Shown here in pieces: positions 1 through 64,000 of a stretch of DNA of 64,000 nucleotides. Made by a program: the position numbers and the translations under genes. The stretch lies in contig JANNSJ010000015.1 in the NCBI GenBank assembly GCA_031402435.1, positions 132,288 through 196,287 of the forward strand. The letters are read 5' to 3'. The first letter of the stretch is position 1; every line of letters begins with the position of its first letter. The notes beneath the pieces were generated by a model. The model was not told the DNA's origin. It did not search any database and saw nothing but the letters and a program-made list of their open reading frames with translations. The stretch comes from Bacteroidota bacterium (lineage in GTDB: Bacteria > Bacteroidota > Ignavibacteria > UBA10030 > UBA6906).

Positions 1-93
1 AGGGAAACGAGTATTACCAAGCTATTGAAGGCAAGGGCACACAGGCTCGCGTTGGCAAACCAACGGAAATGACATGACCATTGAGGTGATTCA

Positions 94-1902
94 ATGCGAC
101 TAAAAACCTACTGCGTTCTCATAGTTCTGTTAATTGCATTCTCATGCAAAAAGGACGACCCAACTCAACCCGTTGTTCCAACCTTTCCACAAGTCCACAT
201 CGTTAGCCCAATCAACAATAGTTCAATTGGTGGGGGTCTTGTACCCGTACTTGTTGAAGCGACTGATGATAATGGCGTGGCAAAAGTTGAGGTGTATGTT
301 GACAGCCAGCTCGACACTACGTTGGCTGTCCCGCCATACAGATATCTTTGGGACACAGGAATCTACCCTGACAGCAGCCGCCATGCGATGTTTGCCAAGG
401 CATATGACACCGACAACAATGTAACGGGGTCTACTGTTGTAGTGACCACGGTGTACACTCTGCGTCCTTCGAACCTTCAAGTGACGACAGCAACTGATAC
501 GTCCGTGACTCTGCAATGGAGCGACAATTCGAGAGTCGAAACAGGATACGAGATAGAACAAAGTGGGAACAATGGACCCTTTACGAGGGTGAAACAGGTT
601 GCGGCGAACACGATTACTGCTTTCGTTGCTGATACCTTTGATGTTGGAACCACATACAGATTCCGATTACGAGCGGTGAAAGATTCAACTGTAAGTGGCT
701 ATTCGAACGAGCCATCTTTCACATTACAGTTCCTGGCCCCAAGCAACTTAAATGTCACCTCACTTAGCGGCGGTGAAGTGAGATTGTCGTGGGTAGATAA
801 TTCAGCATTCGAAACTCGATTCCTTGTTGACCGTGCAGTGAATGGCGGCCAATACGTAACAATAGCCGCTCTGCCTGCCGATGCAGTCACTTTCAACAAT
901 ACTTCTCTCGATACGAACAATACACTTTCATATAGAATTAAGGCAGAATCAAGACATAACTCTTCATACAGCAACACAATCTCAATAAGATACTTTCCCT
1001 ACTATGACATCAGAACGCTGATTGGGGGCACCTACTCTGTCAATTCGGTTGCCTTTAGTCCAGACGGTAACACGATTGCAAGTGGGAGCTACGACCAAAA
1101 CATCAAGCTCTGGCGGGTAAGCGACGGTACTCTCCTCAGAACTCTGGCAGGACATACCAGCAGTGTCAATTCGGTTACCTTTAGCCCAAACGGTAACACG
1201 GTTGCAAGCGGAAGCTTTGATAACAGTATCAAGATCTGGCAGGTAAGCGACGGCACTTTGATCAGGACACTGACAGGGCACACTAGCAGTGTCAGATCCG
1301 TTACCTTCAGCCCAGACGGTGCCATGCTTGCAAGTGGGAGCTACGACCACAGCATCAAGCTCTGGCGGGTAAGCGACGGGACTCTACTTAGGACGCTGAT
1401 TGGAGATGCCAACGGTGTCTATTCGGTTGCCTTTAGCCCAGACGGTAACACGGTTGCAAGTGGTGGCGATGATAGCAGCATCAAGTTCTGGCGGGTAAGC
1501 GACGGTGCTCTGCTCAGAACACTGACAGGACACACCGCCCTTGTCAATTCGGTTGCCTTTAGTCCAGATGGGAACACGATTGCAAGTGGAAGCGCTGATA
1601 ACAGGATCAAGTTATGGCGGGTAGGCGACGGCGCTCTGCTCAGAACACTGCCAGGGGGGGCCGCCTACACTGTCAATTCGGTTGCCTTTGGTCCGGTCGG
1701 TAACATATTTGCAAGTGGTAGCGTTGACACCAGACTCTGGTGGCTGAGCGACGGGACTCTGCTCAGGACACAGCCAGGTGGTACCTACGGCGTCAGTTCG
1801 GTTGCTTTTAGTCCAGACGGTTATACGTTTGCAAGTGGGGGTGTCCAGAACGGCATCAAACTCTGGCAATCAGCAGGCAGCATCTGGCAGGTTGTACCAT
1901 GA
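94..1902 (+). CDS. Lipoprotein-signal protein with Ig-like/FN3 domains followed by ~7 canonical WD40 repeats
   Basis: 602-aa ORF. N-terminal signal with lipobox-like AFSC. Repeated units GHTSSVNSVTFSPDGNTVASGSYDxSIKLWRVSDGTLLRTL typical of WD40 (GH...WD-like spacing, 42 aa). Upstream FN3-like beta-rich segments (LQWSDNS, LSWVDNS). Confidence 0.8.
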   Translation: MRLKTYCVLIVLLIAFSCKKDDPTQPVVPTFPQVHIVSPINNSSIGGGLVPVLVEATDDNGVAKVEVYVDSQLDTTLAVPPYRYLWDTGIYPDSSRHAMFAKAYDTDNNVTGSTVVVTTVYTLRPSNLQVTTATDTSVTLQWSDNSRVETGYEIEQSGNNGPFTRVKQVAANTITAFVADTFDVGTTYRFRLRAVKDSTVSGYSNEPSFTLQFLAPSNLNVTSLSGGEVRLSWVDNSAFETRFLVDRAVNGGQYVTIAALPADAVTFNNTSLDTNNTLSYRIKAESRHNSSYSNTISIRYFPYYDIRTLIGGTYSVNSVAFSPDGNTIASGSYDQNIKLWRVSDGTLLRTLAGHTSSVNSVTFSPNGNTVASGSFDNSIKIWQVSDGTLIRTLTGHTSSVRSVTFSPDGAMLASGSYDHSIKLWRVSDGTLLRTLIGDANGVYSVAFSPDGNTVASGGDDSSIKFWRVSDGALLRTLTGHTALVNSVAFSPDGNTIASGSADNRIKLWRVGDGALLRTLPGGAAYTVNSVAFGPVGNIFASGSVDTRLWWLSDGTLLRTQPGGTYGVSSVAFSPDGYTFASGGVQNGIKLWQSAGSIWQVVP

Positions 1903-2070
1903 ACGTTGGGTAGAGCGCGAATTCTCAGAAGCGTTGACATTCCGAGCCGTTATTTCTATATTGTTCAGGCAATAAAGCAAGAATGGATCTGTAGCTTAAA
2001 TTGGCAGCACACCCTGTCGGCCATCCGGCCTCTCAAACGAAAAAGCACGAACATCGATGGACTTTCAAGA

Positions 2071-2799
2071 ATGAAGATTATCCGACCAGCAATCCGAGGA
2101 GTATTCAAGTCCTTTGGCTATGAGGTTGTCAAACTTGCACGATTCCATCAATCTCTCGGAACGCCTAACGACCTTCAGAATACTGAGATTATTAACCGTA
2201 CGTCGGACTATACGATGACACCCCCCGAATCGATACACAATCTTCTGAAGGGGGTTGAGTATGTTGTGGAGAATCATATTCCTGGCGCTATCGTAGAATG
2301 TGGGGTATGGAGGGGCGGGTCAATGATGGCGGTTGCAATGAAATTGAGTGAGATGAAGGTAGACAGGCCCATTTTTCTGTACGATACCTTTGCCGGCATG
2401 TCAAAACCTACCGGTGACGATGTAAATGCGAACGGCATGGTGGCGGATGATGTTCTTAAGGAAGTCGTAAACCATACGGCGGCGGGCATTGATCTCGTGA
2501 AGGGAAATATGAACTCAACCGGATACAAGAATGTTCGTTACGTTGAAGGTGACGTGGTAGAAACACTACGATCAACGAAACCGGACAATATAGCGATTCT
2601 CAGACTCGACACGGATTGGTACGAAAGTACAAAGGCAGAGCTTGAGCATCTCTATCCGTTGCTTTCTCCAGGTGGAATACTGATTGTTGACGACTATGGC
2701 GGATGGCTTGGAGCAAGGAAGGCAACAGATGAATTCTTCAAGGGAAAGAAGATGCTTACAAGGTTTGCCAGTAACGGCGGAGTAATGGCGATAAAGTAA
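2071..2799 (+). CDS. TylF/MycF-family (macrocin-type) class I SAM-dependent O-methyltransferase
   Basis: ORF 1906..2799; likely start at MKIIRP (ATG 2071). Motifs GAIVECGVWRGGSMMA, LYDTFAGM, LRLDTDWYESTKAELEHLYPLLSPGGILIVDDYGGW match TylF family signatures. Confidence 0.7.
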   Translation: MKIIRPAIRGVFKSFGYEVVKLARFHQSLGTPNDLQNTEIINRTSDYTMTPPESIHNLLKGVEYVVENHIPGAIVECGVWRGGSMMAVAMKLSEMKVDRPIFLYDTFAGMSKPTGDDVNANGMVADDVLKEVVNHTAAGIDLVKGNMNSTGYKNVRYVEGDVVETLRSTKPDNIAILRLDTDWYESTKAELEHLYPLLSPGGILIVDDYGGWLGARKATDEFFKGKKMLTRFASNGGVMAIK

Positions 2800-2817
2800 T
2801 TGTACAGTAGTTAACAT

Positions 2818-2890
2818 GGGGCTGTAGCTCAGCTGGGAGAGCGCGTGAATGGCATTCACGAGGCCAGGGGTTCGATCCCCCTCAGCTCCA
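2818..2890 (+). tRNA. tRNA-Ala (anticodon GGC)
   Basis: Cloverleaf GGGGCTG-TA-GCTC..GAGC-G-CGTGA-ATGGCAT-TCACG-..-TTCGATC-..-CAGCTCC-A. G3:U70 wobble pair, the alanine identity element. CCA not encoded (followed by CAA). Confidence 0.85.
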
Positions 2891-3073
2891 CAAAAGGGAA
2901 CCAAGAGGTTCCCTTTTCTATTCATCCGCCGCACGCCGAGGTCAAAACACGACGCTCCGTGGAATGCTTTGCTCCTCACTCAAATCACCCAATCACCCCT
3001 GTTTGGAAATCAGCATGGAAATTGGTTAATTCATGCTGAAACATTTGCTTTGTCCCATTTCCTCTCGTTCTCC

Positions 3074-4399
3074 ATGGATCCGTTCTGGATCGAAGCAATC
3101 GGCGTACTCTTTCTCATCATCCTTATCGGGCTATTCTCGGCGTGCGAGGTGGCGGTCGTCTCGACGCGCAAGAGCCGCATGAAGGAACTGGCAGACGAGG
3201 GGAACCGCAGCGCCGCCATTGTCCTCCAATTCCAGAACAACCCCGAGCAGTTCCTTGCAACAATCCACGTGGGGGTGGTGTCATTCATGACTCTTGCCTC
3301 TGGGCTGGCCGGCATCATGGGGTTCCAGCACCTTGCACCGGCGCTGCAAGCGAGTGAGACACTATGGATCAGTGAGGGGAGCGGGTGGATCTCGCTGGTG
3401 ATCATGGTTGTCGGCATTGGCTCTCTGGTTGTGGTGCTTGGAGAGCTGGTTCCCAAGTCACTTGCGCTCCGCTTTGCCGAACCCGTGGCTCTTCGCGTTG
3501 CCTCGCCGCTCTCGCTGTTTGCCGCCGTCTTCCGTTATCCCGTCAAACTGCTCACGATGGCGAGCAACCTGTTCCTGATGCCGTTCAAGGACAGGACGTC
3601 GTTCATGGAATCGAGGATCTCCGAAGAGGAACTCAAGCTGATTCTCGTGGAGGGGACGAAGACCGGCGTCATCGACAAGACCGAGCATGAACTGATCGAG
3701 AGCATCTTCGAGTTCACCGATACGACGGCGAAGGAAGTCATGATTCCGCGTCCGGATGTTGTTGCCATCAACATCGATACGCCGCGGGATAAGGTGATCA
3801 AGATCGTGCTCGAAGAGGGCTACTCACGCATGCCGGTCTACAAGGATACGATCGATAATATTCTCGGTGTGGTGTACACCAAGGACCTGCTCGGACTGCT
3901 CGAATACCGCGATCTTATTATTATTCAGGATGTGATTCGTCCGGCGTACTTCATTCCCGAGACCAAGAAGATCAGCAAGCTCATGCGTGAGTTGCAGCAG
4001 AAGAAGCTGCACATGGCCATCATCATTGATGAGTTCGGCGGGACGGAAGGCATTGTGACCATGGAGGACATCCTCGAAGAGATCGTGGGGGAAATCCACG
4101 ATGAGTACGATGAAGTGCTGAAGGACGTGGAGTCCTCCGCTGATGGTTCGTTCCTTGTGAACGCCAGGATTTCCGTGAGCGACTTCAATGAGCGCTTTCA
4201 CACCTCCATCCCCGAAGCGGATGAGTACGACACACTCAGTGGTTACCTCAACAAGCTCTCCGGCCGCATCCCCGACCTCAACGAAGAACTCAAGACCGAG
4301 TCCCTTTCGTTCACCATTGTCAAGAAGAGCCAGCGCCGCATCCGGCTGGTGAAGGTGAAGAAGCTGACGGCGGTGGCGGTTCCGACGAGGCAGGGGTAG
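3074..4399 (+). CDS. CorC/HlyC (TlyC/CNNM) family membrane protein: DUF21 transmembrane domain + CBS pair + CorC_HlyC transporter-associated domain
   Basis: True start almost certainly MDPFWIEAIGVLFLII at 3074. The upstream part of ORF 2849..4399 reads through the tRNA-Ala. TM-rich N-terminus, CBS-like segments (VMIPRPDVVAI..., MAIIIDEFGGTEGIVTMEDILEEIVGEI), C-terminal FTIVKKSQRRIRLVKVKKL typical of CorC_HlyC. Confidence 0.85.
   Translation: MDPFWIEAIGVLFLIILIGLFSACEVAVVSTRKSRMKELADEGNRSAAIVLQFQNNPEQFLATIHVGVVSFMTLASGLAGIMGFQHLAPALQASETLWISEGSGWISLVIMVVGIGSLVVVLGELVPKSLALRFAEPVALRVASPLSLFAAVFRYPVKLLTMASNLFLMPFKDRTSFMESRISEEELKLILVEGTKTGVIDKTEHELIESIFEFTDTTAKEVMIPRPDVVAINIDTPRDKVIKIVLEEGYSRMPVYKDTIDNILGVVYTKDLLGLLEYRDLIIIQDVIRPAYFIPETKKISKLMRELQQKKLHMAIIIDEFGGTEGIVTMEDILEEIVGEIHDEYDEVLKDVESSADGSFLVNARISVSDFNERFHTSIPEADEYDTLSGYLNKLSGRIPDLNEELKTESLSFTIVKKSQRRIRLVKVKKLTAVAVPTRQG
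4306..4393 (+). repeat. Direct repeat copy 1 (native 3' end of the corC-family gene); further copies at 5180..5270 and 6282..6346
   Basis: ttcgttcaccattgtcaagaagagccagcgccgcatccggctggtgaaggtgaagaagctgacggcggtggcggttccgacgaggcag recurs ~90% identical at 5180-5270 and, 5'-truncated, at 6282-6346. Confidence 0.9.
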
Positions 4400-4513
4400 G
4401 TTGGAACAACAACGACATTCATGGAGTGAACACAGTAGTTATGCGGCATTGGTTTGCAAAGTAAATGAAAATCGGGGGAGTGAAAAAGGCGAGAATCTAT
4501 CGGAGGATGAAGG

Positions 4514-4798
4514 TCACTCGTAATGCGTCCACATTCGAATGACTTTAACGATTCGCTGCTCAGGAAGGATCTGGTAGACGAGTCGATGCTGAATGTTTAT
4601 CCGTCGAGAGTATGCACCAGCCAAATCTCCGACTAGCTTTTCATATGGAGGGGGTGTCTGAAAAGGACTGAGTTCGAGAACTTTGAGGAGCCGTTCAGCT
4701 TTTGGTTTTAGTCCTGTTGAAGCTAATTTCTTAGAGTCTTTCTGAGCTTGTTTTGTGAAAACAACAGTCCATCTCACCAAGGAAGCTCCGGTGAACAT
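4514..4798 (-). CDS. yoeB: YoeB/Txe-family type II toxin (RelE/ParE superfamily mRNA interferase)
   Basis: C-terminal half ...AYSRRINIQHRLVYQILPEQRIVKVIRMWTHYE aligns with E. coli YoeB (...WSRRITEEHRLVYAV...CRYHY). True start may be an internal GTG near 4777, abutting the antitoxin stop. Confidence 0.75.
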   Translation of the reverse strand: MFTGASLVRWTVVFTKQAQKDSKKLASTGLKPKAERLLKVLELSPFQTPPPYEKLVGDLAGAYSRRINIQHRLVYQILPEQRIVKVIRMWTHYE

Positions 4799-5010
4799 TT
4801 CTCAACAGGTGTTTTCAGTCCTCGTCGAATCGACTCGCGCATCTTGGGGATCGAAAGCAAATACAAGGTCTCTTGAATTGCACGCCAATCATCAAGTGAG
4901 AGGAGAACCCCTTTGTTTTTCTTCCCGATGATATGGACAGGCTCATGAGACTTTTCAGACTCGTCAAGAAGTCTCGAAAGGTTGGCTCGTGCTGCTGATA
5001 CTGTTTTCAT
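4774..5010 (-). CDS. yefM: YefM/Phd-family antitoxin
   Basis: MKTVSAARANLSRLLDESEKSHEPVHIIGKKNKGVLLSLDDWRAIQETLYLL matches the YefM pattern (SxSEARxNL....PVxIT..G..AVLLS.EEY..L.ET.YLL). Immediately upstream of and overlapping yoeB. ORF-track start 5040 is probably an N-terminal extension. Confidence 0.7.
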   Translation of the reverse strand: MKTVSAARANLSRLLDESEKSHEPVHIIGKKNKGVLLSLDDWRAIQETLYLLSIPKMRESIRRGLKTPVEKCSPELPW

Positions 5011-5314
5011 TAAATTCACCTTATTTGTTTCTATCTTCAAGATAGCTGTTTCTCAGAAGACTGTCAACGAGTTTCAATATCACGACGAAGGCAAACCAAC
5101 GCCGTATGACAACTGCAACAGCGACACTCACATTGTTTGGCAAGGCTATGTTGAACCGCAGTTTGCTCTAAGAATTGAGTTCGTTCACCATTGTCAAGAA
5201 GAGCCAGCGCCGCATCCGGTTGGCGAAGGTGAAGAAGCTGACGGCGGTTGCGGTGCCCACGAGGCAGACATAACCATTGAGACTAATCCTGGAGGGTGAG
5301 ACATAAAAGCAATT

Positions 5315-6283
5315 GTGTATGAAAGATATGGGCCGCCCGATGTTCTTCAATTGAAGGAGGTCGAAAAGCCCACGCCCAAAGACAATGAAGTCCTGATAAA
5401 AATACACGCGACAACGGTAACATCAGGGGACTGGAGGGTACGAAGTCTCAATGTGCCTGCCGGGTTCAGACTAATGTCGCGTCTGTTTTTTGGAGTCTCA
5501 AAACCAAAGCAGCCCATCCTCGGAACGGAACTCGCCGGTGAAATTGAGTCGGTCGGCAAGGACGTAAGCAAATTCAAAGTTGGTGACAAGGTGTTTGCAT
5601 TCAACGATGTGGGCATGGGTTGTTATGCGGAGTATAAATGCATGCCGGAAGCCGGAGCGGTGGCACTCAAGCCGCCCAATCTCACCTACGATGAAGCTGC
5701 CGCATTGTCGTTTGGTGGAACAACGGCGTTGAGTTTCTTCAAAAGAGGAAAACTTCAGAGCGGGGAAAAGGTGCTCGTCAATGGCGCTTCAGGCGGAGTA
5801 GGCACCGCTGCGGTACAGCTTGCCAAACACTTCGGGGCAGAGGTGACCGGAGTGTGCAGTACAACGAACATGGAATTGGTAAAATCGCTGGGTGCCAGTC
5901 ATGTCATTGACTATACCAAAGAGGACTTCACGCAGAATGGTGAAACGTATGGCGTCATTGTCGACACTGCCGGCACGGCGCCGTTCTCACGTTGCAAAGA
6001 TTCGCTAAAGCAAGGCGGGCGCCTTCTTCAAGTATTAGGCGGACTGCCGGACCTGCTTCAGGTTCCTTGGGTGTCGCTCACGAGCAGTAAGAAAGTGATC
6101 GCCGGGCCGGCACCGGGGCGTGCAGAGGATTTGCTTTTCCTTGCGAAGCTGGTTGAGGCGGGAGAATTCAAACCGGTCATTGACCGGTGCTATCCATTCG
6201 AGCAGATCGCTGAGGCTCACCGCTACGTTGATACCGGACGCAAGAGAGGAAATGTTATCATAACTCTGGGGCGTGATGGCTAG
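5315..6283 (+). CDS. Medium-chain dehydrogenase/reductase (zinc-binding ADH / NADPH:quinone oxidoreductase family)
   Basis: 322 aa. GroES-like N-domain (VLIKIHATTVTSGDWRV) and Rossmann motif NGASGGVGTAAVQLAK. Stop codon abuts repeat copy 3. Confidence 0.8.
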   Translation: MYERYGPPDVLQLKEVEKPTPKDNEVLIKIHATTVTSGDWRVRSLNVPAGFRLMSRLFFGVSKPKQPILGTELAGEIESVGKDVSKFKVGDKVFAFNDVGMGCYAEYKCMPEAGAVALKPPNLTYDEAAALSFGGTTALSFFKRGKLQSGEKVLVNGASGGVGTAAVQLAKHFGAEVTGVCSTTNMELVKSLGASHVIDYTKEDFTQNGETYGVIVDTAGTAPFSRCKDSLKQGGRLLQVLGGLPDLLQVPWVSLTSSKKVIAGPAPGRAEDLLFLAKLVEAGEFKPVIDRCYPFEQIAEAHRYVDTGRKRGNVIITLGRDG

Positions 6284-6430
6284 CGCCGCATCTGGCTGGT
6301 GAAGGTGAAGAAGCTGACGGTAGTGGCGGTGCCGACGAGGCAGACAAGTTGAAACAACGACATAATGTCGGCTATCCACCTATGATGGGCTGAACAACGA
6401 CACTCATATCGTATCAGAGGGATCTGTGAT

Positions 6431-7420
6431 ATGGCAACCGAAATCAAGACTTGGCAGATAGTAAACGGTAAGCTCACGGTGGTGAACTCTTCTCTGCCTG
6501 AGAACAATCGCAAAGAGAGGGAAGACCTTGAACGATGGATAAAGAGCAATCCCGAGATTCTCGGGGAAGACATCGCCGTATTTGGTGAGCAAATTCAAAC
6601 CAAATCTGGTCCACTGGACTTCCTCGGAATTGATAACAATGGCAATCTTGTCATCGTTGAACTGAAGCGTGACCACCTTCCGAGAGAGGTTCTCGCACAA
6701 GCCATAGACTACGCATCTGATGTTTCAACGTGGGAGATTGATAAGCTTGGTGAAATCTGTCAAGCATTCACTGGTCAGAACCTTGAAGACTTCTTTGCCC
6801 AAAAGTTTCCAGATACGTCTATCGAGGAATTGGTAATCAATCAAGCCCAACGACTTCTCCTTGTCGGGTTCTCAATTGAAGAATCTCTGAACCGAATGAT
6901 CGAGTGGCTTTCATCCAAATACAGCATTGGCATCAACGCTATCATTCTCAAGTATGTCAAGACATCGAACGGGGACGAGCTTCTTTCCCGCACAGTTATC
7001 ATCCCCGAAGAAGTTGAGCGAGAGAAGACAAACAAGAAGAAGTTTGTAATCGCAAAGTCAAACGAGCCTGGGAACTATGATGAAGCAACGGTGAAGGAGA
7101 AGCTGACTCAATACTTATCCCTGGATATGTATTCCGCCAAACGAATTAGAGACTACGTTCTTCCGATTCTACTCAAGAACGAGGTAACGACGAGAGAGGA
7201 AATGCGGAAAGAGTTTATTAAGATGGGCGGCGCAACCGAAAGTCAGGCGGGGTATTTTCTGGCTCTCATTTCCAGTCAACTTGGTTTCAAGTGGAACGAT
7301 TTTCTCAGGCAAGTAATCAAATATGAATTCCCGAACAACGAGTGGGAGAAAGACAACTTCACTATCCGAACAGAGTACCGTGACCTTGTCAAACAAGTCT
7401 TGAAGAATCTTGGAAAATAG
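6431..7420 (+). CDS. PD-(D/E)xK nuclease-superfamily protein (NucS/DUF91/Shedu-like restriction-endonuclease fold) with uncharacterised helical C-terminal domain
   Basis: N-terminal region DLERWIKSNPEILGEDIAVFGEQIQTKSGPLDFLGIDNNGNLVIVELKRD carries the D...(D/E)xK arrangement (D-x-n-ELK) typical of NucS-like/restriction-endonuclease-like domains. Confidence 0.6.
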   Translation: MATEIKTWQIVNGKLTVVNSSLPENNRKEREDLERWIKSNPEILGEDIAVFGEQIQTKSGPLDFLGIDNNGNLVIVELKRDHLPREVLAQAIDYASDVSTWEIDKLGEICQAFTGQNLEDFFAQKFPDTSIEELVINQAQRLLLVGFSIEESLNRMIEWLSSKYSIGINAIILKYVKTSNGDELLSRTVIIPEEVEREKTNKKKFVIAKSNEPGNYDEATVKEKLTQYLSLDMYSAKRIRDYVLPILLKNEVTTREEMRKEFIKMGGATESQAGYFLALISSQLGFKWNDFLRQVIKYEFPNNEWEKDNFTIRTEYRDLVKQVLKNLGK

Positions 7421-7606
7421 ACCGTGCCCAACAGCGACAAACTGCGTCGCCACTCAATTTGCAAGGCTCGGCCAAAACATGTTGGAGCAAGCTCAGAAAG
7501 AGTTTGCTTCACACAGCACTCCATTGTAAAGAGCGCGGAGTGCGGCTGCCGTAGTTTGCGGCACGCATCCTGCTCAACTGCTTTTCATAATAGAAAGATT
7601 GCTCGA

Positions 7607-8521
7607 ATGCCGTTGTACAAACTAGCACACAAGCAGCTTGAACTCATCAAAGAGAATTCATTCAGGCTGGAGAAGGAAGTGCAAGAGATTGTCGAGGCAA
7701 ATATGGACTCTCTTTTTGGGTCAAAACTTGTCAGGCATGAGTTTTCCCTTAGTGGATTGAGAATCGATACGCTTGGATACGACAAGGATGCTCAATCGTT
7801 TGTCATCATCGAGTACAAGAGGGGATCGAACTATTCGGTTGTGGACCAGGGAATGGCTTACCTCGGATTGATGCTCAACAACAAAGCTGAGTTCATTTTG
7901 GAATACAACGAGAGATGTAATGCTTCTCTCAAACGGGATGACGTTGACTGGTCTCAATCGAAGGTGATCTTCATCTCGCCCTCATTCACAAGCTTTCAGC
8001 TTGAGGCAATCAACTTCAAGGATTTGCCGATTGAGTTGTGGGAAGTAAAACGTTACTCAAACAACACTGTCAGGTTCGACCAACACAAGCCAACGGCTAC
8101 GGTTGCTTCCATTAAGACTGTGTCAAAGAAGAGCGAGGTAGTCGAAGCAATTAACAGGGAGGTAAAGACCTACACCGAAGAAGCTCATTTGAAAGTAGCT
8201 CAGCCGACCATTGCTGAAATGTACACTAGATACAAGGAGCTTGTGTTAGCTATTAGCCCTGAGTTGTCTGTCAAACCGATGAAATGGTACATTGCCTTCC
8301 GTGCGAAGACGAATATTACCGATGTTGTTGTTCTCAAGAAGTCACTTAAGATTTTCATCAACTTGCCGAAAGGTAAATTGGAGGACCCAAAAAAGCTCGT
8401 CCGCGATGTTTCAAAAGTCGGGCACTGGGGCAACGGCGACTATCAGATTCAGATCAGTACGGACGATGAATTAGAGTATATCATCTCCCTAGTCCGGCAG
8501 GCGTACAAACTGAACGAATAG
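7607..8521 (+). CDS. Second PD-(D/E)xK nuclease-like protein (paralog-like N-domain) with C-terminal domain containing a GHWGNGDY motif (DUF5655-like?)
   Basis: Likely start MPLYKLAHK (ATG 7607); ORF-track start 7424 is an extension. EKEVQEIVEANMDSLFGSKLVRHEFSLSGLRIDTLGYDKDAQSFVIIEYKRG repeats the nuclease-core pattern of the upstream gene. Confidence 0.55.
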   Translation: MPLYKLAHKQLELIKENSFRLEKEVQEIVEANMDSLFGSKLVRHEFSLSGLRIDTLGYDKDAQSFVIIEYKRGSNYSVVDQGMAYLGLMLNNKAEFILEYNERCNASLKRDDVDWSQSKVIFISPSFTSFQLEAINFKDLPIELWEVKRYSNNTVRFDQHKPTATVASIKTVSKKSEVVEAINREVKTYTEEAHLKVAQPTIAEMYTRYKELVLAISPELSVKPMKWYIAFRAKTNITDVVVLKKSLKIFINLPKGKLEDPKKLVRDVSKVGHWGNGDYQIQISTDDELEYIISLVRQAYKLNE

Positions 8522-8610
8522 CTGTGACCAAGCGGCGCTCTTTCATTTGATAAGGCTCTATTGGTAAATGTCCAACGCCCCAATAAAGTAGAGTCGATCT
8601 TGACGCCACA

Positions 8611-8667
8611 ACCCCGCTTTAGTCAAAGACACCTGGGAAATCGGCGAGGCGTACGATTCATTCATCG
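8611..8667 (+). repeat. Partial duplicate of the 5' end of the downstream SAM-methyltransferase gene (second copy 9985..10042)
   Basis: agtcaaagacacctgggaaatcggcgaggcgtacgattcattcatcg vs agtcatggacacatgggaaatcggagaggcgtacgattcattcatcg (4 mismatches in 47 nt). Encodes DTWEIGEAYDSFI in both. Confidence 0.85.
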
Positions 8668-8687
8668 TCAGGGGTCAGGCTATAGAT

Positions 8688-9242
8688 ATGGAGGAAACAC
8701 GCATGCGTAAAATCGTATCTGCTTCAGTGGCGATCATGGTGACGGGCTGGTTGACGGCTTTCGGAGTCCCATGCTACGCGATACCTTTGCCTTTGGAATC
8801 CCAGGATCAAGCCGGGCAAGAACCAGTTGTCGGTAAGGAATTTCAAGCCATGATGGCTAAGGTCGATACCGCCCAGCTTGAACTCCAAAACGGGAGGGTG
8901 GAAGCCTTCAAGGCACTCTGGTCTCATGCTGACGATGTTACCCTTTCGGGAGGGTTCGGCGGTGCAATTGAAAAGGGATGGAGAAATGTCAGCAAGCGGC
9001 TCGATTGGGTTGGCGGGCAGTTTTCGAAGGGTACGAATACCATCGAGCGGATTGTGGTAAATGCAAATAGTGACCTTGCCTATGTGGTGCAGATCGAGCA
9101 CATCCGTTTTCACGTTCCAGGTCAGGCAAAAGAGTCGGCCCGCGACTACAGGGTAACGATGGTGTTCCGACGCGAGTCTGAGGGTTGGCGTATCGTCCAT
9201 CGCCATGCAGATTCGCAGATGATGAAACAGGCGCCGAAGTAA
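8688..9242 (+). CDS. Secreted NTF2-like (SnoaL/DUF4440-type) protein
   Basis: Signal peptide (IVSASVAIMVTGWLTAFG). Motifs FKALWSHADDVTLSGGFGG...YRVTMVFRRESEGWRIVHRHAD fit the nuclear-transport-factor-2-like fold family. Confidence 0.55.
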   Translation: MEETRMRKIVSASVAIMVTGWLTAFGVPCYAIPLPLESQDQAGQEPVVGKEFQAMMAKVDTAQLELQNGRVEAFKALWSHADDVTLSGGFGGAIEKGWRNVSKRLDWVGGQFSKGTNTIERIVVNANSDLAYVVQIEHIRFHVPGQAKESARDYRVTMVFRRESEGWRIVHRHADSQMMKQAPK

Positions 9243-9251
9243 CTGTCGTCC

Positions 9252-9956
9252 TTGCCATTCATCGGCTCCATATGGTTCGCCACGCTTTTGATATTTTCCT
9301 TACGGTCGGAATGTTCTGCTCAAGAGGAGGACTACGGAATCGGAATAATCATTCCTCCGGGCGGCGGTAATATGCACGCTGTCATCTACTCCAAGCCTTA
9401 TGTTGGTTCCGATACCATAGCCACTCTTACGAAATGGGAGTACACCTTTCACGGCCACAACGAGAAAGTGCGTCCCTACCTCGCAGGGTTTCACAGGTAT
9501 GACTATTGGGGAGTACCCATTCTGTCCATAAGCCACGACTCCTCTTGGGCAGAGGTCTTCGTTGCATCCTCCGATTGGACAACAAAAACGAAAGGGTGGA
9601 TCAACCTCAAAATTCCCAACACTACCGTTCGTGTCTGGGCAGACTTTCTGCGGACGCAATCAATGGTCTTGAACGGTAATAATCCTCCACGGTTCTACTC
9701 CAAGCCAAACAAGAGTGCCCCGCTCAGCATGAACCTGTTTCGCTTTCGCAGTCTGGACGAATTTAGTTACATTCTCAAACCCATTCGACGAGAAGGGCGT
9801 TGGTTACTCGTTGAGCTTCACACTCCATTTCTCCCCTGTGCCGATGAAGATGCGGTCGTGCACGAGCCCGGCCTTCACCCGCGAACAACCAGAGTGTGGA
9901 TTGAATACATAGACGAGCGAGGGCGACCGCTCGCTCAAGCTCCAATGATGTGCTGA
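9252..9956 (+). CDS. Hypothetical secreted protein
   Basis: 234 aa, N-terminal signal peptide (IWFATLLIFSLRSECSAQ). No recognisable motif. Lies between the two methyltransferase-5'-end repeat copies. Confidence 0.5.
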   Translation: MPFIGSIWFATLLIFSLRSECSAQEEDYGIGIIIPPGGGNMHAVIYSKPYVGSDTIATLTKWEYTFHGHNEKVRPYLAGFHRYDYWGVPILSISHDSSWAEVFVASSDWTTKTKGWINLKIPNTTVRVWADFLRTQSMVLNGNNPPRFYSKPNKSAPLSMNLFRFRSLDEFSYILKPIRREGRWLLVELHTPFLPCADEDAVVHEPGLHPRTTRVWIEYIDERGRPLAQAPMMC

Positions 9957-9975
9957 CAGCAAAGAGTTCACAATC

Positions 9976-10782
9976 TTGAAACCAGACCCTCACTCAGTCA
10001 TGGACACATGGGAAATCGGAGAGGCGTACGATTCATTCATCGGACGCTGGAGCTTGCCGGTAGCGAGGGAATTTGTGCAATGGCTTGCAGCTTCTCCTAA
10101 GAGCAAATGGCTTGATGTCGGCTGCGGTACCGGAGCGCTGAGTCGAACCATCGTTGAGCTGGTTGATCCTGCAGAAGTACATGGAATCGATTCGGCACAA
10201 GGGTTCATCTCGTTTGCACAGGAGCGAACCAGTGATCGTCGGGTAACCTTTGCCGTGGGCGATGCGGAATCCCTTCAGGTGCAAGCGGGCGTGTACAACG
10301 CAGCAGTCTCGGCTCTTATGCTCAACTTTGTTTCTCGTCCTGATAAGATCGTCTCAGAGATGCAGCGTGTGGTAAAGCCCGGTGGGGTTGTAGCCTTCTA
10401 TGTTTGGGACTACGCGGAACGAATGCAGTTGCTGCGTTACTTTTGGGATGTGGCGGTGTCTCTCAATCCGGCAGTCTCCGCTTTGGATGAGGGAAAGAGA
10501 TTTCCGCTTTGCAATCCCGACCGGCTCAACGATCTCTTCGTTGCTCAGGGTCTGCACAACATCGAGGTGAGAGCGATTGAGGTGCCTACTCAGTTCTCTG
10601 ACTTTGATGATTACTGGAAACCATTTCTTGCCGGTCAGGGACCTGCGCCGGGTTACGTTGCTTCTCTTACTCCACAAAAGCAGGTAGCAATAAGAGAACG
10701 CCTTCGCACCACTCTGCCTATTGCGACTGACGGAACGATCAGCCTGGTGGCGCGTGCATGGGCTGTGAAAGGCAACGCGTAA
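9976..10782 (+). CDS. Class I SAM-dependent methyltransferase (Methyltransf_11-like)
   Basis: LDVGCGTGALSRTIVEL (motif I), VKPGGVVAFYVWDY (post-II). Confidence 0.8.
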   Translation: MKPDPHSVMDTWEIGEAYDSFIGRWSLPVAREFVQWLAASPKSKWLDVGCGTGALSRTIVELVDPAEVHGIDSAQGFISFAQERTSDRRVTFAVGDAESLQVQAGVYNAAVSALMLNFVSRPDKIVSEMQRVVKPGGVVAFYVWDYAERMQLLRYFWDVAVSLNPAVSALDEGKRFPLCNPDRLNDLFVAQGLHNIEVRAIEVPTQFSDFDDYWKPFLAGQGPAPGYVASLTPQKQVAIRERLRTTLPIATDGTISLVARAWAVKGNA

Positions 10783-10835
10783 ACTACGAACCCGCAATGA
10801 CGTAAAAGATCGAAATGCAGAAAGAGAAGGAGTAA

Positions 10836-11501
10836 ATGAAGATCAACGCAATACTTTTCGGAGCCACCGGTATGGTGGGAGAGGGAGTCCTCATCGAAGC
10901 TCTCGCGCATCAGCACGTGGAATCAGTCCTGGTGATCGGTAGAAGGTCATGCAACAGGACTCATCCCAAACTCAAAGAACTGATCCATACTGACTTCTTT
11001 GACTACTTGAACATCGAAGCGCAACTCAAGGGATTTAATGCGTGCTTTTTCTGCCTCGGATCTTCCTCGTTGGGAATGAATGAACAGGATTACACAAGGT
11101 TGACGTACGATCTCACGATGCAGGCAGCAAGGACACTCTCCAGACTTAATCCTGATATGACGTTCTGTTATGTGTCGGGGACAGGAACCAATGAACATGG
11201 CCGCAGTATGTGGGCGCGGGTGAAGGGAAGAACGGAGGGCCATCTGGCAAAGCTGCCATTCAAAGCGGCGTACTCGTTCAGGCCGGGACTGATGAAGCCC
11301 AACAAGGGACAGAAGAATGTCAAAGCGATTTTCAAGATGGCGGGATGGTCGTATCCTCTGTGGAAGTTCTTGTTCCCCGGGGGCGTGTGCAAGTTGGAGG
11401 ATCTGGGCCTTGCGATGATTCACACTGTTGAGATGGGCTACTTAAAGCAGATTCTTGAGAATAGAGACATCACTCAGGTTGCAAAGGGTTCGCACACATG
11501 A
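10836..11501 (+). CDS. NAD(P)H-binding domain protein (atypical SDR/NmrA-like)
   Basis: N-terminal Rossmann ILFGATGMVGEGVL. 221 aa. Confidence 0.7.
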   Translation: MKINAILFGATGMVGEGVLIEALAHQHVESVLVIGRRSCNRTHPKLKELIHTDFFDYLNIEAQLKGFNACFFCLGSSSLGMNEQDYTRLTYDLTMQAARTLSRLNPDMTFCYVSGTGTNEHGRSMWARVKGRTEGHLAKLPFKAAYSFRPGLMKPNKGQKNVKAIFKMAGWSYPLWKFLFPGGVCKLEDLGLAMIHTVEMGYLKQILENRDITQVAKGSHT

Positions 11502-11713
11502 GCCGTGCATTCATGAAAGAGAGCGATGATCAATGGTTGCATGACGTTGCTCCAACCATGAGTGCGCTGCTTACGTACCTGACACGGGAGAACAACGGCA
11601 TCAGAGTCTTTGAGGAAAAGAGATCCATCGCTCCGGATGGCCTTGAGGTGTATGAAATGAGCAACGGTTTATCCTACTCAAAAGATGATGAAGGTCAATG
11701 GCGGGTTGTGTGA
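11498..11713 (+). CDS. Small hypothetical protein (71 aa)
   Basis: ATGA start/stop overlap with upstream gene. No recognisable motif. Confidence 0.3.
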   Translation: MSRAFMKESDDQWLHDVAPTMSALLTYLTRENNGIRVFEEKRSIAPDGLEVYEMSNGLSYSKDDEGQWRVV

Positions 11714-11966
11714 AGAACAACCCAACGGTAGCGCCGACCTGCCTTGCCGGACATGTTTCTCAATGCAGGCAGGCATTCTTGTCGGCAGCGAGATAACTCT
11801 AAGCGGCAAACAAGAATGCTTGCCCCACCAGTTATTTCCTGTAAACAAATACGATCTCGACGTTGTCATTGTAAACTGCCCCACGTTTTTGCCTGAATCC
11901 TTTCCACGTTGAGCACGTAAGAGACGGAAGTTGTTCCATTCCTATCTCACTCACAAGGATTCATTC

Positions 11967-13184
11967 ATGAAAGTACTCTTCCTGATACTCAGCCTGTGCC
12001 TGGGCGATGTGCAATCCTCCTCAAGTCAATCAGAGGTGACAGACTTCGAAAGCCTGCCGGCCGTACAATGGAAATTCCGCACGAATGCCCCTATACTCGC
12101 CTCTCCTGTCATTCATGGGAACCTTGCGTACGTCGGCAGTGGAGATAGCGTTCTCTACGCCATGGATACAGAAACGGGTAAGGGCCGTTGGACATTTAGA
12201 ATCCAAGGGCCGATTCTGTCGACCGTGTGCATAGGAGGGGACCAACTGTTCCTTGTGGCGGGGGATGGCTCATGCTATTCGCTTGACAAGAACTCCGGCA
12301 AAATGCTATGGAGATTCAAGACACGAGGAGAGAAGGTCTATCAATACTACGGGTACGCGGACTATCATCATTCGTCCCCCGTTTTGTACAAATCTATCGT
12401 GTATTTTGGATCAGGAGACGGCAATGTCTACGCGCTGAAATCCAACAACGGCAAGGTGCTCTGGAGTTTCAAAACGGGGGATGTCGTCCACTCTTCACCT
12501 GTAGTTGGCAATGATAAGCTGTTCATCGGGTCTTTCGACGGACATGTGTACGCTCTTGATTGCCAGAGCGGAGCGTTGGTTTGGAAATTCAAATCGGTTG
12601 GCCATCGCTTTTTCCCAAAAGGAGAGATGCAGGGTTCTCCTGTCACAGCAAACGGTCTTGTCTACATCGGTAGTAGGGATTACAATCTTTATGCAATAGA
12701 TGCTGAAAAGGGATATTGCCACTGGAATAAGCAATTTCCGAAGGGCTGGGCAATGGCACTATCTGTCAGGGATACTGTCCTCTACGTGGGTACGTCGGAT
12801 GATGATCTTATGATTGCAATGGATGGAAGGAGTGGCGCGGAGTTGTGGCGTACCGATATGAAATTCAATATGTTCGGCACGTGTACGTTTACATCCTCCA
12901 TGATGTATTTCGGGACTCTTCTGGGTAAAATCCACGGATTGGATCTGCAAACAGGCGCGATACGATGGACGTTCAATACTGATGGATACAACGAAAATCA
13001 TTCGAAGTACTTTCCATCAGAAAGCGTGATAGTGAAGAATGACTTCTATGCAAGCCTTTCGTGGCCGGATGGCTACATTACGGCGTTACATGAGCTGGGA
13101 GCAATCTTCTCGAAGCCTGCAATCTCGGGGAACCTCATAATCGTCAGCAGTACCGATGGAACGGTGTACTGTCTTCGAAAGTAG
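11967..13184 (+). CDS. PQQ-like beta-propeller repeat protein (BamB-like), secreted
   Basis: Likely start MKVLFLILSLCLG (signal). Repeated GxGDGxVYALDxxSGKxLWxFK units. Confidence 0.8.
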   Translation: MKVLFLILSLCLGDVQSSSSQSEVTDFESLPAVQWKFRTNAPILASPVIHGNLAYVGSGDSVLYAMDTETGKGRWTFRIQGPILSTVCIGGDQLFLVAGDGSCYSLDKNSGKMLWRFKTRGEKVYQYYGYADYHHSSPVLYKSIVYFGSGDGNVYALKSNNGKVLWSFKTGDVVHSSPVVGNDKLFIGSFDGHVYALDCQSGALVWKFKSVGHRFFPKGEMQGSPVTANGLVYIGSRDYNLYAIDAEKGYCHWNKQFPKGWAMALSVRDTVLYVGTSDDDLMIAMDGRSGAELWRTDMKFNMFGTCTFTSSMMYFGTLLGKIHGLDLQTGAIRWTFNTDGYNENHSKYFPSESVIVKNDFYASLSWPDGYITALHELGAIFSKPAISGNLIIVSSTDGTVYCLRK

Positions 13185-13212
13185 ATCTTGGGGGACGCTA
13201 CGGTATGAAACA

Positions 13213-13240
13213 CAAGCGGCGCCTCGCTCGGCGCCGCTTG
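13213..13240. terminator. Bidirectional rho-independent terminator between convergent genes
   Basis: Perfect 11-bp stem caagcggcgcc/ggcgccgcttg with 6-nt loop, T/A-rich flanks, between the stop of 11967..13184 (+) and the stop of 13269..16112 (-). Confidence 0.7.
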
Positions 13241-13268
13241 CAAATATATCTCTCTTCCAACTCCACAT

Positions 13269-16112
13269 CTACCGCAGCAATACCAACTTTTGTGTTTGCA
13301 CGAAGTCGCCTGCACTCAGTCTGTAGAAATACAATCCGCTTGCAAGCCCTTGAGCGTTGAACGTTTCCGAGTAATAGCCTGCAGACATCTTTCCATCCAC
13401 GAGCAATGCAACTCGCTCTCCCAGAAGATTGAACACTTCGAGTATAACGAACGATTCACGCGGCAATCCAAACTCAATCACCGTTGACGGATTGAACGGG
13501 TTCGGATAGTTTTGTGCAAGGATGAATTGATCGGGAGTTCCGGGGCGTTCCAGTACGGATGTTGTGCCCGTTGTGAAATTCCATGTTGCAGAATACGCGC
13601 CCGGTCCGCCGGCATTTCTTGCACGCACGTGCCAGTAATACTTCGTGCTGAGTGATACTCTGACGCCTTTCTGAATCGTCGTAATCGTTGAATCATTGAT
13701 CACGGTCGTTGCAAACAATGAGTCCGCTGACACCTGAAGATGAAACCCGGTTGCGCCAAGTACAACGTTCCATTGAAGCGCAAGGGAATCCGGCAGATTG
13801 GTTGCGTTGTTTGCCGGCGATACAAGTGTTGGTGTTGCAGGTGGAGCGACTGCTGTCCTGAATGTCCATGCTTCCGACCATCCGCTTGTGCCGACGCTGT
13901 TCTTTGCCCTGACCCGCCAGTAGTATTGAGTGTTATTGCTCATGCCGGTGATTGCCCGTGACGTGTCGGTCAATGTTGAATCATTGACGAATGTTGTCGT
14001 GAACGACGCGTTTGTCGAGAGCTGTACGTGATATGTCGTTGCTGTCGGAACGCCTCTCCAGATGAGCGGCAATGACGTGGGCAGCGTTGTAAGGTTGTTT
14101 GCCGGTGAAACGGGAACGGGTGCCGCTACGAGGGCGATCGAGAAATTTGCATTCGACATGTCAAAGAAGATATTGCCAACCGCTTCGATCTTCACTCGTG
14201 CCGTTCCGGTAAGTATGTTTGGAACCGTGATGGCTTGTACGCCATCATTCGGGGTGTTTGCCGCAAGTGTCGTTGGAAATGTCAGACCGCCATCCGTGGA
14301 AAGAAGGATGTTGACGTTTGTGCAACTCACGGGAGCCACATCTGTGTTGGCGACATTCCACTTTACGGTGTCTGTGGAGTTGACGACCCAACTGCCCTGC
14401 GAGGTCACAATGAATGGTCCCGCGCTGCTGCTGACATTGATGATCATATTGAGAAGACTCTTTCCCACGCCGCCCCCGCCTGCCCGGTTGTCACGGGCGG
14501 AGAGTCTGAAACTCAGAGAGCGATCATACGAGGGGAGAATTTCTCCGATTGTCTGGGTATTGTTCAGGATGTCTGCGAGTTTCGGGAATGTGCGCGTAGG
14601 ATTCCCGGTGCCTTTGAAACTGCGGAAGATGGGTGCGCTACCTGAAGGCGTGTTGGGAGCTCCTGCCGGTCCCAGGTCAAACTCCTCCCATGTAAACGTG
14701 AGAGAGTCTCCATTAAGGTCTGAAGCTGACCCCGTGATGGCAAAGGGTGTCCCGATTGGGATTGAATTCCCGCCGGGGCTATTGCTGACTGTCGGAGCAT
14801 TGTTCCCTGTAGCCGTGATTACCGCGCAACCGTTCCCCGATCCTTGTGTCGTATATGCGACGATCTCGTCGATGTTGATTCCATGAAAATAGTCGTCGCT
14901 GTTGTTCTGGGTATTCTGTGGACTGCAAATGCCGGCATAAGCCATAACCGTTGTGCCGCTGCCAGGTTCGTACGCAGTCGACGCGTTGCGGTTCCCTCCT
15001 GAACAAGATCCGGCGTTGCCGTTGAAGCTGTGGTTCCCGCCAAACTGATGCCCCATTTCATGCGCGACATAGTCAACGTAGAACGGATCGCCAATGGGAG
15101 AAGGTAGTCCTGTTACGCCTCTTGCCTTCTGTCCTGCTCTGCATATCACACCAAGGCCTGCAACTCCTCCTCCTCCCGTACTAAAGACATGCCCGATATC
15201 GTAATTTGCGGCCCCGATGATGTTGTCAATTGTCGTCTGGTTTTGCCCGAGCATCGTCGAGCCGTTGTTGTTGGTGTAAGGGTCGGTTCCTGAGTTCAGG
15301 TAAATGATCGTATCATTGTTCGCTATGAGGACCATTCTCACTGCTACTTCACGTTCATACACTCCATTCACTCTGTTCATTGCAGTAACCATTGCAGCCA
15401 ATACCAGGGGCTTCGTGCCGCCATGAAATGCTGCATACTCACCTGTACATGCCAGTGCGAGGCGGTATGTCCGCAATTGCTCGCCGATGGCATGCGCTGT
15501 ACCATTTGCCACCAGGCGGGAAATCTCTGTGGCCATTTCCGAATTTGGATCTTCGATGCCGATCTCTTCAAAGTGCCGTGACGCGTTGTACGACAGGTCC
15601 TGTTTGAAATAGCTGATGTAGTGCCGGGTGTTTCCACGACTGTACGGATCGATATAGATCGTCGGTCCTGCCGAAATGATCATCGCATGGAATCCTGTGG
15701 GAGTGATATCGAATCGGACTGTGGCAGTCCGATCATCGATGCCCTGTCCGAGGTACGTCCTGATCTCCGGATATTTCCCGCCAAGCTCAGGCGCCATGAT
15801 GGGTGATTCAACAATATGGAACCTCCCATACTCTCCATTGGGAGAAGGAAGGCTCAATATGATCGGCGAAATCCTTATATCAAAACCGCCTTCAACCGGT
15901 GCCTGGCTCAACAACGTTAACGCGGCGTTCATATCCAGAGCCAAAGTTCGGTATTCAACCGGAACAATCTGGCGATCCTGTTTGGGTGAAATTGCAGACT
16001 CGGCGATATCATTCCAAACGCCGGCTGTAGTATTCTGCGCAAACGTACTGCCTGTCAAAGCCAGAGCGCAGATGAAACAGAGTGTGATGACGTTGTACCT
16101 ATTGGTTCGCAT
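13269..16112 (-). CDS. Secreted metzincin-type zinc metalloprotease with FN3-like domains and a T9SS C-terminal sorting domain
   Basis: 947 aa. Signal peptide; HEMGHQFGGNH (HExxHxxGxxH); repeated FN3-like modules (PPATPTLVSPANNATNLP, YYWRVRAKN). C-terminus NYPNPFNPSTVIEF...LYFYRL matches Por/T9SS CTD. Confidence 0.85.
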   Translation of the reverse strand: MRTNRYNVITLCFICALALTGSTFAQNTTAGVWNDIAESAISPKQDRQIVPVEYRTLALDMNAALTLLSQAPVEGGFDIRISPIILSLPSPNGEYGRFHIVESPIMAPELGGKYPEIRTYLGQGIDDRTATVRFDITPTGFHAMIISAGPTIYIDPYSRGNTRHYISYFKQDLSYNASRHFEEIGIEDPNSEMATEISRLVANGTAHAIGEQLRTYRLALACTGEYAAFHGGTKPLVLAAMVTAMNRVNGVYEREVAVRMVLIANNDTIIYLNSGTDPYTNNNGSTMLGQNQTTIDNIIGAANYDIGHVFSTGGGGVAGLGVICRAGQKARGVTGLPSPIGDPFYVDYVAHEMGHQFGGNHSFNGNAGSCSGGNRNASTAYEPGSGTTVMAYAGICSPQNTQNNSDDYFHGINIDEIVAYTTQGSGNGCAVITATGNNAPTVSNSPGGNSIPIGTPFAITGSASDLNGDSLTFTWEEFDLGPAGAPNTPSGSAPIFRSFKGTGNPTRTFPKLADILNNTQTIGEILPSYDRSLSFRLSARDNRAGGGGVGKSLLNMIINVSSSAGPFIVTSQGSWVVNSTDTVKWNVANTDVAPVSCTNVNILLSTDGGLTFPTTLAANTPNDGVQAITVPNILTGTARVKIEAVGNIFFDMSNANFSIALVAAPVPVSPANNLTTLPTSLPLIWRGVPTATTYHVQLSTNASFTTTFVNDSTLTDTSRAITGMSNNTQYYWRVRAKNSVGTSGWSEAWTFRTAVAPPATPTLVSPANNATNLPDSLALQWNVVLGATGFHLQVSADSLFATTVINDSTITTIQKGVRVSLSTKYYWHVRARNAGGPGAYSATWNFTTGTTSVLERPGTPDQFILAQNYPNPFNPSTVIEFGLPRESFVILEVFNLLGERVALLVDGKMSAGYYSETFNAQGLASGLYFYRLSAGDFVQTQKLVLLR

Positions 16113-16344
16113 TGCTTCTCCAAACCATTTGTGAATAATGGGGTAAAATGGAATTCAAGGATGAATCTGTCAGGGAAGGTTTCTAGGAAAATATACGGGA
16201 ACATTTTTCAAGAAGCAATGAATTCAGGCAGTGTTTCAGTTGCGAAACCACAGTAGCGGCCATGTTGGTTAGTTCGGAGTTTTTAGCATATATTTCACAA
16301 CATGGGTTACTCGTATCACTGTTTGTCAATCCTGACACGGATCA

Positions 16345-17211
16345 ATGAGCAACACACCGCAGCTTTCAATAATCATTACCAATTGGAATACGAAGGAATT
16401 TGTACGTGGAGCGTTGCAGTCCATCCTTGATCATCTACCACGGGTGTCGTATGAGATAATCGTCGTTGACAATGCTTCCGAAGACGGTAGTCCTGCGATG
16501 ATTGCACAATCGTTTCCTTCTGTGCGGCTCATTCGCAACAATCAGAATGAAGGTTATGCCAGAGGGAACAATCAGGGAGCGGCGGCAGCGAAAGGAGGGA
16601 CGCTCCTGTTGTTGGGAAGTGATGTGGTTATTCCAAATGAGAGCTTGCAGAAGATGTTCGATTACTTCTCGTCTCGTTCGGATGTCGGGGCTGTCAGTTG
16701 CCGGTTGTTGAACCCTGACCGGACTGTTCAGCAGTCATGCCGCCGATTCCCCACGCTCACCGATGCCATGCTGACGTACCTTTCGCTTCACGAGCTTGCA
16801 CCATCATACAACATCCGTGATTTTGATTTCTACCGTACACAGGAGGTTGACCAGCCCGCGGCAACATGCCTGATGATCCGGAAATCGATTGTTGAAAAGA
16901 TCGGGCTCTTCGATGAGCGCTACACGATTCTCTACAATGATGTGGATCTGTGCCAGCGCATCCGTGATGCGGGATGGAAGATCATGTACTTTGCCGAAGC
17001 GGAGATTATCCACCACGGAAGCCAGAGTACGAACCGTGCAACGCACGCTGTTCGCCTTGAAATGTACCGCAACATTTTGGTATATTACTTCCGCACTGTA
17101 GGTGTTCTTGCGATCGTTCTGTTATTGCCGATCCTTGCGATTCGACTTGCAATCGTCAACAGGGGAAGAAATGTACTCGGTCTTTTTTCGCTTTCGTATC
17201 TTTCCAGGTAA
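16345..17211 (+). CDS. Family 2 glycosyltransferase (GT-A)
   Basis: LSIIITNWNTKEF...EIIVVDNASEDGS. Confidence 0.85.
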   Translation: MSNTPQLSIIITNWNTKEFVRGALQSILDHLPRVSYEIIVVDNASEDGSPAMIAQSFPSVRLIRNNQNEGYARGNNQGAAAAKGGTLLLLGSDVVIPNESLQKMFDYFSSRSDVGAVSCRLLNPDRTVQQSCRRFPTLTDAMLTYLSLHELAPSYNIRDFDFYRTQEVDQPAATCLMIRKSIVEKIGLFDERYTILYNDVDLCQRIRDAGWKIMYFAEAEIIHHGSQSTNRATHAVRLEMYRNILVYYFRTVGVLAIVLLLPILAIRLAIVNRGRNVLGLFSLSYLSR

Positions 17212-17214
17212 TTA

Positions 17215-18783
17215 ATGCAGGAAAGCCTGTCGTCTTCAAGGGCGGTCGTGAGGAGTGCGTTCTTCAACCTCCTCGGCTTTGCTGTCTCTGTTCTCTATAT
17301 GTTGTTCCTGGTCCCCATTGTTGTCGGACATGTCGGAATTGAACAATACGGTTTGTGGTCTCTTGTTCTTGCTCTCACAGGATACGTCGGCCTGATGGAT
17401 CTCGGCATTGGCACTTCCTTCGTCCCATACATCGCCCGGTATATCTCACTCAAAGCGTATAATGATGTGAACAAAGTCATCCAACATGGGATGCTGTATT
17501 ATGCCGGCCTCTCGCTGTTGGTTCTTGGAATTGGATATGCCATTGCGCCGTTGTTGTTTTCGCTCGTCAGAATTCCGGCGGTGTATCTTGAATCGGCGCG
17601 CACATTATTCCTCATCGCTCTTGTAGGCTTCTCTGTTTCTTCGTTTGCAGGTATCTTCGGGAGTGTCTTGAGCGCTCTTCAAAGAATGGATACATATAAC
17701 ATCCTTCTCACACTATTTTTGGTCGAGAAATTTGTGGCGATTGCTGTCGCTCTGGCGATGGGGTACGGATTGCTTGGTCTCATGGTTGCCGATTTGGCCG
17801 TAACGACTCTCGGGCTGATTCCGTTGCTTGTCATGACAAAAAAGTACTTTCCCGACCTCTCATTGCGGTGGATGGGATATGATGGCGCAGTGATGAAGAA
17901 GTTGTTCAAGTTTGGCACACAACTTCAGGTCAGCCGTATTGCAGAAACGATCCAATCACAATTCGACAAGCTCATCCTTTCACGGTTCATCGGACTTTCG
18001 GCAGTGTCAATGTATGATTTTGGTTCGAGGCCCGGCAGCCGGTTGAGAGCGCTGCCTATGACGGCAGTGTCATCCTTGATACCGGCCGTCTCCGCGTTGG
18101 ACGCAGTCCAGAACCGAAGCCGTATTCAGTCAGCCTTGATTCGGTCGACACGGTACCTCGCCATCGTTGCCATCCCGATGTTTTCCTTTTTCATTTGCTT
18201 TGCAGGGGAGATTATTTACATCTGGCTTGGAGATGGATTTGAACAGGCAGCCATGACGCTCAGGCTTCTCTCTATTGCGCATGTTGTCAGCGTTGTCGCA
18301 AGTGCAATGGCTCTCGTCTCACAGGGCATGGGTGAACCGGGCGTCCAGATGCGCACGACGCTGATTCAGGCGACGCTGAACATAGTTCTTTCCCTCACGC
18401 TTGCAATCATGTTTGGATTTTACGGAGCTGTTGTCGGCACGACGATCTCGGTAATTGTTGGCGGTGTGCTGCTCTTTCAATGGTATGGTAAACGGTTGAT
18501 CGACCATCCGCTTTCGTTGTTTGTGCAGGTTATGATAAAGCCGCTCGCCGTTGCTCTTCCATCGATTGCCATAGGACTTGCCGTGTCATGGATTGCACAA
18601 CGCTTATTTGACTTCCACACGAGAATTGAAATCGGAGTGCTTCTTGCCGGTGTGTCAGTTCTCTTTGTTGTTCTCTATGGCGTGATGATTGTGCGGTTCA
18701 AGGTTCTTACCCCGGACGATCGAGGGTTTATTGAGGGAGTAATGCCGGAGCGTTTCAAGTATCTCTTAAGATTCGTCACGTGA
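17215..18783 (+). CDS. Polysaccharide biosynthesis protein / Wzx-like MOP-superfamily flippase
   Basis: 522 aa with ~12-14 hydrophobic helices; typical Polysacc_synt architecture. Confidence 0.8.
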   Translation: MQESLSSSRAVVRSAFFNLLGFAVSVLYMLFLVPIVVGHVGIEQYGLWSLVLALTGYVGLMDLGIGTSFVPYIARYISLKAYNDVNKVIQHGMLYYAGLSLLVLGIGYAIAPLLFSLVRIPAVYLESARTLFLIALVGFSVSSFAGIFGSVLSALQRMDTYNILLTLFLVEKFVAIAVALAMGYGLLGLMVADLAVTTLGLIPLLVMTKKYFPDLSLRWMGYDGAVMKKLFKFGTQLQVSRIAETIQSQFDKLILSRFIGLSAVSMYDFGSRPGSRLRALPMTAVSSLIPAVSALDAVQNRSRIQSALIRSTRYLAIVAIPMFSFFICFAGEIIYIWLGDGFEQAAMTLRLLSIAHVVSVVASAMALVSQGMGEPGVQMRTTLIQATLNIVLSLTLAIMFGFYGAVVGTTISVIVGGVLLFQWYGKRLIDHPLSLFVQVMIKPLAVALPSIAIGLAVSWIAQRLFDFHTRIEIGVLLAGVSVLFVVLYGVMIVRFKVLTPDDRGFIEGVMPERFKYLLRFVT

Positions 18784-19526
18784 GTACGCCAACATTTCTG
18801 AAGCGACTGATATTACCGGGAGAGCATTGGAGTCTCGATGTCGATCTCCGCTATCTTCCCGTTGTGCGCTTTCTCAAAGCACACGCTCCCGGCACGACCG
18901 TACTTGAGGTAGGTTCGAGCAGCACAGGAATAACACCCTATGTCAATGAATTGGTGATCGGCTCTGATGCGTCGTTTCCCGGCAGTGTAGCTCCGGGATT
19001 GTTACCCGTCATCGCCATCGGAGCGTTGCCGTTTCGGGATAAGAGTTTTGATGCGGTGATCTCGCTTGACACGCTGGAACATGTTCCCCGCTCATCCCGG
19101 CAATTGTTCATGAATGAACTGGTTCGTATTGCCCGCAAGTATGTGATTGTAGGATTTCCAGAAGGCGATGCAGCAGAGCGTCATGATGCTGCGATGGAGG
19201 AATACTTTGTCAGGCAACAAGGGAGTGCCCTCGAGTTCTTTGTTGAACATCGCGAGTACAGGATTCCACGGCAGGAAGATCTGTCGATCTACTTTAAGGT
19301 AGCGGAGGAACAGAGCGGTCGCGTGTTTGATGTGCGCCGGGTAAAGAATGTTAATATCACCCTTCGTAATGTGTTTATGCGAACCATCTGGAACAAACGT
19401 CGTGCGGTACAACGTGTGTACTTTCTTCTCACGGCGTTGTCGCGGTGGGACTGGCTATTCCATCACGGTGTATGTTATCGTTCAATATATTTTCTTACGA
19501 TGAAGCAGGCGAACAATGGCCGGTAA
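18780..19526 (+). CDS. Class I SAM-dependent methyltransferase
   Basis: VLEVGSSSTGITPY..., FDAVISLDTLEHV. Confidence 0.7.
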   Translation: MSTPTFLKRLILPGEHWSLDVDLRYLPVVRFLKAHAPGTTVLEVGSSSTGITPYVNELVIGSDASFPGSVAPGLLPVIAIGALPFRDKSFDAVISLDTLEHVPRSSRQLFMNELVRIARKYVIVGFPEGDAAERHDAAMEEYFVRQQGSALEFFVEHREYRIPRQEDLSIYFKVAEEQSGRVFDVRRVKNVNITLRNVFMRTIWNKRRAVQRVYFLLTALSRWDWLFHHGVCYRSIYFLTMKQANNGR

Positions 19527-20244
19527 GATGCAATCATCCCCTGCATTCCTTGCACGGGAATATCATGATTTTCACCGGACTTCAGTGGCCCGGTTTGTTG
19601 AGTCAGTTGCTCCAACTGTCCCTGCTGGCGCCACCATTGTCGATGCCGGAGCAGGAGAAGCATGGTACGAGCCGCTATTTGCTCAGGCCCGGTATATTGC
19701 TCTTGATTATGCCGTGGGAGATTCAGCGTGGGATTATTCGAAACTCGATGTTGTGTGTGACCTCCATATCGTTCCTCTGAAAACAAATAGTGTTCCCTAT
19801 GTTCTCTGCACCCAGACGCTTGAACACATCCAACGTCCACACGTGGTGCTGGCTGAGTTGCATCGTATACTCCTTCCCGGCGGAACACTGTTCTGCTCGT
19901 TGCCCTTTATTGGGGATGCTCATCACCAGGAGCCGTACGATTTCTTTCGCTACACACGGTATGCAGTAGACTATCTCTTTACCTCTTCCGGGTTTTCGGA
20001 AGTTACGATCTCACCGATCGGCGGATACAATACGCTGCTGGTATCGCTTCTTCAGAAGGGATTGTACCGGTATGCTGAGAAGAATGTGAAGAGGCAATGG
20101 ATCATTGCGGCCCCGATAGGCTTGTTGCAGAAATTTCTTTTCCTCCTTACCCGATGGGCGAACATCCTTGCATGGAAGCAAGACCAAAAAGACCCTGACC
20201 GGTATCGTTTCGCAATGGGCTTCACTGTCATTGCCAAGAAATGA
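19516..20244 (+). CDS. Class I SAM-dependent methyltransferase
   Basis: IVDAGAGEAWY..., CTQTLEHIQRPHVVLAELHRILLPGGTL. Confidence 0.7.
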   Translation: MAGKMQSSPAFLAREYHDFHRTSVARFVESVAPTVPAGATIVDAGAGEAWYEPLFAQARYIALDYAVGDSAWDYSKLDVVCDLHIVPLKTNSVPYVLCTQTLEHIQRPHVVLAELHRILLPGGTLFCSLPFIGDAHHQEPYDFFRYTRYAVDYLFTSSGFSEVTISPIGGYNTLLVSLLQKGLYRYAEKNVKRQWIIAAPIGLLQKFLFLLTRWANILAWKQDQKDPDRYRFAMGFTVIAKK

Positions 20245-21191
20245 CGACGCCGACGGTTTCCCTTGTCATTCCGAATTGGAACGGGCTTGTGCATTTGAAG
20301 GATTGCTTTGATGCAATTGCCCGACAAACACTCCTGCCATACGAGACAATCATGGTGGACAACGGATCAACGGATGGGTCATTCGAGTTTGTCAGGCAGC
20401 GCTATCCCCATGTTCACATCATTGCCCTCTCATCGAATCATGGTTTTGCCTACGCAGTGAACCGCGGCATCGAAGCTGCACGGGGTGAGTTCATCGGTCT
20501 GCTCAACAATGACACTGACCTTGATGACCACTGGCTCGAACGATTGGTGACAGCGTTGAAAAAGGATCAGAGTCTTGGGAGCGCCGCATGCAAAATGCTG
20601 AACTTCTACAACCGTTCAATGATAGACTCGGCCGGTGATGGGCTTACGCCGTATGGTTCCGTGTACAACAGGGGACACGGCGAACAGGATGGACCAGGGT
20701 TCCATACACAAGAGCTTGTGTTTGGGGCTTGTGCGGGCGCATCCTTGTATCGCAGGGATGTGTTCAAAGAGGTGGGAGTGTTTGATGAGGACTTTGTTTC
20801 CTTTTACGAAGATGTTGATATGTCGCTCCGTCTGCAACTCGCAGGGTTCAAATGCATCTATGTCTCTGACGCAGTGTGTTACCACAAGCGTGGTGCAACG
20901 GGTGGCAAGGCATCAGCCTATCCCGTGAAGATGACCGAACGGAACCTGCTTGCGTTCTACGTAAAGAGTTTTCCTTTGCCTCTCTTGCTGTCCATGTTGC
21001 CGTTCATCATTGCTGGAACGATACGAAGGATATTCCGTGCTGTGCTGGCAGGTCTCGGCGGGCCGGCGCTGACAGGCTTCCTCGAAGGACTCAGGCTCAT
21101 GCCGGGAATGATCCGGAAACGTTCACTTGTTCAGAGTACCCGAAGGGTTGACATTTCATACTTGAAATCGCTCATGAGAAAGAACGACTGA
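20241..21191 (+). CDS. GT2 glycosyltransferase
   Basis: VSLVIPNWNG...ETIMVDNGSTDGS. Confidence 0.85.
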   Translation: MTTPTVSLVIPNWNGLVHLKDCFDAIARQTLLPYETIMVDNGSTDGSFEFVRQRYPHVHIIALSSNHGFAYAVNRGIEAARGEFIGLLNNDTDLDDHWLERLVTALKKDQSLGSAACKMLNFYNRSMIDSAGDGLTPYGSVYNRGHGEQDGPGFHTQELVFGACAGASLYRRDVFKEVGVFDEDFVSFYEDVDMSLRLQLAGFKCIYVSDAVCYHKRGATGGKASAYPVKMTERNLLAFYVKSFPLPLLLSMLPFIIAGTIRRIFRAVLAGLGGPALTGFLEGLRLMPGMIRKRSLVQSTRRVDISYLKSLMRKND

Positions 21192-21192
21192 C

Positions 21193-22176
21193 ATGACTGA
21201 CATGTCCATCATCATCGTCAACCTGAATACACGGGGCTTGCTCAAAGCGTGCCTCGATTCAGTATTCGCTGAAGGTTCAAATCTCGACCTTGAAGTGATC
21301 GTTATCGACAATGGATCGACCGATGGAAGTATAGAGATGATGACGACCGATTATCCGACGGTCAAACGCAAAGTGAATATATCAAACGAAGGCTTTGCAA
21401 AACCGAACAACGATGGCATGCGCATGGCAACCGGGCGATACCTGTTTCTCCTGAACTCCGATACCGTCGTCACGCCAGGGGCGTTCAGGACGTTGAAAAT
21501 CTTCCTTGACGCACATCCTGGTGCGGGAGTTTGCGGACCAAAGCTGTTGTATCCTGACGGCAGGCTTCAGAGATCAGTGTCCTCGTTTCATTCGCTCTGG
21601 ACTCATACGTGCGACATGCTTGCGCTGGACAAATTTCTTCCGAACACGCGGCTCTTCGGTGGTGGTGAGATGACAACGTTCCCATACGATGAGAATCAGA
21701 CTCAGGAAGTGGAGAGTTTGATGGGAGCTGCGGTGCTGGTACGGCGGGAAGTGTGGGAACAGGTTGGCGGCTTTGACGAGCGGTTGATGATCTACTACAA
21801 CGAGATGGATTGGTTTATGCGCATCAAGCGTGCGGGATGGAAGATATACTATGTACATGACGCACAGATAGTCCATCATCGAGGGATGACCGCTGCAGCG
21901 GTAAACAGCGCCTTCACGTATTTTGATGAGATGTATTTAAACACGCTCCTATTCTTCCACAAGCATTATGGCCCGTTCGCCGTTACTGCATACAAGGTTC
22001 TGCTCATCGTCGGGTTTGTTCCACGCACCATCGTGTGGTGTTTGCGCCGTTTGGTCGATCATTCGGAATATGCCGTACACATGTCCATCTACGGATGGAA
22101 GACGCTGAAGCTTGGACTGACGTTCTGGTCGCCGCTGCCGGCATCTCTCACTCATGATGATTCCCGCAATGAGTGA
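21193..22176 (+). CDS. GT2 glycosyltransferase
   Basis: MSIIIVNLNT...EVIVIDNGSTDGS. Confidence 0.85.
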   Translation: MTDMSIIIVNLNTRGLLKACLDSVFAEGSNLDLEVIVIDNGSTDGSIEMMTTDYPTVKRKVNISNEGFAKPNNDGMRMATGRYLFLLNSDTVVTPGAFRTLKIFLDAHPGAGVCGPKLLYPDGRLQRSVSSFHSLWTHTCDMLALDKFLPNTRLFGGGEMTTFPYDENQTQEVESLMGAAVLVRREVWEQVGGFDERLMIYYNEMDWFMRIKRAGWKIYYVHDAQIVHHRGMTAAAVNSAFTYFDEMYLNTLLFFHKHYGPFAVTAYKVLLIVGFVPRTIVWCLRRLVDHSEYAVHMSIYGWKTLKLGLTFWSPLPASLTHDDSRNE

Positions 22177-23200
22177 AGCCGGAATGACAGCCTCGCCCGG
22201 ACTCGTCAGCGTCATTGTCGTCAACTACAACGGGGCGAACGTTATCAGAGATTGTCTTCTGAGCGTTTTCGCCCAGCCGTATCAGCCCATCGAAGTGATT
22301 GTTGTGGATAACGCCTCAACGGACGGGAGCGTTGCGATGATCAAGCAGGAATTCCCCGGAGTAAAGCTTGTTGTGAACGGGACGAATCTTGGCTTTGCCG
22401 GTGGAAACAATCGGGGTGTATCTGCTGCACGAGGAGAGTACATCGTTCTTCTGAACAACGACACCACGGTCGAGCGGAGTTGGTTGATAGCTCTCATGGA
22501 GATGCTCCAGCAAAAGGATGTCGGTGCGGTAACATCAAGGGTTGTGACGGATGGTGTACCGGCAACATTCTACGAAATGAACGGCACAATCAATTTTCTC
22601 GGCTACAACATCATGCGTGTGTTTAAGGATCTGTCGCAGGTGTTCTTTGCGGGTGGAGCCTCGTTGATGTTCAGAAAAGAAACGGTCGGCATGCTTTTCC
22701 CGGATGAGTTCTTTGTGTATCAGGAGGATGTGTTTCTCTCATGGAAACTGCGGGTGCAGGGGATGACGGTGGCGATGGCTCAACAATCGGTTGTGCATCA
22801 TCGCGGGAGTGCAACAGCCCGCCAACAGACATCAGCATTCGTTACGTTTTATCAGGAAAGAAACAGGCTCTTGAATGTGCTGTTGTTCTATGAAGCCCGT
22901 ACTCTTGTTCTGTTGATTCCATATTTCATCGCCGATGCAGTAGCGAAGGTCCTGTTGAGCATGGTTGGCCGGCATAAGTCTCTTGTCGGTATTGTCCGAT
23001 CCTACTGGTGGATCGTCGCTCATCCTGAATGGATCAAAGGGGAGAGGCAAAGCATTCAGACACACCGCTTAGTTCCCGATACATCCATCATGAGTCTGAT
23101 GAGTTACAAAGTGATTGATGGTGATTCGTCGGTTGTGAAACTGATCAATGCAATCTCAAGGCTGTATGCGCAGCTTGTCGGACTTGCCTTCCATGATTGA
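22154..23200 (+). CDS. GT2 glycosyltransferase
   Basis: VSVIVVNYNG...EVIVVDNASTDGS. True start may be an internal Met (~22184). Confidence 0.85.
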   Translation: MMIPAMSEAGMTASPGLVSVIVVNYNGANVIRDCLLSVFAQPYQPIEVIVVDNASTDGSVAMIKQEFPGVKLVVNGTNLGFAGGNNRGVSAARGEYIVLLNNDTTVERSWLIALMEMLQQKDVGAVTSRVVTDGVPATFYEMNGTINFLGYNIMRVFKDLSQVFFAGGASLMFRKETVGMLFPDEFFVYQEDVFLSWKLRVQGMTVAMAQQSVVHHRGSATARQQTSAFVTFYQERNRLLNVLLFYEARTLVLLIPYFIADAVAKVLLSMVGRHKSLVGIVRSYWWIVAHPEWIKGERQSIQTHRLVPDTSIMSLMSYKVIDGDSSVVKLINAISRLYAQLVGLAFHD

Positions 23201-24128
23201 TCTCACCATCATCATCGTATCGTGGAACTGCAGAGAGTATCTGGAGAATTGTCTTCGATCCATAGATGCTTCTGCTCCGGCGATATCGTACAAGGTTATG
23301 GTTGTCGACAACAACTCAACGGACGCGACTGTTGAGTTGTTACGGAAGGATTTTACGAGCGTTGAGATACACGCTAACAAGGAGAATGTTGGGTTTGCGG
23401 TTGCAAACAATCAGGCAATGGGCACTGCACGGAGCCGATACATGATGTTGCTCAATCCCGATACGCTTGTCCATCCCGGCGCTTTGGATGCACTGGTGCG
23501 GTTCATGGACGGGCATCCATCGGTGTGGGCCGTAGGCCCGGCAATGCTGAACCGTGATGGTTCGCCACAGCGAACGGGGGTACGCTTTCCCAATAGTTGG
23601 AATATATTGTGTGAAGCACTGTTCCTGGACAGACTCTTTCCGACATCGATGATGTGCGGTCGCCATAAGGAATTGTACAAGGATGATGCAATCTCTCGCC
23701 CCGTTGATTATGTGCAGGGCGCATGTTTGATGATTCGATCCGATGTGTTCAAGAAAGTCGGCGGCATGGATGAGAAGTTCTTCATGTATTTTGAGGAAAC
23801 CGACTGGTGCTGCAGAATGTACAAGGCTGGCGGCCAGGTATATCTCTGTCCGGATGCGAAGGTAACGCATTTCGGCGGAGGAGACGTGGGACATTATGAT
23901 GAAGTGCGGCTCGTTCATTATCATCGCAGCCTGTTTCTGTTCTACAAAAAACATCGTTCATTGTTCTCCTCGATACTGGTAAGGATCATTGTCGCAGAAC
24001 GGTCGCTGATTCGCGTTGTTGTTTGGGTAATTGTAGCGTTGGCTCATCCACATATGCGATCATCAGCGGTGTCGAGTATCCGCGGCTACCTGCGTACTTT
24101 TAGTATCATCTTTGAACAGGTGAGGTAG
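23193..24128 (+). CDS. GT2 glycosyltransferase
   Basis: MIDLTIIIVSWNC...KVMVVDNNSTDAT. ATGATTGA start/stop overlap with the upstream gene. Confidence 0.85.
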   Translation: MIDLTIIIVSWNCREYLENCLRSIDASAPAISYKVMVVDNNSTDATVELLRKDFTSVEIHANKENVGFAVANNQAMGTARSRYMMLLNPDTLVHPGALDALVRFMDGHPSVWAVGPAMLNRDGSPQRTGVRFPNSWNILCEALFLDRLFPTSMMCGRHKELYKDDAISRPVDYVQGACLMIRSDVFKKVGGMDEKFFMYFEETDWCCRMYKAGGQVYLCPDAKVTHFGGGDVGHYDEVRLVHYHRSLFLFYKKHRSLFSSILVRIIVAERSLIRVVVWVIVALAHPHMRSSAVSSIRGYLRTFSIIFEQVR

Positions 24129-24134
24129 CAGCTT

Positions 24135-25136
24135 ATGACTCCGAATTTCTCTGTCGTTATCCCAACCCATAACCGAAAGGAATCCCTTGTCCGTTGTCTT
24201 GCATCTCTGGCCGGACAATCGTTTCCTGTATCTGACTTCGAAGTGATCGTTGTTGATGACGGTTCAACCGATGGTACACAGGCTGCACTTGAGAACCAGA
24301 AGTGGGGCTTCCACCTGACATATCTCGTTCAGCAGAACAGTGGTCCATCCGTTGCCCGGAATTTCGGTGTGAATCATGCCAGAGGGGAGACCATTGCGTT
24401 CACAGAGGACGACATTGAAGTTCATCCCGATTGGTTGACGAGGGCGGCATCATATTTTCAAGATGCCTCGCTAGGGCTTCTGGAAGGAAGAACCGTGTAC
24501 GCTGGCACAGGCAAGGATGTCAGAAGATTCGAGCATCTGCCGCGGCACGGATTCATTCCATGCAATCTCTTCATCAGAAGGGATGTAATCCATCGTCTCG
24601 GTGGATACGATCCGGCGTTTTACGATCCGAAGACAAAGCTCTACTTCCGGGAAGATGCCGATCTTGGGTTTCAGGTTCTTGAGTCTGGCGTCACGACAAC
24701 AATTGCTACCGACGTGGTGGTCGAACATCCCGAGCAGTTCTCAAATCTGGCCGCGTGCTTCCGGCATGTACAGCGGTATTATTTTGATCCATTACTCTAC
24801 AGAAAACATCCACGACTCTTCAGAGATATGATCGAAGTGAAGACCATCGTTGGCCTGACAGTACATCGTCCCCAGCATTACCTGGCACTGTTGGATGTTG
24901 TGCTGCTCGGATCCCTGATCGGTTCTCTCGTTCAGGGTGATGTCACGGGAATATATGCCTCGGGTGCCGGTGTGTTTGTGTGTTCGATTCTTTTTCGTTA
25001 TAAATATCAGGGCAGAAATGCGATCCGTAAGCATAGGATTCTCGAAACATTTGGATTTGTCCTGTTGCCTTTTGTCTACGTCTCGTCGTTTATCAGGGGA
25101 TGTTTGCGCTTCAAATCGTTTGGTTCGATTCTTTAG
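24135..25136 (+). CDS. GT2 glycosyltransferase
   Basis: FSVVIPTHNRKE...EVIVVDDGSTDGT. Confidence 0.85.
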   Translation: MTPNFSVVIPTHNRKESLVRCLASLAGQSFPVSDFEVIVVDDGSTDGTQAALENQKWGFHLTYLVQQNSGPSVARNFGVNHARGETIAFTEDDIEVHPDWLTRAASYFQDASLGLLEGRTVYAGTGKDVRRFEHLPRHGFIPCNLFIRRDVIHRLGGYDPAFYDPKTKLYFREDADLGFQVLESGVTTTIATDVVVEHPEQFSNLAACFRHVQRYYFDPLLYRKHPRLFRDMIEVKTIVGLTVHRPQHYLALLDVVLLGSLIGSLVQGDVTGIYASGAGVFVCSILFRYKYQGRNAIRKHRILETFGFVLLPFVYVSSFIRGCLRFKSFGSIL

Positions 25137-25146
25137 GAAGGCTGCC

Positions 25147-25860
25147 ATGGTATCTCACAATGTGGTTGTGGTATTCTCGTGCTCACCGGAGGACATCGGA
25201 TGGGAAGAACCCGTGGTGACGATGCCCGGCTTGCAGCCCGAGGTGGTATTGCTGCACAACGCCATTGTTGCAGACATTGTCGAGAGGCTCTCGGAACAGC
25301 CACAGTATCGTGTCATTCTTTTTGAAACGAGTGATGCACAAATTGATTTTCCGCTTCCAGCAAAAGTGGAACGGAAGATGCAATCGCCGGGACTTCTGCA
25401 CCGAAGGTTGGCTGAAGGAGTCAGAGAACTCATGGAAGGCGAGGGCGTGTCCTCAGTGATCGTGTACCTCGGGCGGAACCCGATGTATCCGGTGCCGTTG
25501 CTCGTACGCGGCTTTGAACTGCTCGCCCAGGAGGACGATGTGGTCGCGATTGGCGAGGGATTCCGCGAGTCAAACAATCCCGCTCTCATGTGGCTTGCGA
25601 TGAAGAACTATCACCCCGAATTGTTCGAGAACAACGAACGATGGTGGGAAGGAGGAGCGCCAATGCTCCAGGCAGCCGTTGATGTACCAGCGTTGGTGAT
25701 GACAGTCCGGTCCGTCAGAAACATCGCGTCGACCGACGATCTTGGATACCTCTTCCATGAAATTGAGCGCGAGGTGCTCTTGAAACAATGGTACCCTCTG
25801 CGGACGTACGAAGCACTCCACCGGATGCGTAAGAAACACCTGATACCCGAGAGCGCCTGA
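25147..25860 (+). CDS. Hypothetical protein; possibly nucleotidyltransferase-like (DUF2064-like) member of the glycan locus
   Basis: Probable start MVSHNVVVVFSC near 25147 (ORF-track start 24937 overlaps the GT2 gene). Weak resemblance to DUF2064/TIGR04282 N-terminus. Function uncertain. Confidence 0.45.
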   Translation: MVSHNVVVVFSCSPEDIGWEEPVVTMPGLQPEVVLLHNAIVADIVERLSEQPQYRVILFETSDAQIDFPLPAKVERKMQSPGLLHRRLAEGVRELMEGEGVSSVIVYLGRNPMYPVPLLVRGFELLAQEDDVVAIGEGFRESNNPALMWLAMKNYHPELFENNERWWEGGAPMLQAAVDVPALVMTVRSVRNIASTDDLGYLFHEIEREVLLKQWYPLRTYEALHRMRKKHLIPESA

Positions 25861-26438
25861 TGAAGATCGGAATCCTGGGCGGGACGTTCAATCCTCCACA
25901 TGTCGGACACTTGATCGTTGCCGAACGAGTCCGTGAAGAACTTGCACTCGATACCATTCTGTTCATTCCTTCCGCTGTCTCACCCCACAAACAACATCTT
26001 CAGCCGGTTGATGCGATCTGTCGGATGGAGATGGTGCGTCTTGCCGTGCAAGGACAGCCGCACTTCAGTACTTCGGACATCGAGGTGTCCCGCGGTGGAA
26101 TATCCTACACTATTGACACGCTTGAACAACTCAAGCAACTGCATCCCGGTGACAACTTGTACCTGCTTATCGGCATGGACAACCTCACAGAGTTCAACAC
26201 ATGGAAATCTCCGGAGAAGATCGTCGAGCTGGCTGGTCTTGTTGTCATGACACGACCCGGCTTTGAACCGAATGGAGTTCTTCAAGAATACCGGAAGAAG
26301 TTGACACTCTGCCAGGTGCCCGAGATCGGGATTTCATCAAGCGAGATTCGAGAGCGAGTGAAACAAGGGAAGTCCATCCGATACCTTGTGCCGCAGGCAG
26401 TGGAGTCGTACATTCACGCCAGGAAGTTGTATCGTTGA
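25860..26438 (+). CDS. nadD: Nicotinate-nucleotide adenylyltransferase
   Basis: MKIGILGGTFNPPHVGHL (HxGH motif), ISSSEIRERV. Confidence 0.85.
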   Translation: MKIGILGGTFNPPHVGHLIVAERVREELALDTILFIPSAVSPHKQHLQPVDAICRMEMVRLAVQGQPHFSTSDIEVSRGGISYTIDTLEQLKQLHPGDNLYLLIGMDNLTEFNTWKSPEKIVELAGLVVMTRPGFEPNGVLQEYRKKLTLCQVPEIGISSSEIRERVKQGKSIRYLVPQAVESYIHARKLYR

Positions 26439-26449
26439 AAGGAGGTTCA

Positions 26450-27019
26450 ATGGTAAAACCCCGTGTGTTGGTGCCTGAAGTTATCGAGCGGAGAATTCTT
26501 CTTGTTCGTGGACAGAAGGTGATGCTGGATGCACATCTCGCAGAGCTTTATGGAGTTGAGACAAAAACACTTAAGAGAGCTGTCAAGAGGAACATGGATC
26601 GCTTCCCGGGAGATTTCATGCTTGAGTTGACCAAGGAGGAGTCCGACTCTTTAAGGTACCAATTTGGCACCTTAAAGAGGGGAGCACACACGAAGTACAC
26701 ATCATTTGTGTTCACCGAACAAGGTGTAGCCATGCTTTCCACCGTTCTCAAGAGTAAACCAGCCATTCAGGTCAATATTGAAATCATGCGGGCATTCGTC
26801 CGACTGCGAGAGATACTCTCAACACACAAAGACCTTGCCCGCAAGCTTGAAATGCTTGAGAAGAAATACGATGAGCAATTCAGTATTGTCTTTGAGGCGA
26901 TCCGACAACTCATGACTCCGCCCGATCCACCAAAGAAACGTCCCATAGGGTTTGGTGTTGAAGAACCCAAAGTGAAGTACCGCTCGAAGCCGTCGCGATG
27001 GCCGCAGTGGCAACGGTGA
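26450..27019 (+). CDS. ORF6N domain protein (KilA-N-like DNA-binding, phage antirepressor family)
   Basis: IRGQKVMLDAHLAELYGVETKTLKRAVKRNMDRFPGDFMLEL is the ORF6N signature. Confidence 0.7.
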   Translation: MVKPRVLVPEVIERRILLVRGQKVMLDAHLAELYGVETKTLKRAVKRNMDRFPGDFMLELTKEESDSLRYQFGTLKRGAHTKYTSFVFTEQGVAMLSTVLKSKPAIQVNIEIMRAFVRLREILSTHKDLARKLEMLEKKYDEQFSIVFEAIRQLMTPPDPPKKRPIGFGVEEPKVKYRSKPSRWPQWQR

Positions 27020-27023
27020 TCTA

Positions 27024-27091
27024 CCATTTTCACTAAAGTTTCCCACCAAAACCGTAGCCCTCATAGCTCAACAGTATAGAGCACAGGTTTC
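27024..27091 (+). repeat. Truncated duplicate of tRNA-Arg 5' half plus ~30 nt of its upstream region (partner copy 29392..29459)
   Basis: ccattttcactaaagtttcccaccaaaaccgtagccctcatagctcaacagtatagagcacaggtttc vs ccattttcactaaatttttccaccaaaaccgtagccctcatagctcaacaggatagagcacaggtttc. Confidence 0.85.
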
Positions 27092-27286
27092 TCCCCTTCC
27101 TCCCAGAAATTCCCAATGAATAGCCCATTCGCTTGACAATCGTATTTCCTTTGTGTACGATACCAGCGAATTGCCGGGAGAATTTCAATCCACTCTCCTC
27201 CTTTCGGCCGGTTCGCCGCATTACCAATGCACCCTCTGCATAGCGAGCTCCGGTCGTTCGTTTAGCCAACCACAGTGTGAACCGGT

Positions 27287-29332
27287 ATGAATTCATCGGA
27301 CGAACATCGCAGCCTCGCAGCCATCATGTTTACTGACATGGTGGGGTATAGCGCTCTGGCACAGGCAGACGAAGCTCTGGCCATTGAACTGCTTGAAGAG
27401 CAAAGAAGCATTCTGCGCGCACTGTTTACGAAGCATCACGGGCATGAGATCGAAGCCATTGGTGATGGTTTCTTCGTTGAATTTGCCAGCTCACTTGAGT
27501 GTGTTCAGTGCGCCATCGACATCCAAAAAACTTTATTCTCGCGAAACGACGGGGTGGCTGCCGAACGGAGGATTCGCGTGCGCATTGGCCTGCACGTTGG
27601 CGATGTTGTACACAAGGAAGGCCGCGTGCATGGGCACGGCGTGAACATTGCCGCGCGTCTCGAGCCCATTGCGCCGCCAGGTGGAATCTGCCTTTCTGAA
27701 GACATCGCCCGCCAGATAACAAATAAAATTGACCTGCCACTGGAGAAACTCGGGGCGATACCGTTGAAGAACATCAGCCAACCGATGAGCTTATACAGGG
27801 TTGTTCTCCCATGGGACCAGCAGCCGCGTGGTTCGTCCGTACAGTCTGCCATGAGCGTCATAGGAAAACATCGGCGCGCCGTTATTGTGGCCGTTATTGC
27901 GATCGTTGCGGTTGCAGCTTTCTCGCTCTTCGTCTTCAAACAATCCAGTGTTGGAAGAGAACATTTCCTCGCCGTGCTGCCTTTCAAGAATATGAACGAG
28001 AAGGGGGAGGGGGATTATTTTAGCGATGGCATTACTGAAGACGTGATTATGCACCTCTCACGGGTCAACAGATTTCGGGTGACGTCACGAACGTCCATTA
28101 TGCCGTACAAGAATTCGGAGAAGAGTCTGCAGGATATTGGCAGGGAACTCGGTGTGCAGTATGTGCTGGAAGGAAGTGTTCGCCGCGTGGGCGACCGTAT
28201 TCGCATTGTTGCCCAGTTGATTGATGCGGCCATTGATGCCCACATTTGGTCGGAGACATACGACCAGGACTATACAAATATTCTCTCGATTCAAACCGAT
28301 GTTGCAAAAAAAATAGCAAAGGCATTGCAGCCGTCGCTTACGCCTACCGAGACGCAGCGCATTGAATCTCCTCCGACAGAAAATCTTGAGGCGTACGAAC
28401 TCTACATGAAGGGGCGTTACCAGTGGAACAAACGTATGCCCGCTGCCCTTCACAAGAGCGTCACATACTTCCAGGAAGCGATCCGCCAGGATTCGACATT
28501 TACAATTGCCTATGCCGGTTTGGCGGATGCATATATCCTGCTGGGAGACTACACGGAGTTGCGCCCTGAAGATGCATTTGCGAAAGCAAAAGCAATGGCG
28601 CAAAAAGCCATCCGACTCGACCCTGACCTGCCTGAAGCACACACCTCGCTTGGGTATGCCATCATGCACTACGATTGGGATTGGGAAGCAGCCTCAAAGG
28701 AATTCGAGCGTGCAATACAACTCTCCCCAAATAGTGCACAGGCTCATAGCTGGTATGCACTCCTTCAGGCCGTCCGAGGAAAGAACGATGAGGCAATACG
28801 GCTCATCAACAAGGCGCAGGAGTTGGATCCATTCTCTGCTGTCATTCGCACTGACGCTGGATTGGTGTTGTATTTGCTCCGGAAATACGAGATGGCAAAG
28901 GAACAGTGCCGGAAAGCGATGGAGCTTGACCCTATGTTCGGCGCCGCGTATATGCTTGACGGAGCTCTCAAAGAACAGACGGGAAGGAATGCGGAGGCAA
29001 TTGAGAGATACTCACAGATCAGCGCGATGTCACCTGGACATCAAATGATCATAGCCGCTCTTGGACATGCCTTTGCCGCTGGTGGAAAAAAAGAAGATGC
29101 AGAGAATATGCTTGAGCTTCTCCAGGACAAGGCAAAGGGTCAGTATGTGGCCTCGTATTGCTTCGCTGCAATCTACGCAGGCCTAGAGCAACGCGATCAA
29201 TCGATTGCATGGCTTGAACGCGCCTATCATGATCGGGACGGCTTATTACTCTTTCTTGCAGTTGATCCTCGATTTGATAAACTGAGAACTGATATCAGGT
29301 TTATGCGATTGTTGAAACAGATCGGTTTCTGA
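27287..29332 (+). CDS. Adenylate/guanylate cyclase catalytic domain protein with transmembrane helix and C-terminal TPR repeats
   Basis: AIMFTDMVGYSAL...IGLHVGDVV...GVNIAARLE (class III cyclase motifs). Hydrophobic stretch AVIVAVIAIVAVAAFSLFVF. TPR-like repeats in the C-terminal half. Confidence 0.85.
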   Translation: MNSSDEHRSLAAIMFTDMVGYSALAQADEALAIELLEEQRSILRALFTKHHGHEIEAIGDGFFVEFASSLECVQCAIDIQKTLFSRNDGVAAERRIRVRIGLHVGDVVHKEGRVHGHGVNIAARLEPIAPPGGICLSEDIARQITNKIDLPLEKLGAIPLKNISQPMSLYRVVLPWDQQPRGSSVQSAMSVIGKHRRAVIVAVIAIVAVAAFSLFVFKQSSVGREHFLAVLPFKNMNEKGEGDYFSDGITEDVIMHLSRVNRFRVTSRTSIMPYKNSEKSLQDIGRELGVQYVLEGSVRRVGDRIRIVAQLIDAAIDAHIWSETYDQDYTNILSIQTDVAKKIAKALQPSLTPTETQRIESPPTENLEAYELYMKGRYQWNKRMPAALHKSVTYFQEAIRQDSTFTIAYAGLADAYILLGDYTELRPEDAFAKAKAMAQKAIRLDPDLPEAHTSLGYAIMHYDWDWEAASKEFERAIQLSPNSAQAHSWYALLQAVRGKNDEAIRLINKAQELDPFSAVIRTDAGLVLYLLRKYEMAKEQCRKAMELDPMFGAAYMLDGALKEQTGRNAEAIERYSQISAMSPGHQMIIAALGHAFAAGGKKEDAENMLELLQDKAKGQYVASYCFAAIYAGLEQRDQSIAWLERAYHDRDGLLLFLAVDPRFDKLRTDIRFMRLLKQIGF

Positions 29333-29424
29333 AAGTGCCTTGAGCACCTCCAGGATTTTTCCCCGCAGACTGAAGTGCTTGCTTGCAACCTCCATTTTCA
29401 CTAAATTTTTCCACCAAAACCGTA

Positions 29425-29497
29425 GCCCTCATAGCTCAACAGGATAGAGCACAGGTTTCCTAAACCTGGAATCGAGGTTCGAGTCCCCGTGAGGGCA
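29425..29497 (+). tRNA. tRNA-Arg (anticodon CCU)
   Basis: GCCCTCA-TA-GCTC..GAGC-A-CAGGT-TTCCTAA-ACCTG-..-TTCGAGT-..-TGAGGGC-A. CCA not encoded. Confidence 0.85.
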
Positions 29498-29526
29498 CAA
29501 GGGATTTATGATTGTTGATTTTGGAT

Positions 29527-29616
29527 TGTGGATTGAAAAGCAGAACAATCCACGAATAGACACGAATAACACGAAGTAAAGAGCGGATCCACTAAGGACA
29601 CGAAGAAACACGAATC
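29527..29616 (+). repeat. Inverted repeat (tgtggattg/caatccacg) followed by five direct ACACGAA heptamers
   Basis: cCACGAAtagACACGAAtaACACGAAg...ggACACGAAgaaACACGAAtc, immediately 3' of tRNA-Arg and 5' of proS. Confidence 0.7.
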
Positions 29617-29798
29617 AAAAAGATATATAGGATTAGGTTTCCTTCGTGACACTTAGTGTACTTCCTGCCCGACTGTTAGCAAGCCGTAAACGGTCAGGCG
29701 GGCGTGGATCGTTTCATCGTTCGGATTGAAATCAAATGGGACAGGCAAGAATGCCTGTCCTGCGTTTTATTAACTATACATTTTGGACACTGAGTTTC

Positions 29799-31481
29799 AT
29801 GCGCCTTAGCAAAAGCTTCATCCCCACCGTAAAGGAAACACCTTCGGACGCTGTAATTCCCAGTCACCAATTGATGATCCGTGCGGGAATGGTTCGTTTG
29901 CTCGCTGCGGGAGTGTATTCATTCCTGCCACTCGGACAACGGGTGATGAAGAAGGTGATGGAGATAGTCCGGGAAGAAATGGATGCCATCGGCGGACAGG
30001 AATTCCATCTGCCTGCACTGAGTCCGATAGAATTGTGGGAACAAACAGGAAGAGTCAAGGCCTTCGGCGACAACCTGTTTCATCTCAAGAACCGCGCACT
30101 TGTGCTCGCCCCGACGCATGAGGAAGTGATCTGCCTGCTGGCGAAGAACCATATCTCATCCTACAAAGACATGCCGCAGATATGGTACCAGATCCAGACG
30201 AAGTTCAGGAACGAGCCGAGGCCACGATCCGGCGTACTGCGTGGACGGCAGTTCATCATGAAGGACAGCTACAGTCTCGATACTTCATGGGAAGCGCTTG
30301 ACCGGAGCTATGACCTGCACGCCGAGGCATACAAGAAAATCTTCACACGTTGCGGACTTAAGTTCTTCATCGTCGGAGCGTCAAGCGGAGCGATGGGTGG
30401 AACAGGTTCACAGGAATTTATGATGGAGGCGGATGCCGGCGAGGATGTTATCGCTCTCGCGGATTCGTACGCTGCAAACATCGAAGTGGCGACGTCCAAT
30501 GTACCGAAGGCGGAGCGCTCTGCTGAAAGCAAGCCCATGGCCGAAGTTCACACGCCGAATATCAAGACCATCGACCAGCTTGCGGAGTTCCTGAAGGTTG
30601 AGCATGCGAGACTGGCAAAGTCCGTGGTGTACTGGGCTGACGATAAGCCTGTGCTTGTGTTGATGATGGGGAATGATGAGCTGAACGAATCAAAGCTGAT
30701 GTCCGTGATGGGCGCGGATGTTCGTCCGATAGAGGCGGAGAAACTGCTGGCACTTACCGGCGCAGATGGCGGGTCAATTGGTCCTGTGGGACTCAAAGGT
30801 TTCAAGATCATTGCCGACAAGCGGCTTGAGGGTGCGAACAATCTTGTCAGTGGAGCAAACAAGAATGACTACCATCTGGTGAACATCGACCTTCAGCGCG
30901 ACTGCAAGGTCGAAAGCTACCACGATCTCCGCACTGTTCAGGCAGGAGAGCCGAGCCCGGATGGGAAGGGAAACCTGAGGATCGTGAAAGGTGTGGAGCT
31001 TGGCCACATCTTCAAGCTCGGGACGAAGTACTCTGATGCGTTGACGGCGACATTCCTTGATGAGACCGGCGTTGCTCATCCGATCATCATGGGAAGCTAC
31101 GGCATCGGCATGGAGCGCATCGTTGCCTGCCACATCGAACAGAACCACGACGCCAATGGCATCATCTGGGACAAAGCCATGGCTCCGTTTCAGATTCACC
31201 TGATCGCTGTCTCCAAGAGTGAAGTGGTACGTGAAATGGCTGAAAAGATTTATACCGACTTGATCGATGATGGCGTTGAAGTATTGTTTGATGACAGGGT
31301 GGACACGAGTCCAGGCTTCAAGTTCAAAGATGCGGATTTACTCGGCATGCCGTATCAAGTGATTGTGGGAGAGAAGAACCTTGCGGCAGGGAAGATCGAG
31401 ATCAAGGAACGCAAGACCGGTGAGAGAACGTTGGTTGATGCTGCCGATATCATAACGAAGATTCAATCACTCTTGGTGTAA
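29799..31481 (+). CDS. proS: Prolyl-tRNA synthetase
   Basis: Class II aaRS motifs; N-terminus PSHQLMIRAGMVRLLAAGVYSFLPLG typical of ProRS. Start MRLSKSF at 29799 preferred over ORF-track 29736. Confidence 0.9.
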   Translation: MRLSKSFIPTVKETPSDAVIPSHQLMIRAGMVRLLAAGVYSFLPLGQRVMKKVMEIVREEMDAIGGQEFHLPALSPIELWEQTGRVKAFGDNLFHLKNRALVLAPTHEEVICLLAKNHISSYKDMPQIWYQIQTKFRNEPRPRSGVLRGRQFIMKDSYSLDTSWEALDRSYDLHAEAYKKIFTRCGLKFFIVGASSGAMGGTGSQEFMMEADAGEDVIALADSYAANIEVATSNVPKAERSAESKPMAEVHTPNIKTIDQLAEFLKVEHARLAKSVVYWADDKPVLVLMMGNDELNESKLMSVMGADVRPIEAEKLLALTGADGGSIGPVGLKGFKIIADKRLEGANNLVSGANKNDYHLVNIDLQRDCKVESYHDLRTVQAGEPSPDGKGNLRIVKGVELGHIFKLGTKYSDALTATFLDETGVAHPIIMGSYGIGMERIVACHIEQNHDANGIIWDKAMAPFQIHLIAVSKSEVVREMAEKIYTDLIDDGVEVLFDDRVDTSPGFKFKDADLLGMPYQVIVGEKNLAAGKIEIKERKTGERTLVDAADIITKIQSLLV

Positions 31482-32911
31482 TGGAAGCTTCGAAATTCCT
31501 GGTTGGCGGTGCATGGCGGGCATCCAGCGAAACCAAATTCGTCATCAATCCTTACAGCAATACCGTCGTCGGTGAAGTGTATCAGGCCTCCAGCCAGGAC
31601 ATTGATGATGCCATCCAGGCTGCCTCAACCGCCTTCAAGAAGACCCGCCAGCTTCAATCGTATGAACGGGCAGACATTCTCTCGTGCATTTCCAGCCATC
31701 TTGAAGCCGACAAAGAGAAGTTTGCCCGGCTTATTACTGCTGAAACCGGAAAGCCGATAACCTTCTCTCGCTCCGAGGTGGATCGTAGCGTGTTCACGTT
31801 CCAGTATGCCGCTGAAGAGGCGAAGCGCATGGAAGGTTCCGTGCTCCCGCTCGATCTCGCTATGCATGCATCCAACCGATTCGGGATTGTCCAGAGGTTT
31901 CCTCTTGGCGTGGTTGGAGCTATAACACCGTTCAACTTCCCGATCAACCTGGTTGCTCATAAGGTGGCTCCGGCTATTGCGGCTGGCAACAGCTTCATCC
32001 TCAAGCCTTCATCGAACGCGCCGATGACAGCCTTGCTTCTTGGAGAGATCATTCTGAAATCTGGCTATCCGACTGAAGCAATTAATATCATACCATGCAG
32101 TGGAAACAAAGCAGATCAACTTGTTGCAGACGAGCGGGTTAAGCTGATAAGCTTCACTGGAAGTCCGGCTATCGGTTGGCCTTTGAAAACGAAAGCAGGG
32201 AAGAAGAGCGTGGTGTTGGAACTCGGAGGCAACGCCGCAGTTATCGTGGACAAAGGAACCGACCTGCCTCCGGCGGTCAAAAGAATTGCATCGGGTGCGT
32301 ATGGTAATGCAGGGCAGTCATGTATCGCCGTGCAGCGCGTATATGTCTACAAAGAACAGTATCAGAGCTTCCTTGATGAGCTTGTAGTTGAATCAAAGGC
32401 AATAAAGGTCGGCGATCCGGCAGATGAGGCAACGGTCGTCGGTCCAATGATTGATGAAGCATCGGCTAAGAAAGTAGAGGAGTGGATTACTGAAGCAGTG
32501 CGAGGCGGAGCACGAATACTCTGTGGCGGAAAACGACATGGAGCAGTTCTTGATCCTACGGTTATTGTGGACGTAAAGCACGATATGAAAATAAGTTGCC
32601 ATGAAGTCTTCGCTCCAGTCGTGACGGTGGCGCCATTTGACAGCTTCGAGCAGGCAGTGGAAATGGCCAACAACTCCGCTTTCGGACTGCAGGCCGGCGT
32701 ATTCACCAATGACTTCTCACACGTTCTCTATGCGTACAAGACTTTGGAAGTGGGAGGAGTGATCATCAACGACTACCCGACATTCCGGATTGATCATATG
32801 CCGTATGGGGGAGTGAAAGATTCCGGCTTCGGCCGTGAAGGTATCAAGTATGCAATCGAAGAGATGACGGAGTCCAAGTTGTTGGTAGTCAATCAACAGT
32901 CTGCTTCATGA
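31481..32911 (+). CDS. NAD(P)-dependent aldehyde dehydrogenase family protein
   Basis: ELGGNAAVIV (Glu), GQSCIAVQRVYV (catalytic Cys), 476 aa. Confidence 0.85.
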   Translation: MEASKFLVGGAWRASSETKFVINPYSNTVVGEVYQASSQDIDDAIQAASTAFKKTRQLQSYERADILSCISSHLEADKEKFARLITAETGKPITFSRSEVDRSVFTFQYAAEEAKRMEGSVLPLDLAMHASNRFGIVQRFPLGVVGAITPFNFPINLVAHKVAPAIAAGNSFILKPSSNAPMTALLLGEIILKSGYPTEAINIIPCSGNKADQLVADERVKLISFTGSPAIGWPLKTKAGKKSVVLELGGNAAVIVDKGTDLPPAVKRIASGAYGNAGQSCIAVQRVYVYKEQYQSFLDELVVESKAIKVGDPADEATVVGPMIDEASAKKVEEWITEAVRGGARILCGGKRHGAVLDPTVIVDVKHDMKISCHEVFAPVVTVAPFDSFEQAVEMANNSAFGLQAGVFTNDFSHVLYAYKTLEVGGVIINDYPTFRIDHMPYGGVKDSGFGREGIKYAIEEMTESKLLVVNQQSAS

Positions 32912-33082
32912 TGAGTGATGCATTCGACGAGATGATGTTGTTGCCCGTTTACTGAATTGCGTGTGGTAAAATTGTTCACAACTTCTCGTTCGTCCCTCTT
33001 GCCTTTTGGCTCGTCTCTCGTTACAATAATTCAGACGCTGTCATTTGATGTTTGATTCTTGAAATTTGGATACTTGACTACG

Positions 33083-36000
33083 ATGTCACAGTTTGTACAT
33101 CTACACAATCATTCCCATTACAGCCTTCTCGACGGTGCCTGCCGCATTGATGATCTGATTGGGGCTGCTGTGGAAAACAAGATGCCCGCTGTCGCTTTAA
33201 CTGACCATGGCGTCATGTTTGGAGCCATTGAATTCTACAAGAAGGCTGAGAAGGCCGGCATCAAGCCGATTATCGGCATGGAAGCCTACATCGTTACGAA
33301 GGGAAGCCGCTTCGAAAAGTCTACTCAGCCCACTGAATCCGGTGGCAAGCGCTCTGCTTACCACCACATGGTTCTTCTTGCCAAGGATGAGCAAGGATAT
33401 AAGAACCTTATCAAGCTCTGCACAATCGGCCACGTCGATGGGTTCTACTACAAACCAAGAATTGATACAGAAGTGCTCCGGCAGTACCGTGAAGGATTGG
33501 TGGCGACTTCTGCCTGCGCTGGCGGGGTGGTTTCTGCTCATCTCATTGCGGGCAGGGATGCTGAGGCATACGAGGCGGCGCAAATCTACAAGGATATCTT
33601 TGGCGAAGACTTTTACATTGAGATTCAGAATCATGGACTGGAAGCCGAAGCAGTGGTCCGGGCAAAAGCGCCCAAGCTTGCAAAGGATCTTGGACTGAAG
33701 CTGATTTGCACGAACGACATCCATTATCTCAAGCACGAACACGCGATCGCACATAACATCATGCTGCTGATCCCTGATTCGAGCAGTACAAACACTCCCG
33801 ACTATACCCAGCTTCGTTATAAGACAGATCAGGTTTACTTCAAGTCTACCAAGGAGATGCTTGACCTCTTCAAGGATTTTCCCGAGGCCATTGCGTCAAC
33901 GCTGGAGGTTGCGGAGAAGTGCAATCTGAAGTTGAACCTCAAAAAGAATTTCATGCCGGACTTTCCGATCCCGAAGGAAGCCGGTGTGAGTACGCTTGAT
34001 GAATACTTTGACAAGTTGAGCCGTCAGGGATTTCAGAAGCGATATCCAAAGCCATCTCCTGATCTCCAGGCGAGGTTGGAGCACGAGCTGAACGTAATCA
34101 AGAAAATGGGGTATGCGGGATATTTCCTGATTGTGGCTGATTTTATCTCTGCCGCGCGAGCGATGGGCGTTGCCGTTGGTCCCGGACGAGGAAGCGCTGC
34201 AGGTAGTGTTGTTTCGTATGCTCTTGGTATCACAAACGTCGATCCCATCAAGTACGATTTGCTTTTCGAGCGGTTCCTCAACCCTGATCGTGTGAGCATG
34301 CCTGATATTGACATTGACTTCTCCGACACGAAGCGCGATAAGGTCATCCAATACGTGCGTGAGAAGTATGGACAGGATTCCGTCTCTCAGATCATCACGT
34401 TCGGTACGTTGTCATCCCGCGCAGTGTTGAAGGATGTCGGTCGCGTGTTGGGCATCCCGCTGAGTACGATCGACTCAATCACGAAAGCAATTCCAGTGGA
34501 GCAAGGGAAAGTGCGCCCTCTTGCCGATGCTCTTGAAACGCTTCCCGACTTAAAGTGGGTCAAGGAAAGTAACGATCCGAAGATCAAAACACTGATTGAG
34601 GCGTCGCTGGTACTGGAGGGAATGAACCGCGGTGCAGGCATGCATGCTGCGGGAGTTGTTATTGCACCCGGCAACATCAGCGACTTCGTGCCGCTGTACA
34701 AAACTCCGAACACGGAGATGATGACGCAGTACAATATGAAGGATCTTGAGACGGCGGGTCTGCTTAAGATGGACTTCCTCGGACTGCGAACGCTCTCGGT
34801 ACTCGAGAATGCTCTCCTCTTGATCAAGCAGAAGCACGGAGTTGAAGTTGATCTTGATGCGCTGCCGGAGGATGATGCGAAAACGTTCGAACTGTTCGCC
34901 CGCGGTGATACGGTAGGCGTGTTCCAGTTTGAAAGCTCCGGCATGCGTGACTGGCTCACGAAGCTTAAACCGACATCAATCAGCGATCTGGTTGCAATGA
35001 ACGCTTTGTATCGTCCCGGCCCGATGGAAATGATCGGTGACTTCATTGCACGTAAACACGGACTGCAGAAGATCAACTACGACCACCCGAAACTCGAAGG
35101 CGTGCTGAAGGAAACGTACGGCGTTATCGTGTATCAGGAACAGGTGATGAAGATTGCAAGTGAGATTGCCGGCTTTACACTCGCCAAAGCCGACCTGATG
35201 CGCCGTGCCATGGGGAAGAAGGACAAGAACCTCATGGCCGAGTTGAAGGAAGAGTTCGTGAAGGGCGCTGTGGAGAAGGAGACAGCGAAAAAGACCGCTG
35301 GCGAAATCTTCGACTTGATTGAGAAGTTCGCATCGTACGGGTTCAACAAGTCGCATAGCGTTGCCTATTCCGTTGTTGCGTACCAAACCGCATACCTCAA
35401 GGCGCATTACCAGGCGGAGTTCATGGCTGCAACACTCTCCTCCGAAATTGGCAATACGGATCGTATCGTAAAGCTGATTGATGACTGCCGGAAGCTGAAC
35501 ATCAAAGTGTTGCCCCCGGACGTGAACGAGAGTGGTAACGACTTCAACGTTGTGAATGGCGATATCCGCTTCGGTCTTTGCGCAATCCGTAACGTGGGCG
35601 AGAGTGCAATCGATTCCGTGATCAAGACGAGGTTGGAAGAGGGATCGTTCAAGAATGTGTTTGATTTCTGCAAGCGTGTCGACTTACGGCTCGTGAACAA
35701 GAAGTGTCTCGAAAGTCTTGTCCAGTCCGGTGCATTTGATGGATTCGGAATTCATCGTGCGCAGTTGTTCGAGAACATCGAACGTGCAATAACGTTTGGC
35801 TCAACCTATCAGACCCAGTCAATGAGCGGCCAGTCGGCATTATTCGATGACTTCAGCAAGCAAAGTCAGACCGTCAGCTATCCCCAGTTGAACGAAGCCA
35901 AAGCATGGACGGAAAGCGAGAAACTGACGCGGGAGAAGGCGATGCTCGGATTTTATGTTTCCGGCCACCCGCTGCTCAAGTTTGAGCATGAGATTAACGA

Positions 36001-36541
36001 GTTTGCCAATGTGCATTTCGGCGATGTGAACGGATTCAAGAATGGAAGTACTGTGAAGGCATGCGGCATTGTCAGTGCAGTGAAGAAGAAAATCGACAAG
36101 CGCGGCAACACGATGGCATTCATTGACATTGAGGACTTCAGCGGCAAGGCAGAGTGCATTGTCTTCTCCGATGCGTTCGCGAAGTACCAGCAGTTCCTTC
36201 AGCCGGATGCGATGGTGATGGTCTCCGGCAAAGGAGAGGTAAACGGTGAACTTCTCAAGATCCTTGTGAATGATGTTGACCCGATGGAAAAAGTGAGAGA
36301 GAAGTTCACAAAGAGTATTATCCTCTCCATCAACCTAAACGATGTTCAGGAACATGCCATCGCCGAGTTGCGTGTATTGATGGAAAAGAGCAAAGGGAAC
36401 TGCTCATGCTATTTTAATGTTGTTCAAGCAGGAGCCAACAAGATATATCATACGAGAAAGTTTTCCATCGAGCCCTCTGATGCATTTGTCGGTGAGGCCA
36501 CGCGGATTCTCGGGCCGCACAGCGTCAGGTTCTCGGCTTGA
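33083..36541 (+). CDS. dnaE: DNA polymerase III alpha subunit
   Basis: PHP domain start MSQFVHLHNHSHYSLLDGA..., ~1150 aa. Confidence 0.9.
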   Translation: MSQFVHLHNHSHYSLLDGACRIDDLIGAAVENKMPAVALTDHGVMFGAIEFYKKAEKAGIKPIIGMEAYIVTKGSRFEKSTQPTESGGKRSAYHHMVLLAKDEQGYKNLIKLCTIGHVDGFYYKPRIDTEVLRQYREGLVATSACAGGVVSAHLIAGRDAEAYEAAQIYKDIFGEDFYIEIQNHGLEAEAVVRAKAPKLAKDLGLKLICTNDIHYLKHEHAIAHNIMLLIPDSSSTNTPDYTQLRYKTDQVYFKSTKEMLDLFKDFPEAIASTLEVAEKCNLKLNLKKNFMPDFPIPKEAGVSTLDEYFDKLSRQGFQKRYPKPSPDLQARLEHELNVIKKMGYAGYFLIVADFISAARAMGVAVGPGRGSAAGSVVSYALGITNVDPIKYDLLFERFLNPDRVSMPDIDIDFSDTKRDKVIQYVREKYGQDSVSQIITFGTLSSRAVLKDVGRVLGIPLSTIDSITKAIPVEQGKVRPLADALETLPDLKWVKESNDPKIKTLIEASLVLEGMNRGAGMHAAGVVIAPGNISDFVPLYKTPNTEMMTQYNMKDLETAGLLKMDFLGLRTLSVLENALLLIKQKHGVEVDLDALPEDDAKTFELFARGDTVGVFQFESSGMRDWLTKLKPTSISDLVAMNALYRPGPMEMIGDFIARKHGLQKINYDHPKLEGVLKETYGVIVYQEQVMKIASEIAGFTLAKADLMRRAMGKKDKNLMAELKEEFVKGAVEKETAKKTAGEIFDLIEKFASYGFNKSHSVAYSVVAYQTAYLKAHYQAEFMAATLSSEIGNTDRIVKLIDDCRKLNIKVLPPDVNESGNDFNVVNGDIRFGLCAIRNVGESAIDSVIKTRLEEGSFKNVFDFCKRVDLRLVNKKCLESLVQSGAFDGFGIHRAQLFENIERAITFGSTYQTQSMSGQSALFDDFSKQSQTVSYPQLNEAKAWTESEKLTREKAMLGFYVSGHPLLKFEHEINEFANVHFGDVNGFKNGSTVKACGIVSAVKKKIDKRGNTMAFIDIEDFSGKAECIVFSDAFAKYQQFLQPDAMVMVSGKGEVNGELLKILVNDVDPMEKVREKFTKSIILSINLNDVQEHAIAELRVLMEKSKGNCSCYFNVVQAGANKIYHTRKFSIEPSDAFVGEATRILGPHSVRFSA

Positions 36542-36559
36542 ATCGAAGGCTCAACACAA

Positions 36560-36604
36560 GTCACCATGACCCCAAGCAACACCATCGCGTCGTGGTGACG
36601 TTTT
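36560..36604 (+). terminator. Putative hairpin terminator after dnaE
   Basis: gtcaccatgac ... gtcgtggtgac (10/11 bp) followed by gtttt. Confidence 0.4.
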
Positions 36605-36626
36605 AATGAAACCCTAAGGAGGAGCA

Positions 36627-36956
36627 GTGAAACCAATCGAACTTACTGATGCAAATTTTGAACAGGAAGTGCTCAAGTCTGACAGCCCCGTGCTTATTGA
36701 TTTCTGGGCGGTCTGGTGCGGACCGTGCAAGATGATCGGCCCTGTTGTGGAGGAGATTGCCAACGAGTACGAAGGCAAACTGAAGGTTGGAAAACTCGAC
36801 GTCGATAAGAATCCGGAAGTGTCCATGAAATTCGGGATTCGCAGCATTCCCACGTTGATGGTTTTCAAAGGCGGGAAAGTTGTCGAGCAGATCATCGGCG
36901 CTGTGCCGAAGAAGAACCTGGTCGACAAAGTTCTTCCACACATTTCAGTGAACTAG
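36627..36956 (+). CDS. trxA: Thioredoxin
   Basis: WAVWCGPCKMIGPV active site. GTG start preceded by aggagg. Confidence 0.9.
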   Translation: MKPIELTDANFEQEVLKSDSPVLIDFWAVWCGPCKMIGPVVEEIANEYEGKLKVGKLDVDKNPEVSMKFGIRSIPTLMVFKGGKVVEQIIGAVPKKNLVDKVLPHISVN

Positions 36957-36981
36957 CTTCTCAGTTGTTTAGTAGCAGGAT

Positions 36982-37012
36982 GCCCGGTCTTTAACAAGGC
37001 CGGGCTTTTGTA
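36982..37012 (+). terminator. Rho-independent terminator after trxA
   Basis: gcccggtc-tttaacaag-gccgggc followed by ttttgtatttg. Confidence 0.6.
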
Positions 37013-37109
37013 TTTGTATCCGCCTGTTTGCAACTCGTATTTGTTTTCGATATTTTTGCAGTCACAAGTTCATTTCATCTCCTTCTTCATTCAATTCCCC
37101 GGAGCTTTC

Positions 37110-40100
37110 ATGCGGCTGTCGATATTCGTCGGTATTAGCACAGTCCTCTTGACCTTCCCATCATACTCCCAAAAATCCACATCACTTCAAATTGTTGTTG
37201 GTTCGCCCAAAGGCGAGATGGCAACGATCGATCAAGCCCAAACAATCTTTGTTTCCTTCAATGAAGCAATGGTACCGTTGAAGGAGATTCCGGCAGATGA
37301 AGACGAGGGACCGATGACCGTCGAGCCGAAGATCAAGGGCAAATACCGCTGGATGGGAACAAGAACGCTGGCATTTATTCCCACAGATACGCTTCCGTTT
37401 TCAACGAAGTACACAGTCACCATTCCCGTGGGCACGAAATCCGTTGCCGGACATTCGCTAAGCAAGGAATATCGCTGGCAGTTCGAGACACCCCGGCCAA
37501 AAGTGCTCTCTACCGATCCGTCCAATGAGCAACGATTCGTTGAGTTGGATCATTCGATCAGGATCCGGTTTAATCAACGGGTGAACCCGGAGATGGCGTC
37601 AAAGTTCATCTCGATTGAAGAACGGTCAAGCAGCAGTATGAACTATCCGGCGTTCACTTCACGCTGGCCAACTGAAGAGGAAGAGAAGCCTTCGAATGAT
37701 ACAAGACGATGGCAGCCGGGAAGTCAGTTGCCGCGTGAATACACCATTGTCCTTACTCCAACAGAGCCTCTCAGGAGAGGAACAGTATATACGATTCGCT
37801 GCAAGAAGGATCTTCCCGGCGCTCAGGGAATGTTGGGAATGAACAATGAATTCACTTCTTCATTCTCTACGTTCAATGAACTGAAGTTCGTAAGGGTGAA
37901 GAATGACGACCAATTCAATCCCGCCCAGTCGCTTGTTCTTGTATTTACGAATCCGGTTGCTGTCAAAGAAGTTGCAAAACTTCTCGTGTTCGATCCTCCT
38001 CTCGCTGTGAATTATGATCAGTTCGGTTGGGACTATCAGGGCGAAGAGGTTGCAATTCAATTGCCGCTTCTTCCTGAAAAGAAATACACGGGCACTATCA
38101 AGGCTGGCCTGAAGGATCGCTTCGGCAACGAGATAAAAACGGATACGAAGTTCGCCTTCCGTACTGGATCTTTTGCCTCGTACGTCAGGATGACGACGGG
38201 TCCAGGTGTGCTTGAAGCGTATGAGTCGCATCGCTATCCGATCTCGTTCATGAACATCGACTCAGTGCATTTAAAAATGGGGAGGATATCACCCGACAGA
38301 ATCGTGCCGCTCATGCGCAGGATGGACTTCTCGTACTACGAACAGCTCGCTCAAGAAGCCGGCATTCTCGAAGATGTTGATACGAAGAGTGAACATCAAT
38401 CTGAATTTTCCATCTCTAAGATGTGGCATATCGGCGGAGCAAGAAATAAGCAAACAGTAAAGCCAATCGAGCTTGATGACGTACTGGGTAGCTCCTCGCT
38501 TGGAGTTGCTCTTGTGCAGGTTGATAACCGTCGTCCCGATCCCAATCACAGGTTCTACAAAGCCGTCGTTCAGGTAACGAACCTTGGAATCACTGCCAAG
38601 TTCTCCCCGGGCTCAACGCTTGTCTGGATAACACATCTCAAGGATGCATCACCAGTTGGAGACGCAAATATTGAGCTGCGCAGCGATTCGAACGAAGTCG
38701 TATGGAAGGGAACAACGGACGCCAAGGGCCTTGCCAAAGGTCCCGGATGGGAATCGGTTGGCTTGCGTTCGGACGATGAATGGAGACAGCCGCGCATTTG
38801 GGTGATCGTGAAGAGTGATGATGATGTTGCATTCTCAAGCTCCGATTGGCAGCAAGGCATTGAGCCGTGGCAGTTCGGCATTGCGCAGGACTGGAATCCC
38901 AAGCTTGAGCCGATGCAATCCTCACTGATGACTGACCGCGGATTGTACAAGGCAGGCGAACAAGTCGAGATCAAAGGCGTCGTACGGGTGAGAAAAGATG
39001 GAATCTGGAAGATTCCGCCCAAGAATGTTCTGAAACTCACCGTACGCAACCCGCGGAACGAAGAGATTTCTGTCTTGACGCCAAAGCTCTCACCATTTGG
39101 TTCCTTTGCAGCAAGTGTGCCGCTCACATCCAGCGCGCCGCTCGGATATTATTCGATGACGTTATCATTGAGCGAGATGGTAAAGGGAAAGGAAACATGG
39201 AGAGACATCGGGAGCGAATCGTTTCGCGTTGAGGCATTTCGTGCCGCTGAGTTCGAAGTGACTGCCCGCAGTGAAGAAAAAAGGTACATCGTCGGCGATA
39301 CGTTCAAGGGTTATCTGAATGCGAGGTTTCTCTTTGGAGCGGCATTAAGCAATGAGCAGATATCGTGGCGCGTGTCTGTAACAAATACATCGTGGCAGCC
39401 TGAAGGGTTCGAGGGATATTACTTTGGTCCGATGCCCTGGCTTTCGAGATACACTGGTCGGAATAACTACAGAGTTCTTGTTAGCAAGCAGGAGAAATTG
39501 GATGACAAGGGTGGAATCCAGGTCTCTGCCGATCTGAAGGTTGGTGAGGTTACCGGGACTGCATCACTGTTGTTTGAAGGCGATGTCACATCTCCCACGC
39601 GCCAGCAGATTTCGGGAAGAACGTCGGCTATAGTCCATGGCAGTGAATTCTACATTGGTGTTGCGCCATCAACCACATTCCTTCAGACAGATTCCACGCT
39701 GAAGTATAAACTCATAACCGTCACGCATGAAGGAAAGAATGTTTTCGATGCACAACTCTCCGTGAAAATTCTTCAGCGTATCTGGCGCTCTGTCCGGAAG
39801 GCCGAATCAGGTGGAAGGTATGCATGGGTTTCGGAGGAAGACAATGTTGTCGTTGACTCATCTGTTGTGAAGACTGGCGAAAAGCCAATTGAGCTATCGT
39901 TCAAAACCAAACAGGCAGGCTTTTACTTCATCGAAGTACAAGGCAACGATAAGCGGGGCAACCTGGTTCTGACACACGCGTACTTCTACGTCAGTGGATC
40001 AGGCTACGTTCCATGGGAACGCAGTAATGATGACAAGATTGAGCTTGTGGCAAACAAGACGAACTTCGCTCCCGGTGATGTTGCAAACATTCTCGTGAAG

Positions 40101-42782
40101 TCACCGTACGAACGGTCCATCGCTCTCATATCCATTGAGCGTGAAGGGATTATTCAACATTACACCACAACGCTTGTTGGCAGCGCTCCGCAAATCAACA
40201 TTCCGATTCTTAAGGACTATCTCCCCAACGTGTATGTTTCCGTGGTGTTGCTCCAGGGAAGAAATGCCGATGCCGGGAAGACCAAAGAGTCTGATGTTGG
40301 ACGTCCATCATTCAAAGTCGGGTACGTGAAGCTCTCCGTGAGTCCAAAAGAGAAGGAACTGAAACTCACGGCAAGCACAGACCGGAAAGATTACCGACCC
40401 GGCGATACGGTGGAAGTAATTCTGAATGTGAAAGACGCATCGGGCAAAGGAGTTTCCTCTGAAGTAACCCTCAGCGTTGCTGATCTCGGCGTGTTGAACC
40501 TGACAGGATATCGACTGCCGAGGTTGTTCAATGAATTCTATGCCGAGCGACCGCTTGCCGTGAAGACGACAGAGACTCGCATGCATTTAGTTGAGCAGAG
40601 AGAGTATGGAGAGAAAGGTGAGGATGAAGGCGGTGGCGGCGCAAATGAAAAGATGATGGCGGGAGTCGATGCCGAAGGTATCCGAAAAGATTTCAGAGCT
40701 TCTGCATATTGGAACCCATCGATCCTTACTGACTCAAAAGGTGAGGCACATGTACGGTTCAAGCTCCCTGACAATCTTACATCGTTCGAGGTTATGGCCA
40801 TTGCGCACACGCTCAATGCTGAGTTTGGCTATGCCGAAGAGAACTTCACAGTAAGCAAGCCCTTGCTGTTGCAGCCATCATTCCCGAGGTTTGCCCGCGT
40901 TGGAGATTCGTTTGAAGGCGGAGTGATGCTCATGAACTACTCCGGGAAAGAGAAGCGAGTGAATCTTACGATGCGTGTGAGTGGTGTGAAGGGAATGGGT
41001 GATTCATCATTTCTTGTGTTGAAACCGGGGGAAGCTCGCGAAGTGCGAAACAAGTACGCTGCCGATCGCGTTGGACGGGCAACGTTCGTCTTCAAGGCAA
41101 AAACTGATGACGATGCAGATGGATTACAATGGACAATCCCCATCAATGTGCCGCGGACGCGTGAATCAGTGGCGTTGTACGAGTCAACTATAGACAGTCT
41201 GACCAGAGAAAAACTCGTCGCTCCCCAAAACATGTTTACTGAACTTGGCGGCGTTGAGTATACGGCGGCATCCACAGCGATGGTCGGACTCTCAGGAGGT
41301 ATCTCATATCTCTTCGGTTATCCTTACGGATGCCTTGAGCAACGCCTATCGGCAGTTCTTCCAATTATCCTTGCAAAGGACCTCGTCGAGGCGTTCAAAC
41401 TCGACGTATACAAAGATAAGGATTACAAGCAGGTTGTCGAGAAAACGTTGGATGAGATTCCTGCATTCCAGAAATGGAACGGTGGTTATTCATACTGGAA
41501 AAATGTTGATGAGACATGGCCGTATGTTTCCGCATATGCTGTGTATACCCTTGTGCAGGCGAAGCGAGCAGGTTTCCGCGTGAACGAAGGGCAGCTCACG
41601 TTGGGAATGGACTATTTGCGGCGTGTGCTCGATGGAAGTGAACCTTGCAAATATTACGGCGAGTATGCCTGGCGTTCTACACGGGCTCTTATTCTCTATA
41701 CGTTTGCATTGGCCGGCAAACCGGATCATGGATCGATGGAGAAACTGTATGGTGAACGAGGTAAGCTTCCTTTGTTTGCCAGAGCGTATTTACTTCGCGC
41801 ACTCTTCGTCGCCAAGGGCAATGGGAAGATGATTTTAGAACTTGCCCGCGACCTCACGAACCAGGCGAAGATTGCTCCCACTTCGGCTCATTTTGAAGAG
41901 CGTGATGACCAAGGCCTCGATTGGATATTCGATTCCAATACTCGTACAACTGCGCTCGCCATGCAGGCGCTTGTCGAGACACAACCGGAGAATCCGCTCA
42001 TCCCAAAAACAGTCAAATGGCTGTTGGAGAAACGTGAGCAAGGGCGATGGAGGACCACGCAGGAAAATCTCTATGTGGTTGATGCCTTGGCGACATACTT
42101 CAAAACGTATGAAAAGGATGAGCCGCATTTCCGCGCGCAGATTGATCTCGCCGGCAAGACTGTCTTGCAAGAGATGTTTGAAGGGAGGAGTTTCAAGGTT
42201 GTAACCGCCCGTCAATCGTGGACTGATCTGGAGGCAGGAAAGGAATATCCTGTTGATGTAAAGAAGGCAGGAGCTGGACGATTGTACTACGGCGTGCGCA
42301 TGAACTTCTATCCCAAGGCCGCTGCTATTGCGAAAGAGGAAGGCTTCAGCATTATCAAGACTGTCGAGCCGGTGAATGGCGGAGCAATGAAAAATGGAGG
42401 CTTTGCTGCAGGCTCAATGGTTCGCGTTACTCTTTCAGTTGTCACTAATCAGGAGAGACACTTCGTTGTTGTTGATGATCCACTACCCGCGGGATTTGAA
42501 GCTGTGAACAGTTCATTCATCACAACAGCAAGTAACGTCGACGAGTACACGCAGCAACAGGGAAGAGATTGGTGGGAATTCAACCCGTTCAACCACACAG
42601 AAATGAAGGATGACCGTGTGTTATTATTTGGGGATTACCTTCCTGCAGGTGTTCACTCATTCACATATCTGGCGCGGGCGACATCGTTCGGTACGTTCCA
42701 GATGCCATCCACGAGAGTCGAAGGAATGTACGAACCGGAAGTGTTTGGACAAACCGGGGGAAGGATCATCACAATCAAGTAG
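37110..42782 (+). CDS. Bacterial alpha-2-macroglobulin family protein (MG domains, thioester CLEQ)
   Basis: ~1890 aa from MRLSIFVGISTVLL (signal) at 37110. Thioester motif GYPYGCLEQR. Overall size and architecture of YfhM-type A2M. Confidence 0.85.
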   Translation: MRLSIFVGISTVLLTFPSYSQKSTSLQIVVGSPKGEMATIDQAQTIFVSFNEAMVPLKEIPADEDEGPMTVEPKIKGKYRWMGTRTLAFIPTDTLPFSTKYTVTIPVGTKSVAGHSLSKEYRWQFETPRPKVLSTDPSNEQRFVELDHSIRIRFNQRVNPEMASKFISIEERSSSSMNYPAFTSRWPTEEEEKPSNDTRRWQPGSQLPREYTIVLTPTEPLRRGTVYTIRCKKDLPGAQGMLGMNNEFTSSFSTFNELKFVRVKNDDQFNPAQSLVLVFTNPVAVKEVAKLLVFDPPLAVNYDQFGWDYQGEEVAIQLPLLPEKKYTGTIKAGLKDRFGNEIKTDTKFAFRTGSFASYVRMTTGPGVLEAYESHRYPISFMNIDSVHLKMGRISPDRIVPLMRRMDFSYYEQLAQEAGILEDVDTKSEHQSEFSISKMWHIGGARNKQTVKPIELDDVLGSSSLGVALVQVDNRRPDPNHRFYKAVVQVTNLGITAKFSPGSTLVWITHLKDASPVGDANIELRSDSNEVVWKGTTDAKGLAKGPGWESVGLRSDDEWRQPRIWVIVKSDDDVAFSSSDWQQGIEPWQFGIAQDWNPKLEPMQSSLMTDRGLYKAGEQVEIKGVVRVRKDGIWKIPPKNVLKLTVRNPRNEEISVLTPKLSPFGSFAASVPLTSSAPLGYYSMTLSLSEMVKGKETWRDIGSESFRVEAFRAAEFEVTARSEEKRYIVGDTFKGYLNARFLFGAALSNEQISWRVSVTNTSWQPEGFEGYYFGPMPWLSRYTGRNNYRVLVSKQEKLDDKGGIQVSADLKVGEVTGTASLLFEGDVTSPTRQQISGRTSAIVHGSEFYIGVAPSTTFLQTDSTLKYKLITVTHEGKNVFDAQLSVKILQRIWRSVRKAESGGRYAWVSEEDNVVVDSSVVKTGEKPIELSFKTKQAGFYFIEVQGNDKRGNLVLTHAYFYVSGSGYVPWERSNDDKIELVANKTNFAPGDVANILVKSPYERSIALISIEREGIIQHYTTTLVGSAPQINIPILKDYLPNVYVSVVLLQGRNADAGKTKESDVGRPSFKVGYVKLSVSPKEKELKLTASTDRKDYRPGDTVEVILNVKDASGKGVSSEVTLSVADLGVLNLTGYRLPRLFNEFYAERPLAVKTTETRMHLVEQREYGEKGEDEGGGGANEKMMAGVDAEGIRKDFRASAYWNPSILTDSKGEAHVRFKLPDNLTSFEVMAIAHTLNAEFGYAEENFTVSKPLLLQPSFPRFARVGDSFEGGVMLMNYSGKEKRVNLTMRVSGVKGMGDSSFLVLKPGEAREVRNKYAADRVGRATFVFKAKTDDDADGLQWTIPINVPRTRESVALYESTIDSLTREKLVAPQNMFTELGGVEYTAASTAMVGLSGGISYLFGYPYGCLEQRLSAVLPIILAKDLVEAFKLDVYKDKDYKQVVEKTLDEIPAFQKWNGGYSYWKNVDETWPYVSAYAVYTLVQAKRAGFRVNEGQLTLGMDYLRRVLDGSEPCKYYGEYAWRSTRALILYTFALAGKPDHGSMEKLYGERGKLPLFARAYLLRALFVAKGNGKMILELARDLTNQAKIAPTSAHFEERDDQGLDWIFDSNTRTTALAMQALVETQPENPLIPKTVKWLLEKREQGRWRTTQENLYVVDALATYFKTYEKDEPHFRAQIDLAGKTVLQEMFEGRSFKVVTARQSWTDLEAGKEYPVDVKKAGAGRLYYGVRMNFYPKAAAIAKEEGFSIIKTVEPVNGGAMKNGGFAAGSMVRVTLSVVTNQERHFVVVDDPLPAGFEAVNSSFITTASNVDEYTQQQGRDWWEFNPFNHTEMKDDRVLLFGDYLPAGVHSFTYLARATSFGTFQMPSTRVEGMYEPEVFGQTGGRIITIK

Positions 42783-42784
42783 AG

Positions 42785-43570
42785 TTACTTTGGTGATGTG
42801 GCTACGTCCACTTCTGAAGAAGGAACATTCCGGAACGAGGCCACCTGATCGACAATCATCTGGCGCACTCTCGCCGTCAGGGCGATGGCATCATCTTTTG
42901 TCAAGCCTGCGGTATCCACTTCGGGCAATACGCGGACTTGCACATCCGAGGGCTTCCCGAACTTCCAGCTCTTCTTGGGCAGGCAATTGAATGAGCCTTC
43001 CACTGCCACGGGAAGTATCGGTACCTGCGCCTTGATCGCAAGATGAAACGCACCTTCATTGAATCGCCCGACGCGCCCATCGGGAGAGCGGGTTCCCTCC
43101 GGGAAAAAAATAACTGAACACTTCTGATCGAGATATCGCATTGCGGTCAGCAGCATTTTTGCTCCGCTTCGCCTGTCACTCCTGTCCACGGGAATATCAC
43201 CCGCGAGTTTCATCATCCATCCGATAAATGGAAGTGAGAAGAGTTCCTTCTTGCCGATCCATTTCATTTCCCATGGAAGATGGGAGAGGATGGGAATATC
43301 GGCGTGAGACTGGTGATTGCTCACGACGACATACGGTCGTCGGGGATTCTCGATTTCGTGATCGGAGAGATGAATGCGCCACGATGGATTCACCCGTGTC
43401 ATTGCCACGCCGAGCCGCCGGAACCACCGGCCCGTTCGGTAGTGTACCGGGTCGTGGTCAAACAGCCTGATCAGCGCAAGTAAGGGAACCCAGAGGATGA
43501 TAAGGGCAATGACTGCGAACCAAACCCAGAGCGAACGGAGTGACGAGAGCATCGGGCTACCTGCTGTCAT
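42785..43570 (-). CDS. 1-acyl-sn-glycerol-3-phosphate acyltransferase (PlsC/LPLAT family)
   Basis: NHQSHADIPIL (HX4D) and FPEGTRS motifs. Confidence 0.8.
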   Translation of the reverse strand: MTAGSPMLSSLRSLWVWFAVIALIILWVPLLALIRLFDHDPVHYRTGRWFRRLGVAMTRVNPSWRIHLSDHEIENPRRPYVVVSNHQSHADIPILSHLPWEMKWIGKKELFSLPFIGWMMKLAGDIPVDRSDRRSGAKMLLTAMRYLDQKCSVIFFPEGTRSPDGRVGRFNEGAFHLAIKAQVPILPVAVEGSFNCLPKKSWKFGKPSDVQVRVLPEVDTAGLTKDDAIALTARVRQMIVDQVASFRNVPSSEVDVATSPK

Positions 43571-44027
43571 CCAGCCACTTGGTCATGATGTGGCGTGGAT
43601 GTTCCGTGAAGCCTGACTTGCGATACAGATTATGCGCTTGATGGTTTACGTGTTCCACTTCCAGCCGCAATGCCCTGACTCCTTGAGCGGCACAGAACTC
43701 CTGCACGAACGCAAGCACGCTCTTGCCAATGCCTCTTCCCCTGTAGCCCGCGCCGATGTGAAGCTCATCCAGGAATGCTGCCTTGCCATAAAACTCAAGA
43801 CTGTACCAGAAGGTGACGACAAAATACCCGACCGGATGTTCAGCTTCTTCGATGAGCCAAATGCAGCCGAGTGACTCATGAGCAAGAAGATGTTTGATGG
43901 TTTTCAATGCTGCGCGAGAATCAAACTTCAAATGATCATAGGCGTAGTATTCGCGCATGAGCGAGAGAAGGGTCTCAATATCTGCAACAGAAGCAGGTCG
44001 GAAGCTTGCTTCTTTTTTTGACTTCAT
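43557..44027 (-). CDS. GNAT family N-acetyltransferase
   Basis: RGRGIGKSVLAFVQEF acetyl-CoA binding motif. Confidence 0.75.
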   Translation of the reverse strand: MKSKKEASFRPASVADIETLLSLMREYYAYDHLKFDSRAALKTIKHLLAHESLGCIWLIEEAEHPVGYFVVTFWYSLEFYGKAAFLDELHIGAGYRGRGIGKSVLAFVQEFCAAQGVRALRLEVEHVNHQAHNLYRKSGFTEHPRHIMTKWLDDSR

Positions 44028-44491
44028 GGTTGTAATTCCTCGATTCCGGATTGAGCGAGTTGATCGGCACGTTCGTTGAGTTCAACGCCTGCATGTCCGG
44101 CAACCTTATGAAAATGAATTCTATGCTGTCTCATGAGTTCCAGCAATCGAGACCAGAGATCCTGATTCTCAACGGGTTGCTTCTTGGCATTCTTCCAGCC
44201 ATTCTTCTCCCATTTCACGTACCACTTTTGCTGCATACAGTTGATAAGATATGCGCTATCGGAATAAATGTCGATAGGAATAGCGTTCGACTTGACGGTC
44301 TCAAGGGCTTTGATACAGGCGGTCAGTTCCATGCGTTGGTTGGAAGTGTTGCGTTCACCGCCAAAGATTTCTTTCGCCTTGCCATTGTACTTCAACACAG
44401 CGCCCCAGCCACCCAGGTTGGTTGCGGACTGATTGCCTGAGCATGCACCGTCACAGTACACAATGATGCTGTCTTGAGAGTTTGTCACCAT
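44024..44491 (-). CDS. rnhA: Ribonuclease HI
   Basis: IVYCDGACSGN...NQRMELTA...IYSDSAYLIN...HAGVELNERADQLA (DEDD catalytic residues). Confidence 0.85.
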   Translation of the reverse strand: MVTNSQDSIIVYCDGACSGNQSATNLGGWGAVLKYNGKAKEIFGGERNTSNQRMELTACIKALETVKSNAIPIDIYSDSAYLINCMQQKWYVKWEKNGWKNAKKQPVENQDLWSRLLELMRQHRIHFHKVAGHAGVELNERADQLAQSGIEELQP

Positions 44492-44588
44492 TCCAGGGAA
44501 AGCTTGCAGTCAGTGATCCTTTTCAGTAGCTTGCCATGAAGGCGCATCCAATCTACTTATATCACGTGCGAGATTCAAGAACGAAAAG

Positions 44589-46931
44589 ATGATAGGACGA
44601 ATCGGGGTGACAATTGCCGTTGTTGTGCTTCTGCTCTTTGCCTCGGTCTTTCTGCCATTACCGGGAAAGGATTTTCGCAAAGAAGGCATCCATTCGTTGC
44701 GGGTAGTTGATCGGAATGGATTACTTCTGAGGGAGTTTCTGAATGACGAACAAGGAAGGGGACAATGGCGATCTCTTGACCGGGTGGCGTCATCGTTGCA
44801 GAGTGCCACCATTGCAATCGAAGATCGGCGGTTCTACAGTCATGTTGGTGTTGATCCGTTGGCCCTTTTGAGGGCAACGGTTGAAAATGTGAAGTCGATG
44901 CAGTTTGTCTCCGGCGGCTCCACGCTTACGCAGCAAGTCATTCGTAATGTGTACCACCATCAACGCTCAGTTTCGAACAAGGTGATCGAAGCCTGGCGGG
45001 CACTTCGGCTGGAAAGAATGATGAGCAAGGATGCAATTCTGGAACAGTATCTCAATCGAGCGCCGTATGGCAATCAGTTGATTGGAGTAGAAGCGGCTGC
45101 ACAGCATTACTTTGGAAAACCTGCCCACGCGCTTTCGCTTGCCGAGTCGGCATTTCTCGCTGCATTGCCCAATGCGCCGTCCACTCTCAACCCACATCGT
45201 AATCTCGATGCAGCGTTGTCACGACAGCATCTTGTGTTAAGAAGAATGCGGGAACAGGATCTCATTGGTGATGAAGAATATGACCGCGCCGTGAGCCAGC
45301 CGATAACAATAAATTCTCCCGAGGCGGATTTCCGGGCTCCCCATGTCGTTGAGATGGCGGTGGGATCTCGTGCGATGTCTTCTGGTATCTCGTTCGTTCA
45401 AACGACAATCGACTACCCTCTACAGCAGAACATTCAATTTCTTCTCAGGGGCCACCTTGCAACGCTTGCAAAGAAGAATGTCACCAATGGCGCCGTCGTT
45501 GTAATCGAGAATGCAACAGGAGAGGTGTGTGCACTGGTGGGTTCGGCAAATTACTTCGATGAACAACACAACGGACAAGTGAACGGAGCCACGGCTCTGC
45601 GTCAGCCTGGCTCCGCTATCAAGCCATTCACGTATGGATTGGCTCTAGAAGCTGGGTACTCTGCAGCAACCCTTCTGGCTGACATTCCTCTTCACATCAC
45701 TGATGATAAGGGAGATTACATTCCTGAGAATTATGACAAGCGATACCACGGCCCGGTGCGCATGCGAACGGCTCTCGCGTGCTCGTACAATATTCCGGCT
45801 GTGCGGACACTTCAGTTTGTAGGTACCGAAAATCTCCTGCAACGACTCCGCCTTGCGGGCATCAGTTCTCTCACGCGAACTGCCGATTATTACGGGTTTG
45901 GTTTGACGCTGGGGAACGCCGAGGTTTCGCTGTTCGACCTTACGAACGCCTATGCATCAATTGCCAACGGGGGAATGTGGAGGCCTGCAAGAATGGTTCT
46001 TTCCTCCCATGATGTGAACGGAGGAGATCGCGAGGTTGAACCCATGCAGTTTAGACATAGAGTATACGGCGAGAACGTGGCCTTCCTGCTGACGAGCATC
46101 CTCAGCGATCCTGCTGCACGACGGCCTGCGTTCGGTAATGCATTCCACTTCCCCTTTCAATGTGCTGTAAAGACCGGAACAACAAAAGACTACAGGGACA
46201 ATTGGGCGATGGGTTTTACCGCCGAGTATACGGTGGGTGTCTGGGTCGGCAACTTTGATGGAAGTGAGATGCGTGGAGTATCCGGCATAACCGGCGCAGG
46301 ACAGGTCTTTGCAGACGTGATGATGTTGCTGCACATGCCCCCACATGGCAACCTTCCGGGTGAGTTTGTTGCTCCTCGTGAAATGATGCGCGTGGCTATG
46401 TGTCCACGGTCTGGCAAACTTCCCGGTGCTGATTGTAACAAGTCTACAGAAGAATGGTTCATAAGCGGAACTGCACCCGTTGAGCGGTGCGATGTTCATC
46501 GGCGATATCGATTTCAGGGCGAAGCTGGAAGAATGGTGGATCGCGTGTTTGAAGTTCTTCCTGCGCAATTCAGCGAGTGGGCTTCCCAACAACAAATGGA
46601 GAAGCCTCCTTCAGCATCAGTAAGGGTGAACAAGAAAGAGAACAAGACTGCAGATCGAGTTGAACGGCTCACAATCCTCTCACCGAATGACGGAGACTTG
46701 TTTAAACTCGATCCAACTTTACGACGGGAATATCAAACTGTTAAGATTGTTGCCGCGGTTCCGGAGCGCGCCGCAAGTGTGAAGGTTCTTGTAGATGGTG
46801 AGGAATTGCTGGAATATGATCGAAAAGGAGTGTGGTGGCATCTCAAGCAGGGGAGCCATAATCTCCAACTTGTCGGTATGATCCGAAATCGAAACATCAC
46901 GAGCGAGCAAGTAACGATCCACGTAGAATAG
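44589..46931 (+). CDS. pbpC: Penicillin-binding protein 1C (GT51 transglycosylase + transpeptidase)
   Basis: GT51 motifs EDRRFYSHVGVD, GGSTLTQQ. Transpeptidase SAIKPF (SxxK), C-terminal PbpC-type extension. 780 aa. Confidence 0.85.
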   Translation: MIGRIGVTIAVVVLLLFASVFLPLPGKDFRKEGIHSLRVVDRNGLLLREFLNDEQGRGQWRSLDRVASSLQSATIAIEDRRFYSHVGVDPLALLRATVENVKSMQFVSGGSTLTQQVIRNVYHHQRSVSNKVIEAWRALRLERMMSKDAILEQYLNRAPYGNQLIGVEAAAQHYFGKPAHALSLAESAFLAALPNAPSTLNPHRNLDAALSRQHLVLRRMREQDLIGDEEYDRAVSQPITINSPEADFRAPHVVEMAVGSRAMSSGISFVQTTIDYPLQQNIQFLLRGHLATLAKKNVTNGAVVVIENATGEVCALVGSANYFDEQHNGQVNGATALRQPGSAIKPFTYGLALEAGYSAATLLADIPLHITDDKGDYIPENYDKRYHGPVRMRTALACSYNIPAVRTLQFVGTENLLQRLRLAGISSLTRTADYYGFGLTLGNAEVSLFDLTNAYASIANGGMWRPARMVLSSHDVNGGDREVEPMQFRHRVYGENVAFLLTSILSDPAARRPAFGNAFHFPFQCAVKTGTTKDYRDNWAMGFTAEYTVGVWVGNFDGSEMRGVSGITGAGQVFADVMMLLHMPPHGNLPGEFVAPREMMRVAMCPRSGKLPGADCNKSTEEWFISGTAPVERCDVHRRYRFQGEAGRMVDRVFEVLPAQFSEWASQQQMEKPPSASVRVNKKENKTADRVERLTILSPNDGDLFKLDPTLRREYQTVKIVAAVPERAASVKVLVDGEELLEYDRKGVWWHLKQGSHNLQLVGMIRNRNITSEQVTIHVE

Positions 46932-47240
46932 CTTACATATTCCTCCAGGAACAAAAGCGGGTTTCTTCTTCAAGAAGTTTGAACTTCTGCGCTACGAGAG
47001 AAGCGCACACACGAATCGGGAAAGAAAGGACCGGGTATGAGTATTCTAGCTATTTACCCCATCAGTGACTCCGTAAACGTCAAGTCCTGAACTGTGAAGC
47101 TGCGGGCATCCACCAAGGAATGACCGGCATTTTACACTCCGCTGACTGATCATGGAACGATTGGCATACTCTCCGGTGTTTACACCCCGTCGGGGATAGT
47201 ACACACGAACGCTGGTCCACTAAACAAAGCGAAATAGCAG

Positions 47241-47807
47241 ATGTCCATTCTTCACGTTCTTGGAATCTCGGGAAGTCTCCGAACAGGTTCATTCAATACA
47301 GGATTGCTTCGTGCAGCGACAGAATTGCTTCCCGAAGGAATGACTTTGGAAGTATTTGATCTTACACCGATCCCTGTCTACAACGCTGATGCAGATGGGG
47401 CAAATGCACCGGAATCGGTTCGTCATTTCAAATCACGTATTGCCACTGCCGACGCGCTGTTGATCGCTACGCCGGAATATAACTATTCCATTCCGGGTGT
47501 ACTGAAGAATGCCATCGATTGGGCATCTCGGACTCCAAAGGATTCTCCACTATCGGGCAAGCCGGTTGCAATGATGGGTGCGGGAGGAGTCATGGGCACC
47601 GTAAGAGCGCAAATGCACTTACGACAAATCCTGTTGTTCAACGGCACGCTCCTGCTTGCGAAGCCTGAACTCTATGTGGCAGGAGCGCGGGACAAGTTTG
47701 ATGTTGCTGGAAACCTGACTGATGAAGTGACAAAGAAGGCAATCCGTGCCTTGCTTGAAGCACTCGCCGCGTGGACACTTCGCCTTAATCCAAAACACAC
47801 AACGTAA
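47241..47807 (+). CDS. NADPH-dependent FMN reductase family protein
   Basis: LGISGSLRTGSFNTGLL flavodoxin-like motif. Confidence 0.8.
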   Translation: MSILHVLGISGSLRTGSFNTGLLRAATELLPEGMTLEVFDLTPIPVYNADADGANAPESVRHFKSRIATADALLIATPEYNYSIPGVLKNAIDWASRTPKDSPLSGKPVAMMGAGGVMGTVRAQMHLRQILLFNGTLLLAKPELYVAGARDKFDVAGNLTDEVTKKAIRALLEALAAWTLRLNPKHTT

Positions 47808-47818
47808 AGGAATCAGAG

Positions 47819-48148
47819 ATGGCCCCTCGAACAGAATCTGGAACTTTTTCACTCAGGGAATACATGGCCGACATCGCTCTTCCCCCGAATCCTCCCGAGG
47901 AGTTCTTCTCAATGATTCCATTACAGCGGCTTCATATCAACAGACTTCTTGATAACGGTGTTGTTACAAGCTATTGTCTCGCGTTCGACAGGTCTCGTTT
48001 ATGGGTAACATTGCGTGCTCATTCGGAAGAGGCGGCTGTGGAAATTGTCGCGGCATTTCCCTTGTTCCGTTGGATGGAGGTTGAGATCGAGCAATTGATG
48101 TTTCGGAACACGGTTGTGACGACCATGCCCGTTGTGTCCATGAACTAA
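47819..48148 (+). CDS. Muconolactone delta-isomerase-like small protein
   Basis: LWVTLRAHSEEAAVEIVAAFPLFRWMEVEIEQL resembles the MIase C-terminal region (..LPLFPYMDIEV..). Start uncertain (47819 or 47864). Confidence 0.45.
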   Translation: MAPRTESGTFSLREYMADIALPPNPPEEFFSMIPLQRLHINRLLDNGVVTSYCLAFDRSRLWVTLRAHSEEAAVEIVAAFPLFRWMEVEIEQLMFRNTVVTTMPVVSMN

Positions 48149-48211
48149 ATAATCACCCGTCAGAGCACGTTGAGTAACCCACCAATCAAATCATTATATC
48201 AAGGAGTAAGC

Positions 48212-48802
48212 ATGAACAACATAACGTCAATAGTCTTGGGAGCAATACTCTTCGTTGCAACCGGCAGCGTTCACGCGGGAACATGGAAGATGGATAGGTC
48301 GCACAGCCAGGTGACGTTTTCCGTATCTCACATGGTAATCTCCGAAGTGACCGGCGTCTTCAAGGAATTCGATATCACGTTCATGTCTGAGAAAGAGGAT
48401 CTGACAGATACGAAGGTCGAAGCGACCATCAAAACGGGAAGCATTGATACAGGAAGCGAGAGGCGCGACAACCACGTTCGTTCTGACGATTTCTTGAATA
48501 CAGAGAAATTCCCCGAGATGAAGTTCAAGAGCACCGATGTTGAAAAAACCGGTCAGGATACGTACAAGATCACGGGGGATCTGACTATTCGTGACATCAC
48601 CAAGAGCGTTGTGCTTGAGACGAAATATAGAGGCAGTATTAAAGATGCCATGGGAAATACCAGAATCGCATTCAAGGCTACTGGGACAATTGACCGCTTT
48701 GAGTTCGGTACGACATGGAACAAGGCAATCGAAACCGGCGGGCTCGTTGCAGGCAAGGAAATTCAGGTCACTTTGCTGATGGAATTTACAAAGCCAAAGT
48801 AA
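48212..48802 (+). CDS. YceI-like periplasmic polyisoprenoid-binding protein
   Basis: Signal peptide then GTWKMDRSHSQVTFSVSHMVISEVTGVF. SD aaggag before ATG 48212. Confidence 0.8.
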   Translation: MNNITSIVLGAILFVATGSVHAGTWKMDRSHSQVTFSVSHMVISEVTGVFKEFDITFMSEKEDLTDTKVEATIKTGSIDTGSERRDNHVRSDDFLNTEKFPEMKFKSTDVEKTGQDTYKITGDLTIRDITKSVVLETKYRGSIKDAMGNTRIAFKATGTIDRFEFGTTWNKAIETGGLVAGKEIQVTLLMEFTKPK

Positions 48803-48992
48803 GCGGCACCACCGAGAAAACTTGTGAAGTATAGCGACAGGGCTCTCCGCTTCGGCGGTGGGCCCTGGTGTCTCACCTGCAGTTCATTCCCACCTCAACC
48901 TCGTCCGGCTTTATTGCTTTTCTTCCTTGATGTTTCATCAAAGAGTTGCTACTTTTGTGGCGACGTGAAACTCCATCAGCTCCAATGAATTA

Positions 48993-49370
48993 ATGCTCAC
49001 GCTCTCAGTCTTGCCTGAAACGTTCGCCGTATGCAGAATGGAGAATAACTTGCCCATTCCACCATGGGCGACGGCAGGCTCGTTCTTCTCGATTACCAGA
49101 ACACTTGATGAACTCTCGGTCGTGTGCCCCGATCAGTTCGTGCCCAAAGAAATTCGCAGCAGTGATGGGTGGAAGTGCCTGAAAGTGAAGGGCCCGATTG
49201 ATTTCTCTGCGATCGGAGTGGTTCAGTCCCTTGTTCAGCCTCTGGCCGCAGCTAACATAAGCGTCTTTGTAACATCGACATTCGATACGGATTATGTGAT
49301 GGTCAAAGAGAAGGACGTAGAGTCTGCGCTCAGTGTTCTTTCGGAAGCTGGCCACCATGTTCAACAATAG
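48993..49370 (+). CDS. ACT-domain-like small protein
   Basis: 125 aa, beta-alpha-beta-beta-alpha-like pattern (ISVFVTSTFDTDYVMVKEKDVESALSVL). Confidence 0.5.
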   Translation: MLTLSVLPETFAVCRMENNLPIPPWATAGSFFSITRTLDELSVVCPDQFVPKEIRSSDGWKCLKVKGPIDFSAIGVVQSLVQPLAAANISVFVTSTFDTDYVMVKEKDVESALSVLSEAGHHVQQ

Positions 49371-50280
49371 TCCAGCGGATGTAACACGCGGGTCATCATC
49401 AAACAAAGAGACATCCAGTACGATCGGAGTACGCTCAACGCTCGTGAGCGTGGCTGCCAATGCGATACTTGCCGCGATAAAAGGTATTGCAGGAATACTT
49501 GGCAACTCATACGCGTTGATTGCAGACGCAATTGAATCAGCATTCGACATTGTCAGTTCGCTTGTGGTGATGGGTGGATTGAAGATTGCCGCTGTGCCGC
49601 CTGATGAGGACCATCCCTATGGCCATGGCAAGGCAGAACCTCTCGCCGCCATGGTCGTTGCCATTGCGTTGTTCACGGCTGCAGTGGCAATTGCGATTGA
49701 GAGTATCCGTGAAATTGAGACCCCGCATCATGCACCAGCTGCATTCACGCTGATTGTTCTTGTCGTCGTCATCATTGTGAAGGAAGGGTTATTCCGTTTT
49801 GTCTTCCGGGTGGGACAGGCAGTGGAGAGTACAGCGCTCAAAGTTGACGCATGGCATCACCGCAGCGATGCGTTGACCTCGGCGGCGGCGTTCGTGGGTA
49901 TCAGCATTGCCCTTGTCGGTGGAGCGGGATATGAGAGCGCCGACGATTGGGCAGCATTATTTGCAGCGTGTGTCATTCTGTTCAATGCGTGCAGACTTAT
50001 TCTACCGGCAATCAACGAGATCATGGATGCTGCACCTAATCCGGCAATTAGGGATGAGGCAAGGAGAGTTGCAAGCGGAGTAGCAGGAGTTGTTGCTCTT
50101 GAGAAGTGTATCGTTCGTAAAATGGGGCTGGAGTATTATGTGGATTTTCATGTCGTTGTTGATGGAAGCATTTCCGTACATGATGGACACGACATTGCCC
50201 ATCGGGTGAAGGATGCGATCAGGCAATCCAACCCGCGTATCAGTGACGTCCTTATTCATATCGAACCTCACGATCATTGA
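49357..50280 (+). CDS. Cation diffusion facilitator (CDF) family metal efflux transporter
   Basis: Six TM helices, HPYGHGKAEPLAAM motif, C-terminal cytoplasmic domain. Confidence 0.85.
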   Translation: MFNNSPADVTRGSSSNKETSSTIGVRSTLVSVAANAILAAIKGIAGILGNSYALIADAIESAFDIVSSLVVMGGLKIAAVPPDEDHPYGHGKAEPLAAMVVAIALFTAAVAIAIESIREIETPHHAPAAFTLIVLVVVIIVKEGLFRFVFRVGQAVESTALKVDAWHHRSDALTSAAAFVGISIALVGGAGYESADDWAALFAACVILFNACRLILPAINEIMDAAPNPAIRDEARRVASGVAGVVALEKCIVRKMGLEYYVDFHVVVDGSISVHDGHDIAHRVKDAIRQSNPRISDVLIHIEPHDH

Positions 50281-50291
50281 AGGAAAACACC

Positions 50292-50777
50292 ATGGAGATA
50301 GCACAACACCAGTATGCAGGCTTTTGGAAACGATTCGTTGCGTACATTATCGATGGAATTCTCATCTGCATTATGAGCGGCGTGCTATTCATTCCGTTCC
50401 TCGCGGTGGTTGGCCTTGGTGCATTCTCCATGCACGATGCTGATCTTTTTTATGATTCAGAGACCGCTGTCGGTTTTTTGTTCGCAATGATTGCTGGCTA
50501 CTTCCTGTTCATCATTGCGATATGGATTGGCGGCTGGCTCTATTTCGCGCTCATGGAATCCTCCAGCCAGCAGGGAACGCTGGGCAAAATGGCGCTCGGT
50601 ATCAAAGTCACGGATATGAGCGGCAACAGGATCACATTCGGAAGAGCAACCGGCCGCTATTTTTCAAAGATCATTTCTTCGCTGACGATGGGCATCGGTT
50701 ACATTATCGCAGGCTTCACACAGCAGAAGCAAGCCCTGCATGACATCATTGCCGGGTGTCTTGTTGTAAACAAGTAA
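50292..50777 (+). CDS. RDD family membrane protein
   Basis: AGFWKRFVAYIIDGILI...R...D pattern of RDD domain. Confidence 0.7.
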   Translation: MEIAQHQYAGFWKRFVAYIIDGILICIMSGVLFIPFLAVVGLGAFSMHDADLFYDSETAVGFLFAMIAGYFLFIIAIWIGGWLYFALMESSSQQGTLGKMALGIKVTDMSGNRITFGRATGRYFSKIISSLTMGIGYIIAGFTQQKQALHDIIAGCLVVNK

Positions 50778-50951
50778 CGGTTGAGTGCGAATCGACCCAC
50801 TCATTCTCCTTTTGATTTCGATCTTTGAAACTTCATACGTCTCTCCGGATGTTCTTAGCCTCGTTTGAAACTCACGCATTTTTTGCCTATCTTTCACCGT
50901 TAATAAGTGATTTGATTACAGCAAGTTACACTCTTTCAACTGGAGTTCCTG

Positions 50952-52718
50952 GTGGCTTCGTTCAAGAAACGCACTCACACATGTGGTGAATTGCGCGCTA
51001 CAGACATTGGAAAAGCCGTAACCCTTACCGGCTGGGTCGATACGCGACGTGACCTTGGCGGTGTTGTGTTCATTGATTTACGTGACCGGTATGGCAGGAT
51101 GCAGGTGGTATTCAATCCGCAGACAGATGCAGCGGTTCACGGACTTGCCGGTACATTGCGTAGTGAATTCGTCATCTCTGTAAGTGGAAAGGTTGAGCGC
51201 CGGCCGGAGGGAACCGTAAATACTGATCTGGTAACCGGGGAGGTTGACGTGATGGCAACGGAACTCATGGTCCTGAATAAAGCTGATACTCCGCCGTTTC
51301 CCATTGATGACAAGGTTGAGGCGAACGAAGACCTTCGCCTCAAGTATCGCTATCTTGATTTGCGCAGACCGGCACTACAGCAGAACATGATTTTCCGGCA
51401 CAGGATGTATCAACTTGTTCATCGCCATTTTGACGAGCTGAACTTTATTGAAGTCGAGACACCGGTGTTGATGAAAAGTACTCCGGAAGGTGCGCGTGAC
51501 TATCTTGTCCCGAGCCGTGTGCAACGCGGGAAATTCTATGCGCTTCCACAATCTCCGCAAACATATAAGCAACTACTCATGGTGGCCGGACTTGACCGGT
51601 ATGTCCAGATTGTGAAATGTTTCCGTGATGAAGACCTTCGTGCGGATCGACAACCCGAGTTCACGCAGATCGATGTGGAGATGTCATTCATTGATGAGTC
51701 CGACATCCAGGCGGTAACGGAAGTGTTGATCCAGAAGATGTTCAAGGAACTGAAGGGGATTGATGTTTCATTGCCGTTGCCTCGCTTGACATACAAGCAG
51801 GCAATGGAATGGTATGGCAGTGACAAGCCGGACACAAGGTTTGATTTAAAAGTCACGACACTGAATGATCTCGTCAAGGATTCGGGCTTCAAAGTGTTCT
51901 CTGATGTTGTGAAGAAGGGCGGAGTGGTTGCCGGGTTTGTTGTTCCTGGTGGCGCGTCGTTCACACGCAACCAGATGGACAACCTCGTGGACTTTACCAA
52001 GAATCTGGGTGCTGGCGGGCTTGCGTACTTCAAGTGGACGGAGAATGGTCTTGAAGCGGCAATCGAGAAATTCCTCGGCAAAGAGCTGATGCAGAAGATT
52101 GCCGACGCAATGGGCGCAAAGAAGGGCGACCTGATGTTGTTCGCCTCGGATGTGTGGAGCAAGGCATACAGCATTCTCGGCACATTACGTCTCGAAATGG
52201 CAAGACGGCTTAACCTCATCGACGAAAGCAAATTCAATCTGTTATGGGTAACGGAGTTTCCGCTGTTCGATTGGAGTGAAGAAGAGAAACGTTTCGTCTC
52301 CGTCCATCACCCATTCACGTCGCCCCATCTCGATGACCTTGCATTGCTGGACACTGATCTTGGGAAAGTGCGGGCACGTGCGTATGATCTAGTTCTTAAC
52401 GGGACAGAAATTGCCGGGGGCAGTATTCGTATTCACGATTCAGCGCTGCAACAGAAAGCATTCAAACTGCTTGGGATTGAAGAAGAGGAAGCCAACAAAA
52501 AATTCGGGTTCTTGCTGAATGCATTCAAGTATGGCGCACCGCCGCACGGCGGCATTGCCTTCGGGTTTGACCGCGTCGCAATGCTCATGACCGGGTCGAA
52601 GTCTATTCGTGATGTGATTGCCTTCCCCAAGACTGCCAGTGCCGTCTCGCTGATGGATGAAGCGCCGAGCGAGGTGGATGAAAAGCAATTGAGAGAATTA
52701 CACATTCGAGTCGTCTGA
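50952..52718 (+). CDS. aspS: Aspartyl-tRNA synthetase
   Basis: OB-fold N-domain (GWVDTRRDLGGVVFIDLRD), class II motifs (FRDEDLRADRQPEFTQID, GGIAFGFDRVAML). GTG start. Confidence 0.9.
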   Translation: MASFKKRTHTCGELRATDIGKAVTLTGWVDTRRDLGGVVFIDLRDRYGRMQVVFNPQTDAAVHGLAGTLRSEFVISVSGKVERRPEGTVNTDLVTGEVDVMATELMVLNKADTPPFPIDDKVEANEDLRLKYRYLDLRRPALQQNMIFRHRMYQLVHRHFDELNFIEVETPVLMKSTPEGARDYLVPSRVQRGKFYALPQSPQTYKQLLMVAGLDRYVQIVKCFRDEDLRADRQPEFTQIDVEMSFIDESDIQAVTEVLIQKMFKELKGIDVSLPLPRLTYKQAMEWYGSDKPDTRFDLKVTTLNDLVKDSGFKVFSDVVKKGGVVAGFVVPGGASFTRNQMDNLVDFTKNLGAGGLAYFKWTENGLEAAIEKFLGKELMQKIADAMGAKKGDLMLFASDVWSKAYSILGTLRLEMARRLNLIDESKFNLLWVTEFPLFDWSEEEKRFVSVHHPFTSPHLDDLALLDTDLGKVRARAYDLVLNGTEIAGGSIRIHDSALQQKAFKLLGIEEEEANKKFGFLLNAFKYGAPPHGGIAFGFDRVAMLMTGSKSIRDVIAFPKTASAVSLMDEAPSEVDEKQLRELHIRVV

Positions 52719-54079
52719 TGAAAGAGAAAATTAGAATTGCCAGTGGCCAGGGATTCTGGGGCGACTTACTTACGGCTCCCTATGACCAGGTAACAAAAGG
52801 GCCGGTTGATTACATGATGATGGACTATCTTGCCGAAGTCACGATGTCCATCATGCAGAAGCAGAAGAGAAAAGATCCAAGCCTTGGGTATGCCAAGGAT
52901 CTGATTCCACTTATGGAACAAATCCTACCCATTATTGTTGAGAGGAATATCAAGGTCATCACGAACGGCGGTGGGGTAAATCCGGGAGCATGTCGTGATG
53001 CGATCTTCAGCGTGGCCAGGAAACTTGGTATCAAGGGATTGAATATTGGCGTGGTTCTTGGCGATGATATTCTTGATCAGTTGGATGTGCTTAAGGTAAA
53101 AGGTGTTCCGCTTAACAATATGGAGACCGGCGAGAAGCTTGATTCGGTGCGAAAGAAGGTCATGAGCGCAAACGTATACTTCGGCGCATGGCCGGTTGTT
53201 GAAGCATTACAACAAGGGGCTCAAATCGTTATCACAGGACGAACTACAGACACAGGTCTCACACTTGCTCCAATGATTCATGAGTTTGGTTGGAAAGAAA
53301 ATGATTGGGATAAGATTGCTGCCGGAACCGTTGCCGGACATATCCTCGAATGCGGTGGACAGGCAAGCGGGGGAAACTTCTCAGCTGATTGGAAGTCTGT
53401 TCCGGATCTTGCGCATATTGGCTTTCCTATAGCTGAAGCATATCCTAATGGCGAAGTGATAATCACCAAGCATGAAAATACGGGCGGACTGGTTTCGGTG
53501 CAGACGGTGAAGGAACAGCTCATGTACGAGATCGGAAATCCAGCAAACTACATCACACCTGACTGCATTGCTGACTTCACAACAATCAGGCTTCAAGAGG
53601 TTGGCAAGAATAGGGTTAGAATGTTTGATGTGAAGGGACAACCAGCTACAGATTTATACAAAGTCTCAATGTCATATCTCGACGGATACACAGCCATCGG
53701 CACTCTCACGTACGCATGGCCTGACGCTTTGGAGAAGGCGAAGGCTGCAGATCAAATCCTTCGCACACGTCTTGCTGACCTGGGCCTCAAGTTTGATGAG
53801 ATACGGACTGAGTTCATGGGATATAACTCGTGTCACGGTGCGCTTTCCGTTATGCCGAACGAGATTAACGAGGTCGTGCTCCGCTTTGGCGTAAGAGGGT
53901 ACGATCATAACGCGGTTGAACGCTTTGGCAAAGAACTGGCTCCATTGATTCTCACTGGTCCGCCCGCCGTGACTGGATTTGCCGGTGGAAGGCCGAAACC
54001 CAGTGAAGTGATTGCCTACTGGCCGGCATTGATGCCGAAGTCTGCCGTAACGCCTGTTGTCGAAGTGGCAACAGTGTAA
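52718..54079 (+). CDS. DUF1446 (acyclic terpene utilisation AtuA-like) family protein
   Basis: N-terminal IASGQGFWGD, DYMMMDYLAEVTMSI. 453 aa, typical size. Confidence 0.65.
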   Translation: MKEKIRIASGQGFWGDLLTAPYDQVTKGPVDYMMMDYLAEVTMSIMQKQKRKDPSLGYAKDLIPLMEQILPIIVERNIKVITNGGGVNPGACRDAIFSVARKLGIKGLNIGVVLGDDILDQLDVLKVKGVPLNNMETGEKLDSVRKKVMSANVYFGAWPVVEALQQGAQIVITGRTTDTGLTLAPMIHEFGWKENDWDKIAAGTVAGHILECGGQASGGNFSADWKSVPDLAHIGFPIAEAYPNGEVIITKHENTGGLVSVQTVKEQLMYEIGNPANYITPDCIADFTTIRLQEVGKNRVRMFDVKGQPATDLYKVSMSYLDGYTAIGTLTYAWPDALEKAKAADQILRTRLADLGLKFDEIRTEFMGYNSCHGALSVMPNEINEVVLRFGVRGYDHNAVERFGKELAPLILTGPPAVTGFAGGRPKPSEVIAYWPALMPKSAVTPVVEVATV

Positions 54080-54108
54080 TCTGAAATCAGTAATCCATTG
54101 TCGATACC

Positions 54109-54438
54109 ATGAAAATCCAATTGATACACCTGGCCCACGCTCGCTCCGGCGACAAAGGAGACACTGGAAATGTTGGCGTCATAGCTCGCAAGGATGAGTA
54201 CTACCCATTGCTTGTGAAGTACCTGACCGTCGACAGGGTGCAGAAGCATTTCGAAGGGATTGCATTGGGGAAGGTCGAGCGGTTTGAGATCCCGAATCTT
54301 GGGGCGATCAACTTCCTGCTCCACGAATCACTTGGTGGCGGCGGGACAAAGTCATTGAAGAATGATGCACAGGGAAAGACCCTGAGCAGCGCCATGCTGC
54401 GTATGGAATTGGATATCGACGAGAAAATCAATCTCTAA
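54109..54438 (+). CDS. DUF4387-like small protein (usual partner of DUF1446)
   Basis: LAHARSGDKGDTGNVGVIA... motif. Positioned immediately downstream of the AtuA-like gene, as in many genomes. Confidence 0.55.
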   Translation: MKIQLIHLAHARSGDKGDTGNVGVIARKDEYYPLLVKYLTVDRVQKHFEGIALGKVERFEIPNLGAINFLLHESLGGGGTKSLKNDAQGKTLSSAMLRMELDIDEKINL

Positions 54439-54449
54439 CAGGACAAACC

Positions 54450-55560
54450 ATGTTTGAAGCCCAGAAAGAATCGATCAAAGAGTTGCACAAGCGTTTGACC
54501 ACACTCAGAGGTTATCTTTGACATCGATGGAAAGGAAATAACCGTTGCCGGATTGCAGGCGAAGACGGAAACGCCAACCTTCTGGGATGACAATGTCGAC
54601 GCTCAAAAGGTGATGTCGCAGATCAGCGAGTTGAATGAGTGGATCAACGGATGGAAGAATCTCAACCGCATCGTCAACGATTCGACGTCCCTTATCGAAC
54701 TTGCCGAAGAATCCAAAGACGAGTCCTTTGTTCCTGAAATAGAAAAGGATCTGGAGACAGTTCGTAAGGGCATAGAAGAGCTTGAATTTCGTAACATGCT
54801 CAGTGCAGAGGATGATGAACGCAATGCAATCCTTACCGTGCATTCCGGAGCGGGCGGTACTGAATCTCAAGATTGGGCGGAAATGCTCCTGCGAATGTAT
54901 ACGCGTTGGGCTGAGCGAAAGGGGTATAAGGTTTCTCTTGTTGACCGGCAGGATGGGGATGGTGCCGGAATCAAGAGCGCAACAGTTGAAGTAGTTGGTA
55001 AATACGCCTACGGTTATATGAAGGCAGAGAACGGTGTTCATCGACTTGTCCGCATTTCGCCTTTCGATTCAAACGCCCGCCGGCACACTTCATTTGCGTC
55101 AGTGTTTGTGTATCCGGAACTGGATGATGACGTTGCCATTGAGATAAATCCCGTTGACTTGAAGATTGACACGTATCGAGCTGGAGGAAAGGGAGGACAG
55201 AACGTCAACAAAGTCGAGACTGCCGTTCGCATTACACACGTCCCATCGGGAATCATCGTTGCCTGTCAACAGGAGCGATCGCAGTTCCAGAACAAAGAGC
55301 GTGCGCTCAAAATGCTGAAGTCCCAATTGTACCAGCGGCGCAAAGAGGAAGAAGAAGCCCGCCTGAGTGCCATCGAAAGTACAAAGAAGAGAATCGAGTG
55401 GGGGAGCCAGATTCGTTCGTATGTCTTCCATCCGTACAACATGGTCAAGGATCACCGGACGGAAGTCGAGACGAGTAATGTTCAGGGCGTGATGGACGGA
55501 GCGCTTGATGAATTCATCAAAGCGTACTTGATGGAGTCCAGCTCGAAAGGCACTGCGTAA
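54450..55560 (+). CDS. prfB: Peptide chain release factor 2, with programmed +1 ribosomal frameshift (ORF0 54450..54518, +1 frame 54520..55560)
   Basis: ORF0 [23 protein letters not shown] ends at CTT TGA C (54516-54522), preceded by SD-like agagg; the +1 frame continues DIDGKEI... SPF and GGQ motifs present. Confidence 0.85.
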
Positions 55561-55568
55561 GCCCCCTC

Positions 55569-56786
55569 ATGTCTTACACCTCCCTTATCGCCACCCGCTA
55601 TCTTCAATCCAAACACAACGACGGCTTTGTCTCATTCGTTACTGCCATTGGCATTCTCGGCGTTGCGTTGGGTTGTGCAACCCTTATCATTGCGCTGGCT
55701 GTGCTCGGAGGGTTTGAGCGTGAGATCACTGAGAAGGTGGTGGGGTTCACGAGTCATGTTCAAATCCAGGGATACCAGAACACGCCTCTCAAAGACTACG
55801 AACGAAACGCACGCATCATAGAGGACAGTATCCCATTGGTAAGGTCTGCTGCTCCATATATTTCCCGAGAGGCATTGATTCGCTCGAAAGATGGAGTGGA
55901 TGGAATCCTTCTGAAGGGTCTCGACCCTCTCAATGATATTTCTGTCACAAGGAAATACATCGTTGCCGGCCGGTACGACATCACCGGGAACGAAGGCACG
56001 CCTCCGCGCATCGTTTTGGGCAGAAGACTTGCTGGACAATTGGGAGTGGATATTGGTGAGAAGGTAACCGTTTTTGGAATCGGTCGGCTTGTGGAACAGG
56101 GGCAGTATAAGGTGATGCAGTTTACCGTCAGCGGATTGTACGAGAGCGGCATGTCGGAGTATGATGACGTGTACGCATTCACGTCGCTTGCTGCTGCGCA
56201 ACATATATTCCAACTCGGAGACGCTGTTACGGGGTATGATGTTCTTGTCACGTCGGTTGACAGCGCAGAAGTTGTCGCCGACAGGATTCAAGCCCTTCTT
56301 GGTTACCCTCATTACGGGCGGACGGTGTTTCAAACGTACCGTAACATCTTCAGTTGGATTGAACTACAGAAAAAACCCATTCCTCTCATCCTTGGACTTA
56401 TTATCGCGGTTGCAACAGTGAATATCATTGGAACGCTGTTGATGATGGTACTCAGCAAGACAAGAGACATCGGTGTGCTTATGTCCATGGGAGCCACACG
56501 ATTGGGAATCATGAAGATTTTCCTCCGTCAAGGGTTGACGATTGCGCTGACCGGAACGACGATCGGCAATGTTCTCGCTCTTGGCGTTTGTTTTGCGCAA
56601 ATGAAATTCAGATTTTTCTCATTGCCGAGCGATATCTACTTCATGTCATCTGTTCCGATCCTCATTCGCCCCGAGTATTTTCTCGTTGTCTCCTTGATCA
56701 GTATTGCACTCTGCATGGTAAGTTCCATCATTCCGGCCAGGCTTGCTTCACGACTGCATCCGCTCAATGCCCTGAGGTTTTCGTAG
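55569..56786 (+). CDS. LolC/LolE-type (FtsX/MacB-like) ABC transporter permease
   Basis: N-terminal TM, large periplasmic domain, C-terminal FtsX 3-TM bundle. Confidence 0.8.
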   Translation: MSYTSLIATRYLQSKHNDGFVSFVTAIGILGVALGCATLIIALAVLGGFEREITEKVVGFTSHVQIQGYQNTPLKDYERNARIIEDSIPLVRSAAPYISREALIRSKDGVDGILLKGLDPLNDISVTRKYIVAGRYDITGNEGTPPRIVLGRRLAGQLGVDIGEKVTVFGIGRLVEQGQYKVMQFTVSGLYESGMSEYDDVYAFTSLAAAQHIFQLGDAVTGYDVLVTSVDSAEVVADRIQALLGYPHYGRTVFQTYRNIFSWIELQKKPIPLILGLIIAVATVNIIGTLLMMVLSKTRDIGVLMSMGATRLGIMKIFLRQGLTIALTGTTIGNVLALGVCFAQMKFRFFSLPSDIYFMSSVPILIRPEYFLVVSLISIALCMVSSIIPARLASRLHPLNALRFS

Positions 56787-56788
56787 CC

Positions 56789-58018
56789 ATGCGATATGAA
56801 CATTTCATAGCGCGTCGGTATCTCCGGTCAAAACGGCAACTGCGGTTCATCAATATCATCATGCTCGTATCCGTCATCGGCATAACTGTAGGTGTGGCGG
56901 CTCTGATTATTGTTCTTTCGGTATTCAACGGTTTCAGCAATGTTGTCACGCAAGTGCTTGTTGGTTTTGACCCACACCTGCGGGTGGAGGCAGCGAAGGG
57001 CAAGTCGATCGAAGTTTCCGATTCTCTTCTCGCGGCTGTGACAGCCTCTCCCGGGGTTGCGGGCGTATCGCCCTTTATCGAAAGCAAGGCACTGCTGGTT
57101 GTCCGTGGACAGAACCGCGTTGTCATTGTTCGCGGCGTTGTTGATTCAACGGTGGCGAGGGTTTCAGGTGTTGCCAAAAGTACTGTGCTGGGGAAGTTCA
57201 GATTTGAGGATTCAAGATTGTCCGGAGGGATTGTGCTTGGACTTGCACTTGCGGACAGGCTTGGTGCGACCGTAGGCACCGAAGTGACCGTGATCAGCCC
57301 TGTCGGTGTTGATGCAATGCTGATGCAGTTTGGCCAGCCATTGATGAGAAAGTGTATCGTTGTCGGTATTTATGATTCCAACAACAAGGATTATGATGCA
57401 CACTATGCCTACATTTCATTGGAGTTGGCGAAATACCTCTTCAATTATGAACGCGGGGTTGGTGGGATTGAAATGAAATTGCACAATATCGCGGATGCAG
57501 AAGCAACAAAGACATCATTGATATCCCGCCTTGGCGATGCATACACTGTGTCCACATGGTATGACTTGCATAAGAATCTCTACTCCGTGATGAAGATCGA
57601 GCGATGGGGTGCATACCTTATTCTTTGCCTCATCGTCGGCGTGGCAACATTCAATGTGTTGGGCTCATTGACGATGGGTGTTATTGAAAAAAAACGCGAC
57701 ATTGGCATTCTAAAATCACTCGGGGCGACGGGCAAGAGTATTACACGCTTGTTCATGTTTGAAGGACTCCTGGTCGGAGCCATAGGCACCGGTCTCGGAT
57801 TGTTGCTTGGTATCATCGCGTGTTTTCTCCAAATCAATTATCAATTGTTCCCTCTTGACCCGAATGTCTATATCATTCCGGCAATTCCCGTTGAAGTCCG
57901 CTGGGTGGATTTCGTTACTGTTGCCCTTGCATCAATGTTGTTGTGTACATTCGCGTCTCTCTATCCGGCACGGAGAGCTGCTCGATTGCAGCCGGTAGCA
58001 GCAATACGCTGGGAGTAA
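56789..58018 (+). CDS. Second LolC/LolE-type ABC transporter permease
   Basis: Start MRYEHFIARRYLRSKR at 56789; ORF-track start 56588 overlaps the upstream gene. Same architecture as the first permease. Confidence 0.8.
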   Translation: MRYEHFIARRYLRSKRQLRFINIIMLVSVIGITVGVAALIIVLSVFNGFSNVVTQVLVGFDPHLRVEAAKGKSIEVSDSLLAAVTASPGVAGVSPFIESKALLVVRGQNRVVIVRGVVDSTVARVSGVAKSTVLGKFRFEDSRLSGGIVLGLALADRLGATVGTEVTVISPVGVDAMLMQFGQPLMRKCIVVGIYDSNNKDYDAHYAYISLELAKYLFNYERGVGGIEMKLHNIADAEATKTSLISRLGDAYTVSTWYDLHKNLYSVMKIERWGAYLILCLIVGVATFNVLGSLTMGVIEKKRDIGILKSLGATGKSITRLFMFEGLLVGAIGTGLGLLLGIIACFLQINYQLFPLDPNVYIIPAIPVEVRWVDFVTVALASMLLCTFASLYPARRAARLQPVAAIRWE

Positions 58019-58021
58019 CCC

Positions 58022-58732
58022 ATGGCGAAGAAGAAACCTGTTGAGTTGATCATCAGAGTCCAGGATGTTACAAAAACATTTGCGCTTGGTGAGCAGCAGG
58101 ATCGTAAACTGTTTGTCCTCCGCGGCATTAACCTAAATATTCAACGGGGAGAAATTCTTGCCATTGTTGGCGCGTCGGGGGCAGGGAAGAGTACACTCCT
58201 GCACATCATGGGAACGCTGGATCGCCCGACGTCGGGAACGATATTCTACGACGACACCGATGTCTTCGCAATGGACGACGACCACCTTTCCCGGTTCCGC
58301 AATCAGCAGATAGGGTTTGTGTTTCAGTTTCACCACTTGCTTCCGGAGTTTACAGCATACGAGAATGTTGCCATGCCCGCGCTCATCGAGGGTAAAAGTT
58401 TGACGCAAGTGAATGGGAGAGTGATGGAGTTGCTTGGTCTTGTGGGACTGGCCGACAAAGCCGAATCAAAATCGACCCAACTGTCGGGCGGGGAACAACA
58501 GCGGGTTGCAGTTGCTCGGGCGTTGATGAATTCACCCCGTGTTATTCTTGCGGATGAGCCGTCGGGGAATCTCGATACGGAAAATGCAACTCAGCTTCAT
58601 GAACTTATTTGGAAATTGAGCCGTGAGTTTGAGCAAACATTTATCGTTGTTACTCACAACGAGGCATTGGCAAAAAAAGCGGACAGGATTGTTCGGATCC
58701 AGGACGGAGTTGTCCAAACCCCGAACGGTTAG
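58022..58732 (+). CDS. lolD: ABC transporter ATP-binding protein (LolD-like)
   Basis: Walker [10 protein letters not shown], signature [15 protein letters not shown], Walker [12 protein letters not shown]. Confidence 0.8.
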
Positions 58733-58869
58733 CCTGCGGCTATTTAGTTAAAGAGATTCTCAAGGACACTCGCCTAAGATTTTACTTGACAATGTTGAAG
58801 AATTGTGTTAATTACTTTCAGACCTGTATGACAGTTTCTCCCCTGACTGTTGTATGTTGTAATGGTCGA

Positions 58870-58900
58870 GCCCGGCGTTCCCCCCAACGCTGGGCTTTTT
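58870..58900 (+). terminator. Rho-independent terminator after lolD
   Basis: gcccggcgtt-cccccc-aacgctgggc followed by ttttt. Confidence 0.6.
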
Positions 58901-58931
58901 CTTTCACAATACAAATCATTTAGGTGCTTTC

Positions 58932-59204
58932 ATGGCAAAAGTCGTAGGCAAGAAGAAACCGCAACGGCTAAAGGGATTCCGGGAGGGATCCATCCCGCTT
59001 GCAAAAGAGAACTATGTGATCATGGGTGTTGGTATTGCCGTCATTGTAGCCGGTTACTTGGCAATGCTCGAGGGTTCGATAGAAGGGTTTCTCCCGCTGG
59101 TTGTCTCGCCAATCCTTCTCGTGGTTGGATACTGCGTGATCATTCCATTGGGAATACTCTACAAGAAATCTCGCACTCCTTCCGGGGAAGTCAGTTCCAG
59201 CTAA
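58932..59204 (+). CDS. DUF3098-like small membrane protein
   Basis: MAKVVGKKKPQ..F..AKENYVIMGVGIAVIVAGYLAM plus a second TM; pattern common in Bacteroidota. Confidence 0.55.
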   Translation: MAKVVGKKKPQRLKGFREGSIPLAKENYVIMGVGIAVIVAGYLAMLEGSIEGFLPLVVSPILLVVGYCVIIPLGILYKKSRTPSGEVSSS

Positions 59205-60281
59205 CAGTCGGATAACTCTGATCACGATTCTTGATTGGGGTGTTCTACCCTAGATGCCCTGTGGCCGCAATTGAAATCGCTGAGCACGCCTGCACAATCG
59301 ATCTTCCAACACGTGACGTGCGACTGTTTGCTTCTGATCATGTTTCATGTAAGAACACACTTCCCAACTTCCACGGCAACATCCAGATACGTTCTTTCCA
59401 CCTTCGGGATGTCGAAGGGAGGAGCGAGCGACGCCGCTAGTCAATTCCTTGTATAGCAAAGCATTGTGTTTAGCGGCTGGTTGGAGAAGCTAATGGCCAA
59501 CAATTGCCTTGCAGACCCTGATCTCCAATTCCTCGACCGAGTCATAGCGCATTCCTTCGATGATCTCCCACACAAATTCCCGGCTCACGTTCAGGTCATG
59601 TGCAATTTCCGATGCAATATCTATCGTAGCCTTGAACATCGCTTTGCCCTCCACATTTTGTGCAATTAATAATGCACCAAAAGGCTTGCCAAAAATAGTT
59701 TTGTTCAATATCGAATCAAAAGTAGAAACCGTGAAAACTGGGGGGGAAGGAATGACACCAATAGCGTAGTTTGGTATTGCCAAATTGGTTGAAACGCGGA
59801 CTTTACATCGTGGAAACCAATCCGCACTTGTCGTTAATGATAATGATACGAAGGTGAAGATGAGGAATGCCGTGCATGTTGTTCTTAGATAGGTATTTCG
59901 CACTTGACATTCTTGAGCGCATTCGCTACGTTTACCGTGTAATTGTGCTTTCGGTCTGGCTTGTGCCGATCAAAAGTGACCTTCACTTTCTTGGTGATTT
60001 CCCGCTGGACCACGGAACAAAATGCGCAATGTTGATTCTCGGCCTGATCCATGATGTTGATGAGCGAAGTCCCCACCTATATGCTTGCTGTGTGTATGAG
60101 CGAGATGCTGGCCTCTTGCGCCTGCTGGCAATTCGATATCACATATGGCAAGACCAACCTGAAGCTTGTACAACATACGTAACGCATGTGACCGATGAAC
60201 GGTCAAAGTTTTCCCGGCTGTGATAACGTTTTTGGTTTTGCAATGTGAAAGAACATCATTGAACCTTGATGCAGGGATCCC

Positions 60282-60986
60282 GTGCCAACGTTTCGCTTTA
60301 GACATGATGTTGCAGCCAAGGTGACGAATGCTGCAAAAAAAGTTGATGACAAGAACCCGGAGGATGTCAAGGAAAAGAATCCTTCTAGCGGCGCCACAAG
60401 AGAGAAAATTGTGCCGGGTGTCGAAGCAACAATACCGGAGTCTTCCGGGGTAGTAACAGCAGAACCCGACAACCAGAATGCCTTCGTTGCTAAAGGTGAT
60501 CAGACAGAAACAGTTACGACAGAAGACACGGCGACGACTGAGAGTGAAGCGATACAACAAGCCGTTGAACCCGCGTCCGATGAAAACACCATAGATATGA
60601 AAAATCCGTTCGCAGATGAAATTTCTGCTCCCGATCAGGTTGCAGTTGAAATGATCTCTGATATTGTGGTAACAGAGAGTGCTTCAACAGGCGATGTAGC
60701 TATCACAGATGCGGCAGCTCCTGATTTCGACAATCTGTTTGGCGATCCACTTTTTGTGCAAACGTCAGAAGGACTCTCTTCGTGTGAATTGGAACCTTCG
60801 ATCACCGATGAGAACACTGGTCTGGTCAGCGAGCTTAAGACAGAATTGATGAAGGAATTGAGAGAAGAATTGAAAGACGAATTGCGAGCTGAAATCAAGG
60901 AAGAGCTCAAGGCTGAATTGAAGGCAAAGCTGAAAGTAGAACTTAGAAGCAAACTAAAAAACGATTCCGGAACCGAAGAAAGTTAA
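60282..60986 (+). CDS. Acidic low-complexity protein with C-terminal EELK/AELK heptad-like repeats
   Basis: Asp/Glu/Thr-rich body. C-terminus ELMKELREELKDELRAEIKEELKAELKAKLKVELRSKLK. GTG start uncertain. Confidence 0.45.
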   Translation: MPTFRFRHDVAAKVTNAAKKVDDKNPEDVKEKNPSSGATREKIVPGVEATIPESSGVVTAEPDNQNAFVAKGDQTETVTTEDTATTESEAIQQAVEPASDENTIDMKNPFADEISAPDQVAVEMISDIVVTESASTGDVAITDAAAPDFDNLFGDPLFVQTSEGLSSCELEPSITDENTGLVSELKTELMKELREELKDELRAEIKEELKAELKAKLKVELRSKLKNDSGTEES

Positions 60987-61042
60987 CCTGGATTCGCGCA
61001 AGGGATGAAAACCGGATCCAGTCCTCTGAAAGGAGTCATGTT

Positions 61043-61780
61043 GTGGCAATACCGATAATACCTCAAATACTGACTCAGGCCGACTGGGATCGCCAGAAGG
61101 GTCTTCTTGCGAAGATGGCTGGTGAGACCGGTATCGGAGCGCAAATGAACAAAGTAAAGGCCGCATACAATGCCGTTGACTGGGGCAAGTTTGATGCGAA
61201 GATTGCGTGCCAGAATACAAAGGACGTAACAGTGGTCGAGAGCGCTCTTGCGGATGCAAAGGGCGAGTACGCGAAAGTTGAAACCGTGAGAAAGGAATTG
61301 CGGTCACTTGAGGCCATTGCAAGGAAAACGCAGGCAAAGTTCAAGAGCAACCGTGCGATACCAAGCTCGTCAACCGATCATGTTGGGAAAATTGCAAAGG
61401 CAGCAGATCAGATGACCGTCGCCTGCAAGAGCATGGACGCGGAGTTCAAGTCGTTTGAGGAAATGAAGAAGAGAATTGTGGAACTTGGTGAGGTGTCCAA
61501 GAAAGCCCTTCAGTCGTATCTTGTGAAGTGTCAGGGAGGGATATCACAGGTGAATGCAAAACCGACAGACGAAAGTTTTGAAAAATTCTGGAAGGAAAAT
61601 ATTCGAGGTCTTTCGGCGGCGTTGGCATTGCAAAAGGACTTGTCTGAACACCATGGTGCTTGGAAAACCATGAGCAGCGATTCGTTCAAACCAAAGAAAG
61701 GCGCTGATGCAAATACCATCAAGGCGAAGGTAAAGCAAGTTGAGTCCGCATTGAATAAGCTCAAAACCGCAGTCAAGTAG
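61043..61780 (+). CDS. Hypothetical alpha-helical Ala/Lys-rich protein
   Basis: 245 aa. GTG start with aaaggag SD 8 nt upstream. No recognisable family. Confidence 0.55.
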   Translation: MAIPIIPQILTQADWDRQKGLLAKMAGETGIGAQMNKVKAAYNAVDWGKFDAKIACQNTKDVTVVESALADAKGEYAKVETVRKELRSLEAIARKTQAKFKSNRAIPSSSTDHVGKIAKAADQMTVACKSMDAEFKSFEEMKKRIVELGEVSKKALQSYLVKCQGGISQVNAKPTDESFEKFWKENIRGLSAALALQKDLSEHHGAWKTMSSDSFKPKKGADANTIKAKVKQVESALNKLKTAVK

Positions 61781-61833
61781 AAGAGGGTTACCATCGTAGT
61801 ACTCGAGAGTGAAATAGTGAACAGGCACAAAGC

Positions 61834-63180
61834 GTGAAACTTCAGAAAGTCCAGTGGAAGGATGGCGATGTCATCACCGAGCAGCACTTCCGCAGTCTTG
61901 AGTCGTGGAGCGAGATGACACATGCGGTTCTTGCAACACAAGCGTCAGGTCACGGGTTGTTGCATGTTGTCGCGGCAGAGGGTGTGTGTAACGATTGTTC
62001 TTCGGTGGCAGTGAAGAACCTGCAGGGTACACAATACCAGATCACGCTTCAACGGTTCCAGGGTATTACCAGCAAGGGGAGAATTGTTTCCCTGTTCGAT
62101 ATGCAACAGTTTGACGTCAACCTGCGAACGACCGAACGTGACAGCGATGGCTTCTTTGTTCTCTTCCTGATCCCTGTGGAAGGTGAAGGAGGTGGTTCAA
62201 AAGGGGGCGATGTGACGAGTGGTGAACCCGTTCTCTATGAACCACTCTACAAAGCTCAGGTCACCGATGAAGGTCACGACGGTTTGTGTGTTGGCCGGTT
62301 CAAAGCGGATGGCGCAATCATTGCACACGATCCGAATTTTCTTCCGCTTTGCTATACGATCAACGCCTCGCCGCAAAGCCTGCGGCGTTTTGAATCCATC
62401 GGAAAGACCTACCAGCGGCTAATGGATTCTCTCGAGGCCTATGTAAAGGCGCTTGTGAATCGTAAGGGTCTTGAACCCATCTGGGTGTTCTCAGTTGAAT
62501 TGTTCAGGCTCCTCAACCGGCACAAATCGATACTCTCCAACAGCAATCAACAGTCGCAAGTGTACTTTGTTTCCATCCAGGCACTCATTGACGCAATTGT
62601 CGGTGAACTGAAATTACTTGCGTCTGAATACAAGGAAGCGAAGCTTCTTGCCGATGTGCACTCTGCGATCGACCACCTTTCACATCCATTGTTGACGGTT
62701 TCGCTTGACATGAACATGACGCGACCCTATGACGTGGTGAAGGATGCCATTGATGAGGTCGCTCACCTGTTGAGCCGTTTCCCTGAGGGTCCGGCGGTCG
62801 AGGCATCGCTTGCGATCAAGGAAATGACGTTCAGCAAGGGCACTGCATATAACAAACTGGTAATTCAGTTCGTCGAAGAGATCCCGTATTCCAGGGAACA
62901 AAGTAAACTCCTCTTTAAGTTAAGGGATTTCTCAACGCGCGAGCCCTCCACTTGGGATATCCGTCTTGCTCTTGGTGGTGATATGCCGTACGGCAGTCTG
63001 CCGCAGTTGAACAACCTGTTGAAGCGCGTCGGCTCGGACGAGTTTGATTTCCGGATTGAATGTCCGGGTGAGGTCATTGGCACCGGCAAGATGCGTCAGT
63101 TAACGATGTACCTGCCCCCACCTCTTGGCGAAAGCGTTGACACACCCAGGGCGCGGGTCACCGTTTCCATGGTTTCATGA
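61834..63180 (+). CDS. tssK: TssK-like protein (type VI secretion baseplate subunit family, VasE)
   Basis: 448 aa (typical TssK size). N-terminus KVQWKDGDVITEQHFRS resembles the TssK consensus (W.EGMFLRPQHFQ). Internal DPNFLPLCYTINASPQSL resembles the E. coli TssK segment DPRFIPPLLTLSASPSLM. Confidence 0.55.
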   Translation: MKLQKVQWKDGDVITEQHFRSLESWSEMTHAVLATQASGHGLLHVVAAEGVCNDCSSVAVKNLQGTQYQITLQRFQGITSKGRIVSLFDMQQFDVNLRTTERDSDGFFVLFLIPVEGEGGGSKGGDVTSGEPVLYEPLYKAQVTDEGHDGLCVGRFKADGAIIAHDPNFLPLCYTINASPQSLRRFESIGKTYQRLMDSLEAYVKALVNRKGLEPIWVFSVELFRLLNRHKSILSNSNQQSQVYFVSIQALIDAIVGELKLLASEYKEAKLLADVHSAIDHLSHPLLTVSLDMNMTRPYDVVKDAIDEVAHLLSRFPEGPAVEASLAIKEMTFSKGTAYNKLVIQFVEEIPYSREQSKLLFKLRDFSTREPSTWDIRLALGGDMPYGSLPQLNNLLKRVGSDEFDFRIECPGEVIGTGKMRQLTMYLPPPLGESVDTPRARVTVSMVS

Positions 63181-63199
63181 AATATCATTCGATGAATTA

Positions 63200-64000
63200 T
63201 GCATCAGGCTTCAACTGACATAGGAAGAGACTTCACGCTCAAGTACGAATCGATTGTGAAGCATCTTGTCTCGCTGGAAATGACAGGGCGCGTTGCTGAT
63301 GAACATGGCTTCGCCTCAACGCTTGCGGAGTACTTTGACTTTATGAAGAACCTGCCCGAGATGCTTGCGGGGTCAGACTTTGGCTACACCGCCCTCTACG
63401 AAGTGGATCGTGTACTGGAAGGGTTTTACTCGGAAGCGGCAATGCAACTCTACCAGGAAAGGCCGAAGGAGATGCGCAGTATCGTCATAGACTTCTCTGC
63501 CCTTCTGCAGAAGTTTTATCTCATGCCTAAACTGACGCAAGTCGATGGACGCTACGGCAAGCTTCCAGGCGTCGAGCGATTCTATGCGAATTGGAAAGAG
63601 GATCTCGGACGTGATCTCAACGGTGCGAAACCGGCAACGGAGTACGAACGCGTTTGCGCTGTCGCCGATGTTCTGGTCAAGAGGACTGAACTCAGCATCG
63701 AAGTGCGCTATTTTCTTATCTCCAAACTCGGCGAGATTGTTGTAACCCTGGGAGTTGATCTGGATTTTGTACAGAGCCGCCTTCGCAACTTTGCCGATCA
63801 CATCGCCAGCCGGGAGCCGTTTGAAGACAGCGTTGTTGGAGGGGAGGTACTGTTGAACCTCCAGGTGCTGAAAACACTTGGACATGACATGAAGAGTTCA
63901 GGTATTCCCGTGGATAGCCTCGCAAAGGCAATGCGTTATTGGAGCAGCCGGGACCAGTTTCTTGACACCATGTTCAAAAGATGGAAATGGACTTGGCTCA
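63200..64000 (+). CDS. Hypothetical protein, 5' partial view (ORF continues beyond window end)
   Basis: Open frame from ATG 63200 to the window edge (>266 codons). MHQASTDIGRDFTLKYESIVKHLVSLEMTGRV... Not in the supplied ORF track, presumably because no stop lies within the window. Confidence 0.5.

What the first reader, a model, noticed from the sequence alone, without database searches (positions are those of the whole stretch)
4306..6346. Triplicated 3' end of the corC-family gene delimits small cargo cassettes (TA module; MDR oxidoreductase)
The last ~90 nt of the CorC gene (coding ...FTIVKKSQRRIRLVKVKKLTAVAVPTRQ*) occur three times in direct orientation:
- 4306-4393: the intact gene end.
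- 5180-5270: ~90% identical, out of frame, between the yefM-yoeB pair and the oxidoreductase.
- 6282-6346: 5'-truncated, beginning exactly at the oxidoreductase stop codon.
A short secondary motif gaacaacgaca(t/c) follows copies 1 and 3 (4404-4420, 6351-6362, 6391-6402).

This is the classical footprint of serial site-specific integration at an attB inside the 3' end of a gene, where each event regenerates the gene terminus. Here the units are only ~0.8-1 kb, carry one or two genes each, and no integrase or recombinase is visible. That could mean integron-like or satellite-like cassettes mobilised in trans, or decayed tandem islets.
Basis: partly seen in the sequence, partly recalled or inferred. 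Interest (0 to 1): 0.6.

Follow-up and report, generated by a model that had tools for sequence, protein, structure and literature searches.

The report
Stacked gene cassettes behind corC gene
Behind a magnesium-transporter gene of an uncultured Ignavibacteria species, small gene cassettes (toxin-antitoxin, oxidoreductase, candidate phage-defence genes) have piled up, each separated by a leftover copy of the transporter gene's last 60-100 bases; this is the scar of repeated one-crossover insertions, and no recombinase gene is visible.

Summary
The last 88 nt of corC (4306-4393) recur at 5180-5267 (94%) and, 5'-truncated, at 6282-6343 (93.5%), and nowhere else in the window.

New evidence:
1. 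A same-species MAG contig (L112, 97% nt identity) has a different toxin-antitoxin pair (HigBA-type) at the same place. It is bracketed by its own 102-nt corC-end duplicate.
2. All five corC-end copies keep the reading frame and have their own stop codon. They differ mostly at synonymous sites (10 of 14 changes), so each was once a working gene end.
3. The 5' end of the methyltransferase gene on the other side is duplicated in mirror image (8573-8667). A tRNA-Arg 5' half is duplicated at 27 kb.
4. No recombinase family was found among the window's ORFs of at least 90 aa, there is no attC-like fold, and no copy of the repeat turned up in the phage-derived contigs, plasmid records or metagenome contigs searched.
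5. Two independent run assemblies reproduce 5349-10053 exactly.

Best reading: this is a strain-variable hotspot built by serial Campbell-type single crossovers that stack alternative haplotypes. The catalyst is unresolved. I lean towards homology-driven insertion of same-species DNA over a lost or trans-acting integrase. This is a variant of a known kind and of moderate interest.

The parts
2818..2891 (+). tRNA-Ala(GGC), context only; not duplicated
   Evidence: ARAGORN; Rfam tRNA
3074..4399 (+). corC/CNNM-family transporter gene (441 aa), the anchor gene
   Evidence: Pfam CNNM, CBS, CorC_HlyC. 100% identical to P0001. 99% aa identical to the sister-strain protein P0121.
4306..4393 (+). Copy 1: the working corC terminus (...PTRQ), followed by its own tail GGG TAG (4394-4399)
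4400..4443 (+). Shortened native corC-downstream spacer (here called d0'), with a fused AACAACGACAT motif (4405-4422) followed by GGAGTGAACACAGTAGTTATG
   Evidence: 4408-4443 is 89% identical to the spacer behind the displaced corC end in L112 (12191-12226). About 40 nt between the two motif copies are missing.
4433..4457 (.). Left arm of the 25-nt inverted repeat around the toxin-antitoxin unit
   Evidence: Inverted-repeat pair I1, 84% complementary. 19-20 nt are identical to the sequence after yoeB in L119 (5532-5551). A related arm is present in L126.
4514..4798 (-). YoeB-type toxin gene
   Evidence: Pfam YoeB_toxin and ParE_toxin
4774..5010 (-). YefM/Phd-type antitoxin gene
   Evidence: Pfam PhdYeFM_antitox. 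Member of a cluster of 17 proteins at 90% identity or more.
5011..5078 (-). Promoter-like sequence and palindrome upstream of the toxin-antitoxin operon (TTGACA...CTATCTTGAAGATAG), conserved together with the operon
   Evidence: Window 4514-5078 is 85% nt identical to L120 and L121 and about 80% to L119. Similar matches in L123, L125 and L126. The promoter and operator roles are read from the sequence, not tested.
5091..5115 (.). Right arm of the inverted repeat around the toxin-antitoxin unit
   Evidence: Equivalent arms lie upstream of yefM in L119 (4902-4915) and in L125/L126.
5117..5131 (+). Third copy of the AACAACGACAYTCAT motif (2 mismatches), just outside the right arm
5180..5267 (+). 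Copy 2: displaced corC terminus, 94% identical to copy 1, with its own tail ACA TAA (5268-5273)
   Evidence: Four of its five differences from copy 1 are synonymous.
5315..6283 (+). Medium-chain (zinc-type) oxidoreductase gene, the cargo of unit 2
   Evidence: Pfam ADH_N, ADH_zinc_N, ADH_zinc_N_2
6282..6343 (+). Copy 3: 5'-truncated displaced corC terminus with tail ACA AGT TGA (6344-6352). It has the same tail and downstream spacer as the displaced copy in the sister strain.
   Evidence: The junction is reproduced in L113 and L114.
6353..6407 (+). Native corC-downstream spacer (here called d0) with two direct AACAACGACA motifs (6353, 6393)
   Evidence: 87% identical to L112 12077-12200, counted together with copy 3
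6431..7420 (+). NucS_C-like nuclease-fold gene; matches candidate defence family PDC-S11
   Evidence: Pfam NucS_C; PADLOC PDC-S11, E = 4e-46
7607..8521 (+). DUF5655/NucS_C-like gene; matches candidate defence family PDC-S18
   Evidence: Pfam; PADLOC PDC-S18, E = 1.7e-131 over the full length
8573..8667 (+). Displaced 5' end of the SAM-methyltransferase gene: about 27 nt of upstream sequence, the TTG start and the first 68 nt of coding sequence. This is the mirror image of the corC remnants.
   Evidence: Aligns with 9936-10042; a 47-nt core is 91% identical. The same remnant and the same junction are present in L112 and L122.
8688..9242 (+). SnoaL-like gene; cargo shared with the sister strain
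   Evidence: Pfam SnoaL_3. 92% nt identical to L112 12295-12914.
9252..9956 (+). Hypothetical gene, absent from the sister strain
   Evidence: No Pfam family. In L112 the SnoaL gene is followed directly by the methyltransferase gene.
9976..10782 (+). SAM-dependent methyltransferase gene, the right-hand anchor gene
   Evidence: Pfam Methyltransf_11 and Methyltransf_25. 83-86% nt identical to L112 and L122.

Best explanation
The interval between corC and the methyltransferase gene is a strain-variable hotspot. It was built by repeated Campbell-type (single-crossover) insertions of short DNA segments, 0.7-1.4 kb long. Each segment carried cargo plus a copy of the end of the flanking gene.

Each insertion crossed over inside the last 60-100 nt of corC. 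It left the incoming terminus on the working gene and pushed the resident terminus, with everything behind it, further downstream. The array is therefore a stack of alternative haplotypes of one locus:
1. corC, short spacer, YefM-YoeB;
2. corC end, oxidoreductase;
3. corC end, spacer, two candidate defence genes.
The same process acted in mirror image at the 5' end of the methyltransferase gene, giving the remnant followed by the SnoaL gene.

Shown: the anatomy, the polymorphism between strains, the coding history of every copy, and the absence of a recombinase gene or attC structure in cis.

Inferred: the single-crossover mechanism itself, and my leaning that the crossovers were homology-driven (RecA-type) between the gene ends of circularised or one-end-anchored DNA from the same species, rather than made by a dedicated integrase. 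Toxin-antitoxin and defence cargo would be retained preferentially through addiction or selection.
For: 1. Three direct copies are found only here.
2. The same-species contig L112 (97.2% nt identity over 2464 nt) carries a different toxin-antitoxin pair (Gp49/HTH_3). It is bracketed by a 102-nt corC-end duplicate at 95% identity. Its distal copy has the same tail and spacer as window copy 3.
3. All five termini are in frame with their own stop codons. Ten of 14 changes are synonymous, against 26-29% expected (P about 0.0006-0.001). All five encode the same tail LT(A/V)VAVPTRQ, which none of the 29 closest other corC proteins read (78-85% identical) shows, so each was a working corC end of this species.
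4. Unit 1 contains native corC-downstream intergenic sequence (4408-4443, 89% identical to L112 12191-12226). This is expected for chromosomal donor DNA.
5. There is a mirror-image duplicate of the methyltransferase 5' end (8573-8667) and a duplicate of the tRNA-Arg 5' half (27024-27091). Two more cases exist in other Ignavibacteria: L120, about 85 nt around the homologous YefM-YoeB pair, and L039, 214 nt around one PAS-SpoIIE gene.
6. The left borders of the copies vary (corC positions 4292, 4306 and 4332), as expected for arbitrary fragment ends.
7. No recombinase family was found among the window's ORFs of at least 90 aa, nor upstream.
8. There is an experimental precedent. Circles carrying a truncated lacZ end integrate in E. 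coli by single crossover and leave duplications of 109-950 bp (PMC3240628).
Against: - Three different sequences start at exactly the same nucleotide after ...ACGAGGCAG: the oxidoreductase unit, the HigBA-type unit, and the native tail. In L120 the break is also within the last three codons of the target gene. Such precision looks site-specific.
- The tRNA-Arg duplicate ends in the anticodon loop, a classic integrase crossover site. tRNA-Arg(CCT) also has a partial copy in L022.
- A homologous YefM-YoeB unit in L119 lies next to an ORF6N gene and a Phage_integrase fragment.
- Homologous recombination over 60-100 nt at 90-95% identity should be inefficient.
- How the first duplicate at each site arose is not explained.
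- Only two strains of the species exist in public data, so no simple single-cassette haplotype has been seen.
Confidence: 0.5

Rival explanations
1. Site-specific accretion. Integrative elements with a tyrosine integrase used an attB in the last codons of corC, and their attP mimicked the gene end. Elements integrated one after another and then decayed to integrase-less remnants (CIME-like islets). Alternatively, they are cargo-only satellites moved by an integrase encoded elsewhere in the genome.
For: - Direct repeats containing the target gene's end, with the gene terminus regenerated each time.
- A common right border at ...GAGGCAG for different cargoes in two strains.
- Copy 3 is truncated exactly at the oxidoreductase stop codon, as a deletion during decay would produce.
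- The tRNA-Arg duplicate ends in the anticodon loop.
- Toxin-antitoxin cargo is typical of mobile elements, and the L119 homologue lies beside an integrase fragment.
- Tandem accretion and CIMEs are well documented (PMC5704250), as are partial tRNAs between stacked tycheposons.
Against: - No recombinase family was found among the window's ORFs of at least 90 aa, and none in the 10 kb upstream of corC in the sister strain.
- No second corC-end copy was found in the downstream flanks (up to 10 kb where the contig allowed) of 76 related corC loci that could be tested.
- The 20-nt core of the repeat gave only chance-level matches in phage-derived contigs and JGI metagenome contigs, and window 4280-6440 matched plasmid records only inside the oxidoreductase gene.
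- The oxidoreductase unit has almost no non-coding DNA for recombinase sites: 47 nt on the left and none on the right.
- Unit 1 carries host intergenic sequence.
- At least three different target sites within 64 kb (corC 3' end, methyltransferase 5' end, tRNA 5' half) would each need their own lost integrase.
- All copies carry a tail that none of the 29 closest other corC proteins read shows.
Confidence: 0.33
2. Long target duplication made in place. An unknown insertion mechanism with staggered cuts 60-200 nt apart, followed by fill-in, duplicated the resident corC end at each insertion.
For: Duplicate lengths fall in a limited range (62-214 nt) at several loci and in several species.
Against: - Copies made in place would start identical and then drift neutrally. 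Instead, the differences are mainly synonymous and the tails differ completely right after the shared part.
- The toxin-antitoxin unit shows no clear target-site duplication at its own inverted repeats (my reading).
Confidence: 0.06
3. Integron-like cassette array lacking its integrase (CALIN), with the corC-end repeats acting as attC sites.
For: The cassettes are small and hold one or two genes. Toxin-antitoxin cassettes are common in chromosomal integrons. In L119 a related toxin-antitoxin unit sits in a toxin-antitoxin-rich array with repeated structured spacers and an integrase fragment.
Against: - Folds of both strands of all three repeats are no better than shuffles (z from -0.72 to +0.79).
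- The repeats are coding sequence of corC.
- The cassettes are not co-oriented, and the toxin-antitoxin unit carries its own promoter.
- No IntI gene is present (Pfam).
Confidence: 0.02
4. Assembly artefact: haplotypes of co-existing strains were wrongly concatenated by the metagenome assembler.
For: The source is a MAG. Two strains with different cassettes occur in runs whose accession numbers are close together (SRR20217196, SRR20217205 and SRR20217213).
Against: - The copies differ from each other by 6-11% and have different left borders joined to unique sequence. A collapsed repeat would not produce this.
- Two independent run assemblies reproduce 5349-10053 and 6228-9136 exactly.
- An independent MAG shows the same architecture with different cargo.
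Confidence: 0.03

Closest known systems
CIMEs and tandem accretion of integrative elements at the 3' end of a gene (for example ICESt1/ICESt3-related elements at fda in Streptococcus thermophilus; review PMC5704250)
   Same: [quoted passage not shown] They are stacked in tandem, the gene is kept intact, and the content varies between strains.
   Different: - The units here are only 0.8-1.4 kb, with one or two genes.
- No cognate integrase or ICE is known.
- The repeats are long (62-102 nt) and diverged like alleles.
- One unit carries host intergenic DNA.
- A mirror-image duplicate sits at the 5' end of the neighbouring gene.
Campbell-type single-crossover integration of a circle carrying a truncated gene end (seen experimentally in E. 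coli conjugation, PMC3240628)
   Same: A direct duplication of the homologous gene-end segment (109-950 bp in the experiment) brackets the insert. One copy is truncated at an arbitrary point. No site-specific recombinase is needed.
   Different: That was a laboratory event with a plasmid. Here it would be a natural, repeated process using same-species DNA over shorter and mismatched homology, and the source of the circles is unknown.
Tycheposon arrays in Prochlorococcus genomic islands (bioRxiv 10.1101/2020.12.28.424599)
   Same: Successive integrations at one site push older elements inward. Elements and remnants are separated only by partial copies of the target gene.
   Different: Tycheposons target tRNA genes and are defined by their own tyrosine recombinase and replication modules. 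Neither is present here. The target here is a protein-coding gene end.
Integron gene cassettes and clusters of attC sites lacking an integrase (from general knowledge of integrons)
   Same: An array of small cassettes, including toxin-antitoxin cassettes, separated by similar repeats about 60-100 nt long.
   Different: There is no attC hairpin, no core sites and no IntI. Cassette orientation is mixed and one cassette has its own promoter. The repeats are the coding end of a housekeeping gene.
Homology-facilitated illegitimate recombination, and hotspots or 'minimal mobile elements' exchanged through conserved flanking genes (from general knowledge; PMC3240628 for the former)
   Same: A conserved flanking gene serves as a one-sided homology anchor for the gain of strain-specific cargo. 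No mobile-element genes are involved.
   Different: Those processes normally replace or delete resident DNA. Here the resident terminus is kept, giving additive stacking with duplicated anchors.

Membership tests
Integron cassette array / attC sites | attC site folds as an imperfect hairpin on one strand | tested here: not met
   Single-strand DNA folds of both strands of all three copies gave z-scores from -0.72 to +0.79 against 200 shuffles.
Integron cassette array / attC sites | IntI integrase and attI next to the array; co-oriented, mostly promoterless cassettes | tested here: not met
   No Phage_integrase hit among the window's ORFs of at least 90 aa. The toxin-antitoxin unit lies on the opposite strand and has its own conserved promoter-like sequence.
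CIME / tandem accretion of integrative elements | [quoted passage not shown] | tested here: met
   Copies 1-3 in the window and copies A and B in L112; every copy is in frame with its own stop codon.
CIME / tandem accretion of integrative elements | Integration and transfer genes have been lost from the unit | tested here: met
   The units hold only YefM-YoeB, an oxidoreductase, or nuclease-like genes.
CIME / tandem accretion of integrative elements | Descent from, or mobilisation in cis by, an element with a cognate site-specific integrase | not testable with these tools
   No integrase was found in the window or in the flanks of the sister strain. The rest of both genomes could not be read. 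No attP-like copy was found in viral contigs, plasmid records or JGI metagenome contigs.
Campbell-type homologous single-crossover insertion | A direct duplication of the homologous segment brackets the insert; the proximal copy completes the gene and the distal copy is truncated at an arbitrary 5' point | tested here: met
   The distal copies start at corC positions equivalent to 4306, 4332 and 4292, joined to unrelated sequence.
Campbell-type homologous single-crossover insertion | The incoming DNA is homologous chromosomal DNA: the copies are alleles, and flanking native sequence comes along | tested here: met
   Ten of 14 changes are synonymous (P about 0.001 or less). All copies share a tail not seen in any of the 29 closest other corC proteins read. 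Native spacer sequence lies inside unit 1.
Campbell-type homologous single-crossover insertion | Dependence on RecA and independence from a site-specific recombinase | not testable with these tools
   This needs genetics, or population read data showing scattered crossover points.
Tycheposons | A tycheposon-type tyrosine recombinase and integration at a tRNA gene | tested here: not met
   The target is corC and no recombinase is present. Only the separate tRNA-Arg duplicate at 27-29 kb resembles the tRNA footprint.
Xer-dependent dif/pdif modules | 28-bp XerC/XerD sites in opposite orientation flanking each module | tested here: inconclusive
   The toxin-antitoxin unit does have inverted 14-25-nt arms. 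By my own comparison with the dif consensus recalled from memory, only one half-site (CGCATAA) looks similar. No profile search was possible.
MITE-like (transposase-less) element, for the toxin-antitoxin unit only | Terminal inverted repeats conserved with the unit in unrelated contexts | tested here: met
   The arms CGGCRTTKGTTTGC and GCAAACCAATGMCG flank the homologous operon in the window, in L119 and in L125/L126.
MITE-like (transposase-less) element, for the toxin-antitoxin unit only | Target-site duplication and several copies per genome | tested here: not met
   No consistent short direct repeat lies next to the arms in the three contexts (my reading). The arm pattern CAAACCAAYGCCGYATRAC matched only L119 among the 123 loci held at the time.
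Type II toxin-antitoxin, YefM-YoeB | Adjacent or overlapping Phd/YefM antitoxin and YoeB/ParE-fold toxin genes | tested here: met
   Pfam PF02604 (1.4e-17) and PF06769/PF05016.

The most novel reading that the evidence does not exclude
Ignavibacteria may have an integrase-free way of capturing cassettes. Short pieces of same-species DNA, each carrying the end of a conserved gene as a portable 'homology handle', would insert by one crossover. They would stack up behind that gene and could later loop out and move again by recombination between the handles. This would be an integron-like, additive cassette system that runs on general recombination alone. It would act at both 3' and 5' gene ends and at tRNA genes, and would preferentially accumulate toxin-antitoxin and defence genes.
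Probability: 0.25. Interest if true: 0.65.

Novelty: new variant of a known kind. Interest (0 to 1): 0.45.

Why it matters
Hotspots that gather toxin-antitoxin and defence genes without any visible mobile-element machinery are common in bacterial pangenomes, and how genes get into them is still debated. This locus preserves the scars unusually well. Every displaced gene end is still readable, two strains differ, and both flanking genes carry remnants. The order and type of the events can therefore be reconstructed.

If the insertions prove to be homology-driven, the locus would show how a hotspot can grow by addition rather than replacement without an integrase. If a trans-acting integrase is found instead, it would define very small cargo-only satellites that target a protein-coding gene end in a little-studied phylum.

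Tried and rejected
1. attC-like folding of the repeats on both strands: no signal.
2. Rfam scan of 2700-10200 at a permissive threshold: only the tRNA and one chance hit.
3. Recombinase search by Pfam over the 57 non-overlapping ORFs of at least 90 aa picked from the window: none.
4. Left flank of the window via L124, and the 10 kb upstream of corC in the sister strain: no recombinase.
5. Search for other copies of the repeat:
   - JGI metagenome contigs, 20-mer: 31 hits, all chance-level.
   - IMG/VR viral contigs: 4 chance hits.
   - PLSDB plasmids: only weak oxidoreductase similarity.
6. Eighty corC loci from other species:
   - No downstream synteny.
   - Each has a single match to the repeat, at its own gene end.
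   - No self-duplication of the corC end in the 76 loci with enough downstream sequence.
7. Empty site (corC directly followed by the methyltransferase): not found in any genome.
8. Exact-protein look-ups for corC, the oxidoreductase, YoeB and YefM found no further contigs. The corC cluster at 90% identity has only two members, so no third strain is available.
9. dif/Xer-site reading of the toxin-antitoxin inverted repeat: only a partial half-site by eye, so not pursued.
10. Target-site duplication for the toxin-antitoxin unit: a possible TATG in the window is not repeated in L119 or L126, so rejected.
11. Crossover mapping from shared variants. In L112 the variants split cleanly between positions 40 and 44, but with five sites this has about a 1 in 10 chance. 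The window copies are uninformative.
12. Tandem-duplication origin: rejected, because the cargo itself is not duplicated.

Full report
**1. The observation**

corC (3074-4399, plus strand; Pfam CNNM, CBS and CorC_HlyC) ends with an 88-nt segment, 4306-4393. This segment recurs in direct orientation at 5180-5267, with 83 of 88 nt identical. It recurs again, truncated at its 5' side, at 6282-6343, with 58 of 62 nt identical.

Copy 3 starts inside the TAG stop codon of the oxidoreductase gene (6281-6283). A 38-nt core of the repeat, allowing up to 3 mismatches, matches only these three places in the 64 kb; none is expected by chance.

It also lies at 5117, just before copy 2.

**2. What lies between the copies**

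- Unit 1 holds a YoeB toxin gene (4514-4798, minus strand) and a YefM antitoxin gene (4774-5010, minus strand).
- Unit 2 holds a zinc-type oxidoreductase gene (5315-6283).
- Behind copy 3 come two nuclease-fold genes (6431-7420 and 7607-8521). They match the PADLOC candidate defence families PDC-S11 (E = 4e-46) and PDC-S18 (E = 1.7e-131).
- Next come a SnoaL-like gene (8688-9242), a hypothetical gene (9252-9956) and a SAM-methyltransferase gene (9976-10782).

**3. A second, mirror-image footprint**

The first 68 nt of the methyltransferase gene, its TTG start and about 27 nt of upstream sequence are duplicated at 8573-8667, immediately before the SnoaL gene. Both genes that flank the variable interval have therefore left remnants of their ends inside it.

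**4. Organism and comparators**

The nearest species representatives are Ignavibacteria/Bacteroidota MAGs with corC only about 82% identical at the protein level.

- None of the 80 loci retrieved shares the downstream genes.
- Each has only one match to the repeat, at its own gene end.
- Of 78 loci where the gene end could be located, 76 had enough downstream sequence to test, and none repeats its own corC end there.

The corC protein cluster at 90% identity has just two members. The second, P0121 (99% identical), lies on JANNFP010000170.1 of GCA_031379955.1 (locus L112). L112 is 97.2% identical in nucleotides to window 1932-4393, so it is the same species.

**5. The sister strain**

In L112, corC is followed by a different toxin-antitoxin pair: an HTH_3 antitoxin and a Gp49/HigB-type toxin, again on the opposite strand. 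After this pair comes a second copy of the corC end, 102 nt long and 95% identical. Then follow the same tail and spacer that follow window copy 3, then a decayed version of the methyltransferase 5' remnant, the SnoaL gene and the methyltransferase gene.

L112 lacks YefM-YoeB, the oxidoreductase, both nuclease-like genes and the hypothetical gene 9252-9956. The site is therefore polymorphic within the species, and the same type of scar arose with different cargo. A Logan contig from run SRR20217213 (L122) matches the L112 haplotype at 99.9%.

**6. Is it an assembly artefact?**

Logan contigs from two runs, SRR20217205 and SRR20217196, are 100% identical to window 5349-10053 and 6228-9136. They span the oxidoreductase/copy 3 junction and the methyltransferase remnant. 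The copies differ from each other by 6-11% and are joined to unique sequence at different left borders. A collapsed or chimeric assembly would not produce this. The junctions around copies 1 and 2 lack an independent check.

**7. The copies were once working gene ends**

Read in the corC frame, all five termini (three in the window, two in L112) are open and end with their own stop codon:

| Copy | Ending |
|---|---|
| Window copy 1 | ...PTRQG* |
| Window copy 2 | ...PTRQT* |
| Window copy 3 | ...PTRQTS* |
| L112 copy A | ...PTRQQ* |
| L112 copy B | ...PTRQTS* |

There are 14 changes at 13 variable sites, and 10 of them are synonymous. Random change would give 26-29% synonymous (binomial P about 0.0006-0.001). 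All five copies encode the tail LT(A/V)VAVPTRQ. None of the 29 closest other corC proteins read (78-85% identical) shows this tail. The copies are therefore alternative alleles of the corC end of this species that were displaced recently. They are not duplicates that arose in place and then decayed.

**8. Borders of the copies**

On the right, homology among the copies stops at the same nucleotide, ...ACGAGGCAG. Four different continuations follow:

- GGGTAG (window copy 1)
- ACATAA (window copy 2)
- ACAAGTTGA (window copy 3 and L112 copy B)
- CAGTGA (L112 copy A)

Copies 1 and 3 resume similarity after the tail, in the spacer with the AACAACGACA motifs. The sequence after copy 1 (4408-4443) is 89% identical to the native spacer of L112 (12191-12226), with about 40 nt between the two motif copies missing. 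Unit 1 therefore contains native corC-downstream intergenic DNA.

On the left, the displaced copies begin at different corC positions, equivalent to 4306, 4332 and 4292. Each is joined to unrelated sequence.

**9. The toxin-antitoxin unit is a module of its own**

The window's YefM belongs to a cluster of 17 proteins at 90% identity or more. The operon with its promoter-like sequence (window 5078-4514) is 80-85% identical in nucleotides to copies in unrelated contexts: L119, L120/L121, L123 and L125/L126.

In the window, in L119 and in L125/L126 it is flanked by inverted arms, CGGCRTTKGTTTGC and GCAAACCAATGMCG. I found no consistent target-site duplication.

In L120 and L121 (L120 comes from a MAG of the nearest species) the arms are absent. 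There the operon is bracketed by an approximately 85-nt duplicate of the 3' end of a different, convergent gene. Homology again ends three codons before that gene's stop.

**10. More footprints of the same kind**

- In the window, 33 nt of upstream sequence plus the first 35 nt of tRNA-Arg(CCT) (29392-29459) are duplicated at 27024-27091 (96% identity). The pair brackets one cyclase/TPR gene. The duplicate ends in the anticodon loop.
- In L039, a 214-nt duplicate (96.7% identity) of the TauE gene end brackets one PAS-SpoIIE gene.
- In L022, tRNA-Arg(CCT) has a 45-nt partial copy 1.1 kb away.

Such dispersed repeats are rare overall. The blast scan listed repeat pairs in only nine loci besides the window across 1.59 Mb of sequence held. 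In the window it listed the corC copies and the tRNA-Arg pair. The methyltransferase pair, which that scan did not list, came from the repeat finder.

**11. What is absent**

- Pfam scans of the 57 non-overlapping ORFs of at least 90 aa picked from the window found no recombinase, transposase or relaxase family.
- None lies in the 2 kb to the left of the window or in the 10 kb upstream of corC in L112.
- The repeats do not fold like attC sites and match no Rfam family.
- No copy of the repeat was found in JGI metagenome contigs or IMG/VR contigs, and window 4280-6440 matched PLSDB plasmids only inside the oxidoreductase gene.

**12. Interpretation**

The anatomy is what a single crossover between a gene end and a circular, or one-end-anchored, DNA carrying a copy of that gene end produces. 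The gene keeps a complete end, now partly from the incoming DNA. The cargo follows. The resident end, truncated where the incoming fragment began, is pushed downstream. Repeating this gives the observed stack. Acting from the other side, it gives the methyltransferase 5' remnant.

Two catalysts fit.

(a) General homologous recombination with DNA from the same species. In favour:
- the allele-like copies that share one tail;
- the native spacer inside unit 1;
- the several different targets, including 5' ends;
- the arbitrary left borders;
- the ordinary chromosomal cargo in some cases;
- the absence of any recombinase;
- a laboratory precedent in which truncated lacZ-end circles integrate by single crossover and leave 109-950 bp duplications (PMC3240628).

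(b) A site-specific integrase that has been lost or acts in trans, as in CIME accretion (PMC5704250) or tycheposon arrays. In favour:
- the identical right border for different cargoes;
- the break within the last three codons in L120 as well;
- the anticodon-loop junction at tRNA-Arg;
- the integrase fragment beside the homologous toxin-antitoxin unit in L119.

I lean slightly towards (a), but the data do not decide. My confidence is 0.5 for the Campbell-type stacking statement with this leaning, and 0.33 for the integrase rival.

**13. Verdict**

The general idea of serial insertions that regenerate the gene end is supported. The integron-like variant is rejected. Site-specificity is unproven.

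The locus is a well-preserved example of additive growth of a toxin-antitoxin and defence hotspot without visible mobile-element machinery. It is a variant of a known kind and of moderate interest.

Noticed in passing
window 27024-27091 and 29392-29459 (tRNA-Arg 29425-29498): A 68-nt direct repeat (96% identity) consists of 33 nt of upstream sequence plus the first 35 nt of tRNA-Arg(CCT). It ends in the anticodon loop. The pair brackets a single adenylate/guanylate-cyclase + TPR gene (27287-29332), with no integrase. An ORF6N gene (26435-27019; PADLOC PDC-S05) lies just to the left.
   Followed up: partly
window 8573-8667 versus 9936-10042: The 5' end of the SAM-methyltransferase gene, with its start codon and upstream sequence, is duplicated in front of the SnoaL gene. 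The same remnant and junction occur in the sister strain, so this insertion predates the split between the two strains.
   Followed up: yes
window 5303-5317: Upstream of the GTG start at 5315, the oxidoreductase reading frame continues as ATA AAA GCA ATT (IKAI). To my eye this looks like a typical MKAIV... N-terminus whose ATG has become ATA. It could be a start-codon mutation or an early sign of decay.
   Followed up: no
window 94-1932 versus L112 7290-8857 and L124: The region upstream of the TylF-type methyltransferase gene also differs between the two strains. The window strain has a 250-aa gene plus a 602-aa WD40 gene, where L112 has a 140-aa gene. The conserved block TylF / tRNA-Ala / corC is thus only about 2.5 kb long, with variable DNA on both sides.
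   Followed up: partly
window 6431-8521: The two adjacent nuclease-fold genes match the PADLOC candidate single-gene defence families PDC-S11 and PDC-S18. The corC hotspot therefore also acts as a small defence islet.
   Followed up: partly
L120 1766-1852 and 2488-2575 (same arrangement in L121): In L120, from a MAG of the nearest species, the homologous YefM-YoeB operon is bracketed by an approximately 85-nt duplicate of the 3' end of a convergent 475-aa gene. The break is three codons before that gene's stop, and the remnant has two 1-nt deletions.
   Followed up: yes
L039 2062-2275 and 4793-5006: A 214-nt direct repeat (96.7% identity), made of the TauE-family gene's 3' end plus 40 nt, brackets one PAS-SpoIIE phosphatase gene in another Ignavibacteriota genome.
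   Followed up: partly
L119 1000-6700: A toxin-antitoxin-rich island (CopG, Gp49/HTH, HicAB, YefM-YoeB) contains a repeated GC-rich palindromic spacer element (1550-1703 and 5552-5779). An ORF6N gene and an 83-aa Phage_integrase fragment lie at one end. It could be a decayed integrative element or an integron-like array.
   Followed up: partly
L022 17962-18037 and 19105-19149: tRNA-Arg(CCT) has a 45-nt partial copy (84% identity) 1.1 kb downstream, bracketing a 294-aa ORF with no Pfam family. The same tRNA species is the target in the window.
   Followed up: no
window 4433-4457 / 5091-5115; L119 4902-4915 / 5532-5551; L125/L126: The YefM-YoeB operon travels with inverted arms of 14-25 nt in three unrelated contexts. 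This suggests a discrete toxin-antitoxin module of about 650 bp. How it moves is unknown.
   Followed up: partly

What the first reader, a model, noticed from the sequence alone, without database searches (positions are those of the whole stretch)
4306..29459. Recurring signature: three separate loci in this window show insertions flanked by duplicated termini of the target gene
Three loci share the same footprint: insertion next to or inside a gene, with re-creation of that gene's terminus as a direct repeat.
- corC 3' end: 3 copies.
- MTase 5' end: 2 copies.
- tRNA-Arg 5' half plus leader: 2 copies.
None has a recognisable integrase or transposase in the window. This could be one mechanism acting repeatedly, for example a trans-acting site-specific recombinase or a satellite-like cassette system. 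It could also simply mark hot spots of illegitimate duplication. The density, three loci in 64 kb, is unusual.
Basis: inference. Interest (0 to 1): 0.55.

Follow-up and report, generated by a model that had tools for sequence, protein, structure and literature searches.

The report
Gene-end duplications flanking swapped gene cassettes
Three spots in this Ignavibacteriota-type genome carry small inserted genes flanked by a second copy of the neighbouring gene's end; these are most likely scars of strain-to-strain recombination at variable, defence-gene-rich sites, not the work of a dedicated new mobile-element system.

Summary
corC's 3' end occurs three times (4306-4393, 5180-5267, 6279-6343). 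A methyltransferase 5' end occurs twice (8597/8621-8667, 9972/9996-10042). The tRNA-Arg(CCT) leader plus 5' half occurs twice (27024-27091, 29392-29459). No recombinase was found among 60 ORFs scanned. The same scan over about 1.98 Mb of relatives' corC neighbourhoods found nothing comparable.

A sister strain (97% nt identity) carries a different toxin-antitoxin cassette at the same corC site. That cassette is again followed by a corC-end copy. The sister strain lacks the dehydrogenase cassette, so locus 1 is polymorphic. Loci 2 and 3 are shared by both strains and are therefore older.

The three loci share no junction core and no hairpin structure. The corC copies have a fixed right edge at the stop codon and variable left edges. 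corC divergence between the strains jumps from about 0.25% to about 5% in the 660 nt next to the cassettes, and the repeat copies differ by a similar 4-9%.

Best reading (confidence about 0.5): additive, homology-anchored recombination between strain variants, by Campbell-type single crossover or an HFIR-like event. A recombinase acting in trans on satellite-like cassettes is not excluded (about 0.2). Interest is moderate: a new example of a known kind.

The parts
3074..4399 (+). corC (CNNM + CBS + CorC_HlyC), the intact target gene. Its last 88 nt (4306-4393) are repeat copy 1.
   Evidence: Pfam. Repeat D4. 97.2% nt identity to sister strain L166.
4394..4457 (+). Own stop codon (GGG TAG) plus a shortened native-type corC tail after copy 1. 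Contains the motif AACAACGACATTCAT (4408-4422) and the left arm of a 25-nt inverted repeat (4433-4457).
   Evidence: Alignment A3 against the L166 copy-2 tail. Motif search. Inverted repeats.
4514..5040 (-). Cassette 1: YoeB-type toxin (4514-4798 or 4514-4777) and Phd/YefM antitoxin (4774-5040). Absent from the sister strain, which has a Gp49/HTH pair here instead.
   Evidence: Pfam. L166 gene table and sequence.
5180..5267 (+). corC 3'-end copy 2 (94% to copy 1), followed by ACA TAA. A relic of the corC end that preceded the dehydrogenase cassette. Weak similarity may extend left to about 5166.
5303..6283 (+). Cassette 2: zinc-type alcohol dehydrogenase / quinone oxidoreductase. Its stop codon abuts the left edge of copy 3. 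Absent from the sister strain.
   Evidence: Pfam. Sequence. blastn against L166.
6279..6343 (+). corC 3'-end copy 3 (92% to copy 1 over 65 nt), the presumed original corC end. Orthologous to L166 copy 2.
6344..6410 (+). Native corC tail: ACA AGT TGA stop, palindrome CGACATAATGTCG, and a second AACAACGACACTCAT motif. 88% identical to the tail after L166 copy 2.
8597..8667 (+). Relic copy A of the methyltransferase 5' end (TTG start region plus about 22 codons; core 8621-8667 is 91% to copy B). Present in more degraded form in the sister strain.
8688..9956 (+). Insert of locus 2: SnoaL_3 protein (8688-9242), shared with the sister strain at 92% nt, plus a 234-aa protein of unknown family (9252-9956) that the sister strain lacks.
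   Evidence: Pfam..
9972..10782 (+). Intact class-I SAM methyltransferase. Its first 71 nt are repeat copy B. Only 83% nt identity to the sister strain's allele.
   Evidence: Pfam..
27024..27091 (+). Relic copy of the tRNA-Arg(CCT) leader (33 nt) plus 5' half (35 nt). It begins 5 nt after the ORF6N stop codon and ends at the first anticodon base.
   Evidence: ARAGORN and Rfam call no tRNA here.
27092..29391 (+). Insert of locus 3: 195-nt upstream region plus an adenylate/guanylate-cyclase + TPR protein (27287-29332). Present in the sister strain (96% nt); absent in L012 and L003.
   Evidence: Pfam..
29392..29498 (+). Leader copy 2 plus the intact tRNA-Arg(CCT) gene (29425-29498), followed by proS.

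Best explanation
The duplicated gene termini are recombination scars, not attachment sites of a dedicated element.

This Ignavibacteriota-type lineage exists as co-occurring strains that differ by about 5% in some blocks and by 0-0.5% in others. The spots downstream of corC, upstream of the methyltransferase and upstream of tRNA-Arg are variable islets holding toxin-antitoxin pairs, candidate defence genes and other accessory genes.

The proposed event is as follows (inferred). DNA from a strain with a different neighbour gene pairs with the conserved anchor gene (corC, the methyltransferase, or tRNA-Arg/proS) by homologous recombination. The other end is not resolved by a second homologous crossover. 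Either the incoming piece was circular and integrated by one crossover (Campbell-type), or its free end was joined illegitimately inside the resident gene terminus (HFIR-like). Both routes add the donor's cassette together with a complete gene terminus. The resident terminus is pushed outward as a truncated direct repeat.

Repeating this at corC stacked two cassettes in the window, with the newest next to corC. Selection retains only outcomes that keep the anchor gene intact, which is why a full gene always sits at one side.

Shown: the repeats, the geometry, the strain polymorphism, the divergence step in corC, the absence of recombinases in the ORFs scanned, and the absence of a shared core or hairpins. 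Inferred: the recombination route, the circular or linear nature of the donor DNA, and the order of events.
For: 1. Polymorphism. A sister strain (CorC 439/440 aa over the aligned residues, 97.2% nt) has a different TA cassette (Gp49 + HTH) in the same place, again followed by a corC-end copy plus the native tail. It lacks the dehydrogenase cassette.

2. Lineage origin. Copies 2 and 3 carry the lineage-specific last ~15 codons of corC that the 82-84% relatives lack, so they come from this lineage and not from a foreign element.

3. Tail on copy 1. The window's copy 1 is followed by a shortened native-type tail before the TA genes, while copy 2 is not. The TA cassette therefore arrived together with a corC end plus tail from another strain.

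4. Edges. The left edges of the distal copies differ (equivalent to window positions 4276, 4287-4306 and 4329, the last at the dehydrogenase stop codon). The right edge is the end of the corC reading frame, which is where homology between alleles in different contexts would naturally stop.

5. Divergence step. corC divergence between the strains goes from 1/400 nt (3332-3731) to 32/662 nt (3732-4393) next to the cassettes. This looks like a recombination-tract boundary in the anchor gene. The same blockwise pattern appears around tRNA-Arg/proS.

6. Copy divergence. The copies differ by 4.4-8.5%, the same range as the diverged blocks between strains.

7. No common core and no structure. The three loci share no junction core beyond shuffled expectation, and no repeat unit folds better than shuffles (z from -1.4 to +1.1).

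8. No recombinase. None was found among 60 window ORFs, and no attP-like counterpart was found in IMG/VR.

9. Experimental precedent. A single crossover between a circular molecule carrying a truncated homologous segment and the chromosome duplicated 109-950 bp of that segment in 56 of 60 recombinants (PMC3240628). HFIR has been proposed for additive 'orphan' arrays in T6SS and Rhs loci (PMC5361080).
Against: - Two independent cassettes (the window dehydrogenase and the L166 Gp49/HTH pair) begin within 3 nt of each other, right after ...ACGAGGCAG. This hints at a preferred site.
- The tRNA-Arg repeat ends exactly in the anticodon loop, the classical crossover zone of tRNA-targeting tyrosine integrases.
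- One SNP (GAAG[C/T]TGACGG) is C in all three window copies and T in both L166 copies. That fits in-genome copying or gene conversion better than import.
- Classical HFIR usually deletes recipient DNA instead of duplicating it (PMC3240628). Homology of 65-118 nt is short for RecA-driven crossover.
- No donor strain with corC directly followed by the dehydrogenase or the YoeB/YefM pair was found.
- The footprint is enriched in this lineage: none in about 1.98 Mb of relatives. This could point to a lineage-specific factor.
- The blockwise divergence between two MAGs could partly be strain-chimeric assembly.
Confidence: 0.5

Rival explanations
1. [quoted passage not shown] Each new arrival integrates into the reconstituted gene end and pushes older ones outward. 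Different recombinases would serve corC, the methyltransferase and tRNA-Arg.
For: - Direct repeats of a target-gene terminus flanking inserted DNA, with the gene reconstituted, are the hallmark of integrative elements. Tandem arrays separated by partial tRNA or gene-end copies are known from CIME/ICE accretion (PMC5704250) and tycheposons (10.1101/2020.12.28.424599).
- All five corC-end copies share the same right edge (...ACGAGGCAG), and two cassettes start within 3 nt of it.
- The tRNA-Arg repeat ends in the anticodon loop.
- The cassette site is polymorphic between strains.
- The footprint is specific to this lineage.
Against: - No integrase, excisionase or transposase among 60 window ORFs, nor in the 13 kb of L166.
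- No common core among the three loci.
- The left edges of the corC copies differ by up to about 50 nt.
- The YoeB/YefM cassette sits after a tail, not at the GAGGCAG edge.
- It is the 5' half plus leader of the tRNA that is duplicated. From my own knowledge (Williams 2002, not re-read here), tRNA-targeting integrative elements normally carry the 3' part.
- Four cassettes of 0.8-2.4 kb would each need to have lost everything except cargo while keeping both att sites.
- No attP-like match in IMG/VR.
- None of about 160 relatives has extra corC-end copies.
Confidence: 0.2
2. Three unrelated local accidents. Each would be an in-situ duplication of a gene terminus created at the moment a foreign fragment was captured, for example by replication template switching or microhomology-mediated repair. 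Both copies would start identical and then diverge, and nothing would link the loci.
For: - No shared motif and no recombinase.
- Variable edges.
- One SNP is shared by all copies within each genome.
- Other insertions in the same region (NucS-like pair, unk234, ORF6N) have no flanking repeats, so the repeats are not an obligatory feature of insertion here.
Against: - Copy 1 carries a native-type tail that copy 2 lacks, so copy 1 and its downstream sequence cannot simply be a copy of the resident end.
- A different TA cassette with the same architecture occupies the same site in the sister strain.
- There is a divergence step in corC next to the cassettes.
- Three such accidents in 30 kb, plus one in 13 kb of the sister strain, against none in about 1.98 Mb of relatives is hard to reconcile with independent rare events.
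Confidence: 0.15
3. Assembly artefact: co-existing strain variants were concatenated in a metagenome-assembled contig.
For: - At least three strains at 97-98.6% identity occur in runs with closely numbered accessions (SRR20217196, SRR20217205, SRR20217213).
- The junctions copy1-TA-copy2 are not covered by any independent contig, and the TA genes are not on record in Logan.
Against: - Logan contigs from two runs reproduce the window exactly across five of the junctions.
- The sister MAG, assembled separately, shows corC - TA - corC-end copy as well and the AC-TPR - leader - tRNA-Arg junction.
- A path from a cassette end back into the middle of corC's 3' end cannot arise from a simple strain bubble (inference).
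Confidence: 0.04
4. An integron-like array in which the corC-end copies act as attC-type folded recombination sites.
For: - Single-gene or single-operon cassettes of 0.8-1.1 kb in tandem, including toxin-antitoxin cassettes, all in one array next to a fixed site.
Against: - No IntI-type integrase was found.
- The repeat units do not fold better than shuffled sequence on either strand.
- One cassette is on the opposite strand.
- The repeats are simply the coding end of corC.
Confidence: 0.02

Closest known systems
Campbell-type single-crossover integration of a circular molecule carrying a partial homologous segment (experimentally: duplications of 109-950 bp of lacZ; PMC3240628)
   Same: The insert is flanked by direct repeats of the homologous segment. 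One repeat is part of an intact gene and the other is truncated at the circle junction. No dedicated recombinase is needed. The edge varies from event to event.
   Different: Here the homology is only 65-118 nt. The circular donor is hypothetical. The events occurred in nature between strains at three loci and were stacked at one of them.
Homology-facilitated illegitimate recombination and the 'orphan module' arrays of T6SS, Rhs and CDI loci (PMC5361080 and references therein)
   Same: A conserved gene acts as the anchor and new modules are added next to it. Older material, including a fragment of the anchor gene, is pushed outward, giving strain-specific arrays.
   Different: In those systems the repeated fragment precedes an alternative functional C-terminal toxin domain. 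Here only 1-3 codons and a stop follow, and the cargo is unrelated to corC. Classical HFIR usually deletes recipient DNA instead of duplicating it.
Tandem accretion of integrative elements and CIMEs (cis-mobilizable elements) at the 3' end of a gene or tRNA (Pavlovic et al. 2004, as cited in PMC5704250)
   Same: Several copies of the target gene's end separate recombinase-less segments, with the newest element next to the intact gene. The content is polymorphic between strains.
   Different: No integrase was found. The repeat edges are not constant. The cassettes are 0.8-2.4 kb single genes, not decayed ICEs or IMEs. Two of the three loci duplicate a 5' end.
Tycheposon islands of Prochlorococcus (bioRxiv 10.1101/2020.12.28.424599)
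   Same: Islands are seeded at a tRNA. Partial tRNA copies are scattered between cargo segments. Successive integrations push older ones inward.
   Different: Tycheposons carry tyrosine recombinases, and integrase fragments are found in the islands. None is seen here. The tRNA part duplicated here is the 5' half plus leader.
Integron cassette arrays
   Same: Small promoter-containing or promoterless single-gene cassettes, including TA pairs, are stacked at one site.
   Different: No IntI and no attC-like folding. The repeats are coding sequence of the neighbouring gene.

Membership tests
Site-specific integrative element / CIME tandem accretion | Direct repeats (attL/attR) derived from the target gene terminus flank the inserted DNA, and the target gene is reconstituted | tested here: met
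Site-specific integrative element / CIME tandem accretion | A tyrosine or serine recombinase in the element or nearby, or identified in trans | tested here: not met
   None among 60 window ORFs nor in L166.
Site-specific integrative element / CIME tandem accretion | Recombination at a fixed short core, so repeat edges are the same for every element at that site | tested here: inconclusive
   The right edge is constant (...ACGAGGCAG) in five copies. The left edges differ (equivalent to 4276, 4287-4306 and 4329), and one cassette sits after the tail.
Site-specific integrative element / CIME tandem accretion | Empty or differently occupied site in close relatives | tested here: met
   L166 has another TA cassette and no dehydrogenase cassette. 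L012 has CTP-transferase directly followed by tRNA-Arg.
tRNA-targeting integrase elements | The element carries the 3' part of the tRNA from the crossover to the end, so the 3' part is what is duplicated | tested here: not met
   The leader plus 5' half is duplicated. The crossover-zone criterion (anticodon loop) is met. The defining feature is taken from my own knowledge (Williams 2002), not re-read here.
Homology-anchored additive recombination (Campbell-type single crossover / HFIR-like) | Direct duplication of a segment homologous to the resident chromosome flanking the insert, with one event-specific edge | tested here: met
   Precedent in PMC3240628.
Homology-anchored additive recombination (Campbell-type single crossover / HFIR-like) | An imported tract in the anchor gene next to the insert, seen as a step in divergence | tested here: met
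   corC goes from 0.25% to about 5% at about position 3732. Caveat: this is a comparison of two MAGs, and strain-chimeric assembly could mimic it.
Homology-anchored additive recombination (Campbell-type single crossover / HFIR-like) | The two repeat copies differ by about the donor-recipient divergence | tested here: met
   Copies differ by 4.4-8.5%; diverged blocks between strains are 4-6%.
Homology-anchored additive recombination (Campbell-type single crossover / HFIR-like) | Microhomology at the illegitimate joint; existence of donor strains or circles | not testable with these tools
   No donor-type strain is in the collections.
Integron / CALIN | attC sites that fold into imperfect hairpins; IntI integrase | tested here: not met
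   Fold z-scores from -1.4 to +1.1 on both strands. No integrase.
Transposon / MITE | Terminal inverted repeats plus short target-site duplication; transposase in cis or trans | tested here: not met
   Only the YoeB/YefM pair has a 25-nt imperfect inverted repeat. It is unique in the window and loci and absent from the L166 cassette. The other inserts have none.
Polymorphic-toxin orphan arrays (Rhs/CDI/T6SS) | The repeated fragment of the main gene is followed by an alternative C-terminal domain and an immunity gene | tested here: not met
   Only 1-3 codons and a stop follow each corC-end copy.

The most novel reading that the evidence does not exclude
The gene-end copies may be functional 'portable homology'. 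In that reading, small one-gene cassettes (repeat periods 821-2368 bp) loop out as circles by recombination between flanking copies. They then re-insert at the same gene end in other cells, either by RecA alone or with a still unseen recombinase acting in trans. This would be an integron-like cassette exchange system without integrase or attC, feeding defence and TA genes into fixed chromosomal spots in an Ignavibacteriota lineage.
Probability: 0.15. Interest if true: 0.7.

Novelty: new member of a known kind. Interest (0 to 1): 0.35.

Why it matters
If the favoured reading holds, this is a clean natural example of how flexible, defence-rich islets can grow additively without any mobile-element machinery. 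It was read from two strains of an uncultured soil or sediment lineage. It also cautions against calling every duplicated tRNA or gene end an att site.

If the minority reading holds (cassettes that travel with their own piece of the target gene), it would describe a new low-tech route of cassette exchange. That route could be tested by read recruitment.

Tried and rejected
- Exact-protein look-ups for CorC and for the TA genes under three start-codon choices found nothing on record. The copy1-TA-copy2 junctions therefore remain unconfirmed by a second assembly.
- The JGI metagenome scan gave no same-species contig; the best CorC match was 82%.
- The genome-collection scan gave 80 corC loci, none with extra corC-end copies.
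- A shared junction motif was rejected.
- attC-like or hairpin sites were rejected.
- Rfam found nothing at the tails or repeats.
- The idea that the recurring tail motif or the 25-nt inverted repeat marks a mobile element was not supported. Both are confined to the corC tail or to a single cassette.
- No relic of the corC tail was found just upstream of gene 16345.
- IMG/VR scans for the three repeat cores returned only chance 20-30-nt matches.
- The polymorphic-toxin 'orphan C-terminus' idea was rejected because nothing but a stop codon follows the copies.
- A Xer/dif-like site in the tail palindrome was considered from memory only. The tail does not resemble the remembered dif consensus, and this was not tested further.

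Full report
**1. What is in the sequence**

A window-wide repeat search finds three short direct-repeat families outside coding repeats.
- D4 has three copies: 4306-4393, 5180-5267 and 6256-6343.
- D8 has two copies: 8621-8667 and 9996-10042.
- D7 has two copies: 27024-27091 and 29392-29459.

The other families in that search are WD40 repeats and glycosyltransferase paralogy.

Copy 1 of D4 is the end of an intact corC gene (3074-4399; CNNM, CBS and CorC_HlyC domains). Copy 2 is 94% identical over 88 nt. Copy 3 is homologous over only 65 nt (6279-6343, 92%), because the bases to its left are the end of a dehydrogenase gene. Each copy is followed by 1-3 codons and an in-frame stop: GGG TAG, ACA TAA and ACA AGT TGA.

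D8 is the 5' end of a SAM methyltransferase. With one indel it extends to about 71 nt (8597-8667 vs 9972-10042) and includes the TTG start codon.

D7 is 33 nt of leader plus the first 35 nt of tRNA-Arg(CCT), ending at the first anticodon base.

The inserts between the copies are:
- a YoeB/YefM toxin-antitoxin pair on the minus strand;
- a zinc-type dehydrogenase;
- a SnoaL_3 protein plus a 234-aa protein of unknown family;
- an adenylate-cyclase + TPR protein.

**2. Is it real and non-random?**

Logan contigs from two sequencing runs match the window at 100% and are colinear. L164 equals 5349-10053, L165 equals 6228-9136 and L163 equals 27045-29440. They cover five of the junctions.

The junctions around the TA pair (4394-5349) are not covered, and the TA genes are not on record there. 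A separately assembled sister strain shows the same architecture (see section 4).

I ran the same blastn self-scan over all fetched loci of other genomes, about 1.98 Mb from about 160 records. The criteria were direct repeats of 40-200 nt, at least 88% identity, 0.3-6 kb apart. It found only a 30-nt tandem array (L048) and the sister strain's corC-end copy. The window gave all three families. A separate per-locus search for extra corC-end copies found none in 78 genome loci, and that method recovered both extra copies in the window as a positive control.

**3. Recombinase inventory**

Pfam scans of 60 window ORFs found no integrase, transposase, excisionase or reverse transcriptase. These are all but one of the non-overlapping ORFs of 150 aa or more, plus the small genes of the islets. 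The exception is 63373-63885, which was not scanned. The 33-64 kb half is housekeeping: dnaE, alpha-2-macroglobulin, PBP1, aspS, prfB and an ABC transporter. The rest of the genome could not be read.

**4. Comparative evidence**

The window belongs to an Ignavibacteriota-type lineage. The nearest species representatives have 82-84% CorC identity.

In at least 11 relatives corC is followed within 30-100 bp by the ortholog of window gene 16345 (a GT2 glycosyltransferase) and then by the ortholog of 17215. The whole stretch 4400-16344 is therefore variable material. In L012 the CTP-transferase gene is followed directly by tRNA-Arg and proS. L003 has one methyltransferase gene in between. The spot upstream of tRNA-Arg is therefore also variable.

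The key find is a sister strain, GCA_031379955.1. Its CorC (P0121) is 439/440 identical over the aligned residues, and its DNA is 97.2% identical over window 1932-4393.

Downstream of corC the sister strain has, in order:
- its own stop (CAG TGA);
- a different TA pair (HTH_3 antitoxin and Gp49 toxin, minus strand);
- a corC-end copy (95% to its own corC end);
- a tail that is 88% identical to the window's copy 3 plus tail;
- a degraded methyltransferase-5' relic plus SnoaL (92% to the window);
- the methyltransferase directly after that (83% to the window).

Relative to this strain the window has:
- a different TA cassette;
- the dehydrogenase cassette;
- the two NucS-like genes;
- the 234-aa gene.

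Only the first two of these are bounded by corC-end copies.

Locus 2 (relic, SnoaL, methyltransferase) is shared by both strains. So is locus 3, at least at its right side: AC-TPR, leader, tRNA-Arg at 96% identity, with the sister contig ending inside AC-TPR. Both loci therefore predate the strain split.

**5. Anatomy of the corC copies**

All five copies (three in the window, two in the sister strain) end at ...ACGAGGCAG, which is the last conserved codon of corC.

The distal copies start at different points: equivalent to window 4276 (sister strain), 4287-4306 (window copy 2) and 4329 (window copy 3, exactly at the dehydrogenase stop codon).

The copies carry the lineage-specific last ~15 codons that the 82-84% relatives lack. 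They therefore originate within this lineage.

The window's copy 1 is followed by a shortened version of the native tail (to about 4445) before the TA genes, whereas copy 2 is followed by ACATAA and the dehydrogenase. The TA cassette must therefore have arrived together with a corC end and tail from another strain.

**6. Tests of the site-specific models**

- The best word shared by the three junctions, or by the three whole units, is 6-7 nt with one mismatch. Shuffles give the same.
- None of the units folds better than shuffled sequence on either strand.
- Rfam finds only the two tRNAs.
- Scans of IMG/VR for the three repeat cores give no hit or only chance 20-30-nt matches.
- A 25-nt imperfect inverted repeat brackets the YoeB/YefM pair. 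It is unique in the window and loci and has no counterpart in the sister strain's cassette.

**7. Evidence for homologous exchange**

Between the two strains, corC divergence is as follows:
- 1.5-2% over 2332-3331;
- 1 difference in 400 nt over 3332-3731;
- 32 differences in 662 nt over 3732-4393, the part that abuts the cassettes.

The same blockwise pattern (0-0.8% against 4-6%) is seen from AC-TPR through proS. The methyltransferase alleles differ by 17%.

The repeat copies differ from each other by 4.4-8.5%, which is the level of the diverged blocks.

Caveat: both sequences are metagenome-assembled, and strain-chimeric consensus could contribute to the blocks.

**8. Interpretation**

The geometry is the same at all three loci: the resident gene terminus truncated at an event-specific point, then the insert, then a complete gene continuing into conserved sequence.

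This is the product expected from one homologous crossover with a circular molecule that carries part of the gene plus the cassette. That outcome has been shown experimentally to duplicate 109-950 bp of the homologous segment in 56 of 60 recombinants (PMC3240628). It is also the product expected from a homology-anchored event with an illegitimate second joint, as proposed for additive orphan arrays in T6SS and Rhs loci (PMC5361080).

The fixed right edge of the corC copies is then simply the end of the conserved reading frame.

I put this at about 0.5.

**9. What does not fit**

- Two independent cassettes start within 3 nt of each other.
- The tRNA repeat ends in the anticodon loop.
- One SNP groups the copies by genome.
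- HFIR normally deletes recipient DNA instead of duplicating it.
- No donor-type strain was found.
- The footprint is strongly enriched in this lineage.

These points keep a recombinase acting in trans on satellite or CIME-like cassettes alive at about 0.2 (PMC5704250; tycheposons). Unrelated in-situ events stand at about 0.15. Assembly artefact and an integron-like array are unlikely.

**10. Verdict**

This is a further example of known recombination or accretion footprints. It occurs in an uncultured lineage, at islets that carry TA pairs and PADLOC candidate defence genes (PDC-S11, PDC-S18, PDC-S05). Interest is moderate. The value lies in the clean two-strain comparison and in the testable minority reading that the gene-end copies act as portable homology for cassette exchange.

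Noticed in passing
window 4400-16344: The whole stretch between corC and the GT2 gene at 16345 is absent in at least 11 related species, where corC is followed within 30-100 bp by the 16345 ortholog. It is an ~11.9-kb variable island holding TA, dehydrogenase, NucS-like, SnoaL, methyltransferase, NAD-binding, PQQ-propeller and reprolysin-like genes.
   Followed up: partly
window 6431-7420, 7424-8521, 26435-27019: These genes match PADLOC candidate defence families: PDC-S11 (4e-46), PDC-S18 (3e-131) and, for the ORF6N protein, PDC-S05 (1e-55). The variable spots look like small defence islets. The AC-TPR protein has only a weak Pycsar-cyclase hit (7e-5).
   Followed up: partly
window 4433-4457 and 5091-5115: A 25-nt imperfect inverted repeat (84% complementary) brackets the YoeB/YefM pair. 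Its outer 11 nt on the left belong to the native corC tail. It is unique in the window and absent from the sister strain's TA cassette. It could be an inversion or fold-back footprint.
   Followed up: partly
window 4408-4422, 5117-5131, ~6349-6363, 6393-6407; L166 ~12148-12200: The motif AACAACGACAYTCAT recurs only in and around the corC tails (13 matches at up to 3 mismatches against 4.4 expected; the exact ones are all here). A perfect palindrome CGACATAATGTCG lies at 6357-6369. There is no Rfam match and the function is unknown.
   Followed up: partly
window 5303-5317: The dehydrogenase's expected N-terminus (M-KAIVYERYG) is encoded with ATA where the Met codon should be. The first usable start is GTG at 5315. 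This may be early decay of the cassette gene.
   Followed up: no
window 9263-9970: The 234-aa gene of unknown family is an indel between the two strains. The sister strain has about 25 nt here, with no flanking repeat. ORF6N (26435-27019) is likewise absent from L012 and L003 without a repeat. Not all insertions here leave duplications.
   Followed up: partly
window 94-1932 vs L166 7290-8857: The WD40-repeat gene upstream of the TylF-type methyltransferase is replaced in the sister strain by a methyltransferase and a 140-aa gene. Homology between the strains begins at window 1932. This is another variable spot on the other side of corC.
   Followed up: no
window 1932-4393 and 27665-33000 vs L166/L167: Divergence between the two strains is blockwise: blocks of 0-0.8% against blocks of 4-6%. 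The methyltransferase is 83% and SnoaL 92% identical. This indicates frequent homologous exchange with a ~5% diverged lineage, or strain-chimeric MAG consensus.
   Followed up: partly
window 29500-29735: The spacer between tRNA-Arg and proS is 13-18% divergent between strains. It has short GATTGTG and CACGAATAGA repeats and a ~40-nt window-specific indel (about 29665-29705) with hairpin potential.
   Followed up: partly
window 2818-2891: A tRNA-Ala(GGC) gene lies 180 nt upstream of corC. The longest ORF call for corC (from 2849) overlaps it, so the true corC start is the ATG at 3074.
   Followed up: yes
L048 14458-14982: A relative's locus contains a 30-nt-period tandem array (about 17 units). 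It was the only other hit of the background repeat scan and is unrelated to the finding.
   Followed up: no

What the first reader, a model, noticed from the sequence alone, without database searches (positions are those of the whole stretch)
6431..8521. Tandem pair of PD-(D/E)xK (NucS/DUF91/Shedu-like) nuclease-fold proteins as cassette cargo: candidate two-gene defence module
Both proteins carry an N-terminal restriction-endonuclease-like core:
- Gene 1: DFLGIDNNGNLVIVELKRD.
- Gene 2: LRIDTLGYDKDAQSFVIIEYKRG.
Each core is preceded by the ExxLxxxNPxLL-type helix seen in NucS/DUF4263-class nucleases, and each has a different uncharacterised C-terminal domain. Gene 2 ends with a ...GHWGNGDY... 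block, which I associate tentatively with DUF5655.

They sit in a variable region next to a TA module, bounded by the corC-end and MTase-start repeats, which is the genomic context typical of anti-phage systems. Two divergent nuclease-fold paralogs in tandem do not match any defence system I can name with confidence.
Basis: partly seen in the sequence, partly recalled or inferred. Interest (0 to 1): 0.65.

Follow-up and report, generated by a model that had tools for sequence, protein, structure and literature searches.

The report
Two unrelated stand-alone nuclease genes, adjacent
Two neighbouring genes each encode a restriction-enzyme-like DNA nuclease from an already catalogued but largely untested family of candidate anti-phage genes, and they are independent single-gene units that landed side by side, not a new two-gene system.

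Summary
Two same-strand ORFs each carry an intact NucS-type PD-(D/E)xK core, and gene 2 ends in DUF5655. Gene 2 starts at 7607, not 7424.

- **Gene 2** (7607-8521) is a full-length member of PADLOC candidate family PDC-S18.
- **Gene 1** (6431-7420) shares its first ~200 residues with PDC-S11. A winged-helix domain replaces that family's usual DUF4268 C-terminus.
- **The pair is not conserved.** A sensitive profile search found a partner next to gene-1 relatives in 1 of 80 loci, and next to gene-2 relatives in 0 of 80.
- **Close relatives sit elsewhere.** Relatives at 95% and 89% identity lie alone among unrelated genes. DNA similarity stops at the ORF ends.
- **Both genes look imported.** Each has 45% GC against 51-56% in the flanks.
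- **The surroundings are not a defence island.** The region is variable, but apart from the two nucleases only a toxin-antitoxin pair is present.

Most likely each protein acts alone as a DNA endonuclease, with its C-terminal domain selecting foreign or modified DNA. That mechanism is inferred, not shown.

Unexplained extras are ORF-bracketing inverted repeats around gene-2 relatives and the toxin-antitoxin module, and a recurring junction motif.

The parts
6431..7420 (+). Gene 1, 329 aa. NucS-C-like PD-(D/E)xK nuclease module (aa 1 to about 200), a basic low-confidence linker (aa 191-215), and a C-terminal winged-helix-like domain (aa about 215-329).
6617..6667 (+). Gene 1 catalytic core: D63 (6617-6619), E77 (6659-6661), K79 (6665-6667). 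The QxxxY motif (Q90/Y94) lies at 6698-6712.
   Evidence: Invariant columns in alignment A1. Aligned to the NucS core.
7073..7417 (+). Gene 1 C-terminal winged-helix-like domain. It replaces the DUF4268 domain of canonical PDC-S11 proteins.
7421..7606 (.). Non-coding spacer of 186 nt between the two genes. It has host-like GC (0.516), one copy of the junction motif AACAGCGACA (7430-7439) and stable hairpins (about 7484-7543).
   Evidence: Homolog starts. GC. Motif. DNA fold -23.4 kcal/mol, z -2.2.
7607..8521 (+). Gene 2, 304 aa. NucS-C-like PD-(D/E)xK nuclease module (aa 1 to about 160) plus a C-terminal DUF5655 domain (aa 194-303). Full-length PDC-S18 member.
   Evidence: PADLOC PDLC04945, E 1.7e-131, positions 1-301 of 302. 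Pfam DUF5655 at 39 bits. More than 7300 homologs. Foldseek EndoMS/NucS E about 8e-5 on a low-confidence model.
7766..7819 (+). Gene 2 catalytic core: D54 (7766-7768), E69 (7811-7813), K71 (7817-7819).
   Evidence: Invariant columns in alignment A2.
8186..8515 (+). DUF5655 domain of gene 2, including the invariant H/WGNGDY loop.
   Evidence: Pfam PF18899, E 8.4e-10 and E 1.4e-10 on the isolated domain. Invariant G272/W274-Y279.
8521..8536 (+). Terminator-like hairpin with a T-rich tail directly after gene 2.
   Evidence: Consensus scan only.
6256..6343 (+). Third copy of the corC 3' end. The homologous part runs from about 6275 to 6343. It forms the left boundary of the segment holding genes 1 and 2. 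The other copies are at 4306-4393 (the real corC end) and 5180-5267.
   Evidence: Direct-repeat family D4. Alignment A3.
8597..8667 (+). Copy of the 5' start of the methyltransferase gene. The real start is at 9973-10042. This copy forms the right boundary of the segment holding genes 1 and 2.
   Evidence: Direct repeat D5. blastn 83% over 71 nt.

Best explanation
These are two independent, horizontally acquired single-gene nucleases that sit next to each other in a variable chromosomal region.

**Shared design.** Each protein has an N-terminal minimal PD-(D/E)xK (NucS-C-type) Mg2+-dependent DNA endonuclease module. A family-specific C-terminal domain follows it.

**Gene 1.** Its nuclease module is the PDC-S11 type. 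In place of DUF4268 it carries a winged-helix DNA-binding domain.

**Gene 2.** It is a standard PDC-S18 protein: the nuclease module plus DUF5655.

**Inferred mechanism.** Each enzyme works alone. The C-terminal domain binds or senses a feature of foreign DNA, such as a base modification, and so licenses cleavage by the nuclease module. This resembles a type IV (modification-dependent) restriction enzyme, which needs no cognate methyltransferase. The tandem position reflects accretion of imported genes at one insertion-prone site, not functional coupling.

**Shown:** the domain architecture, the intact catalytic residues, the lack of a conserved partner, the patchy cross-phylum distribution and the low GC.

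**Inferred:** nuclease activity, the substrate, and the anti-phage role.
For: **Architecture and catalytic residues:**

**Independence of the two genes:**
- A partner was found in 1 of 80 gene-1 loci and 0 of 80 gene-2 loci, using a superfamily-wide jackhmmer profile.
- There is no recurrent neighbour at all: 366 neighbouring ORFs fall into 342 clusters, and 309 into 283.
- A 95%-identical gene-1 homolog and an 89%-identical gene-2 homolog each sit alone elsewhere.
- DNA similarity is confined to 6429-7412 and 7586-8538.
- The 186-nt spacer has host-like GC and carries hairpins.

**Horizontal acquisition:**
- GC is 0.449 and 0.448, against 0.51-0.56 in the flanks.
- Homologs at 50-70% identity span Bacteroidota, Chloroflexota, Bacillota, Planctomycetota and archaea.

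**Defence association:**
- Both families are PADLOC candidates.
- PADLOC candidates (PDCs) were found by a guilt-by-embedding approach and remain mostly unvalidated (PMC12988326).
- The most recurrent gene-2 neighbours are type I R-M subunits: HsdM in 9 of 88 loci, HsdR in 4, HsdS in 4.
- On A. baumannii plasmids the homolog is embedded as hsdM-hsdS-DUF5655-hsdR.
- Gene-1 neighbours include type III R-M, Mrr, a DUF1156 protein beside a SNF2/PLD helicase, two small adjacent ORFs I read by eye as a HigB/HigA-like toxin-antitoxin pair (not profile-tested), and integrases.
- Both families are almost absent from phage genomes: 1 and 4 of 50,697 records.

**Modular recognition domain:**
- 89 full-length relatives share the gene-1 N-module, but their C-termini fall into 27 BLAST clusters.
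- A DUF4268-bearing nuclease, MdgA, was shown experimentally to be a modification-dependent anti-phage nuclease. Its activity is lost in the E77A mutant (PMC12366544).
- E77 is also the invariant catalytic glutamate of gene 1 and of the canonical PDC-S11 representative P0370.
Against: - No experiment bears on either family itself. PDC-S11 and PDC-S18 are candidates only.
- I could not obtain the MdgA sequence, so its membership in PDC-S11 is a lead and not a result. That paper says its nucleases 'lacked homology to known defenses'.
- The window's own neighbourhood is not a defence island.
- The gene 2 structural model is poor (pLDDT 60.6), so the DUF5655 fold and role remain unknown.
- A winged helix could serve autoregulation or sequence-specific targeting rather than reading DNA modifications.
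- Direct adjacency of a gene-1-type gene and a PDC-S18-type gene recurs once, in a distant phylum (L052). Random placement would not predict that.
Confidence: 0.6

Rival explanations
1. One reading: the two nucleases form an obligate two-gene defence system, for example a heteromeric nuclease or a sensor-effector pair.
For: The genes share a strand and lie adjacent, with no predicted intrinsic terminator between them. The innermost pair of boundary fragments (corC-end copy 3 and the methyltransferase-start copy) brackets both genes together. One further tandem occurs in a Bacillota MAG, where a PDC-S18 (PDLC04944-type) gene is followed by a gene-1-type gene (L052).
Against: Co-occurrence is 1 of 80 and 0 of 80. 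In L052 the order is reversed and the PDC-S18 subfamily differs. The closest relatives of each gene occur alone. DNA similarity stops at each ORF. PADLOC lists both as single-gene candidates. The spacer is 186 nt, has host-like GC and carries a junction motif.
Confidence: 0.06
2. These are selfish mobile nuclease genes. On this view the nucleases mainly promote their own spread or retention, by homing-like insertion or as cargo of small cassettes bounded by inverted repeats. Any host benefit would be secondary.
For: Similarity to close relatives in unrelated contexts is precise to the ORF. Inverted repeats of 15-19 nt bracket the gene-2 relatives at a constant 941-947 nt in at least five contigs, and a related 25-nt inverted repeat brackets the window's toxin-antitoxin module. 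The junction motif AACARCGACA occurs five times at cassette boundaries. Duplicated fragments of the flanking genes sit at the boundaries. Conservation across phyla is very high.
Against: No target-site duplications are visible. No transposase or integrase was found nearby, although that was only a weak tblastn test. The inverted repeat around the window's own gene 2 has decayed. Gene-1 relatives lack such repeats. The arms show no covariation beyond conservation. Selfishness and defence are not mutually exclusive, as restriction-modification genes show.
Confidence: 0.15
3. These are housekeeping NucS/EndoMS-type mismatch or branched-DNA repair nucleases.
For: NCBI and JGI annotate some homologs as 'endonuclease NucS' or 'DUF91'. 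NucS is the top structural hit.
Against: Only about 65 residues of the nuclease core match. The NucS equivalog scores are 43.8 and 15.7 bits, against cut-offs of 216 and 252. There is no NucS N-terminal domain. The distribution is patchy, the neighbourhoods vary and the GC is low.
Confidence: 0.02

Closest known systems
PADLOC PDC-S11 (single-gene candidate: NucS-like nuclease plus DUF4268), possibly the same class as MdgA of Cell Host Microbe 2025
   Same: Gene 1 shares the first ~200 residues, with up to 61% identity to the canonical representative P0370 and identical numbering of D63/E77/K79. Both are single-gene, patchily distributed and about 330-360 aa long.
   Different: Gene 1 lacks DUF4268. 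Its last ~115 residues form a winged-helix-like domain with no detectable similarity to DUF4268. The PADLOC profiles cover only 197 of 358 positions.
PADLOC PDC-S18 (single-gene candidate: NucS-like nuclease plus DUF5655)
   Same: Gene 2 matches the profile end to end (E 1.7e-131) and has the same length and the same domains.
   Different: Nothing of note. In the window it is solitary, whereas a sizeable minority of relatives are embedded in type I R-M operons.
NucS/EndoMS (archaeal and actinobacterial mismatch endonuclease)
   Same: The minimal RecB-like PD-(D/E)xK catalytic domain with D...ExK and QxxxY. It is the best structural match.
   Different: The proteins have no NucS N-terminal DNA-binding domain and score far below the family threshold. 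They carry different C-terminal domains and have a mobile, non-housekeeping distribution.
Shedu (SduA, DUF4263)
   Different: Neither gene matches SduA_C/DUF4263. The domain order is reversed: here the nuclease is N-terminal and the variable domain C-terminal.
Type IV restriction enzymes of the Mrr and AspBHI kind
   Different: There is no sequence-family membership, the domain order differs, and dependence on DNA modification is untested here.

Membership tests
PD-(D/E)xK nuclease superfamily (NucS_C-type core) | Conserved D...(D/E)xK catalytic residues on the core beta-strands | tested here: met
   D63/E77/K79 (gene 1) and D54/E69/K71 (gene 2) are invariant in 24-sequence alignments. They align to the NucS core.
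PD-(D/E)xK nuclease superfamily (NucS_C-type core) | Restriction-endonuclease-like fold | tested here: met
NucS/EndoMS | Full-length match including the N-terminal DNA-binding domain (family score threshold) | tested here: not met
   NCBIfam NF003270 scores 43.8 bits against a cut-off of 216. NF002876 scores 17.9 and 15.7 bits against 252. Pfam hits only NucS_C.
NucS/EndoMS | C-terminal sliding-clamp (PCNA or beta-clamp) binding motif | not tested
   No tool covered this. The C-termini (…VLKNLGK and …AYKLNE) show no obvious clamp-binding peptide by eye.
Shedu (SduA) | DUF4263/SduA_C profile match | tested here: not met
   Neither gene hits PF14082 at E <= 1. Only fold-level resemblance was found.
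PADLOC PDC-S11 | Profile match to the N-terminal nuclease module | tested here: met
   Gene 1 versus PDLC04916: E 4e-46, aa 1-204, profile positions 1-197 of 358.
PADLOC PDC-S11 | C-terminal DUF4268 domain, giving full-length profile coverage | tested here: not met
   Pfam finds no DUF4268 in gene 1. Canonical representatives have it. hhalign of the gene 1 C-terminus against DUF4268 gives probability 0.5%.
PADLOC PDC-S18 | Full-length profile match | tested here: met
   Gene 2 versus PDLC04945: E 1.7e-131, positions 1-301 of 302.
Pfam DUF5655 | Score above the gathering threshold | tested here: met
   39.1 bits against 24, gene 2 aa 194-303.
Multi-gene defence system (the proposed pair) | Conserved co-occurrence of the two components across genomes | tested here: not met
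   1 of 80 gene-1 loci (74 with at least 1.2 kb of flank on one side) and 0 of 80 gene-2 loci (63 with such flank), by superfamily jackhmmer profile.
Integron gene cassette | attC-like folded recombination site at the 3' end of the cassette | tested here: not met
   Single-strand DNA folds of the junction sequences have z-scores near 0. Only the gene1-gene2 spacer folds well (z -2.2), and it does so with local hairpins that are not attC-like.
Integron gene cassette | Integron integrase nearby | tested here: inconclusive
   tblastn with one tyrosine integrase found nothing in the window. That test is weak.
Type IV (modification-dependent) restriction enzyme | Cleavage that depends on DNA modification | not testable with these tools
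   This is inferred from the architecture, from the absence of a DNA methyltransferase partner, and by analogy to MdgA (PMC12366544).

The most novel reading that the evidence does not exclude
In this FCB-group lineage, ORF-sized cassettes may be moved or inverted by an undescribed mechanism. The cassettes seen are a PDC-S18 nuclease gene and a YoeB/Phd toxin-antitoxin module, and perhaps gene 1. The sites involved would be inverted repeats of about 18-25 nt (GTTATGYGCCRCTTGCCC-like) together with a junction element: AACARCGACA followed by CATTTGnnAAGG. This would explain three observations:
- The close relatives share only the ORF plus about 20-50 nt of flank.
- Fragments of corC and of the methyltransferase gene are duplicated at the boundaries.
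- The junction motif recurs after stop codons.

The nucleases themselves might take part in the process.
Probability: 0.12. Interest if true: 0.7.

Novelty: new member of a known kind. Interest (0 to 1): 0.28.

Why it matters
It corrects a tempting over-reading. Two nuclease genes in tandem are not a new two-gene system. They are two entries of an existing candidate catalogue.

The useful residue is modest.
- **A modular family.** Gene 1 represents a large subfamily (over 1800 proteins) in which the PDC-S11 nuclease module carries a winged helix instead of DUF4268. The same module pairs with at least 27 C-terminal types. This suggests a family of single-chain nucleases with swappable recognition domains that current defence finders cover only partly.
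- **A possible read-across.** If MdgA really belongs to this class, one experimentally validated member could inform thousands of unannotated 'DUF91/NucS' proteins.
- **A possible mobility mechanism.** If the inverted repeats and junction motif are real recombination sites, they would point to an unknown way of moving single defence genes.

Tried and rejected
- **Two-gene module.** Rejected on co-occurrence. My first tests (tblastn and a family HMM) were too insensitive to diverged PDC-S18 subfamilies and missed L052. The re-test with a superfamily jackhmmer profile still found only that one case.
- **NucS/EndoMS housekeeping repair.** Rejected on family thresholds and distribution.
- **Shedu membership.** Rejected because there is no DUF4263 hit.
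- **Integron cassettes.** The junctions do not fold like attC sites. An RYYYAAC/GTTRRRY reading of the spacer did not hold up by eye.
- **RNA-level pairing of the ORF-bracketing inverted repeats.** No covariation beyond conservation.
- **Homology among the three C-terminal domains** (gene 1 winged helix, DUF5655, DUF4268). None by hhalign.
- **An 'empty site' in relatives.** L185 has corC followed directly by a methyltransferase, but that gene is not the window's ortholog.
- **Known RNAs.** Only tRNA-Ala at 2818-2891.
- **PHROGs.** No hits.
- **PDB sequence search for gene 2.** Nothing.
- **A bioRxiv preprint naming PDC-S11** ('H-NS silences antiviral immunity...'). It could not be opened.
- **The MdgA sequence.** Not held in the library.
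Full report
**1. What is in the sequence**

The interval holds two same-strand ORFs.
- Gene 1 is 6431-7420 (329 aa).
- The second ORF can be read from a GTG at 7424. However, all 120 listed homologs are about 304 aa, and the 24 aligned ones begin MPLYK. DNA similarity to the nearest relatives starts at 7586.
- Gene 2 is therefore 7607-8521 (304 aa), and 7421-7606 is a 186-nt spacer.

**2. Domain content**

Pfam results:
- Gene 1 matches NucS_C at 26 bits, over aa 32-81.
- Gene 2 matches DUF5655 at 39 bits, over aa 194-303, and NucS_C below threshold.

Catalytic residues in 24-sequence family alignments:
- Gene 1: D63, E77 and K79 plus Q90/Y94 are invariant.
- Gene 2: D54, E69 and K71 plus Q81/Y85 are invariant.

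The gene 1 AF2 model has pLDDT 73.6 and shows three parts:
- a nuclease domain up to about aa 190;
- a basic, low-confidence linker;
- a helical C-terminal domain.

Structural matches for gene 1:

The gene 2 model is poor (pLDDT 60.6). Its N-terminal half still finds EndoMS/NucS (E about 8e-5).

The two proteins resemble each other only over about 40 core columns (hhalign E 0.034). They belong to one superfamily but are not close paralogs.

**3. Known families**

PADLOC-DB profiles give the decisive assignment.
- Gene 2 is a full-length PDC-S18 (PDLC04945, E 1.7e-131, positions 1-301 of 302).
- Gene 1 hits PDC-S11 (PDLC04916, E 4e-46), but only over aa 1-204 and profile positions 1-197 of 358.

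A search of 1.84 billion cluster representatives shows why. Many proteins of 340-360 aa share the first ~200 residues of gene 1 and then diverge.
- Canonical PDC-S11 representatives (P0370, P0390, P0403, P0472) carry DUF4268 at the C-terminus and cover the PDC-S11 profiles end to end.
- Among 89 full-length representatives with this N-module, the C-terminal regions fall into 27 BLAST clusters.
- The gene 1 C-terminus, DUF4268 and DUF5655 show no mutual similarity by hhalign.

Gene 1 is thus a C-terminal domain-swap relative of PDC-S11. Its own subfamily has more than 1800 proteins, conserved over the full length.

PDCs are candidate defence genes that PADLOC found by a guilt-by-embedding approach. 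They remain mostly unvalidated (PMC12988326).

Neither gene is NucS. The equivalog scores are 43.8 and 15.7 bits against cut-offs of 216 and 252, and there is no NucS N-terminal domain.

**4. Is the pair a unit?**

I fetched 80 genome loci with a gene-1 relative and 80 metagenome loci with a gene-2 relative, each with up to 10 kb of flank.
- tblastn and family HMMs found no co-occurrence, apart from two contigs identical to the window.
- Those tests proved too insensitive. A weak HMM hit in L052 turned out to be a full-length PDC-S18 of another subfamily (PDLC04944, E 1.5e-139), lying 90 nt upstream of a gene-1-type gene in a Bacillota MAG.
- I repeated the test with a jackhmmer profile that detects the whole nuclease superfamily. 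It recovers every gene-1 relative at about 1e-40.
- L052 remains the only case among the 80 gene-1 loci (74 have at least 1.2 kb of flank on one side). There is none among the 80 gene-2 loci (63 have such flank).

Other evidence points the same way.
- Neighbour ORFs show no recurrent partner: 366 ORFs fall into 342 clusters for gene 1, and 309 into 283 for gene 2.
- A 95%-identical gene-1 homolog lies between a Pyridox_ox_2 gene and a ParE toxin gene. An 89%-identical gene-2 homolog lies after nuoF. Each is without the other.
- DNA similarity to these relatives is confined to 6429-7412 and 7586-8538.
- The spacer has host-like GC (0.516) while both genes have 0.449 and 0.448. It folds into stable hairpins.

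The pair is not a conserved module. One recurrence in reversed order, with a different PDC-S18 subfamily, fits clustering of defence genes better than coupling. I keep it as a caveat.

**5. Evidence on function**

- The most recurrent gene-2 neighbours are type I R-M subunits: HsdM in 9 of 88 loci, HsdR in 4, HsdS in 4. These were verified by Pfam.
- On A. baumannii plasmids the 46%-identical homolog sits inside the operon as hsdM-hsdS-DUF5655-hsdR.
- Gene-1 neighbours include tyrosine integrases (5 loci), type III R-M (3), Mrr (3) and a DUF1156 protein beside a SNF2/PLD helicase (2). Two loci also carry a pair of small ORFs that I read by eye as a HigB/HigA-like toxin-antitoxin pair; that identity was not profile-tested.
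- Both families span bacterial phyla, and gene 1 also reaches archaea, at 50-70% identity.
- Both are almost absent from 50,697 phage records: 1 and 4 hits.
- A functional-metagenomics study reports MdgA, a widespread nuclease with a DUF4268 domain. It protects E. coli from T4 and Mu but not from T4-GT7. It degrades glucosyl-hmC DNA in vitro, and the E77A mutant loses that activity (PMC12366544).
- E77 is exactly the invariant catalytic glutamate of gene 1 and of the DUF4268-bearing PDC-S11 representative P0370. I could not obtain the MdgA sequence, so this is a lead and not a test.

**6. The surroundings**

The window has three copies of the corC 3' end, at 4306-4393, 5180-5267 and about 6275-6343. 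It has two copies of the start of a small-molecule-type methyltransferase gene, at 8597-8667 and 9973-10042.
- The differences between copies are mostly synonymous. The extra copies therefore look like imports from orthologous genes of close relatives.
- The order is corC | YoeB/Phd toxin-antitoxin (minus strand) | corC-end | quinone oxidoreductase | corC-end | gene 1 | gene 2 | methyltransferase start | SnoaL protein | unknown ORF | methyltransferase.
- In relatives with 82-84% identical corC, the stretch downstream of corC holds quite different genes: miscellaneous accessory genes in L182 and polysaccharide synthesis genes in L185-187.

It is a variable, insertion-prone region but not a defence island. 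Ten neighbours give no PADLOC hit beyond a generic methyltransferase domain.

**7. Unexplained features**

*A junction motif.*
- AACARCGACA occurs 7 times in the window against 0.32 expected.
- Five copies lie on the + strand at gene junctions, at 4408, 5117, 6353, 6393 and 7430. The last is 10 nt after the gene 1 stop codon.
- The other two copies are inside ORFs.

*Inverted repeats around gene-2 relatives.*
- The closest gene-2 relatives (77-89% identity) sit among unrelated genes, yet carry a 15-19-nt inverted repeat bracketing the ORF.
- In L097 the arms are GTTATGTGCCACTTGCCC and GGGCAAGCGGCACATAAC.
- The spacing between arms is constant at 941-947 nt, and complementarity is 72-94%.
- The pattern is specific to these positions: 13 of 17 hits in 2.1 Mb of loci, against 3 hits in shuffled sequence.
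- Pairing is in register (82%, against 29-44% when the arms are slid), but there is no covariation beyond conservation.

*Related features in the window.*
- A related 25-nt inverted repeat brackets the window's toxin-antitoxin module: 4433-4457 and 5091-5115, 84% complementary.
- Around the window's own gene 2 the arms have decayed.
- Gene-1 relatives show no such repeats.
- No target-site duplications, attC-like folds or recombinase genes were found.

I cannot say whether these are recombination sites, inversion sites, protein-binding sites or UTR elements.

**8. Verdict**

The best model is two independent single-chain nucleases of the PDC-S11-like and PDC-S18 kinds. Each would use its own C-terminal domain to pick its DNA target, in the manner of a type IV restriction enzyme. 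Architecture and independence are shown. Activity, target and anti-phage role are inferred.

Interest is low to moderate. The residual novelty lies in the modular C-terminal swapping of the PDC-S11 nuclease module and in the unexplained cassette-like boundaries.

Noticed in passing
window 4306-4393, 5180-5267, 6256-6343; 8597-8667, 9973-10042: The 3' end of corC is present three times and the 5' start of the methyltransferase gene twice. The differences between copies are mostly synonymous. The copies partition the corC-to-methyltransferase interval into segments: toxin-antitoxin, quinone oxidoreductase, the two nucleases, and SnoaL plus an unknown ORF. This looks like serial import of DNA that carried flank fragments from close relatives.
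   Followed up: partly
window 4408, 5117, 6353, 6393, 7430 (+ strand): The motif AACARCGACA occurs five times at gene junctions, often followed by CAyTTGnnAAGG. The whole window has 7 exact matches against 0.32 expected; the other two lie inside ORFs. Variants sit 27-36 nt after the stop codon of gene-2 relatives in L097, L099, L100 and L103. Its function is unknown.
   Followed up: partly
L097 9959-9976/10921-10938; L098 1316-1330/2275-2289; L100 1015-1032/1980-1997; L103 934-952/1894-1912; L099 9959-9976/10920-10937: The closest PDC-S18 relatives are bracketed by a conserved 15-19-nt inverted repeat at constant spacing, although their neighbouring genes are unrelated. No target-site duplication is visible and there is no covariation beyond conservation. 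Around the window's own gene 2 the arms have decayed.
   Followed up: partly
window 4433-4457 and 5091-5115: A 25-nt inverted repeat (84% complementary) brackets the YoeB/Phd toxin-antitoxin module at 4514-5040 on the minus strand. Its sequence (GTTATGCGGCATTGG...) resembles the arms around the PDC-S18 relatives. A partial copy (GTAGTTTGCGGCA) lies at about 7550, upstream of gene 2.
   Followed up: partly
L052 163-1080 and 1170-2159 (Bacillota MAG contig JAKPZU010000228.1): This is the only other tandem found. A PDC-S18 gene of another subfamily (PDLC04944, E 1.5e-139) lies directly upstream of a gene-1-type gene, which is the reverse of the order in the window.
   Followed up: partly
L188 (A. 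baumannii plasmid NZ_CP121626.1) 4185-10820: A 46%-identical gene-2 homolog is embedded in a type I R-M operon as hsdM-hsdS-DUF5655-hsdR, with gaps of 10 and 29 nt. The same protein occurs on many A. baumannii plasmids.
   Followed up: partly
proteins P0361-P0510: The ~200-aa nuclease module of gene 1 is combined with many different C-terminal domains: 27 BLAST clusters among 89 full-length representatives. DUF4268 is only one of them.
   Followed up: partly
window 2818-2891 and 2849-4399: A tRNA-Ala(GGC) gene lies just upstream of corC. The longest corC ORF (start 2849) overlaps it. Judging by homolog lengths (about 441-451 aa), the real corC start is probably 3074 (MDPFW...).
   Followed up: partly
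window 4514-5040, 6431-7420, 7607-8521: The toxin-antitoxin module and both nuclease genes have about 44-45% GC. The window mean is 50% and the flanking genes are 51-56%. The spacer between the two nuclease genes has host-like GC (51.6%).
   Followed up: yes
window 975-1867: Tandem 126-nt repeats correspond to WD40 repeats inside a large secreted protein (ORF 94-1902). This is an ordinary protein repeat.
   Followed up: no
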